Below are positions 1 through 63,966 of a DNA stretch of 63,966 bases, one piece after another. The position numbers were made by a program, and so were the translations under genes. The stretch comes from Chiloscyllium plagiosum (lineage: Eukaryota), in assembly GCF_004010195.1 (NCBI RefSeq), contig NC_057718.1, positions 97,343,644-97,407,609 of the forward strand. The letters run 5' to 3'. The notes below the pieces were generated by a model. The model was not told the DNA's origin. It made no database searches and worked only from the letters and a program-made list of their open reading frames with translations. Every line of letters begins with the position of its first letter. Positions within the stretch are counted from its first letter, which is position 1.

Positions 1-207
1 GGGTCTGTCGAAACAGATCCTGCAGAACCCCTCACGGAGATACTTATATCATCGACAGCCATGGGTGAAATGCTGGGAGACTGGCTAATGTTGTGCCAGT
101 ATTTTAAAAAAGCTGCAAGGAAAAGCCAAGGAACTACAGACCACTGAGTCAAATGTCAATGGTGAGTAAGTTCTTGGAGGAGATTCTGAGTGACTAGATC
201 CACACAG

Positions 208-418
208 ACTTGACTGGATGGCTGATTTACAAAGTAGTGTGAAGCCAACTGTGTGGATTCAATTCCCATCACTGGCGGACATTACCATGAATGCTTCTCC
301 TTCTCAACCTCTCCCCTCGCCTGAGGTATAGTGGCGCTCAGATTAAATCATCATCAGCCATTCACCTCTCTCTAACGAGAGAGCAGCCTTGTGATCTGGA
401 AAGACTATGGCGACTTGA
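208..418 (+). mobile_element. tRNA-derived SINE (unnamed shark family) inserted in CR1
   Basis: B-box-like 'ggattcaattcc', body 'cctcgcctgagg...tctctctaacgagaga', end 'gactatggcgact'. Homologous copy at 28350-28545. Confidence 0.65.
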
Positions 419-641
419 ATTGAAACTTGGAAAGGTAAGGACTGATTAGAGATAGTCAGCGTGGCTTTGTCCATGGGAAAACATATCTCAAACATTTGAT
501 TACGTTTTTTGAAGAGGTGACCCAGAAGATATATAAGGGCAGTGTAGTAAATGTTATCTACATGGATAACAATGCCTTCAAACAATAACGTATGGTAGAA
601 TGGTGAGGAAGGTTAGATCACATGGAGAGCTTGGTAGTAGG

Positions 642-945
642 AGATTAGATTAGATTACTTACAGTGTGGAAACAGGCCCTTCGGCTCAACAAGTCCACAC
701 CGACCCACCGAAGTGCAACCAACCCAGACCCATTCCCCTAACACTACGAGCAATTTAGCATGGCCAATTCACCTAATCTGCACATTTTTGGACTGTGGGA
801 GGAAACCGGAGCACCCGGAGGAAACCCACGCAGACACGGGGAGAATGTGCAAATTCCACACAGTCAGTCTCCTGAGGCGGGAATTGAACCCGGGTCTCTG
901 GCGCTGTGAGGCAACAGTGCTAACCACTGTGCCACCGTGCCGCCC
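642..945 (-). mobile_element. HE1 SINE (V-SINE), full length, young
   Basis: On the minus strand: tRNA-like head 'gggcggcacggtggcacagtggttagcac...gggttcaattccc', V-domain 'gtggaatttgcacattctccccgtgtctgcgtgggtttcc', LINE-like tail and (TAATC)n end. Confidence 0.95.
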
Positions 946-1479
946 ATAGAAGGTGGTGTTAGAGTGTTGTTTTTCAGACTGAAGGCCTGTGAGGAGCAGT
1001 GTGCCACAAGTGTCAGTGCTGGGTCCACTGTTGTTCGTCATGTATAATAACGATTTGGATGAGAATATAGGATTCACAGTACGTAAGTTTGTGGATGACA
1101 CCAAAATTTGTGATGTAGAGGACGGTGAAGAAGGTTATCTGAGAGTACAATGGGATGTAAATCACCTGGGCCAATGGGCTGAGGAATGGCAAATGGAGTT
1201 TAATTCAGATAAATGTGAAGTGTTGCATTATAGTAAGACAAACCAGGGCAGGACCTACACATTTAATTGGAGGTCTCTGACTCTGTGATATGTAAATTTT
1301 TATACACTGCCCTGACCGATTAAAGCAAACATGTCATATACCTTCTTGACCACCTTATCCACTGGTGTTGGCACTTTCAGAGAACTGTGGACCTGATTGG
1401 CTCACTTCCATTCAAGGAGGTGCTTTGATTGACTGACAATCAATGGAGATGGACAAGTGTTTAAGTATAATTTTAATGT

Positions 1480-1850
1480 TAAACTGCCTAAGAATACGCC
1501 GTACAAAGACATCTATTGCATAACCTCAAGTCACCCAAAAGTGAATGTGTTACCTCTGAAATGTGGTTACTACTGAATAGCACAGTAGTCAGCACAGCAA
1601 GATCCCACAAAACATTATGTTATAACACTGTATAATCCAGACCCACGTGTTCCATATTGGCTACACCAAGGTGCTGTGGAGATGTTTCCTAGTCCTCTTT
1701 GGTTCATATTTCTCAGCAAAGGATAGCACTTAAAACCTCCATTTTAAAATCTCATAAGAAAAATTACACCTCCAACAGTGCAGCACTCCCTGAGCGCTGC
1801 GTGGCTCTGGACTGTACTCAGTTTTCTGGGCCTTGAATCCCCAACCTGAG
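1480..1850 (-). mobile_element. DeuSINE/SacSINE1-like relic
   Basis: Reverse complement of 'gagggagtgctgcactgt' and 'tgtgggatcttgctgtg' Deu-domain-like motifs. Confidence 0.55.
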
Positions 1851-2964
1851 AAACATCAAAAGATTGGAAAGGTATGACACGGGTGGAGGCCGTTCAACCC
1901 ACCGGGTATATTACAGCCAAAGAAAGATGTTCCATGCCGAACCCTGTTCTTCAGGTTTTGACCTTTAGCCCTGTGGGCTTTGAATGCCTTTCCCAGTATT
2001 TCTTAAACACAAAGAGGGCCTCTCACCTTTCCCACTCCGAGCTGAAAATGCTAAGTCACAGTGAGATCATTTTCAATCTTTTCCCACAACGTACTCGTTA
2101 AAAAGCCACTGAGATGAGTGTCAGAACCTTTACCATCCAGCACACTGTGGTGACACTGATAGGCCGAATGGCCTCCTCAACCATAAATTTCTCTGTTTGG
2201 TCAGCCCGTCCCCACCATATCCTGCTGCCTGGCAGAGAAATTCAGCAGTCGCATGAATTGTAGTTTTTCTTTTAAAAAATGAATTATGGACTACTTAGCA
2301 CAAACCACAAAAGTTCTGGCAGTGAGTTGAAAGGAGTTATTCAGTCTCAAGGGCTCTGTAGCCTCACTCCTGTAGTCCATGACATCACCAGAACTGCTCA
2401 ATTGGATTAGTGCCTTGTTACTCACCACCAGCCATCTATTATCCCATAGCTATTTTGGTAAAATTACTGTTCCTGGATCTAGAGTACAATTGACAATGTA
2501 GCTCAATTTAATGCAAATTACTTCTGTCTGGTAGCAGGTAATTGGACTTTAAGTGATTGAATGTGCAGAAGGAAGCTATCAGTCCCAATATGCTTCATGG
2601 CAGAGATTTGTTCCCTTTCAGTCTCTATACATTGGGATAAGCTTATTTGCTTTAATAAACTACACCAACTCCTTTCTGATGTTTCACAACAAGAGCTGGT
2701 GGAAATGATGGCTTGACTGTTTGACTACATCCATAGACGTTTCCTACTGTTAAAACGTAGCTGTGCCGGAGGTGTGTCAAAACATGTGTGGGTTAAAAAG
2801 CAGGTTAAGCCCAGCAACTTGTTATTAATGCACTGACTTGGTTCCATTATTATCTCCTGACGCACCGTGAAGTGTCTCTTGAGCCTGCACAGTTGAGGAA
2901 TATTGAAATTTGGAAGAGTTGGCTTCCATAATATTTCTGCTGAGAGTCTGAGCCCCTTTCAGAG

Positions 2965-3775
2965 CATAACAGGTGGCAGATTTAAAATAGAAATGAGGAG
3001 AAAAAGTATTATGAATCTGTGGAATTCACTGGAATCATACAGTCATACAGCACAGAAACAGACCCTTCGATCCAACCTTAATCCCAAACTAAACCAGTTC
3101 CACCTGCCTGCACTTGGCCCATTTCCCTCCAAACATTTCTTATTCATGTGCATATCTAAGTGTCTCTTAAATGTTGTAACTATACTTGCATCCACCACTT
3201 CCTCTGGCAGTTCATTCCACACACGAGCCACTCTCTATGTAACAAAGTTGTCCCTTGTGCCTTTTTAAAAAATCTTTCTCCTCTCACCCTAAAAACGTGC
3301 TCCCTTGTATTAAAATCCCCCACCCCCCGCAGTGTGGTGGATGTTGGGGTATTGAGTAATTTTGAGGAAATTGATTAGATTCCCCACAGTGTGCAAACAG
3401 GCCCTTCGGCCCAACCAGTCCACACCGACCCTCCAAAGAGTAACCCACCCAGACCCATTTCCCTCTGACTAATGCACCTGGCACTATGGGCAATTTAGCA
3501 TGGACAATTCGCCTGACCTGCACATCTTTGGACAGTGGGAGGAAACCAGGGCACCTGAGGAAACCCACGCAGACATGGGGAGAATGTGCAAACTCTACAT
3601 AGACAGTCGCCCATGGGCAGACTTTATTTGTAACAAGTTGAAGGCTTATGGAGAGGTGACAGCAAAATGAAGTTGAGCCTGAGCTGAGATCAGATGTGAT
3701 TGTGTGAGATGGTGGAGCAGATTCGAGGAGCTGAATTTGCCTCCGCCTGCACCTCATTCTTGCATTCTTATGTTC
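2965..3775. mobile_element. Nested cluster: old CR1 3' end (+) interrupted by a HER1 3' end (3033-3325, -) and a 5'-truncated HE1 (3372-3611, -)
   Basis: ORF 3043-3231 reads RVWNELPEEVVDA...FKRHLD. The host CR1 'tttaaaatagaaatgaggag...aatctgtggaattcact' resumes at 'gcagtgtggtggatgttggg'. HE1 V-domain and tail present. Confidence 0.8.
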
Positions 3776-4129
3776 CAACACTTTTATCTTCTAATACTGA
3801 ATACATTCTGCAGATTTCTGAGGAGATGTTGAGGTGAAGTTAACAGTTTTTCGGATGGAGCTCGCTGCCCATTTCCAAATGTTGGTCATGAGTGACCTCA
3901 GGTTCTGAATCCAGATGATGGCAATGACAGGACTCGAGCTGCATTGGGAGGAAGATGCCAAATAATGTCATTCCACATGGAGATATCAGGGCTACGCTTA
4001 CTCCATTCCATCAAGTCGATAAAGTCGATTACTTTGGGAGGGTTGACTTAGATTGATGAATTTACCATTTTCATCTCTTGAGATTTATTTCAAAAACAAT
4101 GGAGCATAAAGATAGTAAGCTCATGCTAA

Positions 4130-4480
4130 AGGCACTGGGCAGATGTATAAAATTATTCGGGCCGTAGACAGGGTAAAGAGGCAGAAGCCTTTCTCTTGGT
4201 GTAGGGATCAGTGTCCAGGCGCCAGAGATTTAAGGAAAGTTTCAATCGGATATGAGGAAAATCATTCACTCAGAGGGTGGTGGGAACCTGGAATCCATTG
4301 TCTTGTCTGGGTGGTCAAGGCAGAAACGCTCATAACATTTTTAAAAAGTATTTAGCTGTGCATTGGTGATGCCAAGGCTGTGGACCAACTATTGGGTTGG
4401 AATGGTTAGGTGACTGTTTTTGATCAGTGTGATGGGCCATAGGGGCCTTCTCTGTGCTCTATGTAGAACTATATGACTCA
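4130..4480 (+). mobile_element. CR1 LINE 3' fragment (old)
   Basis: YKIIRAVDRV-like translation and a CR1-type 3' UTR. Confidence 0.7.
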
Positions 4481-4596
4481 TATAGTCCCTCCATACCTGG
4501 GATCAACCAATTGAACCTTCTCTGGACTGCCTCCAATGCCAGTATATCCTTCCTCAGCTAAGGGACCAAAACTATTGAGAGTATTCTTTCCTTTCT

Positions 4597-5187
4597 TGGT
4601 CATTGGGAGGTCATGTTGCAACTGTACAGGACATTGGTTAGGCCACTTTGGAACATTGCGTGCAATTCTGGTCTCCTTCTTATAGGAAAGATGTTGTGAA
4701 ACTTGAAAGAGTTTGGAAAAGATTGACAGGGATGTTGCCAGGGTTGGAGGATCTGAGCTATAGGGAGAGGCTGAACAGGCTGGGGCTGTTTTCCCTGGAC
4801 CATCGGAGGCTGAGGGGTGACCTTATAGAGATTTATAAAATTATGAGGGGCATGGATAGGGTAAATAGACAAGGTCTTTTCCCTAGGGTGGGGGATTAGA
4901 GCGCGTAGGTTTGGGGTGAGAGGGGAAAGATTTAAACGGGACCTATGGGGCAACTTTTTCACACAGAGGATGGGGTGCGTCTGGGATGAACTGCAAGAGG
5001 AAGTAGTGAAGGCTGGTACAATTATAACATTTAAAAGGCATCTGGATGGGTATATGAATAGGAAGGGTTTGGAGGGATTATGGGCCACATGCTGGCAAAT
5101 GGGTCTCGATTAATTTAGGATATCTGGTCGGCATGACAGGTTGGACCAAAGGGTCTGTTTCCGTGCTGTACATCTCTATAACTATGA
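4597..5187 (+). mobile_element. HER1/CR1 LINE 3' end
   Basis: ORFs EHCVQFWSPSYRKDVVKLERV...RRLRGDLIEIYKIMRG and GNFFTQR...FKRHLD. 3' UTR 'gggtctgtttccgtgctgtacatctctata'. Confidence 0.95.
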
Positions 5188-5241
5188 CGCTGTGTGCTCT
5201 GATTAACATCTCTATAACTATGACGCTGTGTGCTCTGATTA
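5170..5241 (+). repeat. Perfect 36-bp tandem duplication at a LINE 3' junction
   Basis: acatctctataactatgacgctgtgtgctctgatta at 5170-5205 and 5206-5241. Confidence 0.95.
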
Positions 5242-5505
5242 GTGCCTTTGTGTAGTTTTAGCAAGGCTGTCCAGTTTTATAATCCATCACTCCTTCCTTC
5301 TCATCGCCCCTCAGTTGTGCACCTCAGGTGAGGGGAATGTGTCCTACAGCTTCACGACTAGGCCCTTGGTGTCTGCACAAGAGGAAGCAGCTTTGGCTGG
5401 ATAACATGGCCAAAGGGTCTGATGCCCATGGTTATTCACAGGCATACATTGCATTGTTAGCAAAAGGCACTGAAATGAAGGGCTTTCAAATCTGGGTATC
5501 CTCCT

Positions 5506-5830
5506 GGCAGCATGGTGTCTCAGTGGCTAAGACTGCTGCCTCACAGCACCAGGGACCCAGGTTCAATCCCAGCCTCAGACGACTGTCTGTGTGGAGTTTG
5601 CACATTCTCCCCGTGTCTACATGGGTTTCCTCCCACAGTCCAAAGATTAGGTGGCTTGGCTGTGGTAAATTACCCTTAGCATCCAGCTGTGCGTGGGGTG
5701 GATCAGCCATGGGAAATGTACTGTTGCAAGGATCGTGTAGGGGGTGGGTCTGAGTGGGATGCTTTTCAGAGGGTCGGTGTGGACTTGGTGGGCCAAATGG
5801 CCTGTTTCCACACCATAAGGATTCTGTGAT
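5506..5830 (+). mobile_element. HE1 SINE
   Basis: Head, V-domain and 'ggcctgtttccacac' tail. Confidence 0.9.
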
Positions 5831-7047
5831 TCTAGTCTATGTTCCCTAAACAGTAGTTCTGTCAGATTTTGATTTTTTTTTTTGCCATGACATTGCCTTT
5901 AGTTGCAGTATAATTGTTTCCACACACATGTGGTCTGCTTCAGGATTTATTTTAATGAATGCTGATTTATCAGTGATTCTGTAACATGTCCTTTAGTCAG
6001 TGCTACAGAACCAAACCAAACAGTGGAGCAGTGTGATGCCATATCGTACTTCAATAAATAATTTCTTATTGCGGGCAAAAATGCACACAGTAGACAGTCA
6101 TTCATGTCTCACCGGATCAGATTATCTTCAGGAAGCAGTACCGACATAGTTCGCAACAAAAATTTACCAACTGAAGGAATGATACTAATCACTTTGAGAG
6201 AGAGAGAAGAGAAATAGGGCAGACACAGTAAGTACCGAACAAAATGTTTGAACAGGCAGAGACAATGAACACAAAATACGAAGGAAGTCTGAAACAAAAG
6301 CAGAAAATGTTGCAGAAACTCAGCAGGTCTGGCAGCATCTGTGGATAAACAGTGTTAATGATTCAAGACTGTTCTTTGGATCCCAAGAATATGGGACATT
6401 CTTTTTAGTTATCCTTCGAGTGGGACAGTTGAAGCCTTTTGTAGAATATACAGGATGGAAACAGGCCATTCGGTCCAACGGTGGTATCTGTGCTCTGTTC
6501 ACTTTACTTCATCGCACCCCATTTGCATTTTCCTCTCTCCCTTTCTTGCTCAAATACTTATCAATTCTGACTCTAAGGGCCCCTGTGACATTCCCCACAA
6601 CTATTTCACACACAAGCAAGTTCCACATTCTAACTTCTCAGGTTCACAGAATTATTATGGTGCAGATGGAGGCCATTTGGCCCATCCTGCCTATGCCAGT
6701 CCTAGTTTCCAGTGCAGCTCTATCATCTGGTGCCACTCTCTTGCCTTCCCCCCCCACTTATCCTTCTCTGCCACCACTGTGCAAAACAAAAGCATCTGAT
6801 GCCCTCTTCAATGGCCTCAGTGGAACCTGCTCCCACCACATTTCCAGGCCGTGCATTCCATATCCCAACAACTCTCCATACAAAAACAATAGTTCTCACA
6901 TTGCCCTTGCTTTAGTTAGACATCATTTTTCAACCTGTGCCACCTTGACTTTGTTTCTTTGACAGTCAGAAAGTGTTGAGAACAGGCAATGGAGGTCTCC
7001 TGGAAAGCAAGATAAGTGGAGAATTTGTAAAAGACTCCTGAATGGAT

Positions 7048-7360
7048 CGGCACGGTGGCTCAGTGGTTAGCACTGCTGCCTCACAGAGCCAGGGACCCGG
7101 GTTCGATTCCAGCCTTGGGGCAACTGTCTCTGTGGAGTTTGTACATTGTGTCCCTGGGTTTCCGTTTCCTCCCACAGTCCAAAGATGTAGAGGTTAGGTG
7201 AATTGGCTATGCTAAATTGCCCATACTGTCCAGGGTTTGTAGGTTAGGTGCATTAGTCAGGGGTAAATATCGGGGAATGGGTCTGGGTGGATTTCTCTTC
7301 AGAGGATCGGTGTGGACTTGTTGGGCCGAATGGCCTGTTTCCACACTGTAGGGATTCTTT
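7048..7360 (+). mobile_element. HE1 SINE
   Basis: 'ggcacggtggctcagtggttagcactgctgcc...ggcctgtttccacactgtagggattc'. Confidence 0.95.
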
Positions 7361-7399
7361 GAACTTATATCTTAATTCCTGTATTTTTCTAGTTTAAAT

Positions 7400-7617
7400 T
7401 AAGGAAGACTTTAACTTTAACTGCTACATTATTTCTTTATTTTTCTACTTATTCTATGAAGGTAATACCCAACCTTTTAACTCTGTTTCTCTTACTACTC
7501 TGAACCGAAGTTTTTTGTTCCCAGCTACCTAAGATAACACTGTGTATGGCGTCATTATACACTTTTCACTGGACTTCACATGTACTTTAGTACATGTGAC
7601 AATAAAATCTAAATCTG
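7400..7617 (+). mobile_element. Rex-Babar-type LINE 3' UTR fragment
   Basis: End 'cttttcactg...gtacatgtgacaataaaatctaaatct' matches the 3' end of the Rex copy at ~44420-44469. Confidence 0.5.
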
Positions 7618-8014
7618 AAATTTCTCCCAATCTATTCTGTTAAACCTGCTGATGATTTTGAAAATTTCAATTCTCTTCCATCTCGTCTCTCAGGAAAACA
7701 GCCCTGACTTCTTCAATCTATTCTCATCACTGAAGTTCCTCATCCCTTGAGCCATTTTTGTGAATCCCTTTGGCGATAACTGTGTTGAGAGCACTGCACT
7801 CTACTGCATGTCCTGCATTAAGCATTTAATACATGAGGGACAAAAATACGATTCCCACAGGACGTTAACTGTGAAGGCAAGTGTTACAAGACTGTAAAAG
7901 GGACAGGAATTAAATGTGTTTAATAGAGTAAAATGTGACCTATTACACAAAGTCTTCCTCATATCTTTTCATCCACTGCAAGGTCGTGTTGGTGTGTGTG
8001 TGTGTCTGCGTGTA

Positions 8015-8660
8015 ATAGAGTCACAGGGATATACAACACGGAAACAGACCTTTCAGTCCAACCCGTCCATGTCAACCAGATATCCTAAATTAATCTAGTC
8101 CCATTTGCCAGCACTTGGCCCATATCCCTCCAAACCCTTCCTGTTCATATACCTATCCAGATGCCTTTTAAATGCTGAAATTGTACCAGCCTGAACCCTT
8201 TCAAGTTTCACAACATCCTTATGATAGAAAAGAGACCAGAATTGCACGCAATATTCCAACAGAGGCCTAACCAATGTCCTGTACAGCCATGACCTCCCAA
8301 CTCCTGTACTCAATACTCTGACCAATAAAAGAAAGCATACCAAATGCCTTCTTCACTATCCTATCTACCTGCGACTCCACTTTCAAGGAGCTATGAGCCT
8401 GCATTCCAAGGTCTCTTTGTTCAGCAACACTCCCTAGGACCTTACCATTAATTGTATAAGTCCTGCACTGATTTGCCTTCCCAAAATGCAGCACCTCGCA
8501 TTTATCTGAATTAAATTCCACCTGCCACTCCTCAGCCCATTGGCCCATCTGATCAAGATCCTGTTGTACTCTCAGGTAACCTTTGCTGTCCACTACACTC
8601 CAATTTTGGTGTCATCTGCAAACTGACTAACTATACCTCTTATGCTCGCATCCAAATCAT
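8015..8660 (-). mobile_element. HER1/CR1 LINE, 5'-truncated, with internal deletion
   Basis: ORFs WAEEWQVEFNSDKCEVLHFG and LYRTLVRPLLEYCVQFWS. Deletion join at ~8192. Confidence 0.95.
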
Positions 8661-9474
8661 ATAGGGTTGACTAAATGGAGGGAAAAGATGAAGAAAAATC
8701 GCGAAGGAGCTTGGAATTTTTCTTCGAAAATGCTTCCCGAACATGCCATGTTCACTTATGCGCATGCACCTGGCAAAACCTCCTATTGTGCACTCAGATG
8801 TAAAGCATTGTCCAGTAACATAGAGTATTGCGTTCTGCTGACAAGCATGGGGCTGAAGAGAACAAAATTAAGAGAAGTGCCCTTAATGTGTGATTTCAAG
8901 CAATTAAGTAATTTGGCAAATGTAAATTGCAAGGCTGTGTGAGGGTTCCATTCGTCCTCTTAATGTTGTTTGCTTGTACAAACCAACCAATAGAGCAAAT
9001 CTAACACTGATGTACTGAATACTTGAGCATTTAAGGATATGAATGAGACCATTAAGTGAAGTATCATTGAATTATTTACAGAATCTGTGAACACTACAAC
9101 AGTAGATTGAGCTTTGCTTCCTCAACTGAAAAATTTCCACCTCCACCTCCCTCCAAACCATTAGTTCCAAGAATAATTAAAACAAATGTTAAGAATAGTT
9201 GTCTCCTGTTTCTGTTATCATCCAAATCCATGCAAATGGGAAGAAATGCCAAACGTCATTTGAAACTATTTGGAGTACCATGCATTTTTAAAGTGACATA
9301 GTGATTGTTAACGATGTTGAAAACACAGAAGCACCCTTCTTCAAACAACGAAGCCAAAAGGTCACTTAATATTGCAACCCTTTTAGTTAGTATTAGCTGG
9401 AACTAAAATGTGATTTGCTGAAGGTTGCATGGATCTGCATTATATTGAGATCAGGTTGAAGCTATACTGCCTTA

Positions 9475-9763
9475 TTAGATTAGATTACTTACAGTGTGGA
9501 AACAGGCCCTTCGGCCCAACAAGTCCACACCGCCCCGCCGAAGCGCAACCCACCCAAACCCCTACATTTACCCCTTACCTAACACTACGGGCAATTTAGC
9601 ATGGCCAATTCACCTGGCCTGCACATCTTTGGACTGTGGGAGGAAACCGGAGCACCCGGAGAACGTGCAAACTCCACACAGTCAGTCGCCTGAGGCGGGA
9701 ATTGAACCCGGGTCTCTGACGCTGCGAGGCAGCAGTGCTAACCACTGTGCCACCGTGCCGCCC
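9475..9763 (-). mobile_element. HE1 SINE, young
   Basis: Full head to (TAATC)n tail; CpGs retained. Confidence 0.95.
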
Positions 9764-10179
9764 ACAAATGGCAGCGGTGGGATGTTTGATTCCCTAAGAT
9801 TAGCAGGTGCAAATCACTCCGTAATGATCAAATGTATTTGTGTAGCTGTTTGATATGTGTTTCAAAGTGGATTTGGAGAAGTTTCTCATGGCAAGGGAAA
9901 TGAAGTATTTTCTATCACCTTTTATTCACAATTTCATGGTACAGTCTTGGTCCCTTTCCAACCCGGGACACAGTCAAAGGAGTAGACATTATCCTCAGGC
10001 CTCAGTGTGATAAAATGGTTGTGCATTACCTTACAGTTTGCAGCCAGACAGAGTCATTGCTACCGCACACAAATATTGCAGATACTGGTAATGTGCAATG
10101 CCCAACACTGTTTGACCATGTTATTCAAAGCCTGTGCTGCAGGTCAGATTCCTACTCTCACAGGAAATAACAATCAGAT

Positions 10180-10540
10180 GTCACACAACACGAGGTTGTA
10201 GTCCAACAGGTTTATTTGAAATCACAAAGCTGGCGAAGGAGCAGCTGTGTGGCTTCTGACGTTGTCCACCCCAGTCCAATGCCGGCACCTTCACATCAGG
10301 AAATAATGGCAAACGTGAGGACTGCAGATGCTGGAAATCAGAGTCTAGATGATCTATCACCTTCATCCCCACCTCCTATTGTACTCTTGGCTACCTTCTC
10401 CCCATCCCCACCCCCTTCCCATTTATCTCTCCACCCTGGAGGCTCCCTGCCTTCATTCCTGATGAACGGCTTTTGCCCAAAACGTCGATTTTCCTGCTCC
10501 TCGGCCTGCTGTTCTTTTCCAGCACCACTCTAATCTAGGC
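10180..10540. mobile_element. Two adjacent Penelope-like terminal-repeat relics
   Basis: 10180-10295 matches the 19557 family ('cacaacacgaggttgtagtccaacaggtttatt'). 10310-10540 matches the 'actgcagatgctgg...cctgatgaa.ggcttttgccc.aaacgtcg' family. Confidence 0.7.
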
Positions 10541-10998
10541 TCAGAAAATAACAGGACAGCCACTGAGAGCAGGACCTACCCAGAGAACTGGGAAGTACAG
10601 AGAGCATCATTCTGTTTCAAGTTTTCCGGGGATGTGGGCAGCACTGGCCAAGCCAACCTGTCCTACATGGCCGTGAAGGTGGTGGAAATGAGCTGTCCCC
10701 ACCAGTTTCTGGGGTATAGGGGTATAGGTGGTGCTGCTTGGAAGAGAATTTGAGGATTTTGACCCAGCGGCCATTTAACTCCAAGTTCTGTGGATTGGAG
10801 GGGAACCTGTAGCTGGTGGTGTTCCCATGCTTCTGCTGCCCTTATCTTTCTTGTTGGTCAATGGGCAGTTTTGGAAGTAGCTGGTGATTTTTTTCTCCCC
10901 CCAAGGTGATAGCAGAACAGGTGGGCTGAGCCAAAGGTTCGTGACTCCCATTGGCTTTCTTTCTCTTTTTTGCAATTTTTTTCAGCCCTTTTTCTTTC

Positions 10999-11309
10999 AG
11001 AATCATAGAATCTCTGCAGTGTGTGAGCATCAACCATCTGGAGAGTATCCCACCTAGACCCAGCCCCCTGCCCGATCCCTGTAATCCTGCATTTCCCATG
11101 GCTGACCCACTGAGCCTACACATCCCTGGACACTATGGGCAGCTTAGCATGGTCAATCCCACTTAACCTTCACATCTTTGGACTGTGGGAGGAAACCGGA
11201 GCTCCCAGAGGAAACCCACGCAGACACAGGGAGAATATGTCAACTCCTCACAGTTGCCTGAGGGTGGAACCGATGCTGGGTCCCTGGCGCAGTGAGGCAG
11301 CAGTACTAA
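10999..11309 (-). mobile_element. HE1 SINE
   Basis: V-domain and tail on the minus strand. Confidence 0.9.
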
Positions 11310-11629
11310 TCAAATGGGAACTCTCTAGATGGATTGGCAAGGTGCCTCTGATAGTGCACCACATTATTATTAAACTGTGTCCCAGTCACTGATGAACACC
11401 TCTCTTCCGTTGGTCAACCTGTATTCACCAATCACTCTGCACCCGGAAATAGAACTGAACCCATTTCGAAGCCTGTTTGTCCAGCGTGCACCCACTCGGG
11501 TTTTGAATGTGTATTCCTATTCACCCCACGGTTTCATGCTAATGTTGAGTTCTGACGCATTGCCACACAGGGACCAACATGAGCATGCACCAAACATGGC
11601 TGGACATCCTATCAAGGGAGACTCGCATC

Positions 11630-11960
11630 AGCCAAGAGGTTTTGGGGAAGATTTGTAGCTCAGGTTGTGGATCAGGTTGCTCGCTGAGCTGTTGGGTTTG
11701 TTCGCAGATGTTTCATCATCATGCTAGGTAACATCATCAGTGAGCCTCCAGTGAAGCATTGGTGTTCTGTCCTGCTTGATATTAAGGTGTCTCGGTTTGT
11801 TGTGGTGGGTGATATCATTTCCGGTTCTGTTTCTGGTAAATGGGATCCAGATCGATATGTTTGTTGTTGGAGTTCCCAGTTTGAATGCCAGGCCTCTAGG
11901 AATTCCCACGAGTGTCTTTATTTGGCCTTTCCCAGGTTGGGTGCATTGTCCCAGTCAAAC
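11630..11960 (-). mobile_element. Penelope-like element 3' end (GIY-YIG endonuclease C-terminus plus pLTR)
   Basis: Minus strand translates FDWDNAPNLGKAK*RHSWEFLEAWHSN..NKHIDLDPIY, followed by a hammerhead-like CTGATGA...GAAACATC. Confidence 0.85.
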
Positions 11961-12047
11961 CTGTCAAACCTGAGACTACACAAAGTCTTCCTCATATCTT
12001 CCTATCCACGACAAGGACGTGTAGGTGTGTGTGTGTGTCTGTGTGTA

Positions 12048-13008
12048 ATAGAGTCACAGAGATGTACAACACGGAAACAGACCCTTCAGTACAACTCATC
12101 CATGTCGACCAGATATCCTAAATCAATCTAGTCCCATTTGCCGGCACTTGGCCCATATCCCTCGAAACTCTTCCTATTCATATACCCTTCCAAATGCCTT
12201 TTAAATGCTAATTAAACCAGCCTCCACCACTTCCTTTGGCAGCTCATTCCATACACGTACCACCCTCTTGTGTGAAAAAGTTGCCCCTTAGGTTTCTTTT
12301 ATATCTTTCCCCTCTCACCCTAAACCTATGCCCTCTAGTTCTGGTCTCCCCAACCCCAGGGAAAAGACTTTGTCTATTTAATCTATCCATGCCCCTCATA
12401 ATTTTATAAACCTCCATAAAGTCACCCCTCAGCCTCCGGCACCAGGGAAAACAGCCCAGCATGTTCAACCTCTCCCTATAGCTCAAATCCTCCAATCCTA
12501 GCAACATTCTTGTAAATCTTTTCTGAAACCTTTCAAGTTTCACAACATCCTTCTGATGGGAAGGAGACCAGAATTGTACGCAATATTCCAACAGTGGCTT
12601 AACCGATGTCCTGTACAGCCACAAATGACCTCTCAACTCCTGTACTCAATACTCTGATCAATAAAGGAAAGTATACCAAACGCCTTCTTCACTATCCTAT
12701 CTACCTGTAACTAAAATTTCAAGGAGCTGTGAACCTGCAGTCCAAGGTCTCTTTGTTCAGTAACACTCCCTAGGACCTTACCATTAAGTGTATAAGTCCT
12801 GCTCTGATTTGTTTTCCCAAAATGCAGCACCTCGCATTTATCTAAATTAAACTCCTTCTGCCACTCCTGTGCCCATTGGCCCATCTGATCCAGATCCTGT
12901 TGTACTCTGAGGTAACCTTCTTCGCTGTTCACTACACCTCCAATTTTGGTGTCATCTGCAAACTTACTAACTATACCTCCTATATTCACTTCCAAATCAT
13001 TTATATAA
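12048..13008 (-). mobile_element. HER1/CR1 LINE, 5'-truncated (~960 bp)
   Basis: YINDLEVNIGGIVSKFADDTKIGG... and LEYCVQFWSP...RRLRGD. 3' UTR present. Confidence 0.95.
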
Positions 13009-13969
13009 ACCATGCACTGGTCACAGGTGTGTGTGTGTGTGTGTACTGCCAATGTCCAAGCCTTGAGTACAGCATATAATAACGACGGAACTATTAAAAC
13101 TCATTGTGACATGAAATCTCAGTGCAATTCCACAACTCAAGACTGTATGAACCTTTGGAAGCCAAGGCAACTTGCTTTTCATAAAATCTTTGTCCTTGCT
13201 TATGATTAAGGTCACCTATTCCTTTCCTAAACCCAGTTTAAAGCATCATCCCTTTTCTCATTTTCTGCCTTTCAATTTGGCAGAAAACACAGTTAGATAT
13301 AAAATGGTAAAAAGGAGTTTTATCTACCCCATTTGTCTTAGAAATGTGTCATGCCTATTTGGTGATGTTGCTTAATAGGGGAATTAGTTCATGGTGCATC
13401 CTTTTTTATTGTCTATCAGATGTAAGTCTAACTTTGAATATTTCTGAATCAAAAACGATAGTCAGTGACTCATAGCTTCCACTGCTCAGGAAATATTGCA
13501 AAAGAGTAGGAGGAATTGAAAGACTCAATTCCCTTTATGACACAGGAGAATTGATTCATTTTATTTTCATAGATTTCCTTGACTCTTGCCTGACCCTTTT
13601 AAACCCAAACATGGTACTTGCCAATTGATGCATCAGTTTCAGAGTTGAATTTGAAATCCATGTTGCTGAAGGAGTATTTATTGTTAACTTCCTGATATGC
13701 GTTGCTGGTGAAATGTCCTGTTCATGAATCAGCAGGCACCTGATGCAAAAAACAAAAAATTGCAGCAACTTTGTGTTGATGTACCAATTGCCCAGTTTTT
13801 GATTGGGATTTGTGGATGTGCTGCCACCAATCCTCCTTTCTGGACTTTGTTTGTGTTAAGGCTGAACCACAACTGACTCTTAAGAAGAACAGGCACTTGC
13901 CTTAACAGTAAGATCTAGTATATTGCATGACCACAGTACCACATGTTACGTTGGCTTATTAGGACTTTT

Positions 13970-14269
13970 TAGATTACATTACAGTGTGGAAACAGGCCCT
14001 TCAGCCCAACAAGTCCACATCGACCCGCCGAAGCGTAACCCACCCATACCCCTACATTAACCCCTTACCTAACACTACGGGCAATTTAGCATGGCCAATT
14101 CACCTGATCTGCACATCTTTGGACTGTGGGAGGAAACCGGAGCACCCGGAGGAAACCCACGCAGACACGGGGAGAACGTGCAAACAGTCAGTCGCCTGAG
14201 TCGGGAATTGAACCCGGGTCTCTGGCGCTGTGAGGCAGCAGTGCTAACCACTGTGCCACCGTGCTGCCC
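13970..14269 (-). mobile_element. HE1 SINE, young
   Basis: Full length; very similar to the 9475 copy. Confidence 0.95.
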
Positions 14270-14424
14270 TTTCTTACCTATGTTCACATAGCGTGGATCT
14301 TATCCGGATTGCAAGTTAGATTCCTCTGTTTTACCAGACTATTATATTATCAGAATGAGTGGAGCTGAGTGCAGTCCCAATATTAACCCTTTCAGCACAT
14401 TAGCTTATGTAGAACCTTAGGTCT

Positions 14425-14890
14425 TCTACTGTCATACAGTACGGACACAGACCCTTCGGTCCAACCAGTCCATTCTGACCATAACCCCAAACTAAACTAG
14501 TCCCACCTGCCTGCTCCTGGCTCCTATCCCTCCACAACTTTCCTGTTCATGTCCTTATCCAAATGTCTTTTAAGGATTGGAATTGTACCCACATCATTGT
14601 ATCCTCAGGAAGTTCATTCCACACGCGAGCCACCCTCTGTGTAAAATAATTGCCTCTTGTCTTTTTTTAAATCTCTCTCCTCTTACCTTAAAAATGTGCC
14701 TCCTCATCTTGAAATTCCCCATCTTAGGGGGAAAAAAACAACTACCAACAGCTCTATCTATACCCCTCATTATTTTCTAAGCGTCTATCAGGTCACCTCT
14801 TAACTTCCAGTGAAAAAGTCTCAGTCTATTCAGCCTTTCTTTATAACTCAAACCTTCCATACCCAGGCAACATCCTGGTAAATCCCTTCT
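14425..14890 (-). mobile_element. HER1/CR1 LINE 3' end
   Basis: 'acagacccttcggtccaaccagtcc...caacatcctggtaaatc'. Confidence 0.85.
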
Positions 14891-14989
14891 TCCCCAATAA
14901 AATTCAAAATACCCTGCAATTGTTGCTCTCTGTTTGATGCCCTGAGTGAGTTTGTAGCACAGTGTGGTTTTGCATTGCTACTATGAGTA

Positions 14990-15800
14990 AAGAAAACCTT
15001 GCATTGATGTAGCACCTGCCTTGGATGTTGCAGAGCACTTGACAGCCAATGAAATCCTCTCAGTGTTATAATCTAGGGGAGTGCAGCAGTCAATTTGTGC
15101 ACAGCAAGCTCTCACAAACACTCTTCAGCAGCAGCAGCAGTCCCTCGCAGACAGGAATGATCCTCTGCCACTCTCAGGCTGAGTCCATAGGTGGCTGATG
15201 CAGCTAACATAGGCTCTGTTACACTGGGGCAGGTGGTGGTTGTGGGAAAGGGGTGAGTGCGTCGTCGGTGTGATAGCATGCTCCTTTCAACTGTTTTCGT
15301 CTGGCTTCCACTTTTTCCCGACGGCAGGTCTTGAGATGCTCACAATGATATACTGACCAGATCCCATGCTTTTTGTGATACTGGTCGAGGTATTAGACAG
15401 GACACTAGGGATGACATCGCTCATCTTCAGTGAAATATTGTTATGGGATTTTTATAACTGCCCATATGAATCTTGCTTCGAAAACTCATCCAAAAGATGA
15501 CACGTCCAGCAGTATAGAGCTCTTTCAGCCCTGAGGGACTGTGCTGTATATTATCAGTGGTGGCTCACTTGATTCAACTTTCACCTCAAGTCAGATGGTT
15601 GCTAGTTCAACACTTGCTCAGCAGATTTGAGCACAAGACGTTAGGATGGTGAGGTACTGAGGGAGTGCTGCATTGTCAAAGTTTCTGCCTTTCATAAAAC
15701 AAAGCCCACCCCTTCTCTGTGTCAAATGTCAAAAGATCTCATTTAAAGAAGGATTGGACAACTCTAGTGTCCTTTCCAGTTCTAGCCTTCAGTCATTAAA
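14990..15800. mobile_element. DeuSINE-like relics (- at 14990-15545, + at 15560-15800) with an RTE-type 3' fragment (15125-15340)
   Basis: 'caatttgtgcacagcaagctc', 'gtactgagggagtgctgcattgtc', 'ctcatccaaaagatgacacgtccagcagt'. Confidence 0.55.
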
Positions 15801-16761
15801 TGTCTGTGCAGTAGTACCTATTCAAATAAATCCAAGCAAACAACTTTTATTGTGTTATTTCTCTGTGCAGTTCAACACCAGTGCAATTCAACTGGTTCCA
15901 TTAATTAAAGTCTGTGCTAAATCGCCCATGTTACAAACAGCAAAACTCATTCAGTTGGTGAGGAATTATTGGCAGCTGTAGACAAGCCACATTCAGGTTT
16001 TGCTCAGTGATTCTGAAAAGGATTTGTTTTGCAGTTTTGCATTCTCATGCACTGCAACATAGTCTTGCTTCTGGCCATGTGTCATTTCAGAATGTTATCT
16101 TCAGCACCTTATGGACAAGTATTATTTGAAAGCATCAGATTGTGAAATGGAAACTTTCAACATTTGTTTACCTCACCCCCAATCTCTCTTCACAATTTAA
16201 TGATTTAATTTGACAGCGTTTATTTTAAATGTATTTACTTGTCATATTGCTGCTTTGGTAGAGATAAGCACAATCCCGGTTATTTGCCACTTCAGTCGTT
16301 TACCTGTTAAAATGTTAAATTATCCATTTGACGAGAAAGAGGCTGAGAGATGTATTTATAAAAGGCATTGAGAGACAAACATTACGCTTGCATGTCCAGG
16401 AAAACATAGTGTTTGTTAATGTTTCGGTCTGTCACTTTACAAATGTAGCTGTATTGTCCCAATGAAATTGTCTTTGTGGCAGTCTGATATCTGATCGACA
16501 ATCACTGTTCCAATCTATGATTGTTAAAGCCAAGTACATTGCGTTCCTACCTTTTCCCTGCCAAAAAAATGATTTCCAAACAATTTAAGCAGAAGCACCT
16601 CTATTTAAACCTTTCTGGCATTTATTGCCATGTTTAAATAATAATATTATAGTAGACTCTGTCTCCCTGGTAACAGAGATTAAGTCGGTCTGTTCACAAG
16701 CTTGGTATCGCATCCGGGCCTGAAGAGACCTCCAATCTTATACTCACGCCATCTCAAAGCT

Positions 16762-17096
16762 CACAGAATCCCTACAGTGTGGAAGTGTGCCATTTGGCCC
16801 ATAGAGTCCACACTGACCTTCCCGAGAGCATCCCACCCAGATCTACCACCCCTGCCCTGTCCTTGTATCCCCACATTGCCCATGACTAATCCACCTAGCC
16901 TGCACACCCCTGAATATTATGCTCACTTTAGCATGATAAAACCACCTGATCTGCACATCTTTTTGGACTGTGGGAGGAAACTGGAGCACCCGGAGGAAAC
17001 CCAAGCAGAGAATGTGCAAACTCTACACAGACAGTCACCTGAGGGTGGAATCGAACCTGGATCCCTCGTGCTGGGAGGCAGCAGTGCTAACCACCA
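16762..17096 (-). mobile_element. HE1 SINE
   Basis: V-domain and tail on the minus strand. Confidence 0.9.
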
Positions 17097-17124
17097 TTTC
17101 TTTCTACATTTCATTATAATCGCA

Positions 17125-17570
17125 CGGTGAAAACCCCCATTCACGCCTCTACTAGCCCTGGACTTGACCAATCCAGCACATTGCTGTCTGCCCTGTCACA
17201 TTCCACCCTCCAAAAACCTGAAGTCGCCCAAAGCTCGGCTGCCCCCGTGTCTTAAGTGGCCTCAAGTCCCCATTCTCTTTTCATCCCTGTACTCCCGGAG
17301 CCAAACTGACTCCTCATCAAAGCATCATCGTGCAATTAAAACTCCTACCTCTGCTATCAAAACTCTTCCTGGGCACACCCTCCAATCCCACAACCCCCCC
17401 TCCCCAAGGTAAATGCATTCCTCTAATTAATCCCAATTTAAATAATACCCCCACTATTGACCCACTCCTTTGGTCATCTAGCTTCTAAAATCCCCTCTGT
17501 ATCTCTCTTTCCTCTTTTAAGGTGATCCTTAAACCCAGCCTTTTTGACCAAGTCTTTAGTTCTGACCTAA
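17125..17570 (+). mobile_element. L2 LINE 3' relic
   Basis: Decayed 'IHAF.TSRLD.SN.LL..LP.STL.KL...Q.SAA...PVL..L.WL' region. Confidence 0.65.
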
Positions 17571-17594
17571 TAACTCCTCGTGGAGCTCGGTGTC

Positions 17595-18365
17595 ATAAAT
17601 TCATAAGATGTAGGAGCCGAATTAGACCATTCGGCCCATTGAGTCTGCTCTGCCAGTCAATCATGGCTGATATGCTCCTCACCCCCATTTTCTTGCCTTC
17701 TCCCCATATCCCTTCAACCCATCACCAATTAAAAATCTGCCTAACTCCTCCTTAAATTTACTCACTGTCCCAGCAGCCACCGCAGTTTGGGGTAGGGAAT
17801 TCCACAGATTCACAACCCTTTGGGAGAAGTATTTTCTCCTCAGCTCTGTTTTAAATTTGCTCACCCCTCATCCTAAGACTATAACCTCTCACCCTAGAAT
17901 GCCCACAAGAGGAAGCACCCGCTGCATGTCTATTTTATCCACACCTATCATCATCATGAATACCTCGATTTGATCTCCTCTTATTCTTCTAAATTCCAGG
18001 GAGTACAGGCCTAACCTTAGGGGTGGCATGATGGCTCAGTGGTTAGCACTGCTGCCTTACAGCAGCAGCGACCTGGATTCGATTCCCACCTCAGGCAACT
18101 ATCTGTGTGGAGTTTGCACATTTTCCTCGTATCTGTGTGGGTTTCCTCTGGGTGCTCCGGTTTCCTCCCACAATCCAAAGGTGTGTAATTCAGGTGAATT
18201 GGCCGTGCTAAATTGCCCGTCGTGTTCGGTCCAGTTGTCAGGGGTAAATGTAGGGTAGGGGAATGGCTCTGGGTGGGTTGCTCTTCGGAGGGTCGGTGTG
18301 GACTTGTTGGACTGAATGGCCTGTTTCTATACTGCAGGGAATATAAACTGTTCGATCTCTCTGTG
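17595..18365 (-). mobile_element. CR1 LINE 3' end containing an HE1 insertion
   Basis: ORF FKTELRRKYFSQRVVNLWNSLPQ. Host resumes after HE1 at 'actgttcgatctctct'. Confidence 0.85.
18020..18342 (+). mobile_element. HE1 SINE
   Basis: Full head, V-domain and tail. Confidence 0.9.
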
Positions 18366-18759
18366 GCCAGGGTGGCGGGTGCAGACCCGAATAGGCTTGG
18401 TCGTGATGATGCCACTAAGCAACACGTAATTGGCTGAGACCTGCCTCCCAGGCTACACACCTGGAGTCACCGTTTGTACTAAGGGTCAGAGCAGATTAAC
18501 ACTGATATTTCGAGGAGGCAATTGGCAAAAGTTGGAAGAGAAAATAAAGCACAGGGCTTTAGTATTTATTCCATTGTGGACAAGAACAGAGAAACACCAC
18601 TCCTCCCCCCATCCCTCCAATCCGTCCATCCACCCCCACTCCTGCCTTTATGTTCCCAGTACCATTTTTATTGCAGGGATTTTATAATGTGCAAGTCCCA
18701 TTAGAGAGATGGAGCATTTTGTTAATATATTAAACTGTGGCAGTTGGTGTCTTTAAATA

Positions 18760-19320
18760 GTCACTCTGTCTGTCTCCCTCTGTCTCCCTTTTGTGTCCCT
18801 CTGTCTCCCTCTGTCTCTCTCTCTCTCTGTATCTCTCTGGCTGCCTGCTCTTCTCTATCTCTCTATTTCTCTCTTTCCCTTCACATAACTCTGTCTCTGT
18901 CTCTGTCTCTGTCTCTCTCTCTTCTCTTTCCATTCCCTGGCCCCCAACTGTATGTCTCCAATTCATTCTGTCTCCCTCTCTCTTTTTCTTTCTTTCTCCC
19001 CAACACCACACCCCCATCTGTATGTCTCTTTTTCACTCTGTCTTTCTCTCTCTATCCCTCTCCCCAATCCTATCTCTTTTTTGATCTGTCTCTCCAGCTC
19101 CTCTTGCCTCCCTCCAATTCCTTCTGTGTATGTCTCATTTTTGCTCCCTATTCTTCTCTAGCTTTCTGTCTCTCTCCTTCCACATTTTTCTCTCTCTCTG
19201 TCTCTTCCTCTGTCTGTCCAACTCTCCCTCTGTATCTCAATCAGTCTTATCTCTTTTTATCACCTCTTGATCTGTTTTTCTCCTTCTACATTAGCTCTCT
19301 CTCTTTCAGCTTCTCCTGTA
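18760..19320. repeat. CT-rich low-complexity, degenerate (TC)n/(TCTCTG)n tract
   Basis: Strong pyrimidine bias over ~560 bp. Confidence 0.9.
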
Positions 19321-19556
19321 GTGATTCAGGGATATCTCACTCTTCAATCATTTGGGGAGGTTGAAAGATTTTGAGTCAAAATGTAAAAGCATTTGCCCTG
19401 TAGTAGAAAAGGTTAGTGCCAGTTAACTCAGTGGCTCCTTTGTTGTTTAATGGTACAAGGGAGTTATAGGAAATAAAAGTTACACTCTAGAAAACCGCAT
19501 ATCATTCATTCAGAACACAGTTCACTCAACTGTTTACAAGTACACTTTATGAATAA

Positions 19557-19770
19557 AGTTAAAAATCACACAACACCAGGTTATAATCCAACAGGTCTGT
19601 TTGGAAGCACTAGCTTTCGGAGCGCTGCTCCTTCATCAGGTGATTGTCAATGATGAAGGAGCGTCGCTCCGAAAGCTAGTGCTTCCAAATAAACCTGCTG
19701 GACTATAACCTGGTGTTGGGTGATTTTTAACTTTGTCCACCCCAGACCAACACCGGCTCCTCCACATCGT
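19557..19770. mobile_element. Fold-back Penelope-like terminal-repeat element
   Basis: Inverted arms ~19557-19638 and ~19651-19732 ('aaaaatcacacaacaccaggttata...' / '...tataacctggtgttgggtgatttttaa'). Confidence 0.85.
19608..19642 (-). ncRNA. Minimal type I hammerhead ribozyme motif (PLE-associated)
   Basis: Minus strand: CAC-CUGAUGA-A-GGAGC(AGC)GCUCC-GAA-AGCU-A-GUG. Complete core, 5-bp stem II, palindromic AGCU helix III, CAC/GUG stem I. Confidence 0.7.
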
Positions 19771-20604
19771 GACCTTATGAATAGACACAGCAGCATATGT
19801 GTGATCATAGAATGAAGTACAATAGTGGGTTTATTGGGACATTTTCTGAATTATTGTTCTTCCTTTATACTGCATTTCTAGATATTCCATTCTATTATAC
19901 TCTAGATCCTCTCCACAATTTAATTTGCTACCTGATTTTTTTGACATTAGCAAATTTAGAACCGTACCATTAGTCCTTTAACCCAAGTCTTTTAAATAAG
20001 GTTGAAAAGCTTGAGACCCCAATTCTGATCCATGCAGCAAGACAATCTTTGCATCGTCGCAGCCAGAAAATGATCAATTAATATTCATTCTCTGTTTCCC
20101 CCGTCAATCTTCTATCTGCGCCAACATGTCATCCCCTACACCAGGAGCTTTTACTTCCCACAATAACCTTTCATGTTGCACCCAATTACAAATATGTTCA
20201 GAACGGTAACTCGATTTGGAGGAGAAAAGATTAATTCAGGACCTTGTAATTCATGCAATACTGAGAGATATTGCAAATGCTGGTAAAATTAGTTTTTAAA
20301 TGCGACTGCTGAGGTGTTGTCAGGATTGTTGTCCTTTAGGTTACACTTGAACACGGAATTGTTGAAAAGTAATAATGTTTTATAATTCCCAGACCCTGTT
20401 TCTAGAAGTTCCAATAAGGATGTATTGTGATCTAAATGCGATAACCTTTTGTATAGAAGTACAATTGCTATCATGTGGAGAACATGAATGCAGTTTAATT
20501 CCAATTGTAATATTCCAGGTGAATGAATGTAAAAATGATCCCTTCCAGTTACATTATGCCAGAATGTATTTGCTTAATGACCTAGTGGTATATTACAATA
20601 TGCT

Positions 20605-21295
20605 TGATTTTGATCTTGATTGATTTATTGTCATGTGTACCTAAGTAGTGTGAAAGCTTTGTTTACAAGCAGTACAGTCAGATTATAGTAAGCAAGGCCA
20701 CACAGATCACAGGGTGAAAAAAAAACTAAATAGAGGTATACAAGTCACATCAAACAGAGCGTGTGCACTAGCCAAGATCAATATTAGCAACATCAGCATT
20801 ATTTGAAGTTACAGAGTCCATTCATCACTCTAATAACATCAGGGAAGAAGCTGTTCCTGAACCTTTTGGTGCATGTGTTCGGGCTTCTGTATCTTCTGCC
20901 TGACGGAAGAGGTTGTGGGAGAGCATTACTGAAGTGGCAGGGGTCTTTGATGATGTTGACAGCCTTTCCGCGGCAGCGAGCCATGTAAATGGAGTCTGTG
21001 CGTGGAAGTTTGGCTTCTGTGATGGTCTGGGCTGTACACACCACCCTCTGTAGTTTCTTACGGTCCTGGGCAAAGCAGTTGCCATACCAGGCCGTTATGC
21101 ACTTGTACCATATGCTCTCAGTGGTGCATCTGTAGAAGTTGGTGAGGGTCATTATGGATTTCCTGAGCCACCTGAAGAAGAAGAGGCGTTGTTGTGCCTT
21201 CTTGACCATTTCATCAACATGGGAAATCCAGGACAGGTTGTTGGTTATTGTCACTCTTAGAAACTTGACGCTCTCCACCCTCTCAGCCTCAGCAC
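20605..21295 (-). mobile_element. Rex-Babar LINE 3' end
   Basis: ORF 20799-21365 reads ERVESVKFLRVTITNNLSW...KKAQQRLFF...ITAWYGNC...LPSGRRYRS...RFRNSFFP. Confidence 0.9.
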
Positions 21296-21489
21296 CGTTC
21301 TCCTCCCTTCTTTTTAAAATGTTTGGTGCTTTTGCTGATTGCAGCTGGTACTGCACTGACTGCATTGCTGTATGTACTCAGAATTCCAGCCTCTGCAATC
21401 TAGAGGAACACGTGCAATAGGCACATGGGAGCACCACCAGTTACACCTTGTCCTCCAGATCTCACACTATCCTGCTTTATGCAGCAGAT

Positions 21490-21855
21490 GGCGCCTCGTA
21501 TAGAGCCCAATTGTTGTGTATTCGTGGACACCGCACTGTTCAATTTTGCCCACTTGTGCCTTCCGACTCTTGCCACTCTGCTAACAAGCTCCTCGAGGAG
21601 AGTGATGGTCCTTTCATTGAAGATAACCAGGTTCCCAGCAACCCCTGTCTCTGTACCCTTGCTTTGAAAACAGCAGTGCGTCCTAGAGTTGTCCAAACAC
21701 TGACACAGCATCTAAGGATGCTGTCTTCAAGCTGCCCTGCACCTGGCCTCACCCACATGTGCATTTCAAAATATAACCTTCTTTAGATGTTCAGCAGACA
21801 TAACATGAGGAATGTGACCATGGCATTGGACAACAAAGCATTTAGACAGTGGAGG
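21490..21855 (+). pseudogene. Probable PIF/Harbinger (HARBI1-like DDE) transposase fossil
   Basis: AQLLCIRGHRTVQFCPLVPSDSCHS ~ VQLVCDH..RI..V.A..PGS.HD; GPFIEDNQVPSNPCLCT ~ GWLLGD.GYP..PWL.T; downstream YN...ALDNKA ~ QY...ALHN.A. Motifs are colinear but heavily decayed. Confidence 0.5.
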
Positions 21856-23496
21856 TACATGCTGTTGTCTATCACATCTGTGTTCTGTGTAAGAGAAGGA
21901 ATGATAAATTGTCATGGGAACCATTGCTGAGGATGTTCCTCTTGGCTTTGGCACATGGGGACACTGACAATGGATTGGAGGAATTCAGACGCTTTGGATA
22001 TCAACATGAAACCCAGGCATCAGTGAGAGGAACTCAGCAGAGAAGTGATGTTCCCTGATGGGAAAAGCATTCCTCCCTTCAGAACACCACAGGCACTTCC
22101 TACCAGACAGTTCCTAAGTAAATAGATGCAGACTGCCAGCCAGGCGACTTGAAGTTCGATGTGAATTGAAGAAACAACAAATAAATCAAATACAAATGGA
22201 TAAAAGCACAGTGAAAAGCAATGGGAAGAATCACTTCACATGGAAACCAGACCAGCCATCTTGGGGAGAATTCAACTTGAGAACATTTGTGTTTCAATTT
22301 TAATCACTGGAAGCTTTTGAATTTTCTCAGTGCAGTTTCCCAGTGTAGACCATATAGAGTCTCCTGTTGTATTTTTGTAACGTACTTATTATACATTGGA
22401 AAGGAAGGAAGAAACTTGGGGGATGGGAGTGATTTACAAGAAAGATGAGTATCTTGACTGTATTACATACAGGAAAGTGGGTTGCACATTGAAATCGAAG
22501 AGAGAATGTGTGGAGGGCTGGATGTGAATAACAAAGGAACAATTTAAGGGAAGGCTTTACAAGCGCTTAAGGGAGTCAGGAATTTCAGAGGCTGCTAGGT
22601 TTCAGTGGAGCATAGACATTGACATGGTCTGAATGGCCAGACTCTACGTAATAATCTGTGTCACATTTGCCCAATAGAAATTGGAACAAAGTCAAGTGCA
22701 TAGCGGATGAATGTTATCAGTAACAGGAGGCAGCGGGGATGAAGGAATGGGGACAGAGAATAGAAAAGAAAAATGCCAGGAAGAAATGAAAGAGAAACAG
22801 AGCGTAATAAAGGTGGACCGATAAGGAAAGCAAACTGAAGAGTTAAAATAATGGGAGGTGTCTCTTTAAAGGAATTGAAGAGACGTTTATCCATGTCGTT
22901 CATTTCATTTGAGGGGTCACTGGTTGGAAACGTGAAGACTTTGCTCTTTGTTCGACAGAAATTCCTGAGTGGGTACAGAGACCGTGATGGCTTGAGGAGG
23001 CTGAGTGTAGCCAGCCCCTCCTGCGTGGGAAACCACAAAGGGTAACATTGTGCTGCATAAACCTAGCACCCTTGACAACAGAATGAGTATTCACTTGGTG
23101 CCATCCCACTCAGATGTGATGTCATCCTTGACAGTCAGATAGGCCTTTCATTTTAAAACAAAAAGATTTGACTGATAGTTTTGCAATTAACATATCATTA
23201 TATTGAGGCCCCTATCCCTCCACCAAGTAATATTTGCACCACACGTGTGCTGGGCATGACCCCTTGCAGAAAAAAAGACAACCATCTGCCTTTAACTCAA
23301 TGGCATTACCGTCAATGATTCCCCCCCCGACCCCATCATCAACTTCCTGTGGGCTACCATCAATCAGAACCTAAACTGGACCAGTTAGATCAATACCATG
23401 GTGACAGAGGCAGATTACTAAGGGGTCTTGTGGTGCAGTGGATGTGTCCCTCCCTCTAAACCAGTAGGCTCAAGTTCCACCAGAGTGCGTCATATC

Positions 23497-23825
23497 ATTA
23501 GATTAGATTCCCTACAGTATGGAAACAAGCCCTTTGGCCTAACAAGTCCACACAAACCCTCTGAAGAGCAACCAACCCAGACCCATTCCCCCACCCTATA
23601 TTTATCCCTGACTAATGCACCTCTCACTATGGGCAATTTAGCATGGCCAATTTACCTGACCTGCACATCTTTGGACTGTGGGAGGAAACCAGGGCACCCG
23701 GAGGAAACCCACGCAGACACGGGGAGAATGTGCAAACTCCACACAGACAGTCACCCAAGGCAGGAATCGAACCCGGGTCCCTGGCACTGTGAGGCAGCAG
23801 TGCTAACCACTGAGCCACCGTGCCT
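23497..23825 (-). mobile_element. HE1 SINE
   Basis: Full length. Confidence 0.95.
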
Positions 23826-23858
23826 CAACTGGTTGTTTAAAAATACCTACATTTGATG

Positions 23859-24605
23859 TACAGTCCTTTCTGCTATTACATATGTTTCGTCAACATGAAT
23901 TAATCGTAACGTGATTGATTGAACAGGTGAACGCTGTTTGTAAAACGCAAACTTCCATATACATGTGTTGGCTATCACGTGATTCCATCCCCAACACTTT
24001 AGGTATTGTGGTGTGCAGAGGAATACGATATTTACACCAACAGACTCTCCACATCAACATCGTATGTTCAGTTGGCTCACGTCCCTTGTTGTGAAGTGCT
24101 TTTTGAGAGATACTCCCTAATTTTTGATATTTTTTTACAAATTTGTTGTGTTACCCATCCACTTCTGCATTAACTATTTTTCATCCTAACCCTGTAACTA
24201 CAACTGAATCTGAATGACCCTCAACCCCTGTCTTAATAACTTGGCAACCTGAAAACCACCCTCCTGCCATCCAACAAGTTATCTCCAAATTTTTTCAAGG
24301 TAAATTTACTGTATTATTTCATTATTAGATATGCATTTAACATTTATTTAAATTATGTTATCCTTTGTGTTAGGCCAACTGCTATATTTGTTTTGATTTT
24401 GAATAATATTTTTGGACTGCTCCTCGGATGCTCTTCCAGCACCACTAATCCAGAATCTGGTTTCCAGCATCTGCAGTCATTGTTTTTACCTAATATTTTT
24501 GGTGGTCTGCCCCAAATCTATTTTTTCCAATAGCCGTTATTTTTATTACATGGTTTTCTACAGCGCGAAATCACACTAACTATTGTGTTTTGGAGGACAG
24601 GCTGT
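23859..24605. mobile_element. Possible old pogo/Tigger-like non-autonomous DNA element
   Basis: Begins 'ta|cagtcctttctgctattac' and ends with degenerate '...gacaggctg|tg'. A PLE fragment sits inside at 24415-24490. Confidence 0.4.
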
Positions 24606-24915
24606 GGATAATGTAACTGGGCTAGTAATCCAGAAACTCAGGTTTATGTTCTGGGGGGTATAGGTTCAAATCTCCACAGTGACACGTTCTGAAATTTGAC
24701 AAGTATGTAACCATTGTCCATTGTCTTTAAAAACCCATCCAGTTCACGGAGGCCCTTTGGGAGAGGAACTTTACCAACATCACCTGGTCTGGTGGGTAAC
24801 TCTTTTCTGCCTTCTGAAGTGGCGCTTCCAAGCCTCTTGGATCAAGGAACAATCAATGATGGGGAGCTGGTTCAGTCAGTGATGTCCACATCCCATGAAT
24901 GAATGAGGGAAAAGG
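24606..24915 (+). mobile_element. tRNA-derived SINE (same family as 50240-50555)
   Basis: 'ggttcaaatctccac...aaaacccatc...ccacatcccatgaatgaat'. Confidence 0.65.
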
Positions 24916-25169
24916 TTAAAGGCTGGAATTCTACAGGACATCACGCTGTTCACTATCCATAAAGCAGGAATGATGGAGTATTCACCATTTTCCTGGATTA
25001 GTGTGGCTAATAACACCATCCAAGAAAAAGTAGCGTGTTTGATCTGCATCCCATCCACCAACTCAAACATTTACTCCCTCTACCATTATAATGTCAATGC
25101 AGACAATGAACTGTGGAGACTGTGGTTCATGCATCTAATTCTCTACAGTACTCCGCACTGTATTCCAAC

Positions 25170-26085
25170 AGCTAAATACCTGGAGTACAGGGGTTATGTT
25201 ATGAGGAGAAGTCATACAAATTAAAGCTGTTCCCTCCAAAATTTAGAAGGTTAAGGGGTGATCTGATTGAAATCTTCAGGACAAGACAGGGCAGATAAAG
25301 ATGAACTTTATCAACTGCTTGGGGATTCTAGAACTGGGAACTCTGAGAAATAGGGCCAGAACATCCAGGAGCGATGTTAGGAAGCACTTTTACACACAAA
25401 AAGTGGTAGATGTTTGGAACTCTCTTCCATAATTAGCAATGAAGGCTGGATCAGGTGCTAATCTTAAATCTGAGGTGTTTCTTTGTCATGCAAAAGTATT
25501 AAGGGATATGGGCCAAAGACAGGGAAATGGAGTTAGCCCACAGACCAACCATTATCATCCCAATATAGAAAGGATATTATTAAACTAGCAAGAGTGCAGA
25601 AAAAATTTACCAGGAATAACCTGGACTGGAAGGTTTGTGTTATAAGGAGAGGTTGGGACTTTTTTCCCTGGAGCAGAGGAGACTTTATAAAGGTCTATAC
25701 AATCATGAGGCATAGATAAGGTAGATAGCCAACAGCTTGGTAGGGGAGTCTAAAACGAAAGGGCATAGGTTTAAGGTGAGAGAGGAGAGGTACAAAATGG
25801 TCCAGAGGGGGCAATTCTTTTCACACAGAGGGTGGTGAGTGTCTGGAACATGCTGCCAGAGGTAGTGGTGGAAGTGAGTACAATTTTATCATTGAAAAAC
25901 ATTTAGACAGCTAAATGGATGGGATAGGGATGGAGGGATATGGACCAAATGCAAGCAAACTGGGCGGCATTGGGAAGTTGGGCTGAAGGGCCTGTTTCCA
26001 TGCTGTAGACCTCTATGACTCTGTCTCATTAAAGAGTGGAACAGGCTTGAGTGAACAGGCTGAATGGCTTGTTTCCCTCTCTATG
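25170..26085 (+). mobile_element. Two nested CR1 3' fragments
   Basis: 'agaaggttaaggggtgatctgattgaa' and an inner copy 25560-26022 ending 'gggcctgtttccatgctgtagacctctatgact'. Confidence 0.8.
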
Positions 26086-27254
26086 TTTTTAACATCCATA
26101 ATTGTGCACTCCCCAGTTGGTGTCGTGGAATGGATTAGGTTCTCTAGCTGATATCCAGACCAGGGATTACCTGCAGCCCTTACCGGTATAATTTAGCCCA
26201 CATCTAGTAGGAGAACAAGTCAAGTGGATGGGATTATCAAGAAAGCTGTCATTGGAGAAGGCTGCATTGCCTTGGATGGTACCATATGTAGCATTCTATG
26301 GCTTGAGATCTCCAGCAGAAACAGATCTTGCCCACTTCATTTCAATCTAATATTGTTCAATTCAATTCAAATTTATGGTCCATTTGGAAATGCACTGAGA
26401 ATTCATTGGTCATTCATCAAAAGCTACAGATAATGAACAATGGAAGAGAAAACTTACATCATCACATCAAAAGTCTGACGCTGATTACATACATCCTAAA
26501 GATTGCTTGAGGTCTGTGAGGTAGCAAATTTGCAAGTTCATATTTCAAGTCAGCTGACATTTAGTCAAAATTTATAAATTAGATATTTAATAGTTTATAA
26601 ACAGCTTTCAGCTCTGAGAAAAGATAATCAATACAAAGCATTATAATGTAGGTCATTCTCTCTCCACAGATGCTGCCAGCATTGCTGAGCATTTCCAGGT
26701 TTTTATGCTTTGACTTGCTCTCTCTCAGCTTGGGCAGTAACTTTTGTTTGCTGTCCGTACCAGGGTTGTGTTGCCCTTCCCAATGGGACAGTCCTGGCTC
26801 TACTTAAAGGAGGCTTCATAACCTGTCAGAGAGTGGCCGCTCATTAAAAAGCAAAATACCGCGGGTTCTAGAAATCTGAAATAAAAACTGGAAGTGCCAG
26901 AGCAACTCAGCAGGTCTGACAGTTTGGGTGGAGAGAGAAACAGCGTTAACATTTGACTTGTGTGACCTATATTCCAAGGTGGCCACTCATTCCAGAGAAG
27001 TACAATCATTCTCTTAGTGCCTGGGGAATTTGAACCTTGGCAGTGATCGGAGGGAAGGAAATTAAAATTAATTCTGAAGGAGGAAGCAACAGCAAAAGAA
27101 GGGGCAAGTGCAAAGGATTCCCTTCAACATGGCTCTGAGGGTCTCTGGGAAGGCAGGGCTCTGTCACTCTCCAATCTGCTAAAGCCTGTATGTAGGTAAT
27201 CTCTGCCACGAATGTATGATAACCTACTAATCTCAACAAACCCCACAGCGTCAG

Positions 27255-27775
27255 CATGGCTCACTGAATTACACTCTCTGAGTCTCCAGGCTCAAGCCCC
27301 ACTTCACCACAGACCCAGTGCAGTGCTGCTGGAGTGCTGTACTGTCAGAGATGCTAACCATGTTGGGCCTGGCGATAAATTGAGGTCTCATCTCCCTGCT
27401 GATGTGATGGACCCCACAGCATTATTTTGTAGAAGGAAGGGGTGTTGTCTCTGGTGTTCCTGGCCAGTATTTATCTTTCAATCAACATCACAAAAAAAAA
27501 CCACCCAAGACCATTGCTGTTTTGGGGGAGTTTACAGTGTACAAGTTGGCACCTACGTTTACAAAGTTACAGCTCCGAAAGTACCTCATTGGCTGCAAAA
27601 TGCCATGGAGAAAGTGAGGCCTGCGGATGCTGCACATCAGAGTTGAAAAGCACAGCAGGTCAGGCAGCATCCGAGGAGGAGGAAAGTCAACGTTTCGGGC
27701 ATAAGCCTTCATCAGGAATGGCTTGAGACATCAGGTGGCTCTGAAAAATGCTACGTAAATGCAAACCTTTTATTT
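27255..27775 (+). mobile_element. DeuSINE/SacSINE1-like element with a PLE terminal-repeat insertion (27615-27720)
   Basis: 'gagtgctgtactgtcagag...tcctggccagtatttatc...cattggctgcaaaatg...taaatgcaa'. The insert is 'aaagcacagcaggtcaggcagc...ccttcatcaggaat'. Confidence 0.7.
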
Positions 27776-28349
27776 CAGCAGAGAGCATCCCTGTGGGTAA
27801 GCTTTGGAGGAAGTTGATCTCTGCTGCAGAATGATGGAGTATTTCTTGGTGAGATGTCCGTGCGGGAGCTGTAAATTGTGGAGCGCAGTATTGTACGATT
27901 CAAATGATGGCTAAAGAATTAGGCAAAAGAAAATTCACTAAACTCGAGGGGCAACTGAGATAACCAATGTGAAAATGAAAGCCTCCACATGTTAAATTAA
28001 GTAGCAGGCAGATACAACGCTTCTGAGGACAGTGATGTCTTGGTATGCTATTTTTTTAAGAGTTCATTTTGCAGCTTTGAAGTGATCGTGACCCCGTGGA
28101 CTTCCAACAGTCTGTCATAGTAATCAAATCCTGAGGCAACATAATTCCAGTATTCGGATTTTCAGAAGGAAATTAATTTTTTCTCTTCTCTACGCAATGC
28201 TTCCTCGCAGTTAAATGTTCTGGTGTCTTCCAGCTCCAACATCTGCCGACAATTTAAAACGAAAACCAACTGATTCAGAATTGTTGTTCAGTGTGAGTTT
28301 GGTGGGGGATCTAGAATTCTTGGCAAGTTACAATCGATGTAGAATGAAG

Positions 28350-28545
28350 AGGTCAGTTAGCTCCGTTGGCTGGATGGCTGGTTTGTGATGTCACTTGTGC
28401 AAGTCCAATTCCTGTGCTGGCTGCAGTCACCACAAACTCACTACCATCTCAAACTTGGTCCTCGCCTGAGGCATGGTGACCTTCAGGTGAAATCTACCAT
28501 CAGTCTCTCTAATGAGAGAACAACCTCTGGGACCATAGATACATT
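28350..28545 (+). mobile_element. tRNA-derived SINE (same family as 208-418)
   Basis: 'ggtcagttagctccgttggctggatggctgg...cctcgcctgaggcatggtgacc'. Confidence 0.65.
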
Positions 28546-28567
28546 ACGTAAAAGTGATTATCACATC

Positions 28568-29102
28568 TTAGAATCATAGAGATGTACAGCACGGAAACAG
28601 ACCCTTTGGTCCAACTCATCCATACTGACCAGATATTCTAAATGAATCTAGTCCCATTTGCTAGCACTTAGCCCATATCCCTCTAAACCCTTCCTATTCA
28701 TTTCCACATCCAGATGCCTTTTAAATGTTGTAATTGTATAAACCTCCACCACTTCCCAAATAGCTCATTCCATACATGCACCACCAGCTGTGTGAAAAAG
28801 TTGCCCCTTTGATCCCTTTTAAATACTTCCCTTCTCACCCTAAATCTATACCCTCGAGTTCTGGACTCCCCCATCCCAGGGAAAAGACCTTGTGTATTTA
28901 CCCAATCCATGCCCTTCATGGTTTTATAAACCTCTATAAGGTCACCCCTCAGCCTCTGATGCTCCAGATAAAACAACCCCTACCTATTCAACCTCTCCCA
29001 ATAGCTCAAACCCTCCAACCCTGGCAACATCCTTGTCAATCTGTTCTGAACCCTTTCAAGCTTCACAACATCCTTCCGATAGGATGGAGACCAGAACTGC
29101 AA
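28568..29102 (-). mobile_element. HER1/CR1 LINE 3' end
   Basis: QFWSPSYRKDVVKLERVQ; RLRGDLIEVYK. Confidence 0.95.
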
Positions 29103-29649
29103 GCAATTTCCATCTTGGGGAGCAACAATGGAAGCCTCATTGTGTGAACGTGGTGCAGAGCAGAAAGGAAATCTATTGAATTTCCTTCCATCTTCAAATG
29201 CTTTACCTCTCACAAAGACAAGTAAAAGAAACATTTGGCTCACTTTACCATGTCCATCCACATAAAGAAATCTATCAAGTCCCAAAGCATCTGATGAGCC
29301 CTTCAAGGCATTTGTTGCCACTAGTCTACCTGTACATCTGTTCCGAGTGTGGACTGTGAAGAAAGGTCTTCCTGAAGTGCAAACTCGAAGCAGGAGTAGG
29401 TCTTCCAACCCCTTGAGACTGTTCCACATCCTTGTTTTGTGCAGTTCATGGTATTTGGGTGTCTCGGTCTGGGCCAGTGTTTAATGCTTGAAGTGAGCAG
29501 TTAGCAACAATTGCTGTGGGTCTGGAGTCACATGAAAAGACTGCAGATTTACTTACTGAAAGGGCATTCAGTAGTGCTTACATGGTTGCCCATTAGCTCT
29601 GTTTCAGTGCTGTACATCTCTGTGACTCTGTTAATGTCATTACAGTTTG

Positions 29650-30495
29650 ATACTTCTGACCTTATCCTCAGTGGTTCCATTGATCTCTAAGATCACATCT
29701 GAACTCCAATGGATATAGGTCCAATTTGTCCACTCTTTCCGCATAAGATAACCCCCACATCCCAAGCAAGTAAGTCTTTTCTGAACTGATTCAAATGCAA
29801 TTTTGTCCTGTCTTAAATGAGGAAACCAAACCAATCAAGATTACTCAGTGTGACCTCACCAATACCCTGCACAGCTATAACCAATCTTACCCACTTACAT
29901 ATTCCATTCCCTTTGCAATAAATGACAATGTTCCACTTGCCTTCCTAATCACTTGCTGTATCTGCATATTAACCTTTTGGTGAGTCATGTCCCAGGATGA
30001 AAGTCCTAAATTTACCTTTTCCCACCCCACCCTCCAAAAAAAAATAGATACCTCCTTTCTTGAATTTGGACTCTGGGCTTATACTTGATGGAGTTTAGAA
30101 AGCTATGGGGGGAATCTAATTGAGAAACTTACAGAATACTGAATGGCCTGGCTGGAGTGGATGTTGGGAAGATGTTTCCATTGGGAGGAGAGATTAGGAC
30201 CCGAGGGCACAGCCTTAGGGTAAAGGGAAGACATTTTAGAATGGAGATGTGGAGAAACTTCTTCAGCTAGAGAGTGGGGAATCGATGGAGTTCATTGCCA
30301 CAGAAGGCTATGGAGGCCAGATTATTGCATACATTTAAGATGGAGATGGATAGGTTCTTGAGTATCAAGGGGATCAAGGCTTATGGGGAGAAAGTAGGAG
30401 AATGGGGTTGAGAAACTTATCGGCCATGATTGAATAGCAGAGGAGACTCAATGGGGCTGAATGGCCTAATTTCAGCTCTTATGTCTTATGGTCTA
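29650..30495. mobile_element. Old CR1 fragments (- at 29650-30000, + at 30075-30495)
   Basis: 'cattccctttgcaataaatgacaat' and 'ggagaaacttcttcagctagagagtg...tgaatggcctaatt'. Confidence 0.7.
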
Positions 30496-30916
30496 ATGGC
30501 TGCAGTTTGTCTCCGAGTGGCCTTCAGGTAGTTACTTTCAGCTCAGTGTCTCACACTTGTGTTTCTGAGCCAGAGGGTTGTGAATTCAAGGCACTTCATT
30601 ATAGCATTCAAGGGCAACGTTGTGGTCACATCATCAACATAGTTACATCTCTCCGAGGACTGCACTGTCGGAAATGTCACCTTTTGGATGAGATGGTCAT
30701 AGAATCTGCAACTGCAAACCAGAAAATAACCCGACTGGTGAAGTCCCTGCTCCCCATCTCCCACGTTAAACCTGGACAATGTCAACCACTTGGGGAAGAC
30801 GTAGCCATCTGGGGCATGGTAGGCAGCTCACTTTGTCATCTTGACCATCCAGGTCAGACCATTGAGCCCTCTGCCTCAGGAGATCCATGCCTATTGGCTT
30901 CACAACCCTTCACACT

Positions 30917-31551
30917 CATAGAATCCCTACAGTGTGGAAACAGGCCATTTGGCCCAACAAGTTCACACTGACCCTCCAAAGAGTAAACCACCTAGACCCA
31001 TTCCCCTATCCTATTACTCTACATTTACCCCTGACTAATGCGCCTACCTACATAGGGTGGCACAGTGGTTAGCACTGCTGCCTCACAGCACCAGAGACCT
31101 GGGTTCAATTCCCGCCTCAGGCAACTGTCTGTGTAGAGTTGCACATTCTCCCTTTGTCTGTGTGGGTTTTCTCCGGATGCTCCGGTTTCCTCCCACAGCC
31201 CAAAAATGTTCAGGTTAGGTGAATTGCTAAATTGCCCGTCATGTTAGGTGAAGAGGTATAGGGGAATAGTTCTGGGTTGGTTGCTCTTCAGAGGGTCGAT
31301 GTGGACTTGTTGGGTTGAAAGGCCTGTTTCCACACTGTAAGTAATCTAATCTAATCACTACAGGGCAATTTAGCATGGCCAATTCACGTTAACCTCCACA
31401 CCTTTAGATTGTGGGAGGAAACTGGAACACCTGGTGGAAACCCACGCAGACACAGGGAGAATCTGCAAACTCCACACAGTCAGTCACCCGAGGCTGGAAT
31501 CAAACTGGGGTCCCTGGTGCTGTGAGGCAGCGGTGCTAACCACTGTTCCAC
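30917..31551 (-). mobile_element. HE1 SINE split by an opposite-strand HE1
   Basis: Outer halves 30917-31054 and 31357-31551 are contiguous in the consensus. Confidence 0.9.
31055..31356 (+). mobile_element. HE1 SINE (nested, young tail type)
   Basis: 'gggtggcacagtggttagc...gtaagtaatctaatctaatc'. Confidence 0.95.
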
Positions 31552-32039
31552 ATCGCTTTGACAAAAGCCAAGAAATGGATTGTGAGCTCTTCCAACATGT
31601 GTACTGTCACAAATCTTTGTCGACTGACCAGAGTTACAGGGATAAATATTTACAGGCCTTATATGCCTATGCCCGAAAGCACGTTGAAGCTTAATGAACA
31701 CGGTACATTCAAATGAAAGGCTGCTGTGTATCCAAAGTGACAGCACTGACAGATACACCACAGGGCCTGGTGTGACACAAAGACGAGAGGACAAACTGTC
31801 ATCTTTCGGTCACCCTCTTGTTAACAGTATTGCATGTGAATCATATCTTTCAGACTGTGATAAATTTTGATGTTTTGTCGCATGGTTGCAGAGGTTGAGT
31901 GATTAAGTATGTTCAAGGCTGAGAGAAATAGATATTTAATCAATAAGGATTTCAAGGGCATGGGGAAAAGGCAGGAAAGTGGAGCCAAAGTTGATTAGTA
32001 ATCTAAAACAAAGAACAGTCCATGCAGGAGATCCTCAAC

Positions 32040-32195
32040 AAAACCAGAAATGGCTTGAGAAACTCAGCAGGTCTGGCAGCATCTGTGGAGAGAAACTAGT
32101 TCTCAAGAAAGGTCGCTGGACTTGAAATGTTAACTCTGTCTTTCTGTCTCCACAGATGCTGCCAGACCTGCTGAGTTTTTCTAGCTATTTCCAGA
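32040..32195. mobile_element. Fold-back PLE-derived short element inside a CR1 3' UTR
   Basis: 'aaactcagcaggtctggcagcatctgtggagag' / 'tctccacagatgctgccagacctgctgagttt'. Confidence 0.8.
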
Positions 32196-32671
32196 TCAGA
32201 GCAGATAGGCTATAATCTCATTGGATGGCAGAGCAGACTCGATGGGCTGAATGACCTACCGCTACTCCTTTGTCTTATGGTCTTAACGAGGGCGACCTGA
32301 GTGATTGTCCCAACCATTGAGGCACCACTCAGCAGGGCATCTTGGTAAATGTATTGGCTGGTCATGCTGGTGTTGGACAGCAGGTGTTGGCTGAACCCAT
32401 CCGCCAGCATGGGTTTCCAAAGTGGAATATCTGCAATCAGCAAGATCTTCCCATCACCATCAAACTAACAACTGCAAGTTCCTCTCCCAGTCACTCACCA
32501 TTCTGACTTTTGGAAATATTTCAGAGTTCCTTCAGCATCACTGGGTCATAATCCTGGAATTCCCTCCCTAATGGTGCTGCTGGTGTACCTATCTACACCA
32601 AATAGACTGCCGCGGTCCAAAAGGTTATCTCACCCCCTTGTTGAGGGCAATTAGGGAAGGACAGTAAATGC

Positions 32672-33085
32672 TGGCGAAAGTGAGTACTGCAGATGCTGGA
32701 GTTCAGAGCCACGATTAGAGTGGTGCTGGAAAATCATTGCAGGTCAGGCAGCATCCGAGGAGCAGGAAAATCGATATTTCAGGCAAAAACCCTTCCTCAG
32801 GAATGAGGCTGGGAGTCTTGGGAGTGGAGAGATAAATGGGAGGGGGTGATACTGGGGAGAAGGTAGCTAAGAGTGCAAAAGATGGATAGAGGTGGGGGTA
32901 AAGGTGATAGGTCAGAGAGGAGGGTGGAGCGGATAGGTGGGAAGGAAGATTGACAGATGAGACAAGTCATGAGGCTAGTGCTGAGCTGGAAGGTTGGAAC
33001 TGGGGTAAGGTGGGGGGAAGGGGAAATGAGGAAACTGGTGAAGACCACATTGATGCCCTGGGGTTGAAGGGTTCCGAGGCAGAAG
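32672..33085 (-). mobile_element. Penelope-like element 3' end plus pLTR
   Basis: ORF 32797-33147 contains FCLGTLQPQGINVVFTSFLISP (PLE endonuclease C-terminus). Hammerhead-like CTGAGGA..GAAA follows. Confidence 0.85.
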
Positions 33086-33875
33086 AAGCTGGCAGAAGAC
33101 GCAGTGATGCTCAAATCCTGTGAATGAATGAGAAATGTCATGATCAAAGGAAGCTGCCTCCATTGGATTCATCAAGAACATTCACCCATTTGAGTAGACT
33201 CTTGAAATGGCTCCCAAAGATTGACTGCTCACCAGGGGTTCAGCCGAATCACATCAATTCACCACAACATAATGACCAAGGATAACCATGGCCAGAGTGT
33301 CCGATCATCCTTCCTCTTCCAGGGCAACCCTGTTTTTGAGTTGGTTGCCCACATGAGGCAGATTGTTTGCTGCTCTGCCCCTACTTTTTGATAATTTAAT
33401 GATCATTTAAGAGACACACTATGAATGAACATAGCACTGTCCCCTTGTTGAGCTGCTCCCAAATTCAGGATAACATCTCCTTCCCCACTGCCGAATTCAG
33501 CCAAGCAAGCCCCTCGCCCCACAGTCTGGTTTCGTTTGACGACCAGCATCTCAAAGATGAACCTCATGGTCCAGGATGTTGCTATACTGCCTCCTATCAG
33601 CTTTGACGGTGTGTGATGCTTGAAGCTGGTGATTGTTTCCTGGAGGTTCTGCTACCACCTGAATCTGTCACTTGACGCTGAAGTTAGGACATGCATCAAA
33701 ACTGCTTTGTCAAAGCTGTACAAAGAGAATATGGAGCCACAACAGCTTGTCTAGGAACACCAAACAGCAAGACTAGCAAGCCGGTGTCCTCAGTGTACTC
33801 CTCCACAGAGATGAGACCTGTACAATGCACGCTGAGCAGGAGAAAGGGTTGAACAGTTTGACGTATCATCAACAT

Positions 33876-34015
33876 CGAGTCGAGAGTGTGGTGCTGGAAA
33901 AGCACAGTAGGCCAGGCTGCATCCGAGGAGCAGGAGAATCGATGTTTTGGGCATAAGCCCTTTTCCAGCACTACACTCTCGACTATGATCTCCAGCATCT
34001 TCGGTCCTCATTTTC
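33876..34015. mobile_element. Internally deleted fold-back PLE terminal repeat
   Basis: 'gtcgagagtgtggtgctggaaaag' / 'cttttccagcactacactctcgac'. Confidence 0.8.
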
Positions 34016-34069
34016 TACTGGTATCATCAGCACCCCTTGGCATGGCCAGGTCACGAAATCAGAGCCCCT

Positions 34070-34200
34070 GCAGCATGTTAAATTCATTGCATACAGAATT
34101 GCAAAGCCAGCAACATCTATGTTGGCTTGGCCGTACTCATCAGATGGGTGATGGTCTTACACAGAAAGACCTCCTGTACAATGAACTGGAACATGATCAC
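34070..34200 (+). mobile_element. RTE LINE fragment
   Basis: QQHLCWLGRTHQMGDGLTQKDLLYNEL ~ QRRLRWLGHV.RM.DGR.PKDLLYGEL. Confidence 0.7.
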
Positions 34201-34544
34201 CTGGGAATCCATACTGTTGTACGTGCAGTTTGTCTTTCAGCTAGTTCAACTTTAAGGATTCCCATGAGCCATATGTATGCAATACTACGACTCTGCCTGA
34301 CAGCTGTTGTAAGAATCACACCAGAAATCATTTTGCTTTATAGCTTATAATGTGCTCTACTGTTTTAAATGAGCTAACGCACAAAGATATTCTCCCGATG
34401 CAGCAAGTGCTGAGGAGACTGTCATACCACGATGGGGCTGCTCGACCATACCAGGTGATGCTGAGTTGATAACCAAGGAACAAACCATCATCTTCCAGTA
34501 AAGCTTCACCAAAGTACTTTGCAACAAAGCTTAGGAAGTTGGCC

Positions 34545-35090
34545 AATGAGGGAGGTTTTAAGGATTTGCCTTACAGGAGCAGCAAGAAGTTAGTGGGTTT
34601 CGGCAGTGAATTCCAGAGTTTAGGGCCTAGCCACGTAGTACAGTAGTTAAAATGGGACTGCTGAAGTGGTCATCATCAGAGGAGCACACAAATCTCTAAA
34701 TTACCCATAGTATTCAGGGATACATTGGTTAGGTGCGTTGGTCATGGGAAATGTAGGGTTATCGGGTAGGAGGATGGGTCTAGGTAGATACCTTTTGGAG
34801 GGTTGGTGCGGACTTGTTGGGCCAAATGGCTTGTTTCCACACTATAAGGATTCTGTGGTATTCTATGGTATAATTGTGGGGCTAGAGGTGGTGGCAGCAA
34901 TTAGGTGGGACAAGTTCAGGGAGGGATTTAGAAGCACAGAATAAGAAATGTAATGTCAAGGTGTTATTTAACTGGAAGCCAATGCAGGTTAGTGATCACA
35001 CAGGTGATGGGTGAACTGGACTTAGTGTGAGTTTGGAAGCAAATAGCAAAATCTTGGATAAATGACAAAAAGCAAACCTTGAATTTACAG
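34545..35090 (-). mobile_element. L2 LINE 3' relic with an HE1 3' fragment (34698-34870, +)
   Basis: THTKSSSPITCVITNLHWLPVK in ORF 34964-35146. Confidence 0.75.
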
Positions 35091-35963
35091 AGAGCGGATT
35101 GTGTGTTGGTGGAATCAGGAGAGGTGTCTACCAATTGTTTGTTCACTGTCTCTAATTTTACAGTGACGCATTAAGTGAATATTACTCCCCACCCCATCTC
35201 TGAAGAGTATGTTAGGTATCAAGTGTTAAACTTAAGCATGATGACTCCCTTTACTTGGTGTGGTGACTAATGGACGCTGACATCAAGCATTTACAATATA
35301 ATGTCTGTGTTCATTCAAGTCTGAAACTCCTGTAGAAAAGCATTGTCATATAGTCGATAGGGCAACATGTTACATAGTAATGTTAGGGTTTCCTTACACA
35401 CTATTACATTGAGAATTCTCTTTGGTATTCCTTGCCCCATGAAATGGTCATTTGGTGTACAGAACTCAGGATTCTGGCAAAATATCTTGCTGAAGGCAAG
35501 ACAAAATCCTTCAATAAATCGCGTCTTTGAACCATGAAAGTTAGGTTTCGCACCAGAGAAAATAAAGGTATTTCATTTGATTCGTAACATTACAGGCTAG
35601 AGATACATCTGTCCCTTTCTCCGTGTCCACGTATCAGTGAAGAAAGCCTTATCTTCCATCCAGTTCACTCACCCAGAATCATCCCCTGGGTATCCTCCCC
35701 ACCTTCACCACCTCCCCATCACATTGGGATCTTGGGTGACTCTAAGGTTTTTAAATGTCCCAATATTTATTCCCCATTCGGTAAAAAAGAATGTCCTATT
35801 ACCAGCTTAATCCTGCCTTTATATCTTCACCCCTTTCTTTTTCGTTACCCTTGAGGTTTATGTTGAAGCGAGATATAATCAGGGCTGTCTCTTTGTTAAT
35901 GGGATTGTGCTATGATCTGGAAAAACGGTCATTACAGGAAATTGCTCAGGGCAAATGGAAATA

Positions 35964-36422
35964 CAGTAAACTTTTTACTATCCGGCACCCAGGGGACCAG
36001 GAGTGTGTTAGTTGATCAAATATTCAGGATAATCAAAAGTCCATGTAATCAATGTAAACCACACACTAAGTAATGCAGGGGTACACACATCATTGTTATA
36101 CTTTATTTACAGTGTAAAGCACTTAAATAATAACACAACTTTGCTTTAAATATAACCTACCAGCAGAGAGCTTCTCACTCAACTGTTTACATGCATATCA
36201 CTGTAAATTGTGGTTATTGTAGTGAAATTGACTTGAATTTGAATCAACTGTTGATATTTCATGTGGCCATTTGATTCAACAACAAGTATATTCATGTTGA
36301 GGCAAACAAGTTCAGCTATAACAATTGGAAAAATAATACAGTAAACTATTTGAGGTATATAATTCTTGCCAGATTATCAAGACTGTCGGTTCATAAGGTG
36401 TTGGTTAAAAGGAAGTTTGTTG
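35964..36422. mobile_element. Old pogo/Tigger-like MITE
   Basis: Left 'ta|cagtaaactttttactatccggcacc'; degenerate right TIR 'ggtgttggttaaaaggaagtttgttg'. Confidence 0.5.
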
Positions 36423-36581
36423 TGCTGTGTAAACAGAAGGAGACATGTTATAAAAGCTTTCACATGCACTTTTCTGGACAAATGCAAGAATGCCAAATCT
36501 GAAATGATCTCTCCAATATAATTCCAGAGAAAAGGGATACTAATGTCAATGACACATCAACTTTTTTTCCTGAGGCGTATA

Positions 36582-36747
36582 CAGGGCCACCTCAATTACC
36601 CGAACGACATGAGGGGTGGGGGGAGTATTTTGTTCGGATAATCGAATGTTCGGATAACACAGTTTACCCAAGCATCTGGACCTTGAGATCTTGATCGGAT
36701 AATCCGAAATTCAGATAATTGGTGTTTGGATAACTGAGGTTGCACTG
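36582..36747. mobile_element. pogo/Tigger-like MITE, 166 bp
   Basis: TA flanks on both sides. TIRs cagggccacctcaattacccgaac / gtttggataactgaggttgcactg (19/24). Internal 'tcggataat' repeats. Confidence 0.8.
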
Positions 36748-36861
36748 TATTGCCTTCATCCATCGTAGGTCCCCACCCAATTACTGCCCTATCATCTGTT
36801 TTTGACTATCAGTAAAATGATGGAAGAGGTCATCGACAGTTGTGGTCTCACCAAGGCCTTG

Positions 36862-37160
36862 TACATTCCCAGATCCAACTCTCCAATTCGGCACCACCCT
36901 CATGAACTGTCCTACCTGTCCATCTTCCTTCCCACCTATCTGCTCCTCTCCGACCTATCACCTTCACCCCCCACCCCTCCATCTACCTATCACCTTCCCA
37001 GCTACCTTCCTCCCAGCCCCACCCCCTCTCATTGATCTATCAGCCCCCTCAGGGCCTCCCCACATGCCTGATGAAGGGCTTATGCCCGAAACATCAACTC
37101 TCCTGCTCCTCGGATGCTGCCTGACCTGCTGTGCTTTTCCAGCGCCACACTTTTCGACCC
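36862..37160 (+). mobile_element. Penelope-like pLTR
   Basis: Homologous to 32700-33000 (-). CTGATGA-A-GGGC(TTAT)GCCC-GAAA-CATC at 37068-37095. Confidence 0.85.
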
Positions 37161-38021
37161 TGTACATTTTCAGCAATACATCCCTGCTCATGTCTTCGAA
37201 TCCTATTGCTATGAAGGCCAACACACCATTTGCCTTCTTCATCACCTGCTGTGTTTGCTTGCATCTGACTCCTTGTGTTTCTCGCTTTCTGGTTGCAAGG
37301 TACAGGAGAAGTTGTGCTATCTGGCATGCATAGAAGAATCACAGTGGTGTCAGTAAACCAGAAATGCCAGTTGATGGGAGGAATACTGTCTCTGGACGCA
37401 ATCAAATCCCATTCAAACATTTAAACCTTGTCTGTAGGTATTGAGCCTGGGGATCACCTTACATGGCACATGTTGAAATCGAAAGCTGATGTACAACAGC
37501 ATGTGATTATGTATGATATACAGAAAGAGCTTTAGTTGCCTTTAGCTGTGCTGTTAATAATTATTAAAATGGACAACTGAAGCTTGACTTGCTGAGGTGA
37601 ACGGGTGTGACGCTGGAAAAGCACAGCAGGTCAGGCAGCATTCACTCGATCTCAGTCTGATCACAGTGGTGAGTATTCAAGTCCACTTTACCTCATCTTT
37701 TGAAGGCATTTTTAAAACCTATTGTTCTGTATGATGTAGGCAGGGCTGGCAAGACAATCATTGTCTAACCTTGTTGTCCAAAGAAGCTGGCATTGAATGG
37801 CCTCGTTAGACCAATTGGTCAATACAATTAAACTATTCCCACAGGTGCTGTTAGGTTGTGAGTTCTAGGATTCCAGCAACAAAGAAGGAGCAGCGATATA
37901 TTTGCAAGTCAAGAAGGTGCATGATTTGGAGGTGAACATGCAGGAGATGTTTGCTCCCACATCCCTCTTTTCCTTCACGATAGGGAGCCTGTGTGAGGTG
38001 CAGGATTCCTGGCCTGTGATC

Positions 38022-38150
38022 TAGAGTCAAGAGTGTGGTGCTGGAAAAGCACAGCAGGTCAGGCAGCCTCCGAGGAGCAGGTGAATCGATGTTTCGGGCA
38101 TAAGCCCTTCCAGCACCACGCTCTCGACTCTGATCTCCACCATCTGCAGC
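38022..38150. mobile_element. Internally deleted fold-back PLE terminal repeat
   Basis: 'gagtgtggtgctggaa' / 'ttccagcaccacgctc'. Confidence 0.8.
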
Positions 38151-38789
38151 CCACAGTTTCTTTTATAGCGAATCCAGTTCAATTTCTGGTCAGCGGTGAG
38201 ACCCAGGATATTGATTGTAGAGGAATCTTTGATGGTAATGTCAATGGTAACCAATGTGAATTGTCATAACTTACCATCTAGTTTACTAATAGCCTTAGAA
38301 AAAAAAATCAAATACTAATCCTGATTGGTCTACATGTGACCCAAAACCTACATTAATATGTTGACTCTTATTGCATTCTGAAATGGGCTAACAGGCCACA
38401 AAGTCACTGCCAGTTAGGAATAGGTAACAAATGACCATATCGCGCACAACAAATGAGAAGCAACATCTTTACTGTTCTCTTGAAAGGACAGAGTGCAATT
38501 GGTTTGATGCCTCATCTGAAAACCAGTATCACTGATAGTGCATTACTCCCTCAGAACTGCGTTCCATTCAGTTGACTGGGACTTGGAGTTTTCCCCCTTG
38601 TGAGCAATGAGAGGTACAGGAAATTCACAGCTCTAACATTTGCAAACCCAGTGAACTTTATCTCCATTCTCCCAACTTTTCCTTTATTGCAACTGTTAGT
38701 GGTTGATATTGAGTTTAGATCAGAATGGTGCTGGAAAAGCACAGCAGCTCAAGCAGCATCCGAGAAGTAGGAAAATATGGAGTCCTGGA

Positions 38790-39025
38790 GACATAAAGCA
38801 CGGAAACAGACCCTTCGGTCCAACCAGTCCATACTGACTATAATCCCAAACTACACTCGTCCCACCTGCCTGTGCTTGGCCCATACACTTCTAAACATCT
38901 CTTATTCATGTACTTATCCAAATGTCTGTTAAGCATTTTAATTGTACCCGAATCCACCACTTCCTCTGGAAGTTCATTCCGCACGTGAGTCACTCTCTGT
39001 AAAAAAAAAAATTGACCCTTGTGTC
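38790..39025 (-). mobile_element. HER1/CR1 3' end
   Basis: 'cacggaaacagacccttcggtccaacc...ccaccacttcctctgg'. Confidence 0.85.
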
Positions 39026-39300
39026 TGTAAAACTAGGCAGACCTTCTCTGGTGGACATAAATGGTAATATTTGACAAATAGCAAAGTATTCTCCCTGGTC
39101 TGCTGGCCAACATGCAACCTTTGGAAAACTTTGCTAAAATTGATTATTGGGTCATTATTGCATTGCTGTTAGTGGGAACTTGCTGTGCACAAACTGGCTC
39201 TCAGGTTTCCTACGTTACGACAGTGGTGAAACTTTAGAGGTGTATCATTGGCGAGACAGAGTACTTGGGCCATCACAAGGCTGTGAGAGGCATGTAAGTA

Positions 39301-39962
39301 CAGGGGAACCTTGATTATCCGAACAAGATGAGCGGACACTACTTTTTTCGGATAATCGATTATTCGGTTAATCGATTAAATGCCTTTCCTCTGGGGCTCG
39401 GAGTTTTTAAAGTCTGCTGCCCGTTCAGGAAACTGCAACATCATATAGCACGTGAGAACCTGCACCCAAAACCACCCACCGCCTGCCCACAGAACCCAGT
39501 CCAACACCGCCCCACGACCCCCAACCCCGACCAACATTGTCCCTCTGTCTGCCTGCTACCACATCCCCCCGGGAGCTCCCCATCCACCCTAGCCGCCCTC
39601 TGCGGGGCAGCCAGACTGTGCAACAACAAAAAGACTGCTGGTGCTGTTGTTGCACACACACACAACTTTTTACTGCAAATTTTTGACAGGTTCCACATTT
39701 GCCTTGTACAGGACAATGTTGGAGCGATTATCTGGGGAAGGATGGAAGGCGTTAGGGTACACCTCTCTGTCGAACTCCAGGTAAAGTTGTGGGGGGGGGA
39801 GGTCAGTCATTTGGAGACGGTGCCTGTTTAATCGCTGTAAACAAAAGACACGATCACTGTTGGAAACACGTCTTGATGTAATGTTTCTATCGGGACCGCA
39901 AAATCTCCTTCGGATAATCCAGTTTTTGGATAAATGGTATTCAGATAATCGAGGTTCCCCGG
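39301..39962. mobile_element. pogo/Tigger-like non-autonomous DNA transposon, 662 bp
   Basis: TA target duplication (39299-39300, 39963-39964). TIRs caggggaaccttgattatccgaa / ttcagataatcgaggttccccgg (20/23). Confidence 0.9.
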
Positions 39963-41104
39963 TATAACTTTTCTTGGACATTGAACTGTATGGTAGCTTA
40001 GCACCATTTGGTGAAACTGAAGACGCTCTGTGAACACAAGTTGCTGTAGGAGGAATAGAATTCAGAATTCCTGGCTCAGCCAACCCCTCCTCCATCTCCC
40101 TGCTATTATCCCAGCTCCTGACTCAAGCACAGTGAGCCCCCCCTTCAAACTCCAGGCCTTAATATATCCCTGGTCCTAGCTGTAGCAAGAACTGGGTTAG
40201 TTTCAGACAGTTGAGCTAAGATTCTAATATTTGCCATCCACCGAAGTTTGGGTGCACTCTCCTCTCAAACCAACCCAATTAACATTGGCAAACGGGACAA
40301 GTGAGAGCAAGCAATCTGAATAATGAGTAATGAACATTTTTATTGGAGCTGATAAGGTCAAGTGGAATGGTTCTTCAGTTAATTAGATGCTGCTTTTAGT
40401 ACAATCCAACAATGCCTTTAGCATGGAAGCAGTGCAGTTGGATCCTTTCTGTATTCAAAGGATGTTTCAGAGTGAAGTATACTGCACCATATTTGGAAGA
40501 AATAAAAATTCATTGTTATTCTGAACTCTGAACTTTGCTAAGCAAGACGATCAGTAATGCACGCTGACATAAAGGAAACACTGAAGCAAAATGAATTATT
40601 ATTGAAGCTATAATTGTACATTATTATTGTTATGCTTGTATGTATTCCTTATGGCAGTTTGGACTACTGATCTGTGTCCAATTTGGAACATTGAAAGGAC
40701 CAGACTAAGAAAAATAGTCTGAAAGAGTCACTGAGGCAGTGCTTGAAGCTTTGAATATATCATCGTAAATTGGTGCATAGCAACAAGTCCTGTGTGGAAA
40801 CACTGTGCAGGAAACCATATATTTTGATGACTCTCTCAATATCTTTCGCAGTTACTTCCTCAAGATTGATACATCTGCGATAATAACTTCCATCTGTTGA
40901 GTTTTCTTTTTCTGTTTAATAAGCAAATTAACAAGGATTGAAAGTCAACTCTGTAATTAAAGCTCACACCGCTGGAACACTGTTCATATATTTACTTCAT
41001 TGTTCGATCATTAACATCTACTTAAGGGCTCCTCAAATGAATGAATACAGCTGAGGCTGTAGTGGGGAGCCACAAAGATTGGAGTGGGTACTCAGCATTG
41101 ATTA

Positions 41105-41325
41105 GGTGAAAGTGAGGACTGCAGATGCTGGAGATCAGAGTCAAGATTAGAGTGGTGCTGGAAAAGCACAGCAGGTCAGGCAGCATCTGAGGAGCAGGAT
41201 GAATCGACATTTCGGGCATCATTCCGAAGGGATGAAAGGGCTTTTGCTCGAAATGTTGATTTTCCTGCTCCTCAGATGCTGCCTGACCTGCTGTGCTTTT
41301 CCAGCACCCCTCTAATCTTGACTCA
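41105..41325. mobile_element. Fold-back PLE terminal-repeat element
   Basis: ~80-bp inverted arms 'gagtcaagattagagtggtgctggaaaagcacagcaggtcaggcagcatctgaggagcagg' / 'cctgctcctcagatgctgcctgacctgctgtgcttttccagcacccctctaatcttgactc'. Confidence 0.85.
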
Positions 41326-42004
41326 GTGTTGATTTCCAATCCACAATCGGGACAGTAAGAGTCCACAAAAAGCATCTGTAAGGCTTGTTCCTGACCATTG
41401 CTCAATAAAACCAACAAGAAAGGCAGGGCTGTTGTGGTGCAGTGATACAGTCTCTGCCTTTGGACTAGGAGTCCGGGGTTCAAGTTCCATCTGCTCAAGA
41501 GGTGGGTACACTGACTAGGGATGTGTAGGCTAAGTGAGTTAGTGCACGGGGAAAGGGTTGGATGCTCTTCGGAGGGTCCGTGCAGACTTTGATAGTTTGA
41601 ATGGTCTCTTTCTGCGCTGTAGCAGTAATATTCTATTCTGTAACATCTCTGAACAGGTTGATCAGGAACATGTTGGCAGTAGCTGTGTGACAGCACGCTC
41701 CTGGTGTAGCCTCTCTGTCAGGGTGAAGGAGGGAAAAGGGAGAGGGGAAATCATTTCAGCCAACAGTCATTACATACAATCACTCTGAGGACTGCATTGA
41801 TGGGAGAGTCTATAAAACAAGACACACTGTGGGTCATCTTGGTGCTGCTGCAGATAGTACAGACTGAGAGATGACTTCTTGAGCATCACCAGCAAATGGT
41901 CAGCATTCACGAGATCCCAGTTAGTAAAAGGTTAATGAAACAAATGGGAGCACCTCAAACTTGACAATCAAACTTGAAAAAGTTTTTTAATTTTTCCGTG
42001 CTTC

Positions 42005-42372
42005 TCATAGAATCTCTACAGTGCAGAAAGAGGCCATTCAGCCCATTGAGTCGGCACTGACTCTTTGAAGAACATCCCACCCAGAGCCAGACCCCCAACC
42101 CTATCTCTGTAACCCTACATTTCCCATTGCTCATCCACATAACCTCTGTAACCCTGCATTTTCCGTTGCTAATCCAACTAGTCTGCACGTCCCTGGACAC
42201 TATGGGGCAATTTAGCATAACCAAGCCATCTACATTGGATTGTGGGATGAAACCGGAGCACCCGGAGGAAACCCACGCAGACACGGGGAAAATGTGCAAA
42301 CTTCACACAGATAGTCACCCAAGGCTGGAATTGAACCCGGGTCTCTGGCGCTGTGAGGCAGCGATGCTAACC
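42005..42372 (-). mobile_element. HE1 SINE with an internal ~40-bp tandem duplication
   Basis: 'ctctgtaaccctacatttcccattgctcatcca' followed by 'ctctgtaaccctgcattttccgttgctaatcca'. Confidence 0.9.
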
Positions 42373-43814
42373 ATTTTGGGGTGTCCTGATCCGATGGAAT
42401 GCCCTGTATCAATACAGGTCTATTATTGGCTCATTGGGACCTGGCGGATGACTGTGTTTATGATATGAAGGAGACATTTCCTGGAAGTGGAAAATCTCAG
42501 AGGGTGATATGAGGCTGTTTGGCCCATGTGTACTTGCTAGCTCTTTGTAAGACGTACCTAATTCATCCCCTTGCCCTCCCACCCATCCTCTTTCGCCACA
42601 GCCCAGCAACACTTTCCTTTTCAAATACCCATCCTCCTTGGGAGTTATTTAGTATCTATTTCCTCCACCCTTTCAGCAAGTGCATTGACTGTAGCTGAAA
42701 GTTCAAAAGGGAGAGACCCACCGACCTGTTTCAGCTTCTTTTGGCAGCAATCACTTCTAATTTCTGTCTTCTGCTCACATCATCGAGCTGGCACACCGAG
42801 GCCGTTCGGCCCATTGAGTCTGGGCCAGCTCTCCGCAGAGGAATCCATTCAGCCTCATGCCCCTGCTTAATCACCGTGGCACTGCGAATATATTACCTGT
42901 TCGTGGGACTGTAGTGGTGGTGCACTGATACAGATCAAGGGTTCAAGTCCCATCTGCCCCATCTGTCCATAATTGATTGAAAATATCTATTTCCTTCTAA
43001 TGCTTCCCCAGGCAAATGTATAATCTGCACATTGAAGATGATTGCTGTCTTACTGTAAATTCCAACATCAAATTGCTCTGGACAGCTGATCCAAAGCACT
43101 GCACAGTTTGCTGAGGCGTCTGCAAATTACTGGCATTTCTTGACTGAGTTGACCTTAAGAGACTTGCGCTCAGTTGGTAAATTTGTTTCCTATCGATTTT
43201 GTGATGGCAATTGTAAGCTATCGTACTTTCAACTTAATAGTAGCTCGACCTAGTCTTTCTGATTGAGTTGCGTAATCTGGACACTGTTCAGCGTATTATA
43301 GCTGTAATGAATGAACCTTGCACCGAATATCTAGCTTACTTACTTAGCAAATCCAAGTCACATATGTGACTGCTGATGATCCCAATAAGGCACTGCACTA
43401 AGCAATCTTGTTGACTGTCACCATTCTGCAGACACCTCAGATCAGTATCATTGTTGTGATGGTTATATGTTTCTTAACCAGACTGGTTTGTGGCGTAACT
43501 ATGGACTATATTTTGTTGTAAATTTTAGCTGGAGAGATCAAACTGATAGCAGTCCTTACTGGTAAGACCCATTCACCAAAACCAAGTGGTTAAGCTATTG
43601 AGTGTTCAGGATTAGTGTCAGCTACATTTTTGGAGTCATCAACAATGTCCACTTCAAATGCATTGTTTGCTGTCCTAATAATTCTGCAGTATACCAACCT
43701 TACATGAGTCTCACAATAGGTTTCAGCCAGCATTTGTTAGACTAATTGGAAATCACTGCCTTTGGGAGTAGGTTTTGGTCTGAGAATGAGGGACTGTTCC
43801 CAGGTTGTTTGTCA

Positions 43815-44469
43815 AGAGGTGGACTGAGTGGAGAGTGTCAAGCTCCTGGGAGTGGTCATCCATAACAAGCTTTCTTGGACTCTTCATGTGGACGCACTGG
43901 TTACAAAGGCCCAACAACGTCTCTTCTTCCTCAGGCAGCTGAGGAAATTTGGCATGATGACGAATGCCCTTGCCAACTTTTATAGGCGTGCCATCGAGAG
44001 CATTCTATCTGGATGTATCACTACCTGGTATGGAAACTGTACCATTCAAGATGGGAGACGGTTACAGAGAGTGGTGAGCTCGGCCCAGACAATCACAAAG
44101 GCCAACCTCCCATCTACAGAATCCATCTACCAGGCCGGCTGTCGGGGAAAGGCCGCCAGCATTCTCAAAGATCCATCCCACCCTTGCAGTGTTTTTCTAC
44201 AACCTCTACATCACAGAGAAGGTACAGAAGCCTGAACACACGCACCAGCCGGTTTCGTAACAGTTTCTACCCTACTGTTGTTAGAATACTGAATGGCCTC
44301 ACAAACTCTTAATATTCGCCGTTACCTGTGTTTTTGGTTTTGCTGCTGTTTACCTATTATTTACTTAGCTATGCTACTTAACTCTGTGACCTGCCTGTAT
44401 TGCTCACAAGACAAAGCTTTTCACTGTGCCTCAGTACACGTGACAATGAATTCAGTTCAATTCAGTTCA
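43815..44469 (+). mobile_element. Rex-Babar LINE 3' end
   Basis: ESVKLLGVVIHNKLSW...KAQQRLFFLRQLRKFG...GCITTWYGNC...RRYRSLNTRTSRFRNSFYP; (TTCAR)n tail. Confidence 0.92.
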
Positions 44470-44539
44470 GCACTGGTGTGGCCAGGGCAGCTGACCAAGA
44501 TTAGCAGCCCCTTCCATTGCGGCTCAAATCAATAGCTAT

Positions 44540-44760
44540 GGCCCCTGGTTGACCGATGTGTTTTTCCTGCCATGGGCTGTCTTTTCCAGTATCTGGGCCA
44601 TGTCTATGGATCGCTGGTTTTTCCCTGTCCTTCCTGACTGCTTGTCTCCAGGAAATTTGATGCATTGTCTCCAATCCCAATCAACTTGGACACCTTTACA
44701 ACGGAGATGGGGGTGACCTGTGCATCTCATGCCAGTAGCCAACTTGCTTGTGTTTGCAGA
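44540..44760 (-). mobile_element. RTE LINE 3' fragment
   Basis: KLATGMRCTGHPHLRCK ~ ELATG.R..GRP.LR.K. Confidence 0.5.
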
Positions 44761-44919
44761 TGCAGCCACAATCTATTTGGGCCACAGGGCCCTGTCAAAT
44801 GAGTCACCAGAGGGCAGATGTGCTCAGGATCCCCGTGCAATGTAAAATTCTAAAGTCTTTGGTATAGGTTAGAATAGGTTGGTGCACATTGACACGCCTT
44901 TTGGAAATTCTTTCTGACC

Positions 44920-45410
44920 AAGTTTAAAAAAGACATGAGGGTCAGTTGTTTTACTCAGAGAGTGGTTTACGTGTGGAATGAACGTCCAGAGGAAGTGGTG
45001 GATGTGAGTACAATTACAAAGATAGATTGTCTGTGTGGAGTTTGCTCATTCTCCCTGTGTCTGTGTGGGTTTCTTCTAGGTGCTCCAGTGTCCTCCCACA
45101 ATCCTAAGATGTCCAGGTTAGGTGGATTGGCAGTGCTAAATTGCCCATAGTGTTCAGGGATGTGTAGGTTAGGTGCATTAGTCAGGGGTGAATATGGGAT
45201 AATAGGTTAGGGGAATGGATCTAGGTGGGATACTCTTTGGATGGTCGGTATGGATTGGTTGGACTGATGGGCCTGTTTCCCCACTGTCGGGATTCTATGG
45301 TTCTCTGAAGATATGGGTCAAGCACAAGCAGGTGGGACTGGTTCAGTTTGGGATTATGGTCAGCATGGACTGGTTGGACCGAGAGGTCTGTTTCTGTGCT
45401 GTATGAATCT
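44920..45410 (+). mobile_element. CR1 3' end with a 5'-truncated HE1 insertion (45022-45305)
   Basis: FTQRVVYVWNERPEEVVD, then the HE1 V-domain; the CR1 3' UTR resumes at ~45308. Confidence 0.85.
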
Positions 45411-45896
45411 AAATAATCATTATAACACGATGTGCTATCCAGTGCTTACCATCATGTTATATTTTGATGTCTGAATATCAATTATTGTGGTTAGGGTAGA
45501 ATTCTGCCATCAATGCCAGCAGTACTGGTCCAAAGGCTGTTCAGCAATCTGCGGTGGAGGATGGGCCAAGGATAAGTCTCTCTTGAAATTGTGCTTGTTT
45601 TAGGTAACAAGGTCATTTATTACGTAAGAACAACTATATCCGGAATACATTAATTCTTTGTTTTATTAAGAAAACCAACAAGGTGAAGAAGACATTTGTG
45701 AAGAAGGCCATGTCAGATTTTAGCAGGTTTTCTATCCAGAGGCTGTGTGGCAACGTCAGACTGGGTGGGTCTTAGAGTAGCTCAAATATTAACTCTTTAA
45801 GAACCATTTAACTTCTGGAAGAGTAATGCCACTTGGACAATGCAAACGTGTCTGAGCAATTCTGTGGACTGTCTCCATTCTTTTCCCATCATCACC

Positions 45897-46020
45897 ATTT
45901 CTGAGGAAGGGTCACAGGACCCGAAACGTGAACTTTGATTTCTCTTCACAGACGCTGCCAGACCTGGTGAGCTTCTGCAGCAACTTCTGTTTTTGATTCG
46001 AACTTCAGCAACTGCGTTTC
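45897..46020 (+). mobile_element. PLE terminal repeat with hammerhead-like core
   Basis: CTGAGGA-A-GGGTC(ACAG)GACCC-GAAA-CGTG-AAC at 45901-45933. Confidence 0.75.
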
Positions 46021-46834
46021 TTCGCAATTGAATTCCTCAGTAAATTCTTCCTTGCAGCGCTGAACAGGGAAAACAAACAGCTGGAAATGGGATTGCTGGA
46101 AGGATTTACCAGTGAGAGGCATTTTGAGTTTGACACTAGCTTTATGTAATAGCAGAACAACTGTGTGCACCTGAAATATCACAGAGAATGTTGATCAATG
46201 ACATTCTTCCCAAGGTGATAAAATCATTTATTTCATCCTGTGAGTTCGCACGTCCTTCATTAAATAATACGTTATTAACTTTATCTGTGTCTCCAGTCGT
46301 GTTCCACACTGGAATGGAATGCGCATGATATTCCAATATACCCCATTCAAGTGCCATGAAGGTAATTCATATTCGTATGAATGTCTGTGTTCCACATCAG
46401 GCAAGTGTCACACTAACAGCCAAGTGCTGCATTGGCCACAGTTTTACTGCAATGTATTGGTGTGCAGTCAACTCCCATATTAGGATGGTAATAATGCACT
46501 ATCTTTGTCAGTGCAATTATGTCCAATTCTGGTAATGTACCCATTTTTAACAAGGAAATTATCTATGTTTATCCATAACGTCTGCAAAGCAGCTCTTACG
46601 AAGGTTCTCTGCAAAGAACAGCTGACTTTATATTACATAAATTACCATCATAAACTTATTGCTGTTTGCATTTGAAGGGAAGTGAAAGGTGAATCTGAGT
46701 AGATGTAGACTAACAGTGATGTTATTTCACATTGATCCTGGGGCGAAGATAAAGTGAATCTACCTTTTGCGCTAAGAAAATTGAGGTCTGGGGAATGAAC
46801 TCAGCTTCTGTGGCAATAAGAAAATCCAAAGGAA

Positions 46835-47010
46835 CATGGATGCTGGAAATCAGAAACAAAAACAGACATTTGCTGGAAAAGTTCTGCAGGTCTGGCAGCT
46901 TCTCTGGAGAGAAAGCAGAGTTAACCTTTCAGTTCTGAAGAAGGGTCACTGTTCCCGAAGCATTAACCCTGTTGTCTCTCCATAGATACTGAGCGTTTCC
47001 AGAACTTTTG
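46835..47010. mobile_element. Fold-back PLE-derived short element
   Basis: 'gcaggtctggcagc...gagttaacc' then 'agttctgaagaagggtcact...cccgaagcattaacc'. Confidence 0.75.
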
Positions 47011-47187
47011 GCTTCTCAGTTGAGTTGATAAATTCTTTTCCAAAACTTCATTAACTTTCACCAAACGGATCTTAATTCTACCATTTACCGAGATATTTAA
47101 GATGGAGCAGATGAATTAAATAGAGTAAAGACCTTTCTAACTTACCATGGGAAGCAAACTCAAGAGTGGTCTAAAACTGCCCATTTA

Positions 47188-47505
47188 TGGGATGGCATGG
47201 TGACTCAGTGGTCAACATTGCTGCCTCAAAGCAGCAGGGACCTGGATTCAATTCCAGCCTCAGCTGACTGTGTGGAGTTTGCATGTTCTCCCAGTGTCTG
47301 CGTGGGTTTCCTCCGGGTGCTCCAGTTTCCTCCCACAATCCAAAGATGTGCAGGTCAGGTGAATTGGCCATGCTAAATTGCCCGTAGTGTTAGGAGCATT
47401 AGTCAGGGGTAAGTATGGGGAGTGGGTTTGGGTGGGCTACTCTTCGGAAGGTTGGTGTGGATTGTTGCGCTGAAGGGCCTATTTCCATACTGTAGGGAAT
47501 CTAAT
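47188..47505 (+). mobile_element. HE1 SINE
   Basis: Full length. Confidence 0.93.
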
Positions 47506-48099
47506 TTATAGTCATGGGCTTTTCTATGTACATTACTTATTGAGCTTGCAATGTCTTCTACACGTGCTTAAATATTTGAAAAAAAGACACATTGAAAAGG
47601 CCATCTATCTGTAGGGTCCCATCCAGAATAGTTCCTCCATTGAAATGGAAGAAGGGGACAAACAAAACAAAAATATAATGATTTCTCTATTATCGAGAGG
47701 CCATGTTGAACAAATTAAACCATAATCACTCCTTAAGTTTCCTCTTGGTCTTTGCAATACTGCTTCTCGCAAAATAGCCTCTTGACAACAGGCCTGTCTT
47801 CCCAGTAAAAATACCTCTCGAACTTTCAAAAGGAGCAGCATTGTCTTCAATGCAAAGTTGATTTCCGAGGTCAGTTATTTCCCCATTGATTAGCACTCTT
47901 GACGAACAAACAAACAAATTGTAAATATTTCTGCGATAACTTTTATCTATTTTGGTCTCTAAATGCAAGTCCATAAAAAGCCTCAATTGAACGTCCCTCG
48001 TTACTTTTAGGGTGGTCCTTAGAGTCTCAAGAGATATCTGGCTGCTTCTAATAGTCTACTGATACATAGTTGTATAAAGTGTTAAAGAGTGAGTGAGAG

Positions 48100-48675
48100 G
48101 GGGTTGAGCATTGGTCCGCATTGTCCATTGGTTTGCTGTGGGTCTTGATGGTTGCACAGTGGGAGCCTTTATCTTCCAAATATTTAACCAAAGGCCTATG
48201 CTCTCATTCACCTCCATGAATGCTGTGATGGTGGTTTGGAGGTCGGCTTCTGAGCTTGCACACATATCTGCATAACATAGCTCAGTGACGGAGTTTGGGG
48301 CTGGTTTTGGCTGGTGGTTACACCGGCTGACCAGTTTCCCCGCTCATCCCCCGAGAGAAGCTCCACTCCAGTCTTCGTGGATACAGCGTAGTGGTGCGGG
48401 GGATGGAGAAGAGCATTGGTGCAATGACACAGCCTCACTTGACCCCCGGTTTGCACACGCAACGGGCCCTGCGATGGATCCATTGGTGAGGATCATGGCT
48501 TGTACATCATGGTGCAGCAGGTGGGGGATGGTGGCAAACGTTTGCAGACTGCCCAATTTGAGGAGAATGTTGATATTTCCTACCAGCTAACAGAATCGAA
48601 GGTTTTTTATGAGGTTGAAGTATAGAGAGTTTCTGCTGCTCTCTGCACTTTTCTTAGACTTGTCTCGCCATGAAG
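48100..48675 (-). mobile_element. RTE LINE, inverted 5' segment (RT domains ~3-7)
   Basis: Minus strand: EKCREQQ..., TFATIPHLLHHDVQAMILTNGS, VQTG..GCVIAPMLFS, SEADLQTTITAFMEVNESIGLWLNIWKIK, IKTHSKPMDNADQ. Confidence 0.85.
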
Positions 48676-49410
48676 CCTACGTCCTCTGTGCGACTTGGTA
48701 GACAATGAATTTCAGCATTGCCACCAACTTGCTAGTGCAGCCCTGAGCCGACTGAGGAACCAAATATTTAATAGAGATATCAAACCTATACCCAGTCACG
48801 GTCTACAGCACAACAGTATATACAATATCCGATCCCTGAAGAAAAGTCACCAGCAATGCCTCTGCAAAATCCCACAAATTCACTGGCAGGATAGACGCTC
48901 CAATACCACCCTAACCCTCTGTCCAGCTAACATCAAGAGCATCGCTGCATTGTTTACACTTAATGAACTGCATTGAGTGGACCACATTGTTTACATGCCT
49001 GACATAAAGCTTCCAAAACAAGCTCTGTACTGAGCTCTGTCGCTGAAAGTGATTACCAGGAGGAACGCTTCAATAACATCCCCAAAACCTCCCTGAAAAA
49101 ATGCAATATCCTCGCTAACTCGTGAGAAGCGTCTGCAAAGCAACAAATCTCCGACAGGCCCAGGTAGAGACCAAGTGCAGACAGTAGAAGGAGTGAGCGA
49201 TAACCTGAGACTTCCACCCTTCAGCCTGTTCAGAAAGTATCTGTGGCAGAGTGTACAAATCCTGAATCGGAGACCTCAGGACCCAGAACTCCATCGTGGG
49301 GTGTGTCGTCCTTGGTCCCGAAGGACTGCTGAAGAAGTAGAAGAGTGTCATAGACACTGGTGGGGCCGTGCTCCAGTGTGATCACACATCTTCAGGGATG
49401 AAGAATATTG
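48676..49410 (+). mobile_element. RTE LINE, forward 3' segment
   Basis: VDNEFQHCHQLASAALSRLRNQIF...HQQCLCKIPQIHWQDRRSN...; L.WVDHIV.MPD.KLPKQ.LY-like region. Confidence 0.85.
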
Positions 49411-49547
49411 ACTTGGATTTTCTGATGGTCGGACAGTCCATCATGTTATTCCAACGTGGATGGGAGTTGTGCCTGTGGAATCTCCATTTCAGCAGGATTG
49501 CCCAAGGAATCAAAGATTCCATGGGCTAATTCCTCTCCACTCCTCTC

Positions 49548-49884
49548 TGGGTGGCATGGTAGCTCAATGGTTAGCACTACTGCCTTACAGCACCAGGGAC
49601 CTGGATTCAATTCCAGCCTCCAGACTGTCTGTGTGGAGTTTGCACATTCTCCCCACTTCTGTGTGGGTTTCCTCCGGGTGCTCCCACAATCCAAAGATGT
49701 GCAGTTAAGGGGGATTGGCCAAGGTAAATTGCCCATAGTCTTCAGGGATGTGTAGGTTGGGTGCATGAATCAGGGGTAAATATAGAGTAACAATGTAGGT
49801 GAATGGGTCTGGGTGGGATACTCTTTGGAGGTCACTGTGGACTTGTTGGGCCAAAGGGCCTGTTTCCACAGTTTAGGGATTCTA
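49548..49884 (+). mobile_element. HE1 SINE
   Basis: Full length. Confidence 0.93.
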
Positions 49885-50239
49885 ATTCTTGTAACCCTCT
49901 GAAAGTATCCTTCTTAAATTGGGGAATTCAGAGGGGTCTGATGAAATTAATCATTAGAAATGTTCGACCATTAAACATGTAGTCTAACTCCTGAGTAACT
50001 ATTCAACCTACCCCATAATTACCTCATGCACCCACGACTCCAACTTGACACCTATTTCCTTCCCCACACACCTCTCCACCCCCAATGTCCCAATAATGCT
50101 CAGCGCACTTCAAACCTAACATCCTGCTCCCCCACTCATGACATGACCTTCGCCGTTCCAAGACCGCACAGTATCGCCAGATTGGGTGGAGCTTAATGTC
50201 GCTCTTTCAGCATTCACTCTTTCAGAATCATAACCTTAT

Positions 50240-50555
50240 GGGGGAGGGACTGGCCTAGTGATATGAGCACTGGACTCTTAATTCAGACACTCAGGTAATG
50301 TTCTGGGGAGCCCATTTCAAATCCCACAACAGCAGATGGTGGAATTTGAATTCAATAGAAATCTACTCTAATGATGACTGGGAATCCATTGTTAACTGTT
50401 TGAAAGTACCATCTGGCTCATTAATGTCCTTTAGGGAAGGAAACTGCCATCCTTACCTGGAGTGACCTACATGTGACTCCAGACCCACAGCAATGTGGTA
50501 ATTAGGGATGGGCAATAAATGCTGGGCCAGCCTCATCCTATGAATTAATTTTTAA
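50240..50555 (+). mobile_element. tRNA-derived SINE (unnamed shark family)
   Basis: A-box-like 'tggcctagtg', B-box-like 'tttcaaatccc', body 'tgtcctttagggaaggaaactgcc'. The tail 'attagggatgggcaataaatgctgg' is shared with the LINE relic at 32455-32675. Confidence 0.7.
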
Positions 50556-51898
50556 AAATCCCACAAGATTGTCAGACAGTGGCATCTGAACATCTGAGCA
50601 ATGATGATGCAGATAATTATGCTACAATAGTACCAGCAGGGCATAGAGAGAAATGTGGTTGAGATACGAAAGAGGAGCAGAAGAGAAACACTTGACATTG
50701 CTGTATTTAATAGAACATATGCTTTCATGTAAATAAAGGTTTAAAGAATCTTCAGAGAGACAGAGAGAGCCTTATTCCAAGTTAAGGATACATTTCGGAT
50801 GCAAGGCACTCAGAGCAATGCAACCAGACAGAGGAGTGTCTGAGAGTAGGTTCCCAAGAGAAACAGGAAAGGATGCATGAAAGGATGGCCAGCAGGCAAG
50901 AGTTTCGGAGAGGAACTCAATCTATAGACATAGCTGAAGCAGCCCAGACAAGAGTTATCACAGTGTACTCTCAAAGCAAGAACAACAATCATATCAAAGA
51001 GACCATGGCTGTCCCAAAGCCCATCTCACTTCCAGAATCACTTCTTTCAGCTCATTGGGACACAATTTAATTACTTCAGCCATCAATTTCTTGTGAAGTC
51101 ACGTCATAAAACACCCTTTTTTGCGTTGAAGTGAAATTGACGGCCGCATGTCACAAGTCACTGTCTTCACCACAGCCTCTTTCTCTTGTTCCTATCTCCC
51201 CGAGTACGCAGCCACCGGCAGTTTCTTCCCCACCCCAAACCCAACCGCGTTACTTGTCTCGGTAATGGGACACACACTGAGAAAGACCCACCATCTGTCT
51301 GTGTCTCCAATCCCAACACCCAACCCACACACTTACCCATCCCCCCCCCACAACACTGCAGCACAGGAGTGAAGTGAGGGAGGAATAGTTCAAACCTGTT
51401 GAAGGAGCCCAGCAGGATGGACTCCACAGGACCTAATAATGATTGATTGGCAATGACTGAATTCTGCCAATTTTATGAATGATTGATGGGACTGTAATGT
51501 GGCAGTTTCCCAACCAGTGCTCCCTATAAGGTCTGTGGAGAGAGAAATAGTTAATGTTTTGAGTCTGCTATGTCTCCTTCAGAACTGAAGTTCTTCCAGC
51601 ATTTTTTTGTGTATGATTTAGAGTTCGAAAATCTTTGATTTTATTATAAGGTTTCAGGATGTGGGCTGATAGCATGGTTACAGAAATCCTGCGAGTACAG
51701 CAATACTTTAACATGTTGTAAATGTACCTGTTATACAAGCACTGGCCAATCATAGTATCAGCTCATCTGTTAAGAATTGGTCAGTTTCCCCTCGTTTTCT
51801 GGACAACATGCACAATCTTGACTGAAATTTGACTGACCTGATTAAACCTTACCAATCATGAGTTGATTTGTAATGGCAATATGGTTCAAAGGGTCTTT

Positions 51899-52224
51899 GA
51901 ATCATGGAAGCCCTACAATGTGGAAGCAGGCCATTTGGCCCATTGAGTCTATGTTGGCCATCAGAAAGGCATCCTCCCAACCTATCCCTATAATCTTGCG
52001 CCTCCCTACACATTCCTGCCCACTATTGACAATTTCCCATGGTCAATCTACGTAACCTGCACATCTTTGGACTGTGGGAAGAAACCGGAGCAACCGGAGG
52101 AAACCCACGCGGACACGGGGAGAATGTGCAAACTCCACACAGACAGTCGTCCAAGCTGAGAATCGAACCCAGGTCCGTGATGCTGTGAGGCAGCAGTGCT
52201 AAACACTGAGCCACCATATTGCCC
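51899..52224 (-). mobile_element. HE1 SINE
   Basis: Full length. Confidence 0.92.
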
Positions 52225-52479
52225 CAATTGTGGCACAGTGGTACTGTCTCTGCCTCTAGCTCAGAAGGTCTGGATTCGCATTCCACCTTAAAATGTGATG
52301 GCTGCAGAGGTGTGTCATTACAAGATGGTTTAAATAAAATATAGTTTATTCAGAATAGGGCAGAAACTTTGCAAAGCTCCTCAATGAATTTCATCAGAGA
52401 TTTTGTGGAAGAGCACATATTTAGTTCCCACATTGACTTGGTCAGGGACTCCCAAACAAAACCTGAATTCTGCTGGAAC

Positions 52480-52912
52480 TCTGAAGAAGGGGTAGGCCAT
52501 TCAGCCCCATGTGCCTGTTCTCCCATTCAATAAGATCATGGCTGATCAACTGCCTAATTCCATATACTTGTCTTTGAATTAACTCCATATCCATGCTTAA
52601 TAAAAAAAGATCAATCTCAGATTTAAAATTAACTGATCCAGCATCTACTCCCAAAGAGAATTCCAAATCTCTCCCAACCTTTGTGTGTGGAAGTGCTTCC
52701 TAACATCTCTCCTGAACGGTCTGGCCCTAATTCTCAGACTATGCCCCCTAGTTCTAGAATCCCCAACCAGTTGAAATAGTTTATCGTTGTCTATCCTGCC
52801 TTTTCCTGTTAATATCTTGAAGCCTTCAATCAGATTATCTCTTCAGCATCTAAATACTCGCGAAAACAGTTTGTATTATTGCTCATTATAACCTAACTTC
52901 TGAAGTCCAGGT
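52480..52912 (-). mobile_element. CR1 LINE 3' end
   Basis: 'ggccattcagcccc...gtgcttcctaacatctctcctgaacgg'; homologous to 25170-25555. Confidence 0.8.
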
Positions 52913-52926
52913 GATGGCTAGATACT

Positions 52927-53251
52927 AGATTAGATTCCTTACAGTATGGAAACAGGACCTTTGGCCCAACAAGTCCACACTGTCCCTCCGGAAAATAACC
53001 CACCCAGACCCATTCCCCTACCCTGTATTTACCCCTGACTAATAGACCTAACACTATGGGCAGTTTAGCATGGCCAATTCACCTGACCTGCACATCTTTG
53101 GATTGTGAGAGGAAACCAGAGCACCTAGTGGAAACCCACACAGACACAGGGAGAATGTGCAAACTCCACACAGACAGTCCCCGAAGCTGGAATTGAACCT
53201 GGGTTCCTGCCCCTGTGAGGCAGCAGTGCTAACCACTTAGCCACCATGCCA
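52927..53251 (-). mobile_element. HE1 SINE
   Basis: Full length. Confidence 0.93.
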
Positions 53252-53929
53252 CTGTGCCAACCCTTAGAACATTAGTCGGGGCCTTTAGATTACTAACCCA
53301 ATGACATGACAACTACATCACTGTCTCCCCATTACTGGAGCATATTTACAACACCCTGGTTTTAGACTCCTACGCAATGAAAGCCCCTCCTTATGTCAAT
53401 GCTATTGTGCCCTCCTTAATGCTAATTAACTTGCTCTAGTCACAGTCATTTGAGAGGAGTCGAAATCTGCAAAATATCTCCTGATAGTTCCTTGCAATAT
53501 TCAATAGTTTAATTAATCTGACTGTATTTGTCTGTTCACTGATCTAAGTCAACTTTGATTAGTTGCTGAAATCTGTAAGTGGTGACAAAAAGCTGTAGTA
53601 ACCTTGCAGATGGTCCCAGGAACAGACACAAAGATTGCTGGAGAAACGCAGAAGGTCTGGCAGCATCTGTGGAGAGAGAAATAGTTAACTGAAGTTTCTC
53701 CAACATTTTCTGTGTTTGAGTTAGAATTCCAGAATCTGCAGTATTTTGCTTTTACTGTAAGGTTGCAGGGTGTGGGCTGATAGTATGGTTCAGAAATCCT
53801 GTGAGTACAGACATACCTTAAAGTATTGGAAATGTAACTGTTGTAAACTAACGATGAGTGTCATCTCTGCATTGCTGTGAGATAGATCAGATGCAGGTAA
53901 CCCCAGCATTTTGAACATTTACTTTACGC

Positions 53930-54744
53930 AAAGACCTACGTTAGTATATTAAAGACCTACATTAGTATATTGAAGACCTACATTGGTATATTAAAGACCT
54001 ACATTAGTATACTAAAGACCTACACTGGTATATTAAAAATCTGCATTGATAAAATAAAGACCTATATTAGTATATTAAAGACCTACATTAGTATACTAAA
54101 GACCCACATTAGTATATTGAAGACCTACCTTGGTATATTAAAGACCTACATTAATATACTAAAGACCTATATTAGTATATTAAAGACCTACATTAGTATA
54201 TTAAAGACCTATATTAGTACACTAAAGACCCACATTAGTATATTGAAGACCTACATTGGTATATTAAACACCTACATTAGTATACTAAAGACCCACATTA
54301 GTATATTGAAGACCTACATTGGTATATTAAAGACCTTCATTAGTATATTAAAGACCCATATTAGTATATTTAGGACCTACATTAGTATACTAAAGATCCA
54401 CATTAGTATATTGAAGACCTACATTGGTATACTAAAGACCTACATTAGTATACTAAAGACCTACATTAGTATACTAAAGATCTACATTAGTATACTAAAG
54501 GCCTACATTAGTATACTAAAGACCCACATTAGTATATTGAAGACCTACATTAGTATATTGAAGACCTACATTGGTATATTAAAGACCTACATTAATATAT
54601 TAAAGACCTATATTAGTATACTAAAAACCTACATTAGTGTATTGAAGACCTACATTAGTATATTGAAGACCTACATTGGTAGATTAAAGACCTACATTGG
54701 TATATTAAAGACCTACATTAGTATATTGAAGACCTACATTAGTA
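53930..54744. repeat. 21-bp minisatellite, ~39 units
   Basis: Consensus AAAGACCTACATTAGTATATT; substitutions only, no visible indels. Confidence 0.97.
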
Positions 54745-55189
54745 CCTGTTTTCATGAATCTGAAGACGATTTTTGCGTTTACGAAAAATGGCAATACGTT
54801 TTCCCATATAAATCATGCATCTTTGCTTTACCCCATTTTCAACTCACAGAAGGTTTCCTGGGAATGCTCTACTTTCAGATAGCGGAGGCTAGCTGTACAT
54901 AAAATGGATAGCAAATTGGTGACTTCAGAAGTAAGTTTTTTGTTGCACTTTCTCTAGTGTATCCATTTCCTTTTGTTTTCAAATGGAGACCAGAATTGGT
55001 TATAGTGAGGTCTAACTAAGATCGTAACGTTGTCTGGGTTAGATGAACAATCACTCATATTTCCAGTTATACAAATCACCAAATGTTATTCAAAGTTATC
55101 CTGTTTTTCTTTAGTAAGCAGGTTAGGGAGATACTGTTAATCTTTTCAAAAACAATTTAAAAATAGATTGTGAGACAAGAATTCCAAAT

Positions 55190-55487
55190 TATAGTCATAG
55201 AGCTGAATAGCATGGAAACAGACCCTTCAGTACAATTTGTCCATACCCACCAGATATCCTAAATTAATCTCGTCCCATTTGCCAGCATTTGGCCCATATC
55301 CCTCTAAACCCTCCTTTTCATGTACCCTTCCGGTGCCTTGTAAATGTTGTAATTGTACCAGCCTCCACCACTTCCTCTGGTAGCTCATTCCACACAAGCA
55401 CCATCCTCTGCATGAAAAAGTTGCCCCTCAGGTCCCTTTTATATCTTGCCCATCTCACCTTAAAACTATGCCATTTAGTTTTGGACT
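55190..55487 (-). mobile_element. HER1/CR1 3' end
   Basis: 'catggaaacagacccttcag...aaaagttgcccctcaggtccc'. Confidence 0.9.
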
Positions 55488-55979
55488 CTTTAATCAGCCG
55501 TCCATTCTAATTATTCTCATGTCTATACGTTTGTGTCACCTATTTACCATTTCTCTAACTAATATTATGAAGTGGTCAGTAAGTTCTGAGTTCATCCAAG
55601 ATTTATCAAATTCTTTATAATCTTTGTGACAATTAGATCATCCCTTTAATCTCAGTGTTAATGTACAAAGCCCTAATTATTCCAGTCTCTCTTAATAGAT
55701 GTGATCCTATGTAGTAACAGCATAAAATAGCATATTTATACCATCATTCGATAGCAAGAGAGCAGTTATTCCACCACCCACACCCATTGTCCTGTTTATA
55801 TTTAGTCTCTTTAATGAATGGTATTCATTCTTTTCATTTAGTCACTCTCCTCCTTCCCCCATGTTGTTCTTTGAAGCATTTATAATCTTATTTTCAATTT
55901 TGAGTTGTTGGATTTGCAGTCCTTACGTTGATGTATTGGGGCTCTGAAACTTGCACTGATGTTGCACCATTACTTAAGG

Positions 55980-56302
55980 TTAGATTTGATTCCCTACAGT
56001 ATGAAAACAGGCCCTTCAGCTCAACATGTCCACACCGACAAGTAACCCACCCAGACCCACTCCCCTACCCTATATTTATCCCTAGCTAATGCACCTAACA
56101 CTGTGGGCAATATATCAAGGCCACTTCACCTAACCTGCACATCTTTGGATTGTGGGAGGAAATCAGAGCACCCGGAGGAAACCCACGCAGACACAGGGAG
56201 AGTGTGCAAACTCCACACAGACAGTTGCCCGAGGTGGGACTCGAACCCAGGTCCCTGGAGCTGTGAGGCAGCAGTGCTAACCACTGAGCCACTGTGCTGC
56301 CC
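55980..56302 (-). mobile_element. HE1 SINE
   Basis: Full length. Confidence 0.93.
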
Positions 56303-56484
56303 TTAGGAGAAGACGTCCGTGCTGCTCCTTCCTATTACAGTCATCTGCTCTGTTATAATTATGTGCTATCGGATCAAATAAACCACCTCCATGTGACACA
56401 TTAAAAACACAGAAGTAAGAACAGCTGTAAATGGAAGGCAATTATTAAGGCTCAACTAGGACGGAAATAGGTATTAAGTAGCAT

Positions 56485-57413
56485 TATCATCATCGGCTGT
56501 CCCTCAGCTCATGGTTGACCTTTATTCAGGGTTGTGGGATTTTGTTCTGTGTCTTCACAGTCTGATTCTCCACCCATTGGGCAAATGGGACTGAATGAGG
56601 ATAGGAGATCTAGGGTTGCAAGAATTCCTTCCCTCCCTGCACTGCCTCCTGACTAAGACTGTGAACATGATACAGCTTTGTCAACACGTTTGACTGTTTT
56701 GAATGATTGATAACAGCCGCTCCTTCTGGTTATTACGGTCAATGGTGCTGCGCTTCAAAGAGAGCTCAGGAATGTCTTTCAGAGTGTTCTCTTTGTCATC
56801 TCCTGCAATGTTGGCCATCTGAGAGGAGTGGGCTGCAGGAGATGTTTTTCAACCATCCAGACACAGCAGGCATTGCTTTGAAGTGGATTTGGGAGCTGGG
56901 AGTGTGGTGTTGGAAAAGCACAGCAGGTCAGGCAGCATCCGAGGAGCAGGAAAATCGACGTTTCATCCATAGGCCCTTCATCAGGAATGTCGATTTTCCT
57001 CCTCCTCGGATGACCTGCTGTGCTTTTCCAGCACCACACTCTCGAGTCTAATCTCCAGCATCTGCAGTCCTCACTTTCGCCCTGGATTTTGGAGGTGTTT
57101 TGCCAAAGGTGTATGGAGCCAGCTCCAACAGTGATGCAGGCATAAGTTCAGTAGTCCTCCCATTGTATCGGGTGGAGCCATTGCTGATGGACTTCGTCTC
57201 AAACTGTTGTGCTTCACTGTTATACATTCCAGGTAGCAGTATAGAACAGGACAGGGGTGACAGCAACTGTGTGCACTAAGAAAGATCTTGGTGACCAGCA
57301 GAGGCATCTGTTGTCAACTACTGGCTGATGTTGTTTGCCAAAGGTTGAGCTTGGACAGCCGACTCAGTGCTGGATCTGCTCATCAGTGTCTTGAGTGGGA
57401 GATCTGAAATAGG
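56485..57413 (-). mobile_element. Old RTE LINE, 3' segment (interrupted by a PLE hairpin)
   Basis: Minus strand: YFRSPTQDTDEQIQH*V ~ YLGS.LS..DIDEEIQHRI, then decayed post-RT motifs and a short (GAT)n tail at ~56485. Confidence 0.6.
56898..57082. mobile_element. Fold-back PLE terminal-repeat element
   Basis: 'gagtgtggtgttggaaaagcacagcaggtca' / 'tgacctgctgtgcttttccagcaccacactc'. Confidence 0.85.
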
Positions 57414-57428
57414 CCCCTACAGATCCTC

Positions 57429-57727
57429 AGGGCAAACAACCCCACTGCTCTGTGGATGACCACTTCAACTCCCCCTCCCACACCACCAAAGACATGCAAG
57501 TCCTGGGCCTCCTCCACCACCAAATCATAGCCACCTGATGCCTGGAGGAGGAACTCCTCATCTTCTGCCTTGGGACCCTACAACCACACAGTATCAACAT
57601 CGATTTCACCAGTTTCCTCATCTCCCCACCGACGTGACTGATGAAGGGCTCATGTCCGTAATGTTGACTCTCCTGCTCCTCAGATGCTGCCTGACCTGCT
57701 GTGCTTTTCTAGCACCACACATTTTGA
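57429..57727 (+). mobile_element. Penelope-like element 3' end with probable 13-bp TSD
   Basis: HFNSPSHTTKDMQVLGLLHHQ....LEEELLIFCLGTLQPHSINIDFTSF. Flanks cctacagatcctc (57416-57428) / cctacaaattctc (57728-57740). Confidence 0.85.
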
Positions 57728-58115
57728 CCTACAAATTCTCGACCAAGGCCAAGCAGGGCAGTGTGCACACCTCCACACAATACTCGGTGGTGGCTATCCA
57801 CTTCGACAAGGGTCAACTGTCCTCTGGTGCCCATTTGAATGCTGCTTAGATGCCGAACTCTTTACCCTCAGTCACCTTCATGCTAAAACTAGACTGACTA
57901 TGGACACACACAATGTATAAGTTTGGCTGCTTTGCCATTGACCACACCGCATGAGGTCCTCAAGGCATACTCGAACTCTTCATTTGTGCACACACCCAAC
58001 TCAGCCTGTCCTTGAATATTGCCAAAAGAAAACTCCTTTATCATCCCGCGACAGGTCAACTAAATATTCCACCTTATGTATCCGTTGAGGAAGAGACTGC
58101 GGAATCCGCTGAGCT
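57728..58115 (+). mobile_element. Old RTE LINE, inverted RT segment
   Basis: KAKQGSV ~ GVKQGCV; ELFTLSHLHAKTR ~ KLFNLRRL.AKTK; LSLSLNIAKRKLLYHPATGQLNIPPYVSVEEETAE ~ GL.LNI.KTKVLYQP.....PP.I.V.GE.LE. Confidence 0.65.
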
Positions 58116-58907
58116 TTAACATCAGCGCCTGTTATTAAATTCTAAGGTGAGAGCCAATTCGCAAGCGGCTCAGCAGAATTGATCTTTCTGTGAGATCTAG
58201 TTTTCTGTTGTGTATTTTGTTGATGTAGCATGCTGCAGTTTCTGCTCAAAATGATTAATGAACACATTTCAAGTATAGGTTCTCTCCCGGATGGAAGAAA
58301 GCTCAACTGCAGAAATGCGGGGCTGGAGTGCGCAGTGGGACACACATATTAGCATACAAAGTATTCGAAAGTGATGTTTTAAATGCACTCTTCCGTCAAC
58401 AGGGACTCCTGAAAAGCCCAAATCATGATGCCAGGCAACCAGTTATTACAGATAATGTATTATTTGCTGCAAAGCAGCTTCACCACGAGCTTATAAGGAA
58501 CATAATGAACTACTGGAGTACCTGTTACCGGCAGCTTAATAATATGTTTTAATTGACAGCCTGGAACATTTCAAGTCCTGCATCTATTATTCTCCCCAGT
58601 AGGTATAGGATCAAATCTTTATATAGAGCAGTGTCTTGCAAGTGGCTTTGCATCTACCGACGAACAAAGGAAGGAACTGCAAAGCTTGATTGCAAAGCCA
58701 CATCTGTCTCTCGTTTTCCAGTCTTTTCTAAGCACAAAGCTAAACATTTCATAACTGAGAGTGCAGAACAAGCATGGTAACACCAACTCCTTTGTAGTTT
58801 TAAGTATCAATCATCTCACTTAGGGTTTCACCCATACATAACTGAAAACATTTGACATTCTGCAACTGTTTTTCACATAGGAGCATGTGTCATCAGGGTC
58901 ACCCAAG

Positions 58908-59400
58908 TTATAGAGCCATAGAGATGTACAGCATGGAAACAGATTCTTCAGTCCAACTCATCCATGCCGACCAGACATCCTAACTTTAATCTGGTCCCAT
59001 TTGCCAGCACTTGACTCACATCGGTCTCAAACACTTCCTATTTGTATACCCTTTTAAATGTTTTAATTGTACCCCAGCCTCCACTATTTCCTCTGGCAGC
59101 TCATTCCATGCCGCGCACCACCCTTTGCATGAAAAAGGTGCCCCATAGCTCCATTTTAAATCTTTTCCCTCTCACCTTAAACATGTGCTCTCTAGTTTTG
59201 AACTCCCCCACCCCAGGGAAAAGACGTTGCCTATGTCCCCTATCCATGCCCCTCATGATTTTATAAACCTCTATGAGGTCACCCCTCAGCCTCCGACGCT
59301 CCAGGGAAAACAGCCCCAGCCTCTCGCTATAGCTCAAACCCTCCAACCCCAGTGAATTGTTTTTGAATCCTTTCAAGTTTCGTAACATCTTTCCTATCGC
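58908..59400 (-). mobile_element. HER1/CR1 3' end
   Basis: GLFSLERRRLRGDLIEVYKIMRG. Confidence 0.93.
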
Positions 59401-59589
59401 AAGTTGACTCAGCAAGATATTTCAAAAGGAATTGGGTAATTAATTGGAGGGGGGAAATCTTCAGGGATGTCAGGTAAGACCAGGGAGGTGGGGCCAACTG
59501 ATTGACCCTTCCACTGAGCCAGGACAAGTGCTATGTCTTTGTGTTTGGTGACTCCTCTTTCAAAGGGGTTGGAGTAGAAGAGTTGGGAA

Positions 59590-60147
59590 GTCTTACTGCG
59601 ACTGTACGAGTGAGACCACATCTGGGGTTCTGTGAACAGTTTTGGTCCCCTTATTTAGGGAAAAGTATCATTTCACTTGAGGCACTTTGGAGAACACTCA
59701 CTGGGATAGCTCCTGGTATGAGCAAAGACTAAACAGATTGGGACTGCAGCCACTGGAGTTTAGAAGAATGGGAGGTGATCTCAGTGTGACGTATCAAATT
59801 CTGAAGGGACTTGACAGGGTCAATGCTGAGAGGGTGTTCCTCATCATGGGAGAGTCTGGGAGCAGAGGCCTAGTTTCAAAATAAAGGAGCACCAATTTCA
59901 GACTGAGATGAGGAGGAATTTCTTCTCTCAGAGGGTTGTGAATCTTCAGAACTCCTCTCACAGAGACCTGTGGGGGCAGAGTCCTTGTGTATATTTAAGG
60001 CTGAGATAGATCAGTCGGGGACTCAAGGGTTATGGGAAAAGGGCAGGAAGGTGGATGTGAGGAATGTCGGATCAACCACGATCCTATTGAATGGCAGAGT
60101 AGGTTCAAGGGGCTGATTGGCCTACTCCTGCTCCTTTTATAGTCTTA
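59590..60147 (+). mobile_element. CR1 LINE 3' end
   Basis: VRPHLGFCEQFWSPYL; LNRLGLQPLEFRRMGGDL. Confidence 0.88.
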
Positions 60148-61105
60148 CAAGCAGAGAGTCATGATTCAATTGATTGCATGATTTAACTCCCCAAGTTGGA
60201 CAGTTTTGCAGGTTGCTTTAGGAATCAGTGACTTTTTTTTGTGAAATAGAAATCAACCGTCATTTTGTTTAAGACTATTGGACTGAATTTTCAGAGTTTT
60301 GTCCTGCAGCTCCAATTATTCAATGGAAAATAAGTAGGCTGAGACATCCTGCGCTGTATGAGCCTATCCGTCTCTTTTTAGAGTTGAGTTTGGGAAGATC
60401 AGAGCTCATGAAGTTTCTGAGCTGCACTAAGTACTCCAAGTATATGACTTCATCTGAGGTTTACTAAGTAACATCAAGACTGACAGCTGTGGCATTCAGT
60501 CTGATGGCTGGTTTGGATTTAATTTTGTACATCTCTGAAATGTCAGGACTCAGTTTCATGTATCCATCAACGTACATGGAATTAGATCTGGTAGGAACTG
60601 ATTTTACTTAAAGCATTGAGTGCTTTTGGCATTCGAACTGATATTACTTAAGATTTGCAAATCCTGCAGCATTCAATCATCCATATATTTCCAGGGTTGA
60701 TACCAGGCCATTTCAGATTCCCCGTGTCAGAATTTTGACTGATTCATTGCGGTAAACATGCTTATCTGATTACAATGGGGCAAGAGATTTGCTGCAGTCC
60801 AACATCTCATGACAAATCCCTGAAATTTCTCAGCCAGTCACGTGGAGCGCACATAAGTTGCTCGAGTTTTGATAATTTTACATTAAGAAGGACTGGAAAC
60901 AACAGAGCTGTCAGCCAAAGCAGAGTAAGCAATATATTCCCTGATGCAGTAAATCGCTTGCTCTCCCTATCAGCACAAATTTAAAAGCTACTTCATTTAT
61001 CAGTACAAGCTGCAGAGATTTAAAAAAGGATTAGATTCTCTTGTTTGAATTCTTTAAGCCAATTGCATTTTAATTGAATGACACGTTGTTAAATTCAGGA
61101 GCACA

Positions 61106-61628
61106 TTAGATTAGATTTCCTACAGAATGAAAACAGGCCCTTCGGCCCGACAAGTCCACACCGACCATCTGAAATTCTCCCCGTGTCTGCACGGGTTTCC
61201 TCCGGGTGCTCCGGTTTCCTCCCACAATCCAAAAATGTGCAGGTTAGGTGAATTGGCCATGCTAAATTGCCCGTAATATTAGGTGAAGGGGTAAATGTAG
61301 GGGAATGGGTCTGGGTGGGTTGCGCTTTGGCGGGTCGGTGTGGACTTGTTGGGCCGAAGGGCCTGTTTCCACACTGTAAGTAATCTAAAAGAATCTTAAA
61401 AAAAAGAGTAACCCACCCAGACCCATCTCCCTCTGACTAATGCACCTAACACTACGGGCAATTTAGCACAGCCAATTCACCTGACCTGCACATCTTTGGA
61501 CTGTGGGAGAAAACCCACACAGACACGGGGAGAATGTGCAAACTCCACAAAGTCACCCGAGGCTGGAATCAAACTTGGGTCCCTGGCGCTATGAGGCAGC
61601 AGTGCTAACCACTGAGCCACTGTGCCAC
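61106..61628 (-). mobile_element. HE1 SINE split by an opposite-strand HE1
   Basis: Outer halves 61106-61173 and 61406-61628 are contiguous ('ccgaccatctgaa|gagtaacccaccc'). Confidence 0.9.
61174..61405 (+). mobile_element. 5'-truncated HE1 SINE (nested)
   Basis: Starts in the V-domain; ends 'gtaagtaatctaaaagaatcttaaaaaaaa'. Confidence 0.92.
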
Positions 61629-62576
61629 TCCTAAACATTGAATGGTCAGAAATTAGGTTTGTTTTGAGTATGATGTAGTCCTTACAATGCCACAGACAGG
61701 AGTTTAGGTTCTCCTAGAGCCACTGAAGACAGGTTGCCTGCATCTTCGTTAATGAACAGGACATGGGCATTGGAAAGGCCAAAATGTGTTACCCATCCCC
61801 AAACTGGTGAGCTTGCTCAGCCAAAGATCCCCAAACTGGGGAGCTTGCTCAACCTTTTCAGAGGGCAGTTAAGAGTCACGCCAAGGTCAGACCAAGTAAT
61901 GATAGCAGAGTTCCTTTCCTGAAGAAATGAGTACACTGGATGGGTTTTTAACAACAATCAGTGAGAGCTGTCATCACTACCAAAGGTAACTTTAAGAAAT
62001 TCCAGACTAATTCACTGATGGAAATGCCACTAAATGTCAGAGATAGGGTTGAACTTCTGTCCCCAGTGAAGCAGACTGGGAGTTAGGCTTCTAATCTGGT
62101 GTGCATGACCACTATGCTACCATCTCAGCACTGAGTTGTAGTTGTTCTTGCTAACCTTCTTGGTTAGAAACAAGTAGATAACACTCTCTGCTTGAAATTA
62201 AGGCATGTTTTCCCGTGAGTGGGTCTGGTAAGGTCACATATTAAATTTGAATCTCTAAGTATTGGCAAACTCACATAGCATAAAAATTGAAACGCTATTG
62301 TCACTATATCCTCTCCCAGAGCCCCCATCATCAGCATAAATGTCACCTATCCCCAGTTATTTTCAGTTCCAACAAAGGGTCATTGGATTCGAAATGTTAC
62401 CTCTACTCCTCAGGTGCAGCCAGGCCAGCTGAATTTCTCTAGCACTTTCTATTTGTGTTTCAGATTTTCTGCATCCACAGTCCTTTTGTTTTATTACACA
62501 CTTTCAAATTACCTATTCAGTGTTAGCACATCGGTCCATTTTCCATGGTGAATTTATCTACTACTTTGCAACTTGA

Positions 62577-62910
62577 GTTAAAAATCACACAACACCAGGT
62601 TTATTTGGAAGTACTAGCTTTCGGAGCACTGCTACTTCATCAGGTAGCTGTGGAACAGGATCATAAGACACAGAATTTATAACAAAAGATTACAGTGTCA
62701 TGCAACTGAAATGATATATTGAACAAACCCAGATTGCTGTTAAGTCTTTCAGCTTTTAGAATGGGTTGCAGGTTTCAGTTCATTAATATGTAAATCCCAG
62801 GTCTTCTTTTAAGTCACATTCTAGGGATAACTTAAGGTTTTATAAAAAAAAGTGACATCTCAGCTCAGACAATGCATTAAAGGTGTGAGTTTAGAGTCCA
62901 ACTGTATCCC
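62577..62910 (-). mobile_element. Penelope-like pLTR (19557 family) with hammerhead motif at 62612-62646
   Basis: 'ttaaaaatcacacaacaccagg'. Minus strand UAC-CUGAUGA-A-GUAGC(AGU)GCUCC-GAA-AGCU-A-GUA. Confidence 0.75.
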
Positions 62911-63169
62911 AGACATCTTTGCAACATTAAACATTCATTGTGGCTGCTGGTCCATTGTTTACCAACATTTCCTATAATTGTTCCTATCCAATCTTCCCTG
63001 CCATTGTGACAAAGGGCACAATCAAATCTAACTTCGCTCTGTGCGCAGGGGGACATGGGTAGCCTGGCTGATACATCTCTACCTGCTCAGAATTTTAGTG
63101 GTAACAGCCCTATCCCGGGTGAGTTCACCTACTTCAGCACCGAACATTGATCCAACCGCAATGTTTCTG

Positions 63170-63328
63170 AAAACAAAAAAAATGCTGGAGATCACAGCAT
63201 CTGTGGAGAGAGACCAAGCTAATGTTTCCAGTCTAAACTCGAAACATTAGCTTGCTTTCTCTCCATGGACGCTGTCTGACCTGCTGTGATTCAGTACAGA
63301 TTCCAGCATCTGTAGTAATTTGCTCCTA
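63170..63328. mobile_element. Fold-back PLE-derived short element
   Basis: 'ctgtggagagagaccaagctaatgtttc' / 'gaaacattagcttgctttctctccatgg'. Confidence 0.75.
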
Positions 63329-63679
63329 CATTGTAGAATCTTCCTGATATTTGTGCCTAATTTTCTTGTAAAGAAAAATTATTACAGTAATTTATTATCA
63401 TATTTGCAGCATTGCTCTGATTCAACTGCACCTGTTATAATCATTACTTTGCCAGTTATTAGCTTTCGCTAATAAAGTTGTGTTTGTCTCCCTTAATATC
63501 TGCTAAGCTGTTGAACTTCAGAAACTGATTTAAGTGCCACCCTTAAATTTCTTCCTGGATAATAAATTCACTGAGCTTTATTCTGCTTTTTCAAAGCTAT
63601 ATTTGAATTATACTTTCAGATTTATTCTTCTCCTCTTTAAAATCAGAATGCTCCTTCCTTAGTGTCTAACCAGCTGAAA

Positions 63680-63966
63680 GTCTGGTGAAGGGCTTTTGCC
63701 CGAAACGTCGATTCTCCTGCTCCTCAGGTGCTGCCTGACCTGCTGTGCATTTCCAGCACTATACTCTCAACTCTCCCACCCTGCCCCCTGTAAAAACACG
63801 ATCCCATATTCCCAATTCCTTCGCCTCCGCCGCATCTGCTCCCAGGAGGACCAATTCCAATAACGAACAACCCAGATGGCCTCCTTCTTCAAAGACCGCA
63901 ATTTCCCCTCAGACGTGGTTGATGATGCTCTCCACCGCATCTCCTCCACTTCCTGCTCCTCCGTCC
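63680..63966 (+). mobile_element. Penelope-like element: pLTR end followed by an RT C-terminal fragment (runs off the window)
   Basis: CTGGTGA-A-GGGC(TTTT)GCCC-GAAACGTC, then SHPAPCKNTIPYSQFLRLRRICSQEDQF..., typical of the PLE RT thumb. Confidence 0.88.

Follow-up and report, generated by a model that had tools for sequence, protein, structure and literature searches.

Minimal hammerhead motifs carried by pseudo-LTRs in four Penelope-like retroelement lineages of Chiloscyllium plagiosum

Four terminal-repeat families (A-D) sharing one hammerhead core occur in a stretch of 63,966 nucleotides of the C. plagiosum genome (hereafter the window), raising the question of which elements carry these motifs, whether their fold has been maintained and whether they cut. 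Very probably the motifs are type-I hammerheads of the minimal kind, carried in pseudo-LTRs by four lineages belonging to the Penelope-like retroelements (PLEs). Cutting is predicted for dimers only, and selection likely acted on the motifs in active source elements, whereas inserted copies decay. Statements on published systems refer to the parts of the cited sources that were available.

Hammerhead ends in the window and their carriers

All 11 motifs cited in an earlier note on this DNA are present. An exact scan for CUGANGA-N-stem II-GAAA returned nine matches in the window, compared with 0, 0, 0, 1, 3 and 1 in six second-order Markov simulations; families A-D account for seven of them, and the matches at 58896 and 46040, belonging to no family, were treated as chance. 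With one mismatch allowed, the scan came near noise (35 matches in the window, 10-22 in simulated sequence). Family profiles located 32 ends (A 15, B 12, C 4 and D 1), 18 of which include the motif, so the density of about ten motifs per 64 kb proposed earlier was an undercount. The full descriptor, comprising core, stem II, palindrome, NUH site and 2 bp of stem I, is satisfied by only two of the 11 cited sites, 19639 (-) and 32800 (-). An Rfam scan of the window gave no hammerhead match at E<=5; its other matches were miRNA-hairpin calls at inverted pairs, dismissed as chance, together with a weak U6 match (E 4.2, 12457-12565) within another repeat. Separately, one further motif, of E type, was noted at L004:2771-2806.

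The description of these repeats as hammerhead-bearing terminal-repeat families was borne out in part, and their carriers, left unidentified at that stage, are PLEs. In each family the motif follows a PLE reverse transcriptase (RT)/GIY-YIG gene, downstream and on its coding strand; the gene is of Neptune type for A, B and C and of Poseidon type for D. Of 100 matches to a PLE C-terminal profile in the DNA examined, a total in which overlapping loci recur, 85 are followed on the same strand by a family end no more than 1.2 kb away (D 35, A 33, C 14 and B 3); the link for B comes from few loci (L047/L185, L199 and L035). In the family C locus L121, two hammerheads 2,517 nt apart lie on both sides of the gene, the upstream one about 120 nt before the ATG, and the ORF is 55% identical to P0001, an 881-aa RT and GIY-YIG protein with a Cys linker. 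Nine single-copy fragments yielded no Pfam match above the cut-off (best RVT_1, E 0.004), and element identity was taken from homologues instead. The order of RT followed by a C-terminal GIY-YIG domain, the partial tandems and the inverted 5'-truncated partners are all like those of the Neptune and Penelope/Poseidon clades (Craig et al. 2021, PMC8557442). Compared with the clades of that study, a CX2-5CxxC linker before the endonuclease is present in A and C pieces (as in P0001), left as traces in B and absent before GIY-YIG in D (L109, L110 and L112). Clade names follow this linker and motif pattern rather than an RT tree, and Nematis, which also has a (reduced) linker, is a further candidate.

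In family C, the end at 19547..19647 (-) contains a fully intact minimal hammerhead (19608-19642), with a predicted cut between 19611/19610, and stands head to head with an inverted partner at 19651..19754 (+) that carries C3->A, AAUAAA and a longer tail. The copy at 62570..62890 (-) has about 245 nt of 3' UTR, a UAC/GUA stem I and a stem II mismatch, and a remnant found by profile at 10171..10235 (-) consists of 3' flank alone. The single family D copy (11634..11990, -) comprises a Poseidon-type GIY-YIG C-terminal end, a short 3' UTR and a hammerhead (11740) that has lost both CpGs to decay.

The copies described next belong to family A. At 36870..37151 (+), a copy with 3' UTR retains core and stem II, its palindrome decayed to ACAU and its stem I broken, and at 32691..33100 (-) a GIY-YIG C-terminal end and 3' UTR accompany hammerhead 32800, which satisfies the descriptor through wobble pairs in stem II and a doubly decayed AUAU palindrome. 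The upstream pseudo-LTR at 63678..63966 (+), with A6->G and an RT-thumb fragment from 63777, belongs to an element extending beyond the window, where another A hammerhead follows after about 840 nt. At 57480..57723 (+) the GIY-YIG C-terminus is followed directly by a decayed hammerhead, the 3' UTR being deleted. A short copy at 27639..27720 (-) starts 4 nt before the core and lacks one G of stem II, the copy at 10340..10546 (+) has G10.1 and G12 mutated, and that at 33886..33973 (-) is truncated within the core, with similar remnants at 38033-38110, 38713-38776 and 37607-37643 (-) and at 24416-24473 (+). Two inverted pairs, at 41123..41317 (junction at the hammerhead) and 56895..57063, were absent from the earlier note. 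Family B includes a short copy at 45896..46004 (+) with intact core and stem II and a G at position 17 (no NUH), an inverted pair at 46845..47015 whose plus copy (46935) carries A15.1->G, a decayed inverted pair at 32030..32196, and remnants at 6286-6364, 26658-26711, 26871-26954, 53616-53698, 62364-62467 and 63180-63308.

Maintained pairing, family relationships and decay

Families A-D have in common the CUGANGA and GAAA core with stem II, palindromic 15.1-16.1 positions without loop III, and H at 17. The unpaired base between 9 and 10.1 is A in families A-C and U in D, the 10.1-11.1 pair is G-C in A-C and G-C or a decayed G.U in D, and the stem I closing the type-I fold has 2-4 bp, with just two contiguous pairs in A. 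In a structure-anchored alignment of four natural copies, one from each lineage, 38 of 40 cells are paired, against a shuffle mean of 23.8. At positions outside the search descriptor the count is 15/16 (p=5e-4), or 11/12 when B is left out (p=0.012; permutation test), and every lineage retains the catalytic bases and has a base other than G at 17. Pairing maintained across lineages points to structure selected in the source elements, in agreement with the original proposal. Predicted monomer folds are marginal, the open-core fold being the minimum-energy one for B only, and the palindrome duplex is predicted at -1.7 to -2.5 kcal/mol.

The family strings of the earlier note agree with genome-wide copies for A, B and C, except that the B loop is mostly ACYG rather than the ACWG first given. 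The 3' flanks of A and B align in 474/900 pairs, compared with 0/900 for every other family pair; by this flank similarity, A and B are sister lineages, and the four families of the earlier note correspond to three independent DNA lineages. The reported switch of the helix III palindrome is one event, separating C from A, B and D: among 29 D copies the palindrome positions read C21/T7 and G10/A17, a CpG-decay pattern which suggests that the non-palindromic ACAU is decayed ACGU. Palindrome and position 17 combine as ACGU-C in A, ACGU-U in B, AGCU-A in C and ACGU-C in D, and the NUH triplets are GUC in A, CUA in C and GUU in B; CUA and GUU are weaker than GUC. The change from CAC/GUG to UAC/GUA in stem I of family C is genuine yet confined to a minor subfamily, found in 106/13,190 copies with A17. 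In the first 100 of 770 copies with C, G or U at 17, the pair is U-A in 14, U.G in 5, C.A in 1 and C-G in 80 (Fisher p=4e-12). In 52 random 10-kb loci scanned de novo, 37 strict matches fell in A-D and 4 stayed unassigned, which argues against an abundant fifth family.

Inserted copies decay at CpGs, and most are broken. In 64 family A copies found via the 3' flank, the palindrome CpG positions keep C in 83% and G in 71% and C17 is kept in 79%, while non-CpG core positions keep 91-100%, with the flank alike. That the host maintains genomic copies by selection as functional ribozymes is accordingly hard to credit: about 0.1 million copies would satisfy the full descriptor and family C sequence occurs in poly(A) RNA, but the CpGs in the palindrome and beside G12 decay freely, the core is kept no better than the flank, and nine of the 11 cited copies fail the descriptor. 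Selection in the source elements followed by decay of insertions is the preferred reading.

Genome-wide scale and published systems

The expectation of a very large genome-wide number was upheld. Exact counts reached 16,919 for family A and 18,482 for family C, and extrapolation gives about 0.8 million ends, of which about 0.1 million would be intact by the full descriptor; the genome thus likely holds close to a million copies, mostly decayed.

The motif class itself is already published, so that four covarying families are to be expected, and it is scale and junction evidence that add value. Cervera and De la Pena (2014, PMC4209133) described minimal hammerheads with palindromic helix III and compensatory families in metazoan PLE pseudo-LTRs. 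As there, the present motifs are type-I, without loop III, palindromic at 15.2-16.2, with an extra base between 9 and 10.1 and a G10.1-C11.1 pair, and several covarying families per genome occur mostly as single truncated copies and as opposite-strand pairs. They differ in stem II, which has 4-6 bp here and 7-8 bp in the Schistosoma families, and in scale: the descriptor of that study gave about 4,000 in coelacanth and about 9,000 in Xenopus, whereas the present estimate, by a differing method, is about 0.1 million intact copies and about 0.8 million remnants. Neither shark nor skate appears as a term in the two supplementary files of that paper that were searched, and one Chondrichthyes genome was sampled in a preprint (10.64898/2026.07.22.740005), in the part available. 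The scale gives thousands of natural variants per lineage.

A further parallel, green anole Poseidon (Frangieh et al. 2024, PMC11167929), likewise has a pseudo-LTR hammerhead, uncut RNA as main template and two 3' ends 30-40 nt apart (tail). Its ORF begins within stem II, whereas in family C about 120 nt separate the core from the ATG, which sits at the tail end.

Copy starts, U6 fusions and predicted cutting

The 5' ends of copies were placed with multiple subfamily references, after three A copies next to unreadable sequence had been dropped, inverted partners being counted twice unless stated. They fall at -15..+5 of C3 in 41/98 A, 19/44 B and 15/23 C copies; among non-inverted A copies alone, 21/64 start there and 3 in the next 35 nt. 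Genomic 5' ends do not accumulate at the cut (A 0/98, or 2/101 in an estimate with fewer references). A G that could be untemplated stands at the 5' junction in 18/46 A, 6/28 B and 6/17 C copies. Most copies measure 90-140 bp and begin at a sharp 5' boundary; palindromic pairs make up about half of these. This size class, together with the derivation of retrozymes from PLE pseudo-LTRs in preprint 10.64898/2026.07.22.740005 (in the part available), would fit short copies that are non-autonomous retrozymes or MITE-like units amplifying via self-cleaved circular RNA. We consider that improbable, since the window contains no tandem array of hammerhead units, the unit ends lie off the cut site, the inverted junctions are specific to each pair and the same subfamily variants are found on ORF-bearing copies.

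The reading preferred here starts from helix III, which, as a four-base loopless palindrome, cannot close inside a single motif. Two motifs would pair via ACGU or AGCU, allowing the core to form, and the RNA would be cut 3' of position 17, giving a downstream piece with a 5'-OH. Most insertions would nevertheless be copied from uncut RNA. Reverse transcription would begin from either of two sites lying about 50-95 nt beyond the cut site, and would often halt immediately 5' of the core, probably on reaching the RNA 5' end or through fold-back; such halts would produce the 90-140-bp solo copies and the head-to-head pairs. Cutting in the germ line is likely, at a low rate, and U6 RNA may occasionally acquire the downstream piece at its 3' end, the resulting chimera then being retrotransposed.

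With a spacer of 0-30 nt permitted to separate the family A flank from the U6 3' end, a search found six fusions, all joined exactly at the scissile bond, with six A variants and unrelated flanks; Rfam confirmed U6 on three of five fusion loci scanned. One U6-family C fusion, also at the scissile bond, came from a search that allowed only 0-4 nt, without a positional control. None of the seven junctions has sequence common to the U6 end and the element. Rare as they are, these fusions, with junctions at the predicted cut, suggest occasional germ-line cutting by the ribozymes. They resemble RtcB-made U6/LINE-1 chimeras (Moldovan et al. 2019, PMC6789731) in a U6 ending in five U joined to retroelement RNA and retrotransposed, but the junction is fixed at the predicted cut site here and variably truncated in L1. 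A literature search, with most subscription papers outside its scope, found no reports of U6-PLE fusions.

Family C sequence was found in poly(A) RNA (run X20), polyadenylated about 30 nt past the predicted cut, and RNA ends do not accumulate at the cut in this one run. Together with the weak predicted folds and the low in vitro activity published in PMC4209133, this could fit a fold kept for protein binding or RT pausing, with cutting in vivo lost. Hammerhead mutations left in vitro insertion of the anole element unaffected, and the parts of PMC11167929 examined report neither a 5'-end pile-up before the core, nor RNA-seq ends at the site, nor evidence of cleavage in vivo. Such a loss of cutting is a minority possibility, rather unlikely given the catalytic bases and non-G at 17 kept in four lineages and the seven U6 fusions at the scissile bond without shared junction sequence.

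On balance, and with some confidence, we favour the view that the DNA records the life cycle of the hammerhead: most insertions would be the uncut 5' leader from just before the ribozyme, the U6 fusions at the scissile bond in two lineages would reflect germ-line cutting with a ligatable 5'-OH product, and a cut in family C would sever the RNA from its poly(A) site 30 nt downstream, possibly limiting the element's own mRNA. In vivo cutting by PLE hammerheads and its purpose are called unclear in the available parts of PMC8557442 and PMC4209133; the fixed U6 junctions, the fixed 5' start and the nearby poly(A) site make the question of in vivo cutting directly testable.

Hammerhead-bearing element ends and their abundance

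All 11 motifs cited by the earlier note are present in the window (C9:97343644-97407609, repeat-dense, apparently cartilaginous-fish-like DNA of a 3.56-Gb genome), and the structure it described is real and was correctly read; hammerheads of this kind are already published, novelty residing in the lineages, the scale and the evidence from junctions. The motifs lie at the ends of four lineages of Penelope-like elements (PLE; families A to D, A and B being sisters). Exact cores with a pairing stem II occur nine times in the window and zero to three times in six simulated windows. Of the cited copies, most carry damage, and the full descriptor (core, stem II, palindrome, NUH and two base pairs of stem I) is satisfied at two sites alone, 19639(-) and 32800(-). 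Within the window, profiles made from genome copies revealed 32 element ends, of which 18 span the motif, and many head-to-head pairs whose junction is located at the motif. Endonuclease ends precede the hammerheads at 32800, 57638 and 11740, and an RT fragment follows the motif at 63682, in an element that reaches another A motif beyond the window edge. Nesting within 400 nt is seen at 10171-10546, where remnants of family C and of family A (inverted) accompany the A copy at 10459; neighbouring ends from different PLE lineages are frequent in loci outside the window too. Elsewhere in the genome, L004:2771-2806 (-) carries a hammerhead-like motif outside families A to D (stem II AGCA/UGCU, AGCU palindrome), seen in one copy with an imperfect stem I.

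In locus L121, family C motifs spaced 2,517 nt apart stand on either side of an RT gene that has lost its endonuclease end. Its closest homologues are proteins of 720-1,400 aa, with RVT_1 annotated in most and GIY-YIG in many; the best is P0001 (881-aa RT and GIY-YIG protein, 55% identity). The GIY-YIG end lies ~450-650 nt upstream of the motif in other C copies, ~200 nt in A and ~100 nt in D, and a related endonuclease was seen in a few family B loci. Endonucleases of A share 43-59% identity with those of B and 29-43% with those of C, and the D endonuclease shares 19-51% with the other families; some of these values come from short or frameshifted pieces. A and C possess the CX2-5CxxC linker of Neptune elements, whereas D lacks it, like Penelope/Poseidon (PMC8557442).

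Exact patterns, whose reversed controls gave zero hits, matched 16,919 genomic sites for family A, 18,482 for C and, with a long strict pattern, 167 for B; D yielded 3,331 candidates, of which 40 were scored. A sample of 65 10-kb loci placed at round coordinates, with 625,778 readable bases in total, contained 144 ends recognised by the 3' flank alone (A 85, B 36, C 19, D 4); exact core and stem II were found in 40, and the full descriptor in 18 (A 16, C 2). Extrapolation to the genome gives ~0.82 million ends (Poisson 0.69-0.95), of which ~0.23 million (0.16-0.30) would have an exact core and stem II, and ~0.10 million (0.06-0.15) would satisfy the full descriptor, these intervals being too narrow because copies cluster.

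Pairing across lineages

When a single natural copy of each lineage is anchored by its core, bases pair in 38 of 40 cells. Across the four lineages in order, stem I 2.1/1.1 reads C-G, U-A, C-G, A-U, stem I 2.2/1.2 U-A, U-A, A-U, C-G, and palindrome 15.2/16.2 C-G, C-G, G-C, C-G. Positions outside the descriptor are paired in 15 of 16 cases (p=5e-4), and in 11 of 12 once B is left out (p=0.012), by a permutation test that ignores phylogeny and is not R-scape.

The compensatory stem I change noticed earlier in family C proved to be a real minor subfamily, with the U.G wobble intermediate present. Among 13,190 C copies with A17 (position 17 being the base 5' of the predicted cut), the stem I pair is U-A in 106 and C.A in 220, and U.G in ~8 per 100 among the first 100 matches listed; the resulting odds ratio is near 5, possibly inflated by subfamily age. 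Of 770 matches with a different base at 17, the first 100 listed comprise U-A 14, U.G 5, C.A 1 and C-G 80, all 14 listed U-A copies carrying U17. Family A subfamilies differ at position 7, in loop II and in a 1.3 mismatch. Changes in the family A stems and palindrome are CpG transitions, and the core is kept no better than the flank. Taken with the pairing across lineages, this bears out the proposal that structure was selected in source elements, and shows that selection did not act on inserted copies.

U6 fusions, RNA and insertion ends

A search in which the family A flank could begin 0-30 nt beyond the U6 3' end returned six fusions. In each, the element sequence starts with the base that follows C17, and six A variants with unrelated flanks are involved. 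Rfam confirmed U6 in three of five scanned loci, the remaining loci having shorter U6 3' pieces that it does not score. In a single U6-family C fusion the element part starts immediately 3' of A17, and all seven fusions at the scissile bond (L226, L228-L233) have five U at the end of the U6 piece. L230 has an inverted partner repeating the fusion junction, and in L233 U6 pieces are repeated and inverted. For L1, RtcB has been shown to ligate U6 to a 5'-OH terminus (PMC6789731); a template jump at a cut end, as an alternative route, would still require the same cut.

Helix III has no loop, and a single motif is therefore unable to form it; two motifs would pair via the palindrome, as proposed for PLE hammerheads in PMC4209133 and PMC6765202. 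Predicted hammerhead folds are marginal.

In X20, one poly(A) run whose organism may not be this species (2,627 aligned reads, mostly 90-95% alike), poly(A) begins 28-31 nt past the family C cut site (442 and 350 reads) behind AUUAAA/AAUAAA, with no pile-up of family C read ends at the predicted cut; the motif thus seems to remain uncut in polyadenylated family C RNAs. The poly(A) signal lies ~10 nt past the predicted cut (L121:3431-3434; window 19685-19690 and 62597-62602), and short C copies could serve host genes as portable poly(A) sites. Because insertions extend past the site of polyadenylation, RT is unable to prime at the poly(A) tail.

Insertion 3' ends form two groups, one at ~+80 in both A and C, the other at +110-125 in A and ~+120 in C, matching the two tail-defining RT start sites reported for an anole element (PMC11167929). 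The longer of these ends falls at the ATG of the ORF in L121, which makes motif and tail the 5' leader for the gene that follows. The 5' ends concentrate at -15..+5 of C3, the first core base (A 41/98, B 19/44, C 15/23), about half at inverted junctions, and no excess of genomic 5' ends was found at the cut site (A 2/101 by best alignment). This distribution suggests that uncut RNA is the usual template for insertions; the boundary near C3 may mark where transcription starts or be a hotspot of fold-back. Two A copies without U6 (window 38713-38776 (-) and L133) start no more than 1 nt from the predicted cut, at background frequency.

Other repeats in the window

The 21-nt-unit tandem array at 53930-54744 (38.8 copies, 85% match) has an open repetitive frame of 333 aa and is probably a minisatellite. 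Decayed LINE RT-like fragments at 12244-13100, 8267-8611, 20799-21377 and 43828-44235 are presumably CR1/L2-like. A dense SINE-like family of ~300 nt counts more than 20 copies on both strands (e.g. 642-950, 23495-23824 and 18018-18349).

Follow-up and report, generated by a model that had tools for sequence, protein, structure and literature searches.

We find it highly probable that the minus strand of positions 19608-19642 holds a minimal hammerhead derived from the pseudo-LTR (pLTR) of a very abundant Penelope-like element (PLE) family of cartilaginous fish, and that the insertion at this locus was dead on arrival, leaving what is most likely an inert relic. The motif forms part of one arm of a head-to-head insertion of about 220 bp (19556-19774), a setting absent from the first-pass annotation of this DNA. 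By "the window" we mean the whole stretch that was analysed, 63,966 nucleotides of Chiloscyllium plagiosum DNA. The single locus matters little, being one of very many Penelope stubs. It adds a cartilaginous-fish family to the known PLE minimal hammerheads, and a poly(A) site located just behind an uncut ribozyme makes the in vivo role of PLE hammerheads testable by end-capture sequencing.

The hammerhead motif and its fold-back setting

Re-reading of the letters confirmed the minus-strand sequence from 19642 to 19608 as first reported. All 11 letters of the core (CUGANGA / GAAA / UH) are present. A19632 is a single unpaired base between positions 9 and 10.1, G19631 pairs with C19619 (G10.1-C11.1), and cleavage is predicted between 19611 and 19610, after CUA. 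The parts of the motif, all on the minus strand, are the following.

19608..19642, minus strand: minimal type I hammerhead (sequence, descriptor scan, comparison of window motifs)
19642-19640, minus strand: stem I 5' strand, CAC (sequence)
19639-19633, minus strand: CUGAUGA box (sequence)
19632, minus strand: extra A (sequence)
19631-19627, minus strand: stem II 5' strand, GGAGC, followed by the loop AGC (sequence)
19623-19619, minus strand: stem II 3' strand, GCUCC (sequence)
19618-19616, minus strand: GAA box (sequence)
19615-19612, minus strand: palindromic helix III, AGCU (sequence)
19611, minus strand: A17 of the CUA triplet (sequence)
19610-19608, minus strand: stem I 3' strand, GUG (sequence)

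The descriptor with which both strands of the window were scanned required the core boxes, stem II, UH and stem I, and allowed one optional extra base and up to 4 bases in helix III. Only 19608-19642 matched with a stem I of at least 3 bp and a stem II of at least 4 bp, whereas 500 dinucleotide shuffles gave 0.004 matches on average, and none of the 500 matched the strictest descriptor (palindromic helix III, stem II of at least 5 bp). A chance match as the origin of the motif is ruled out by these shuffle counts. The heptamer CTGATGA alone is mildly enriched in the window (21 versus 14.8 expected; 4 of 100 shuffles as high). An Rfam search up to E=10 returned 14 matches, none to a hammerhead model, and the curated hammerhead threshold was not reached.

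The first-pass annotation had also called this the best-preserved copy in the window, and this was borne out: it is the sole one of 12 core-anchored motifs with a full core and intact stems. All 11 core letters are found in eight of these motifs, among which only 19608-19642 also has the first four stem II pairs intact, helix III palindromic and stem I 3 bp long.

The insertion comprises two 84-bp arms, one of which carries a tail of about 39 nt, and is flanked by a target-site duplication of 9 bp. Its features, with a third copy of the family, are listed below.

19547..19555, plus strand: target-site duplication, left copy, TTATGAATA (flank comparison)
19556..19647, minus strand: left arm, a 5'-truncated pLTR end keeping 8 nt upstream of the core, ending at the family's short 3' end and tail-less (repeat comparison, reads and contigs)
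19596..19601, minus strand: AACAGA, a poly(A) signal of the left arm that has decayed, with departures from the family majority at 19597 and 19599 (contig comparison)
19639..19650, no strand: head-to-head junction, rare among family copies (summed contig depth)
19651..19734, plus strand: right arm, an inverted pLTR end (arm alignment)
19651-19681, plus strand: second hammerhead, in the right arm, lacking C3 and stem I (comparison of window motifs)
19688..19693, plus strand: AATAAA poly(A) signal of the right arm (sequence, family RNA reads)
19735..19773, plus strand: PLE tail of about 39 nt, on the right arm only, its end approximate (repeat comparison; family contigs end behind 19768)
19775..19783, plus strand: target-site duplication, right copy (flank comparison)
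62576..62646, minus strand: third family copy, with a full core, one stem II pair broken and a 15-nt deletion downstream

The inverted repeat spans 19555-19734 (arms 19555-19638 and 19651-19734), with 77 of 84 nucleotides identical from arm to arm, and the two hammerheads start 11 nt apart. The insertion is ORF-less. Behind 19647, reads and contigs depart into family upstream sequence resembling the 62.6-kb copy. No same-strand tandem partner of 19608-19642 was found nearby in the window, the next same-strand copy being 43 kb away.

The exact 9-bp duplication encloses the whole palindrome and extends to 12 bp with one mismatch; when 5000 pairs of flanks of equal size were drawn at random, 55 shared a word of at least 9 bp. 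Six other insertions were tested likewise: two have duplications of 9-10 bp, and four have only 5-7-bp words. On the minus strand the left junction reads ATT, in AT-rich target DNA, which fits the cleavage preference of an anole PLE as given in excerpts of PMC11167929.

In EN+ PLE insertions, according to excerpts of Arkhipova et al. (2013, PMC3846280), an inverted pLTR lies next to the direct one, a 31-bp tail may be present, and the target-site duplication is 9 bp long; the same layout is repeated in parts of Craig et al. (2021, PMC8557442) and of PMC8969392. Like the insertions described there (PMC3846280, PMC8557442), ours has a head-to-head inverted pLTR, a 30-40-nt tail at one end and a target-site duplication of 8-10 bp; unlike them, it has only two pLTR ends and no ORF. 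The tail has been explained by two reverse-transcription start sites, the target being ATT in AT-rich DNA (PMC11167929, in part). By analogy with this literature, the GIY-YIG endonuclease of the element would make a staggered cut in AT-rich DNA, giving the 9-bp duplication, and reverse transcription with an internal start would copy only the last 90-125 nt or so of the pLTR, with early truncation near the hammerhead. The observed layout, in which one arm has the short 3' end and the other the tail, could arise if an inverted second copy were added head to head at insertion.

Abundance and relatives of the family

Public sequencing runs were compared with the element at likeness 85. The element matched 60,931 contigs in a DNA run from organism A, 81,625 from organism B and 8,903 in an assembly presumed to be of RNA; these are not copy numbers, but they make it clear that the family is very abundant in both of these related organisms. 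Of the contigs of organism B, one joins the left flank to the element as far as 19566, a second enters the right flank from 19738, and none spans the centre. Both junctions being bridged in this organism, the insertion predates the split of the two.

Run X1 had a summed contig depth of 2,905 at position 19650 of the junction and of 234,493 at 19643; the corresponding figures for run X13 were 8,604 and 1,581,101. The junction depth is about 1 in 80 (X1) to about 1 in 180 (X13) of that 7 nt away. The listing contains 612 different joints. So rare a junction and so many joints mean that this centre did not multiply as one unit. The whole palindrome might otherwise be seen as a non-autonomous fold-back or MITE-like unit with the hammerhead as a passenger, as the target-site duplication encloses the entire palindrome and several other short palindromes are present in the window. 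We regard this as very unlikely, given the low junction depth and the variety of listed joints, the asymmetry of the arms, with a tail on one side, and the copy at 62.6 kb, which is solo and non-inverted. A truncated pLTR insertion is the preferred reading.

None of the differences listed falls in 19608-19642, so that the ribozyme appears to be the family majority sequence; 19586, 19597 and 19599 differ from that majority. The first-pass annotation had proposed to look for excess conservation of the core over its flanks. At this copy, to which the comparison is confined, no such excess was seen (0/35 versus 3/53 listed differences, Fisher p=0.27). The intact core is what would be expected of a lightly aged copy of the family majority, with no sign of selection at the locus. 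Exact-pattern scans of metagenome, viral and prokaryote collections gave 0 matches in each.

In the 62.6-kb copy, stem I is altered on both sides (TAC/GTA versus CAC/GTG), a compensatory double change. Upstream of it lie about 300 nt of AT-rich DNA (62646-62950, minus strand), the last 30 nt of which agree with family upstream sequence in the reads; this segment possibly represents the remainder of the pLTR or 3' UTR. A collapsed relative of the focal family is found at 10181-10297. The collapsed palindrome around it (10161-10545) has a tail and a 10-bp target-site duplication, and a second-family stub follows directly.

At least three other hammerhead-bearing repeat families are present in the window, several of them also as head-to-head pairs. 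Across the 12 window motifs 128 of 132 core letters are kept, a count that is biased because the motifs were hand-anchored on the core. Helix III is palindromic in 9 of the 12, reading ACGU or AUAU in sister families. In four window families, a small hand-anchored sample, stem II, stem I and helix III vary in sequence yet pair. Such between-family changes that keep pairing are real evidence that the parent elements were selected for the hammerhead fold.

Head-to-head palindromic stubs of other hammerhead-bearing or related families are seen at 41138-41324, 56900-57041, 32047-32191, 63194-63275 and 33878-34015, the 33.9-kb stub having a 9-bp target-site duplication. In a third hammerhead family (11641-11960, minus strand), stem II is longer and the extra base is U. 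This family stands behind a frameshifted remnant, which we take to resemble the C-terminus of Poseidon-type endonucleases. Pfam recognised none of three short remnants submitted, and it did not confirm the endonuclease likeness at 11641-11960.

Coding sequence was found next to the second (sister) hammerhead family, which has an ACGU helix III (57434-57720, plus strand; 32717-33126, minus strand) and at least seven core-bearing copies in the window. This family sits directly behind a decayed GIY-YIG endonuclease C-terminus, a link seen at 57.4-57.6 kb and at 33.0 kb. The 59 residues upstream of its hammerhead at 57638 match 33 proteins in a full HMMER search; a word-indexed protein search with the sister-family peptide gave 0 matches. 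Among 13 homologues scanned, four have a GIY-YIG match, which exceeds the Pfam cut-off in one and is accompanied by RVT_1 in one. All six homologues whose source was looked up come from rays, skates or whale shark, which adds support for a cartilaginous fish as the host of the family.

For the focal family, tblastn of the 33 homologues against the window returned only the sister family and CR1-like RT fragments, with no coding remnant joined to it. The designation of the motif as a Penelope-derived minimal hammerhead stands for the ribozyme type and, through the PLE features (inverted pLTR, tail, target-site duplication), for the derivation, but no Penelope ORF was found joined to the focal family. 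Its membership of the PLEs is supported by layout and ribozyme type. At 63774-63878 (plus strand) lies a remnant with 57% identity over 35 residues to one PLE-type homologue, adjoining a second-family stub at the window end.

Predicted folding and RNA reads

The 221-nt region is predicted to fold into a single hairpin of -148 kcal/mol (z -19.9; 0 of 200 shuffles as stable). In RNA reading through from the minus strand, the antisense arm is transcribed first and the whole is predicted to be fully double-stranded, with a stem II probability of 0 and a cost of 46.3 kcal/mol for forcing the ribozyme fold, folding energies that disregard proteins and kinetics. For nascent chains ending at 19608-19580, the stem II probability stays at 0. 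In RNA that begins at the centre, stem II would form (0.97) and stem I hardly at all (0.0005), the ribozyme fold lying at +5.1 kcal/mol. Dimerization via AGCU yields -16.3 kcal/mol versus -18.2 for two monomers and -25.5 for the best cofold. The dimer being weaker than two monomers, AGCU pairing is not favoured without help.

Hairpins of this stability raise the question of whether the locus matters as a long RNA hairpin, that is, as a miRNA or endo-siRNA precursor or an ADAR substrate. Rfam miRNA models do match, with scores far below gathering (45.6 of 160 and 41.9 of 81 bits) and from plant or mammal families; we rejected these sub-threshold matches as artefacts caused by the palindrome. 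No locus-specific reads were seen, and A>G changes are not leading (4 A>G and 12 T>C versus 19 C>T and 22 G>A places), in a count where family variation masks editing. Such a role is therefore extremely improbable.

Raw RNA reads matching the element numbered 3154 of 12,955,460; the analysis covered about 2 in 100 of one run, from one sample. None of the 3154 gave depth on the flanks 19331-19530 and 19811-20530, though so small a sample leaves silence of the locus unproven. A search of public runs listed no RNA run containing the locus, an outcome that carries no weight either way. In the 3154 reads, starts or ends of molecules did not pile up at any position, but short cleavage products would not appear among them. 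On both arms, first mates favoured the strand opposite the hammerhead about 4.5-fold (1071 versus 240, and 680 versus 138), a bias which, assuming an oligo-dT library, would correspond to hammerhead-sense RNA.

Poly(A) loose ends were found behind 19705 (221 reads) and 19708 (292 reads), and poly(T) loose ends before 19581 (261 reads), the mirror position. This poly(A) site follows AATAAA by 12-15 nt and the cut site by 27-30 nt; the present copy has no genomic A-run there. On the hammerhead, 431 further reads cross the cut site and 27 family bases and run on into T residues; their loose length is 95, in agreement with 27 plus the 67-69 at the poly(A) ends. Those 431 reads are uncut polyadenylated molecules from other family copies. 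Agreement among loose ends is high (0.95 and 0.86), which suggests that many family reads are supplied by few transcripts. Cut 3' pieces of 27-30 nt would probably escape detection in the RNA run. An RNA joint between opposite strands, 19609/19679 (20 reads), might be taken for a trace of cleavage or ligation; we rejected this, as the joint is an in-register switch between the arms.

At the family level, and not for this locus, one may speculate that host transcripts ending in such a stub carry a latent tail-removing switch, cut only when a second family RNA pairs via AGCU or when a PLE protein binds. Given many thousands of copies, mRNA stability in sharks could then be controlled from scattered sites, with transposons as the trigger. 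We consider this very improbable; what is observed is the poly(A) site and the uncut hammerheads before it. In Clec2 a 3'-UTR hammerhead has been suggested to act in poly(A) control (excerpts of PMC6155905). We found no literature on poly(A) use behind PLE hammerheads in a search that most subscription papers lay outside. As for a host gene, none of 150 non-repeat open frames matched Pfam (153 were listed and 3 left out), a search in which short exons would be missed.

These data bear on the suggestion of the first-pass annotation that the motif may self-cleave if transcribed, which proved weak for this copy: the ribozyme is predicted to be buried in the hairpin, the second arm lacks C3, and there is no near tandem partner. 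A working ribozyme here would call for a transcript that starts at the junction or is otherwise freed from the hairpin, pairs through AGCU in trans and is cut after CUA. Its core and stems are intact, the insertion is common to two organisms, a junction-start RNA would escape the hairpin with stem II at 0.97, and the 3154 family reads indicate RNA in the cell as a possible partner. Against this stand the 46 kcal/mol for opening the hairpin, the dimer energy (-16.3 versus -18.2 for monomers and -25.5 kcal/mol for the best cofold), the lack of flank reads and of any pile-up of starts or ends, the p=0.27 for excess conservation at this copy and the decayed poly(A) signal of the left arm. We judge this very unlikely: activity of this copy is argued against by the read-through hairpin and its cost, the missing tandem partner, the C3-less second arm and the empty flanks.

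We favour an inert relic. In the parent element, the ribozyme probably cuts a multimeric precursor RNA slowly, via the AGCU dimer or with protein help. In this copy, folding predicts that read-through RNA would form a hairpin of about 85 bp burying the ribozyme, and it is for this reason that we see the locus as most likely an inert relic whose core is not yet mutated. In the portions of the sources consulted, tested PLE-type hammerheads were inactive as monomers and of low activity as dimers or multimers (PMC4209133), the PLE hammerhead of an anole element cuts only with the element's protein (PMC11167929), and one of nine Xenopus retrozyme dimers cut (bioRxiv 10.64898/2026.07.22.740005).

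Known systems and other window features

Excerpts of Cervera and de la Pena (2014, PMC4209133) give as traits of PLE minimal hammerheads an extra base between 9 and 10.1, a G10.1-C11.1 pair and palindromic 15.2-16.2. They occur mostly solo in truncated copies, and opposite-strand pairs within about 100-700 bp are mentioned (PMC4209133, in part). The present motif is like the metazoan ones described there (PMC4209133) in being of type I, with no stable helix III, palindromic 15.2-16.2, the extra base and G10.1-C11.1. It differs from those of Schistosoma (same excerpts, PMC4209133), in which stem I has 4-5 bp and stem II 7-8 bp, here 3 and 5 bp. No shark family is named among the PLE minimal hammerheads in these excerpts of PMC4209133.

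Poseidon PAc of Anolis, as presented in parts of Frangieh et al. (2024, PMC11167929), likewise has a hammerhead in its pLTR, two 3' ends defining the tail and an ATT/AT-rich target, and likewise no RNA-seq reads ending at the cut site. Unlike PAc, whose ORF starts at stem II, our copy has in the hammerhead core an ATG whose open frame, read from the sequence, stops after 8 codons, with a poly(A) signal in use beyond the cut site. Non-LTR animal retrozymes (Li et al. 2026, bioRxiv 10.64898/2026.07.22.740005, in part) share with it a PLE derivation, a non-coding nature and a type I hammerhead, and are reported there in the one chondrichthyan sampled. Whereas retrozymes form head-to-tail tandem arrays with complete hammerheads, the copies here are head to head, within a target-site duplication, and the second lacks C3.

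Every structural trait, including the extra A and the opposite-strand pairs, is already described for PLEs. No literature on these families or on shark hammerheads was found in a search that had most subscription papers and Repbase outside its reach.

Self-similar repeat makes up about 31% of the window. A SINE-like repeat of about 300 bp and CR1-like RT fragments have many copies throughout, for instance at 648-940 and 23500-23824. A short frame at 63070-63165 (minus strand), between AG and GT, is a candidate exon, the acceptor of which would derive from the tail of a palindromic stub. Finally, a tandem array with a period of 21 nt occupies 53825-54900 and contains a plus-strand open frame of 333 residues, probably a by-product of the period.
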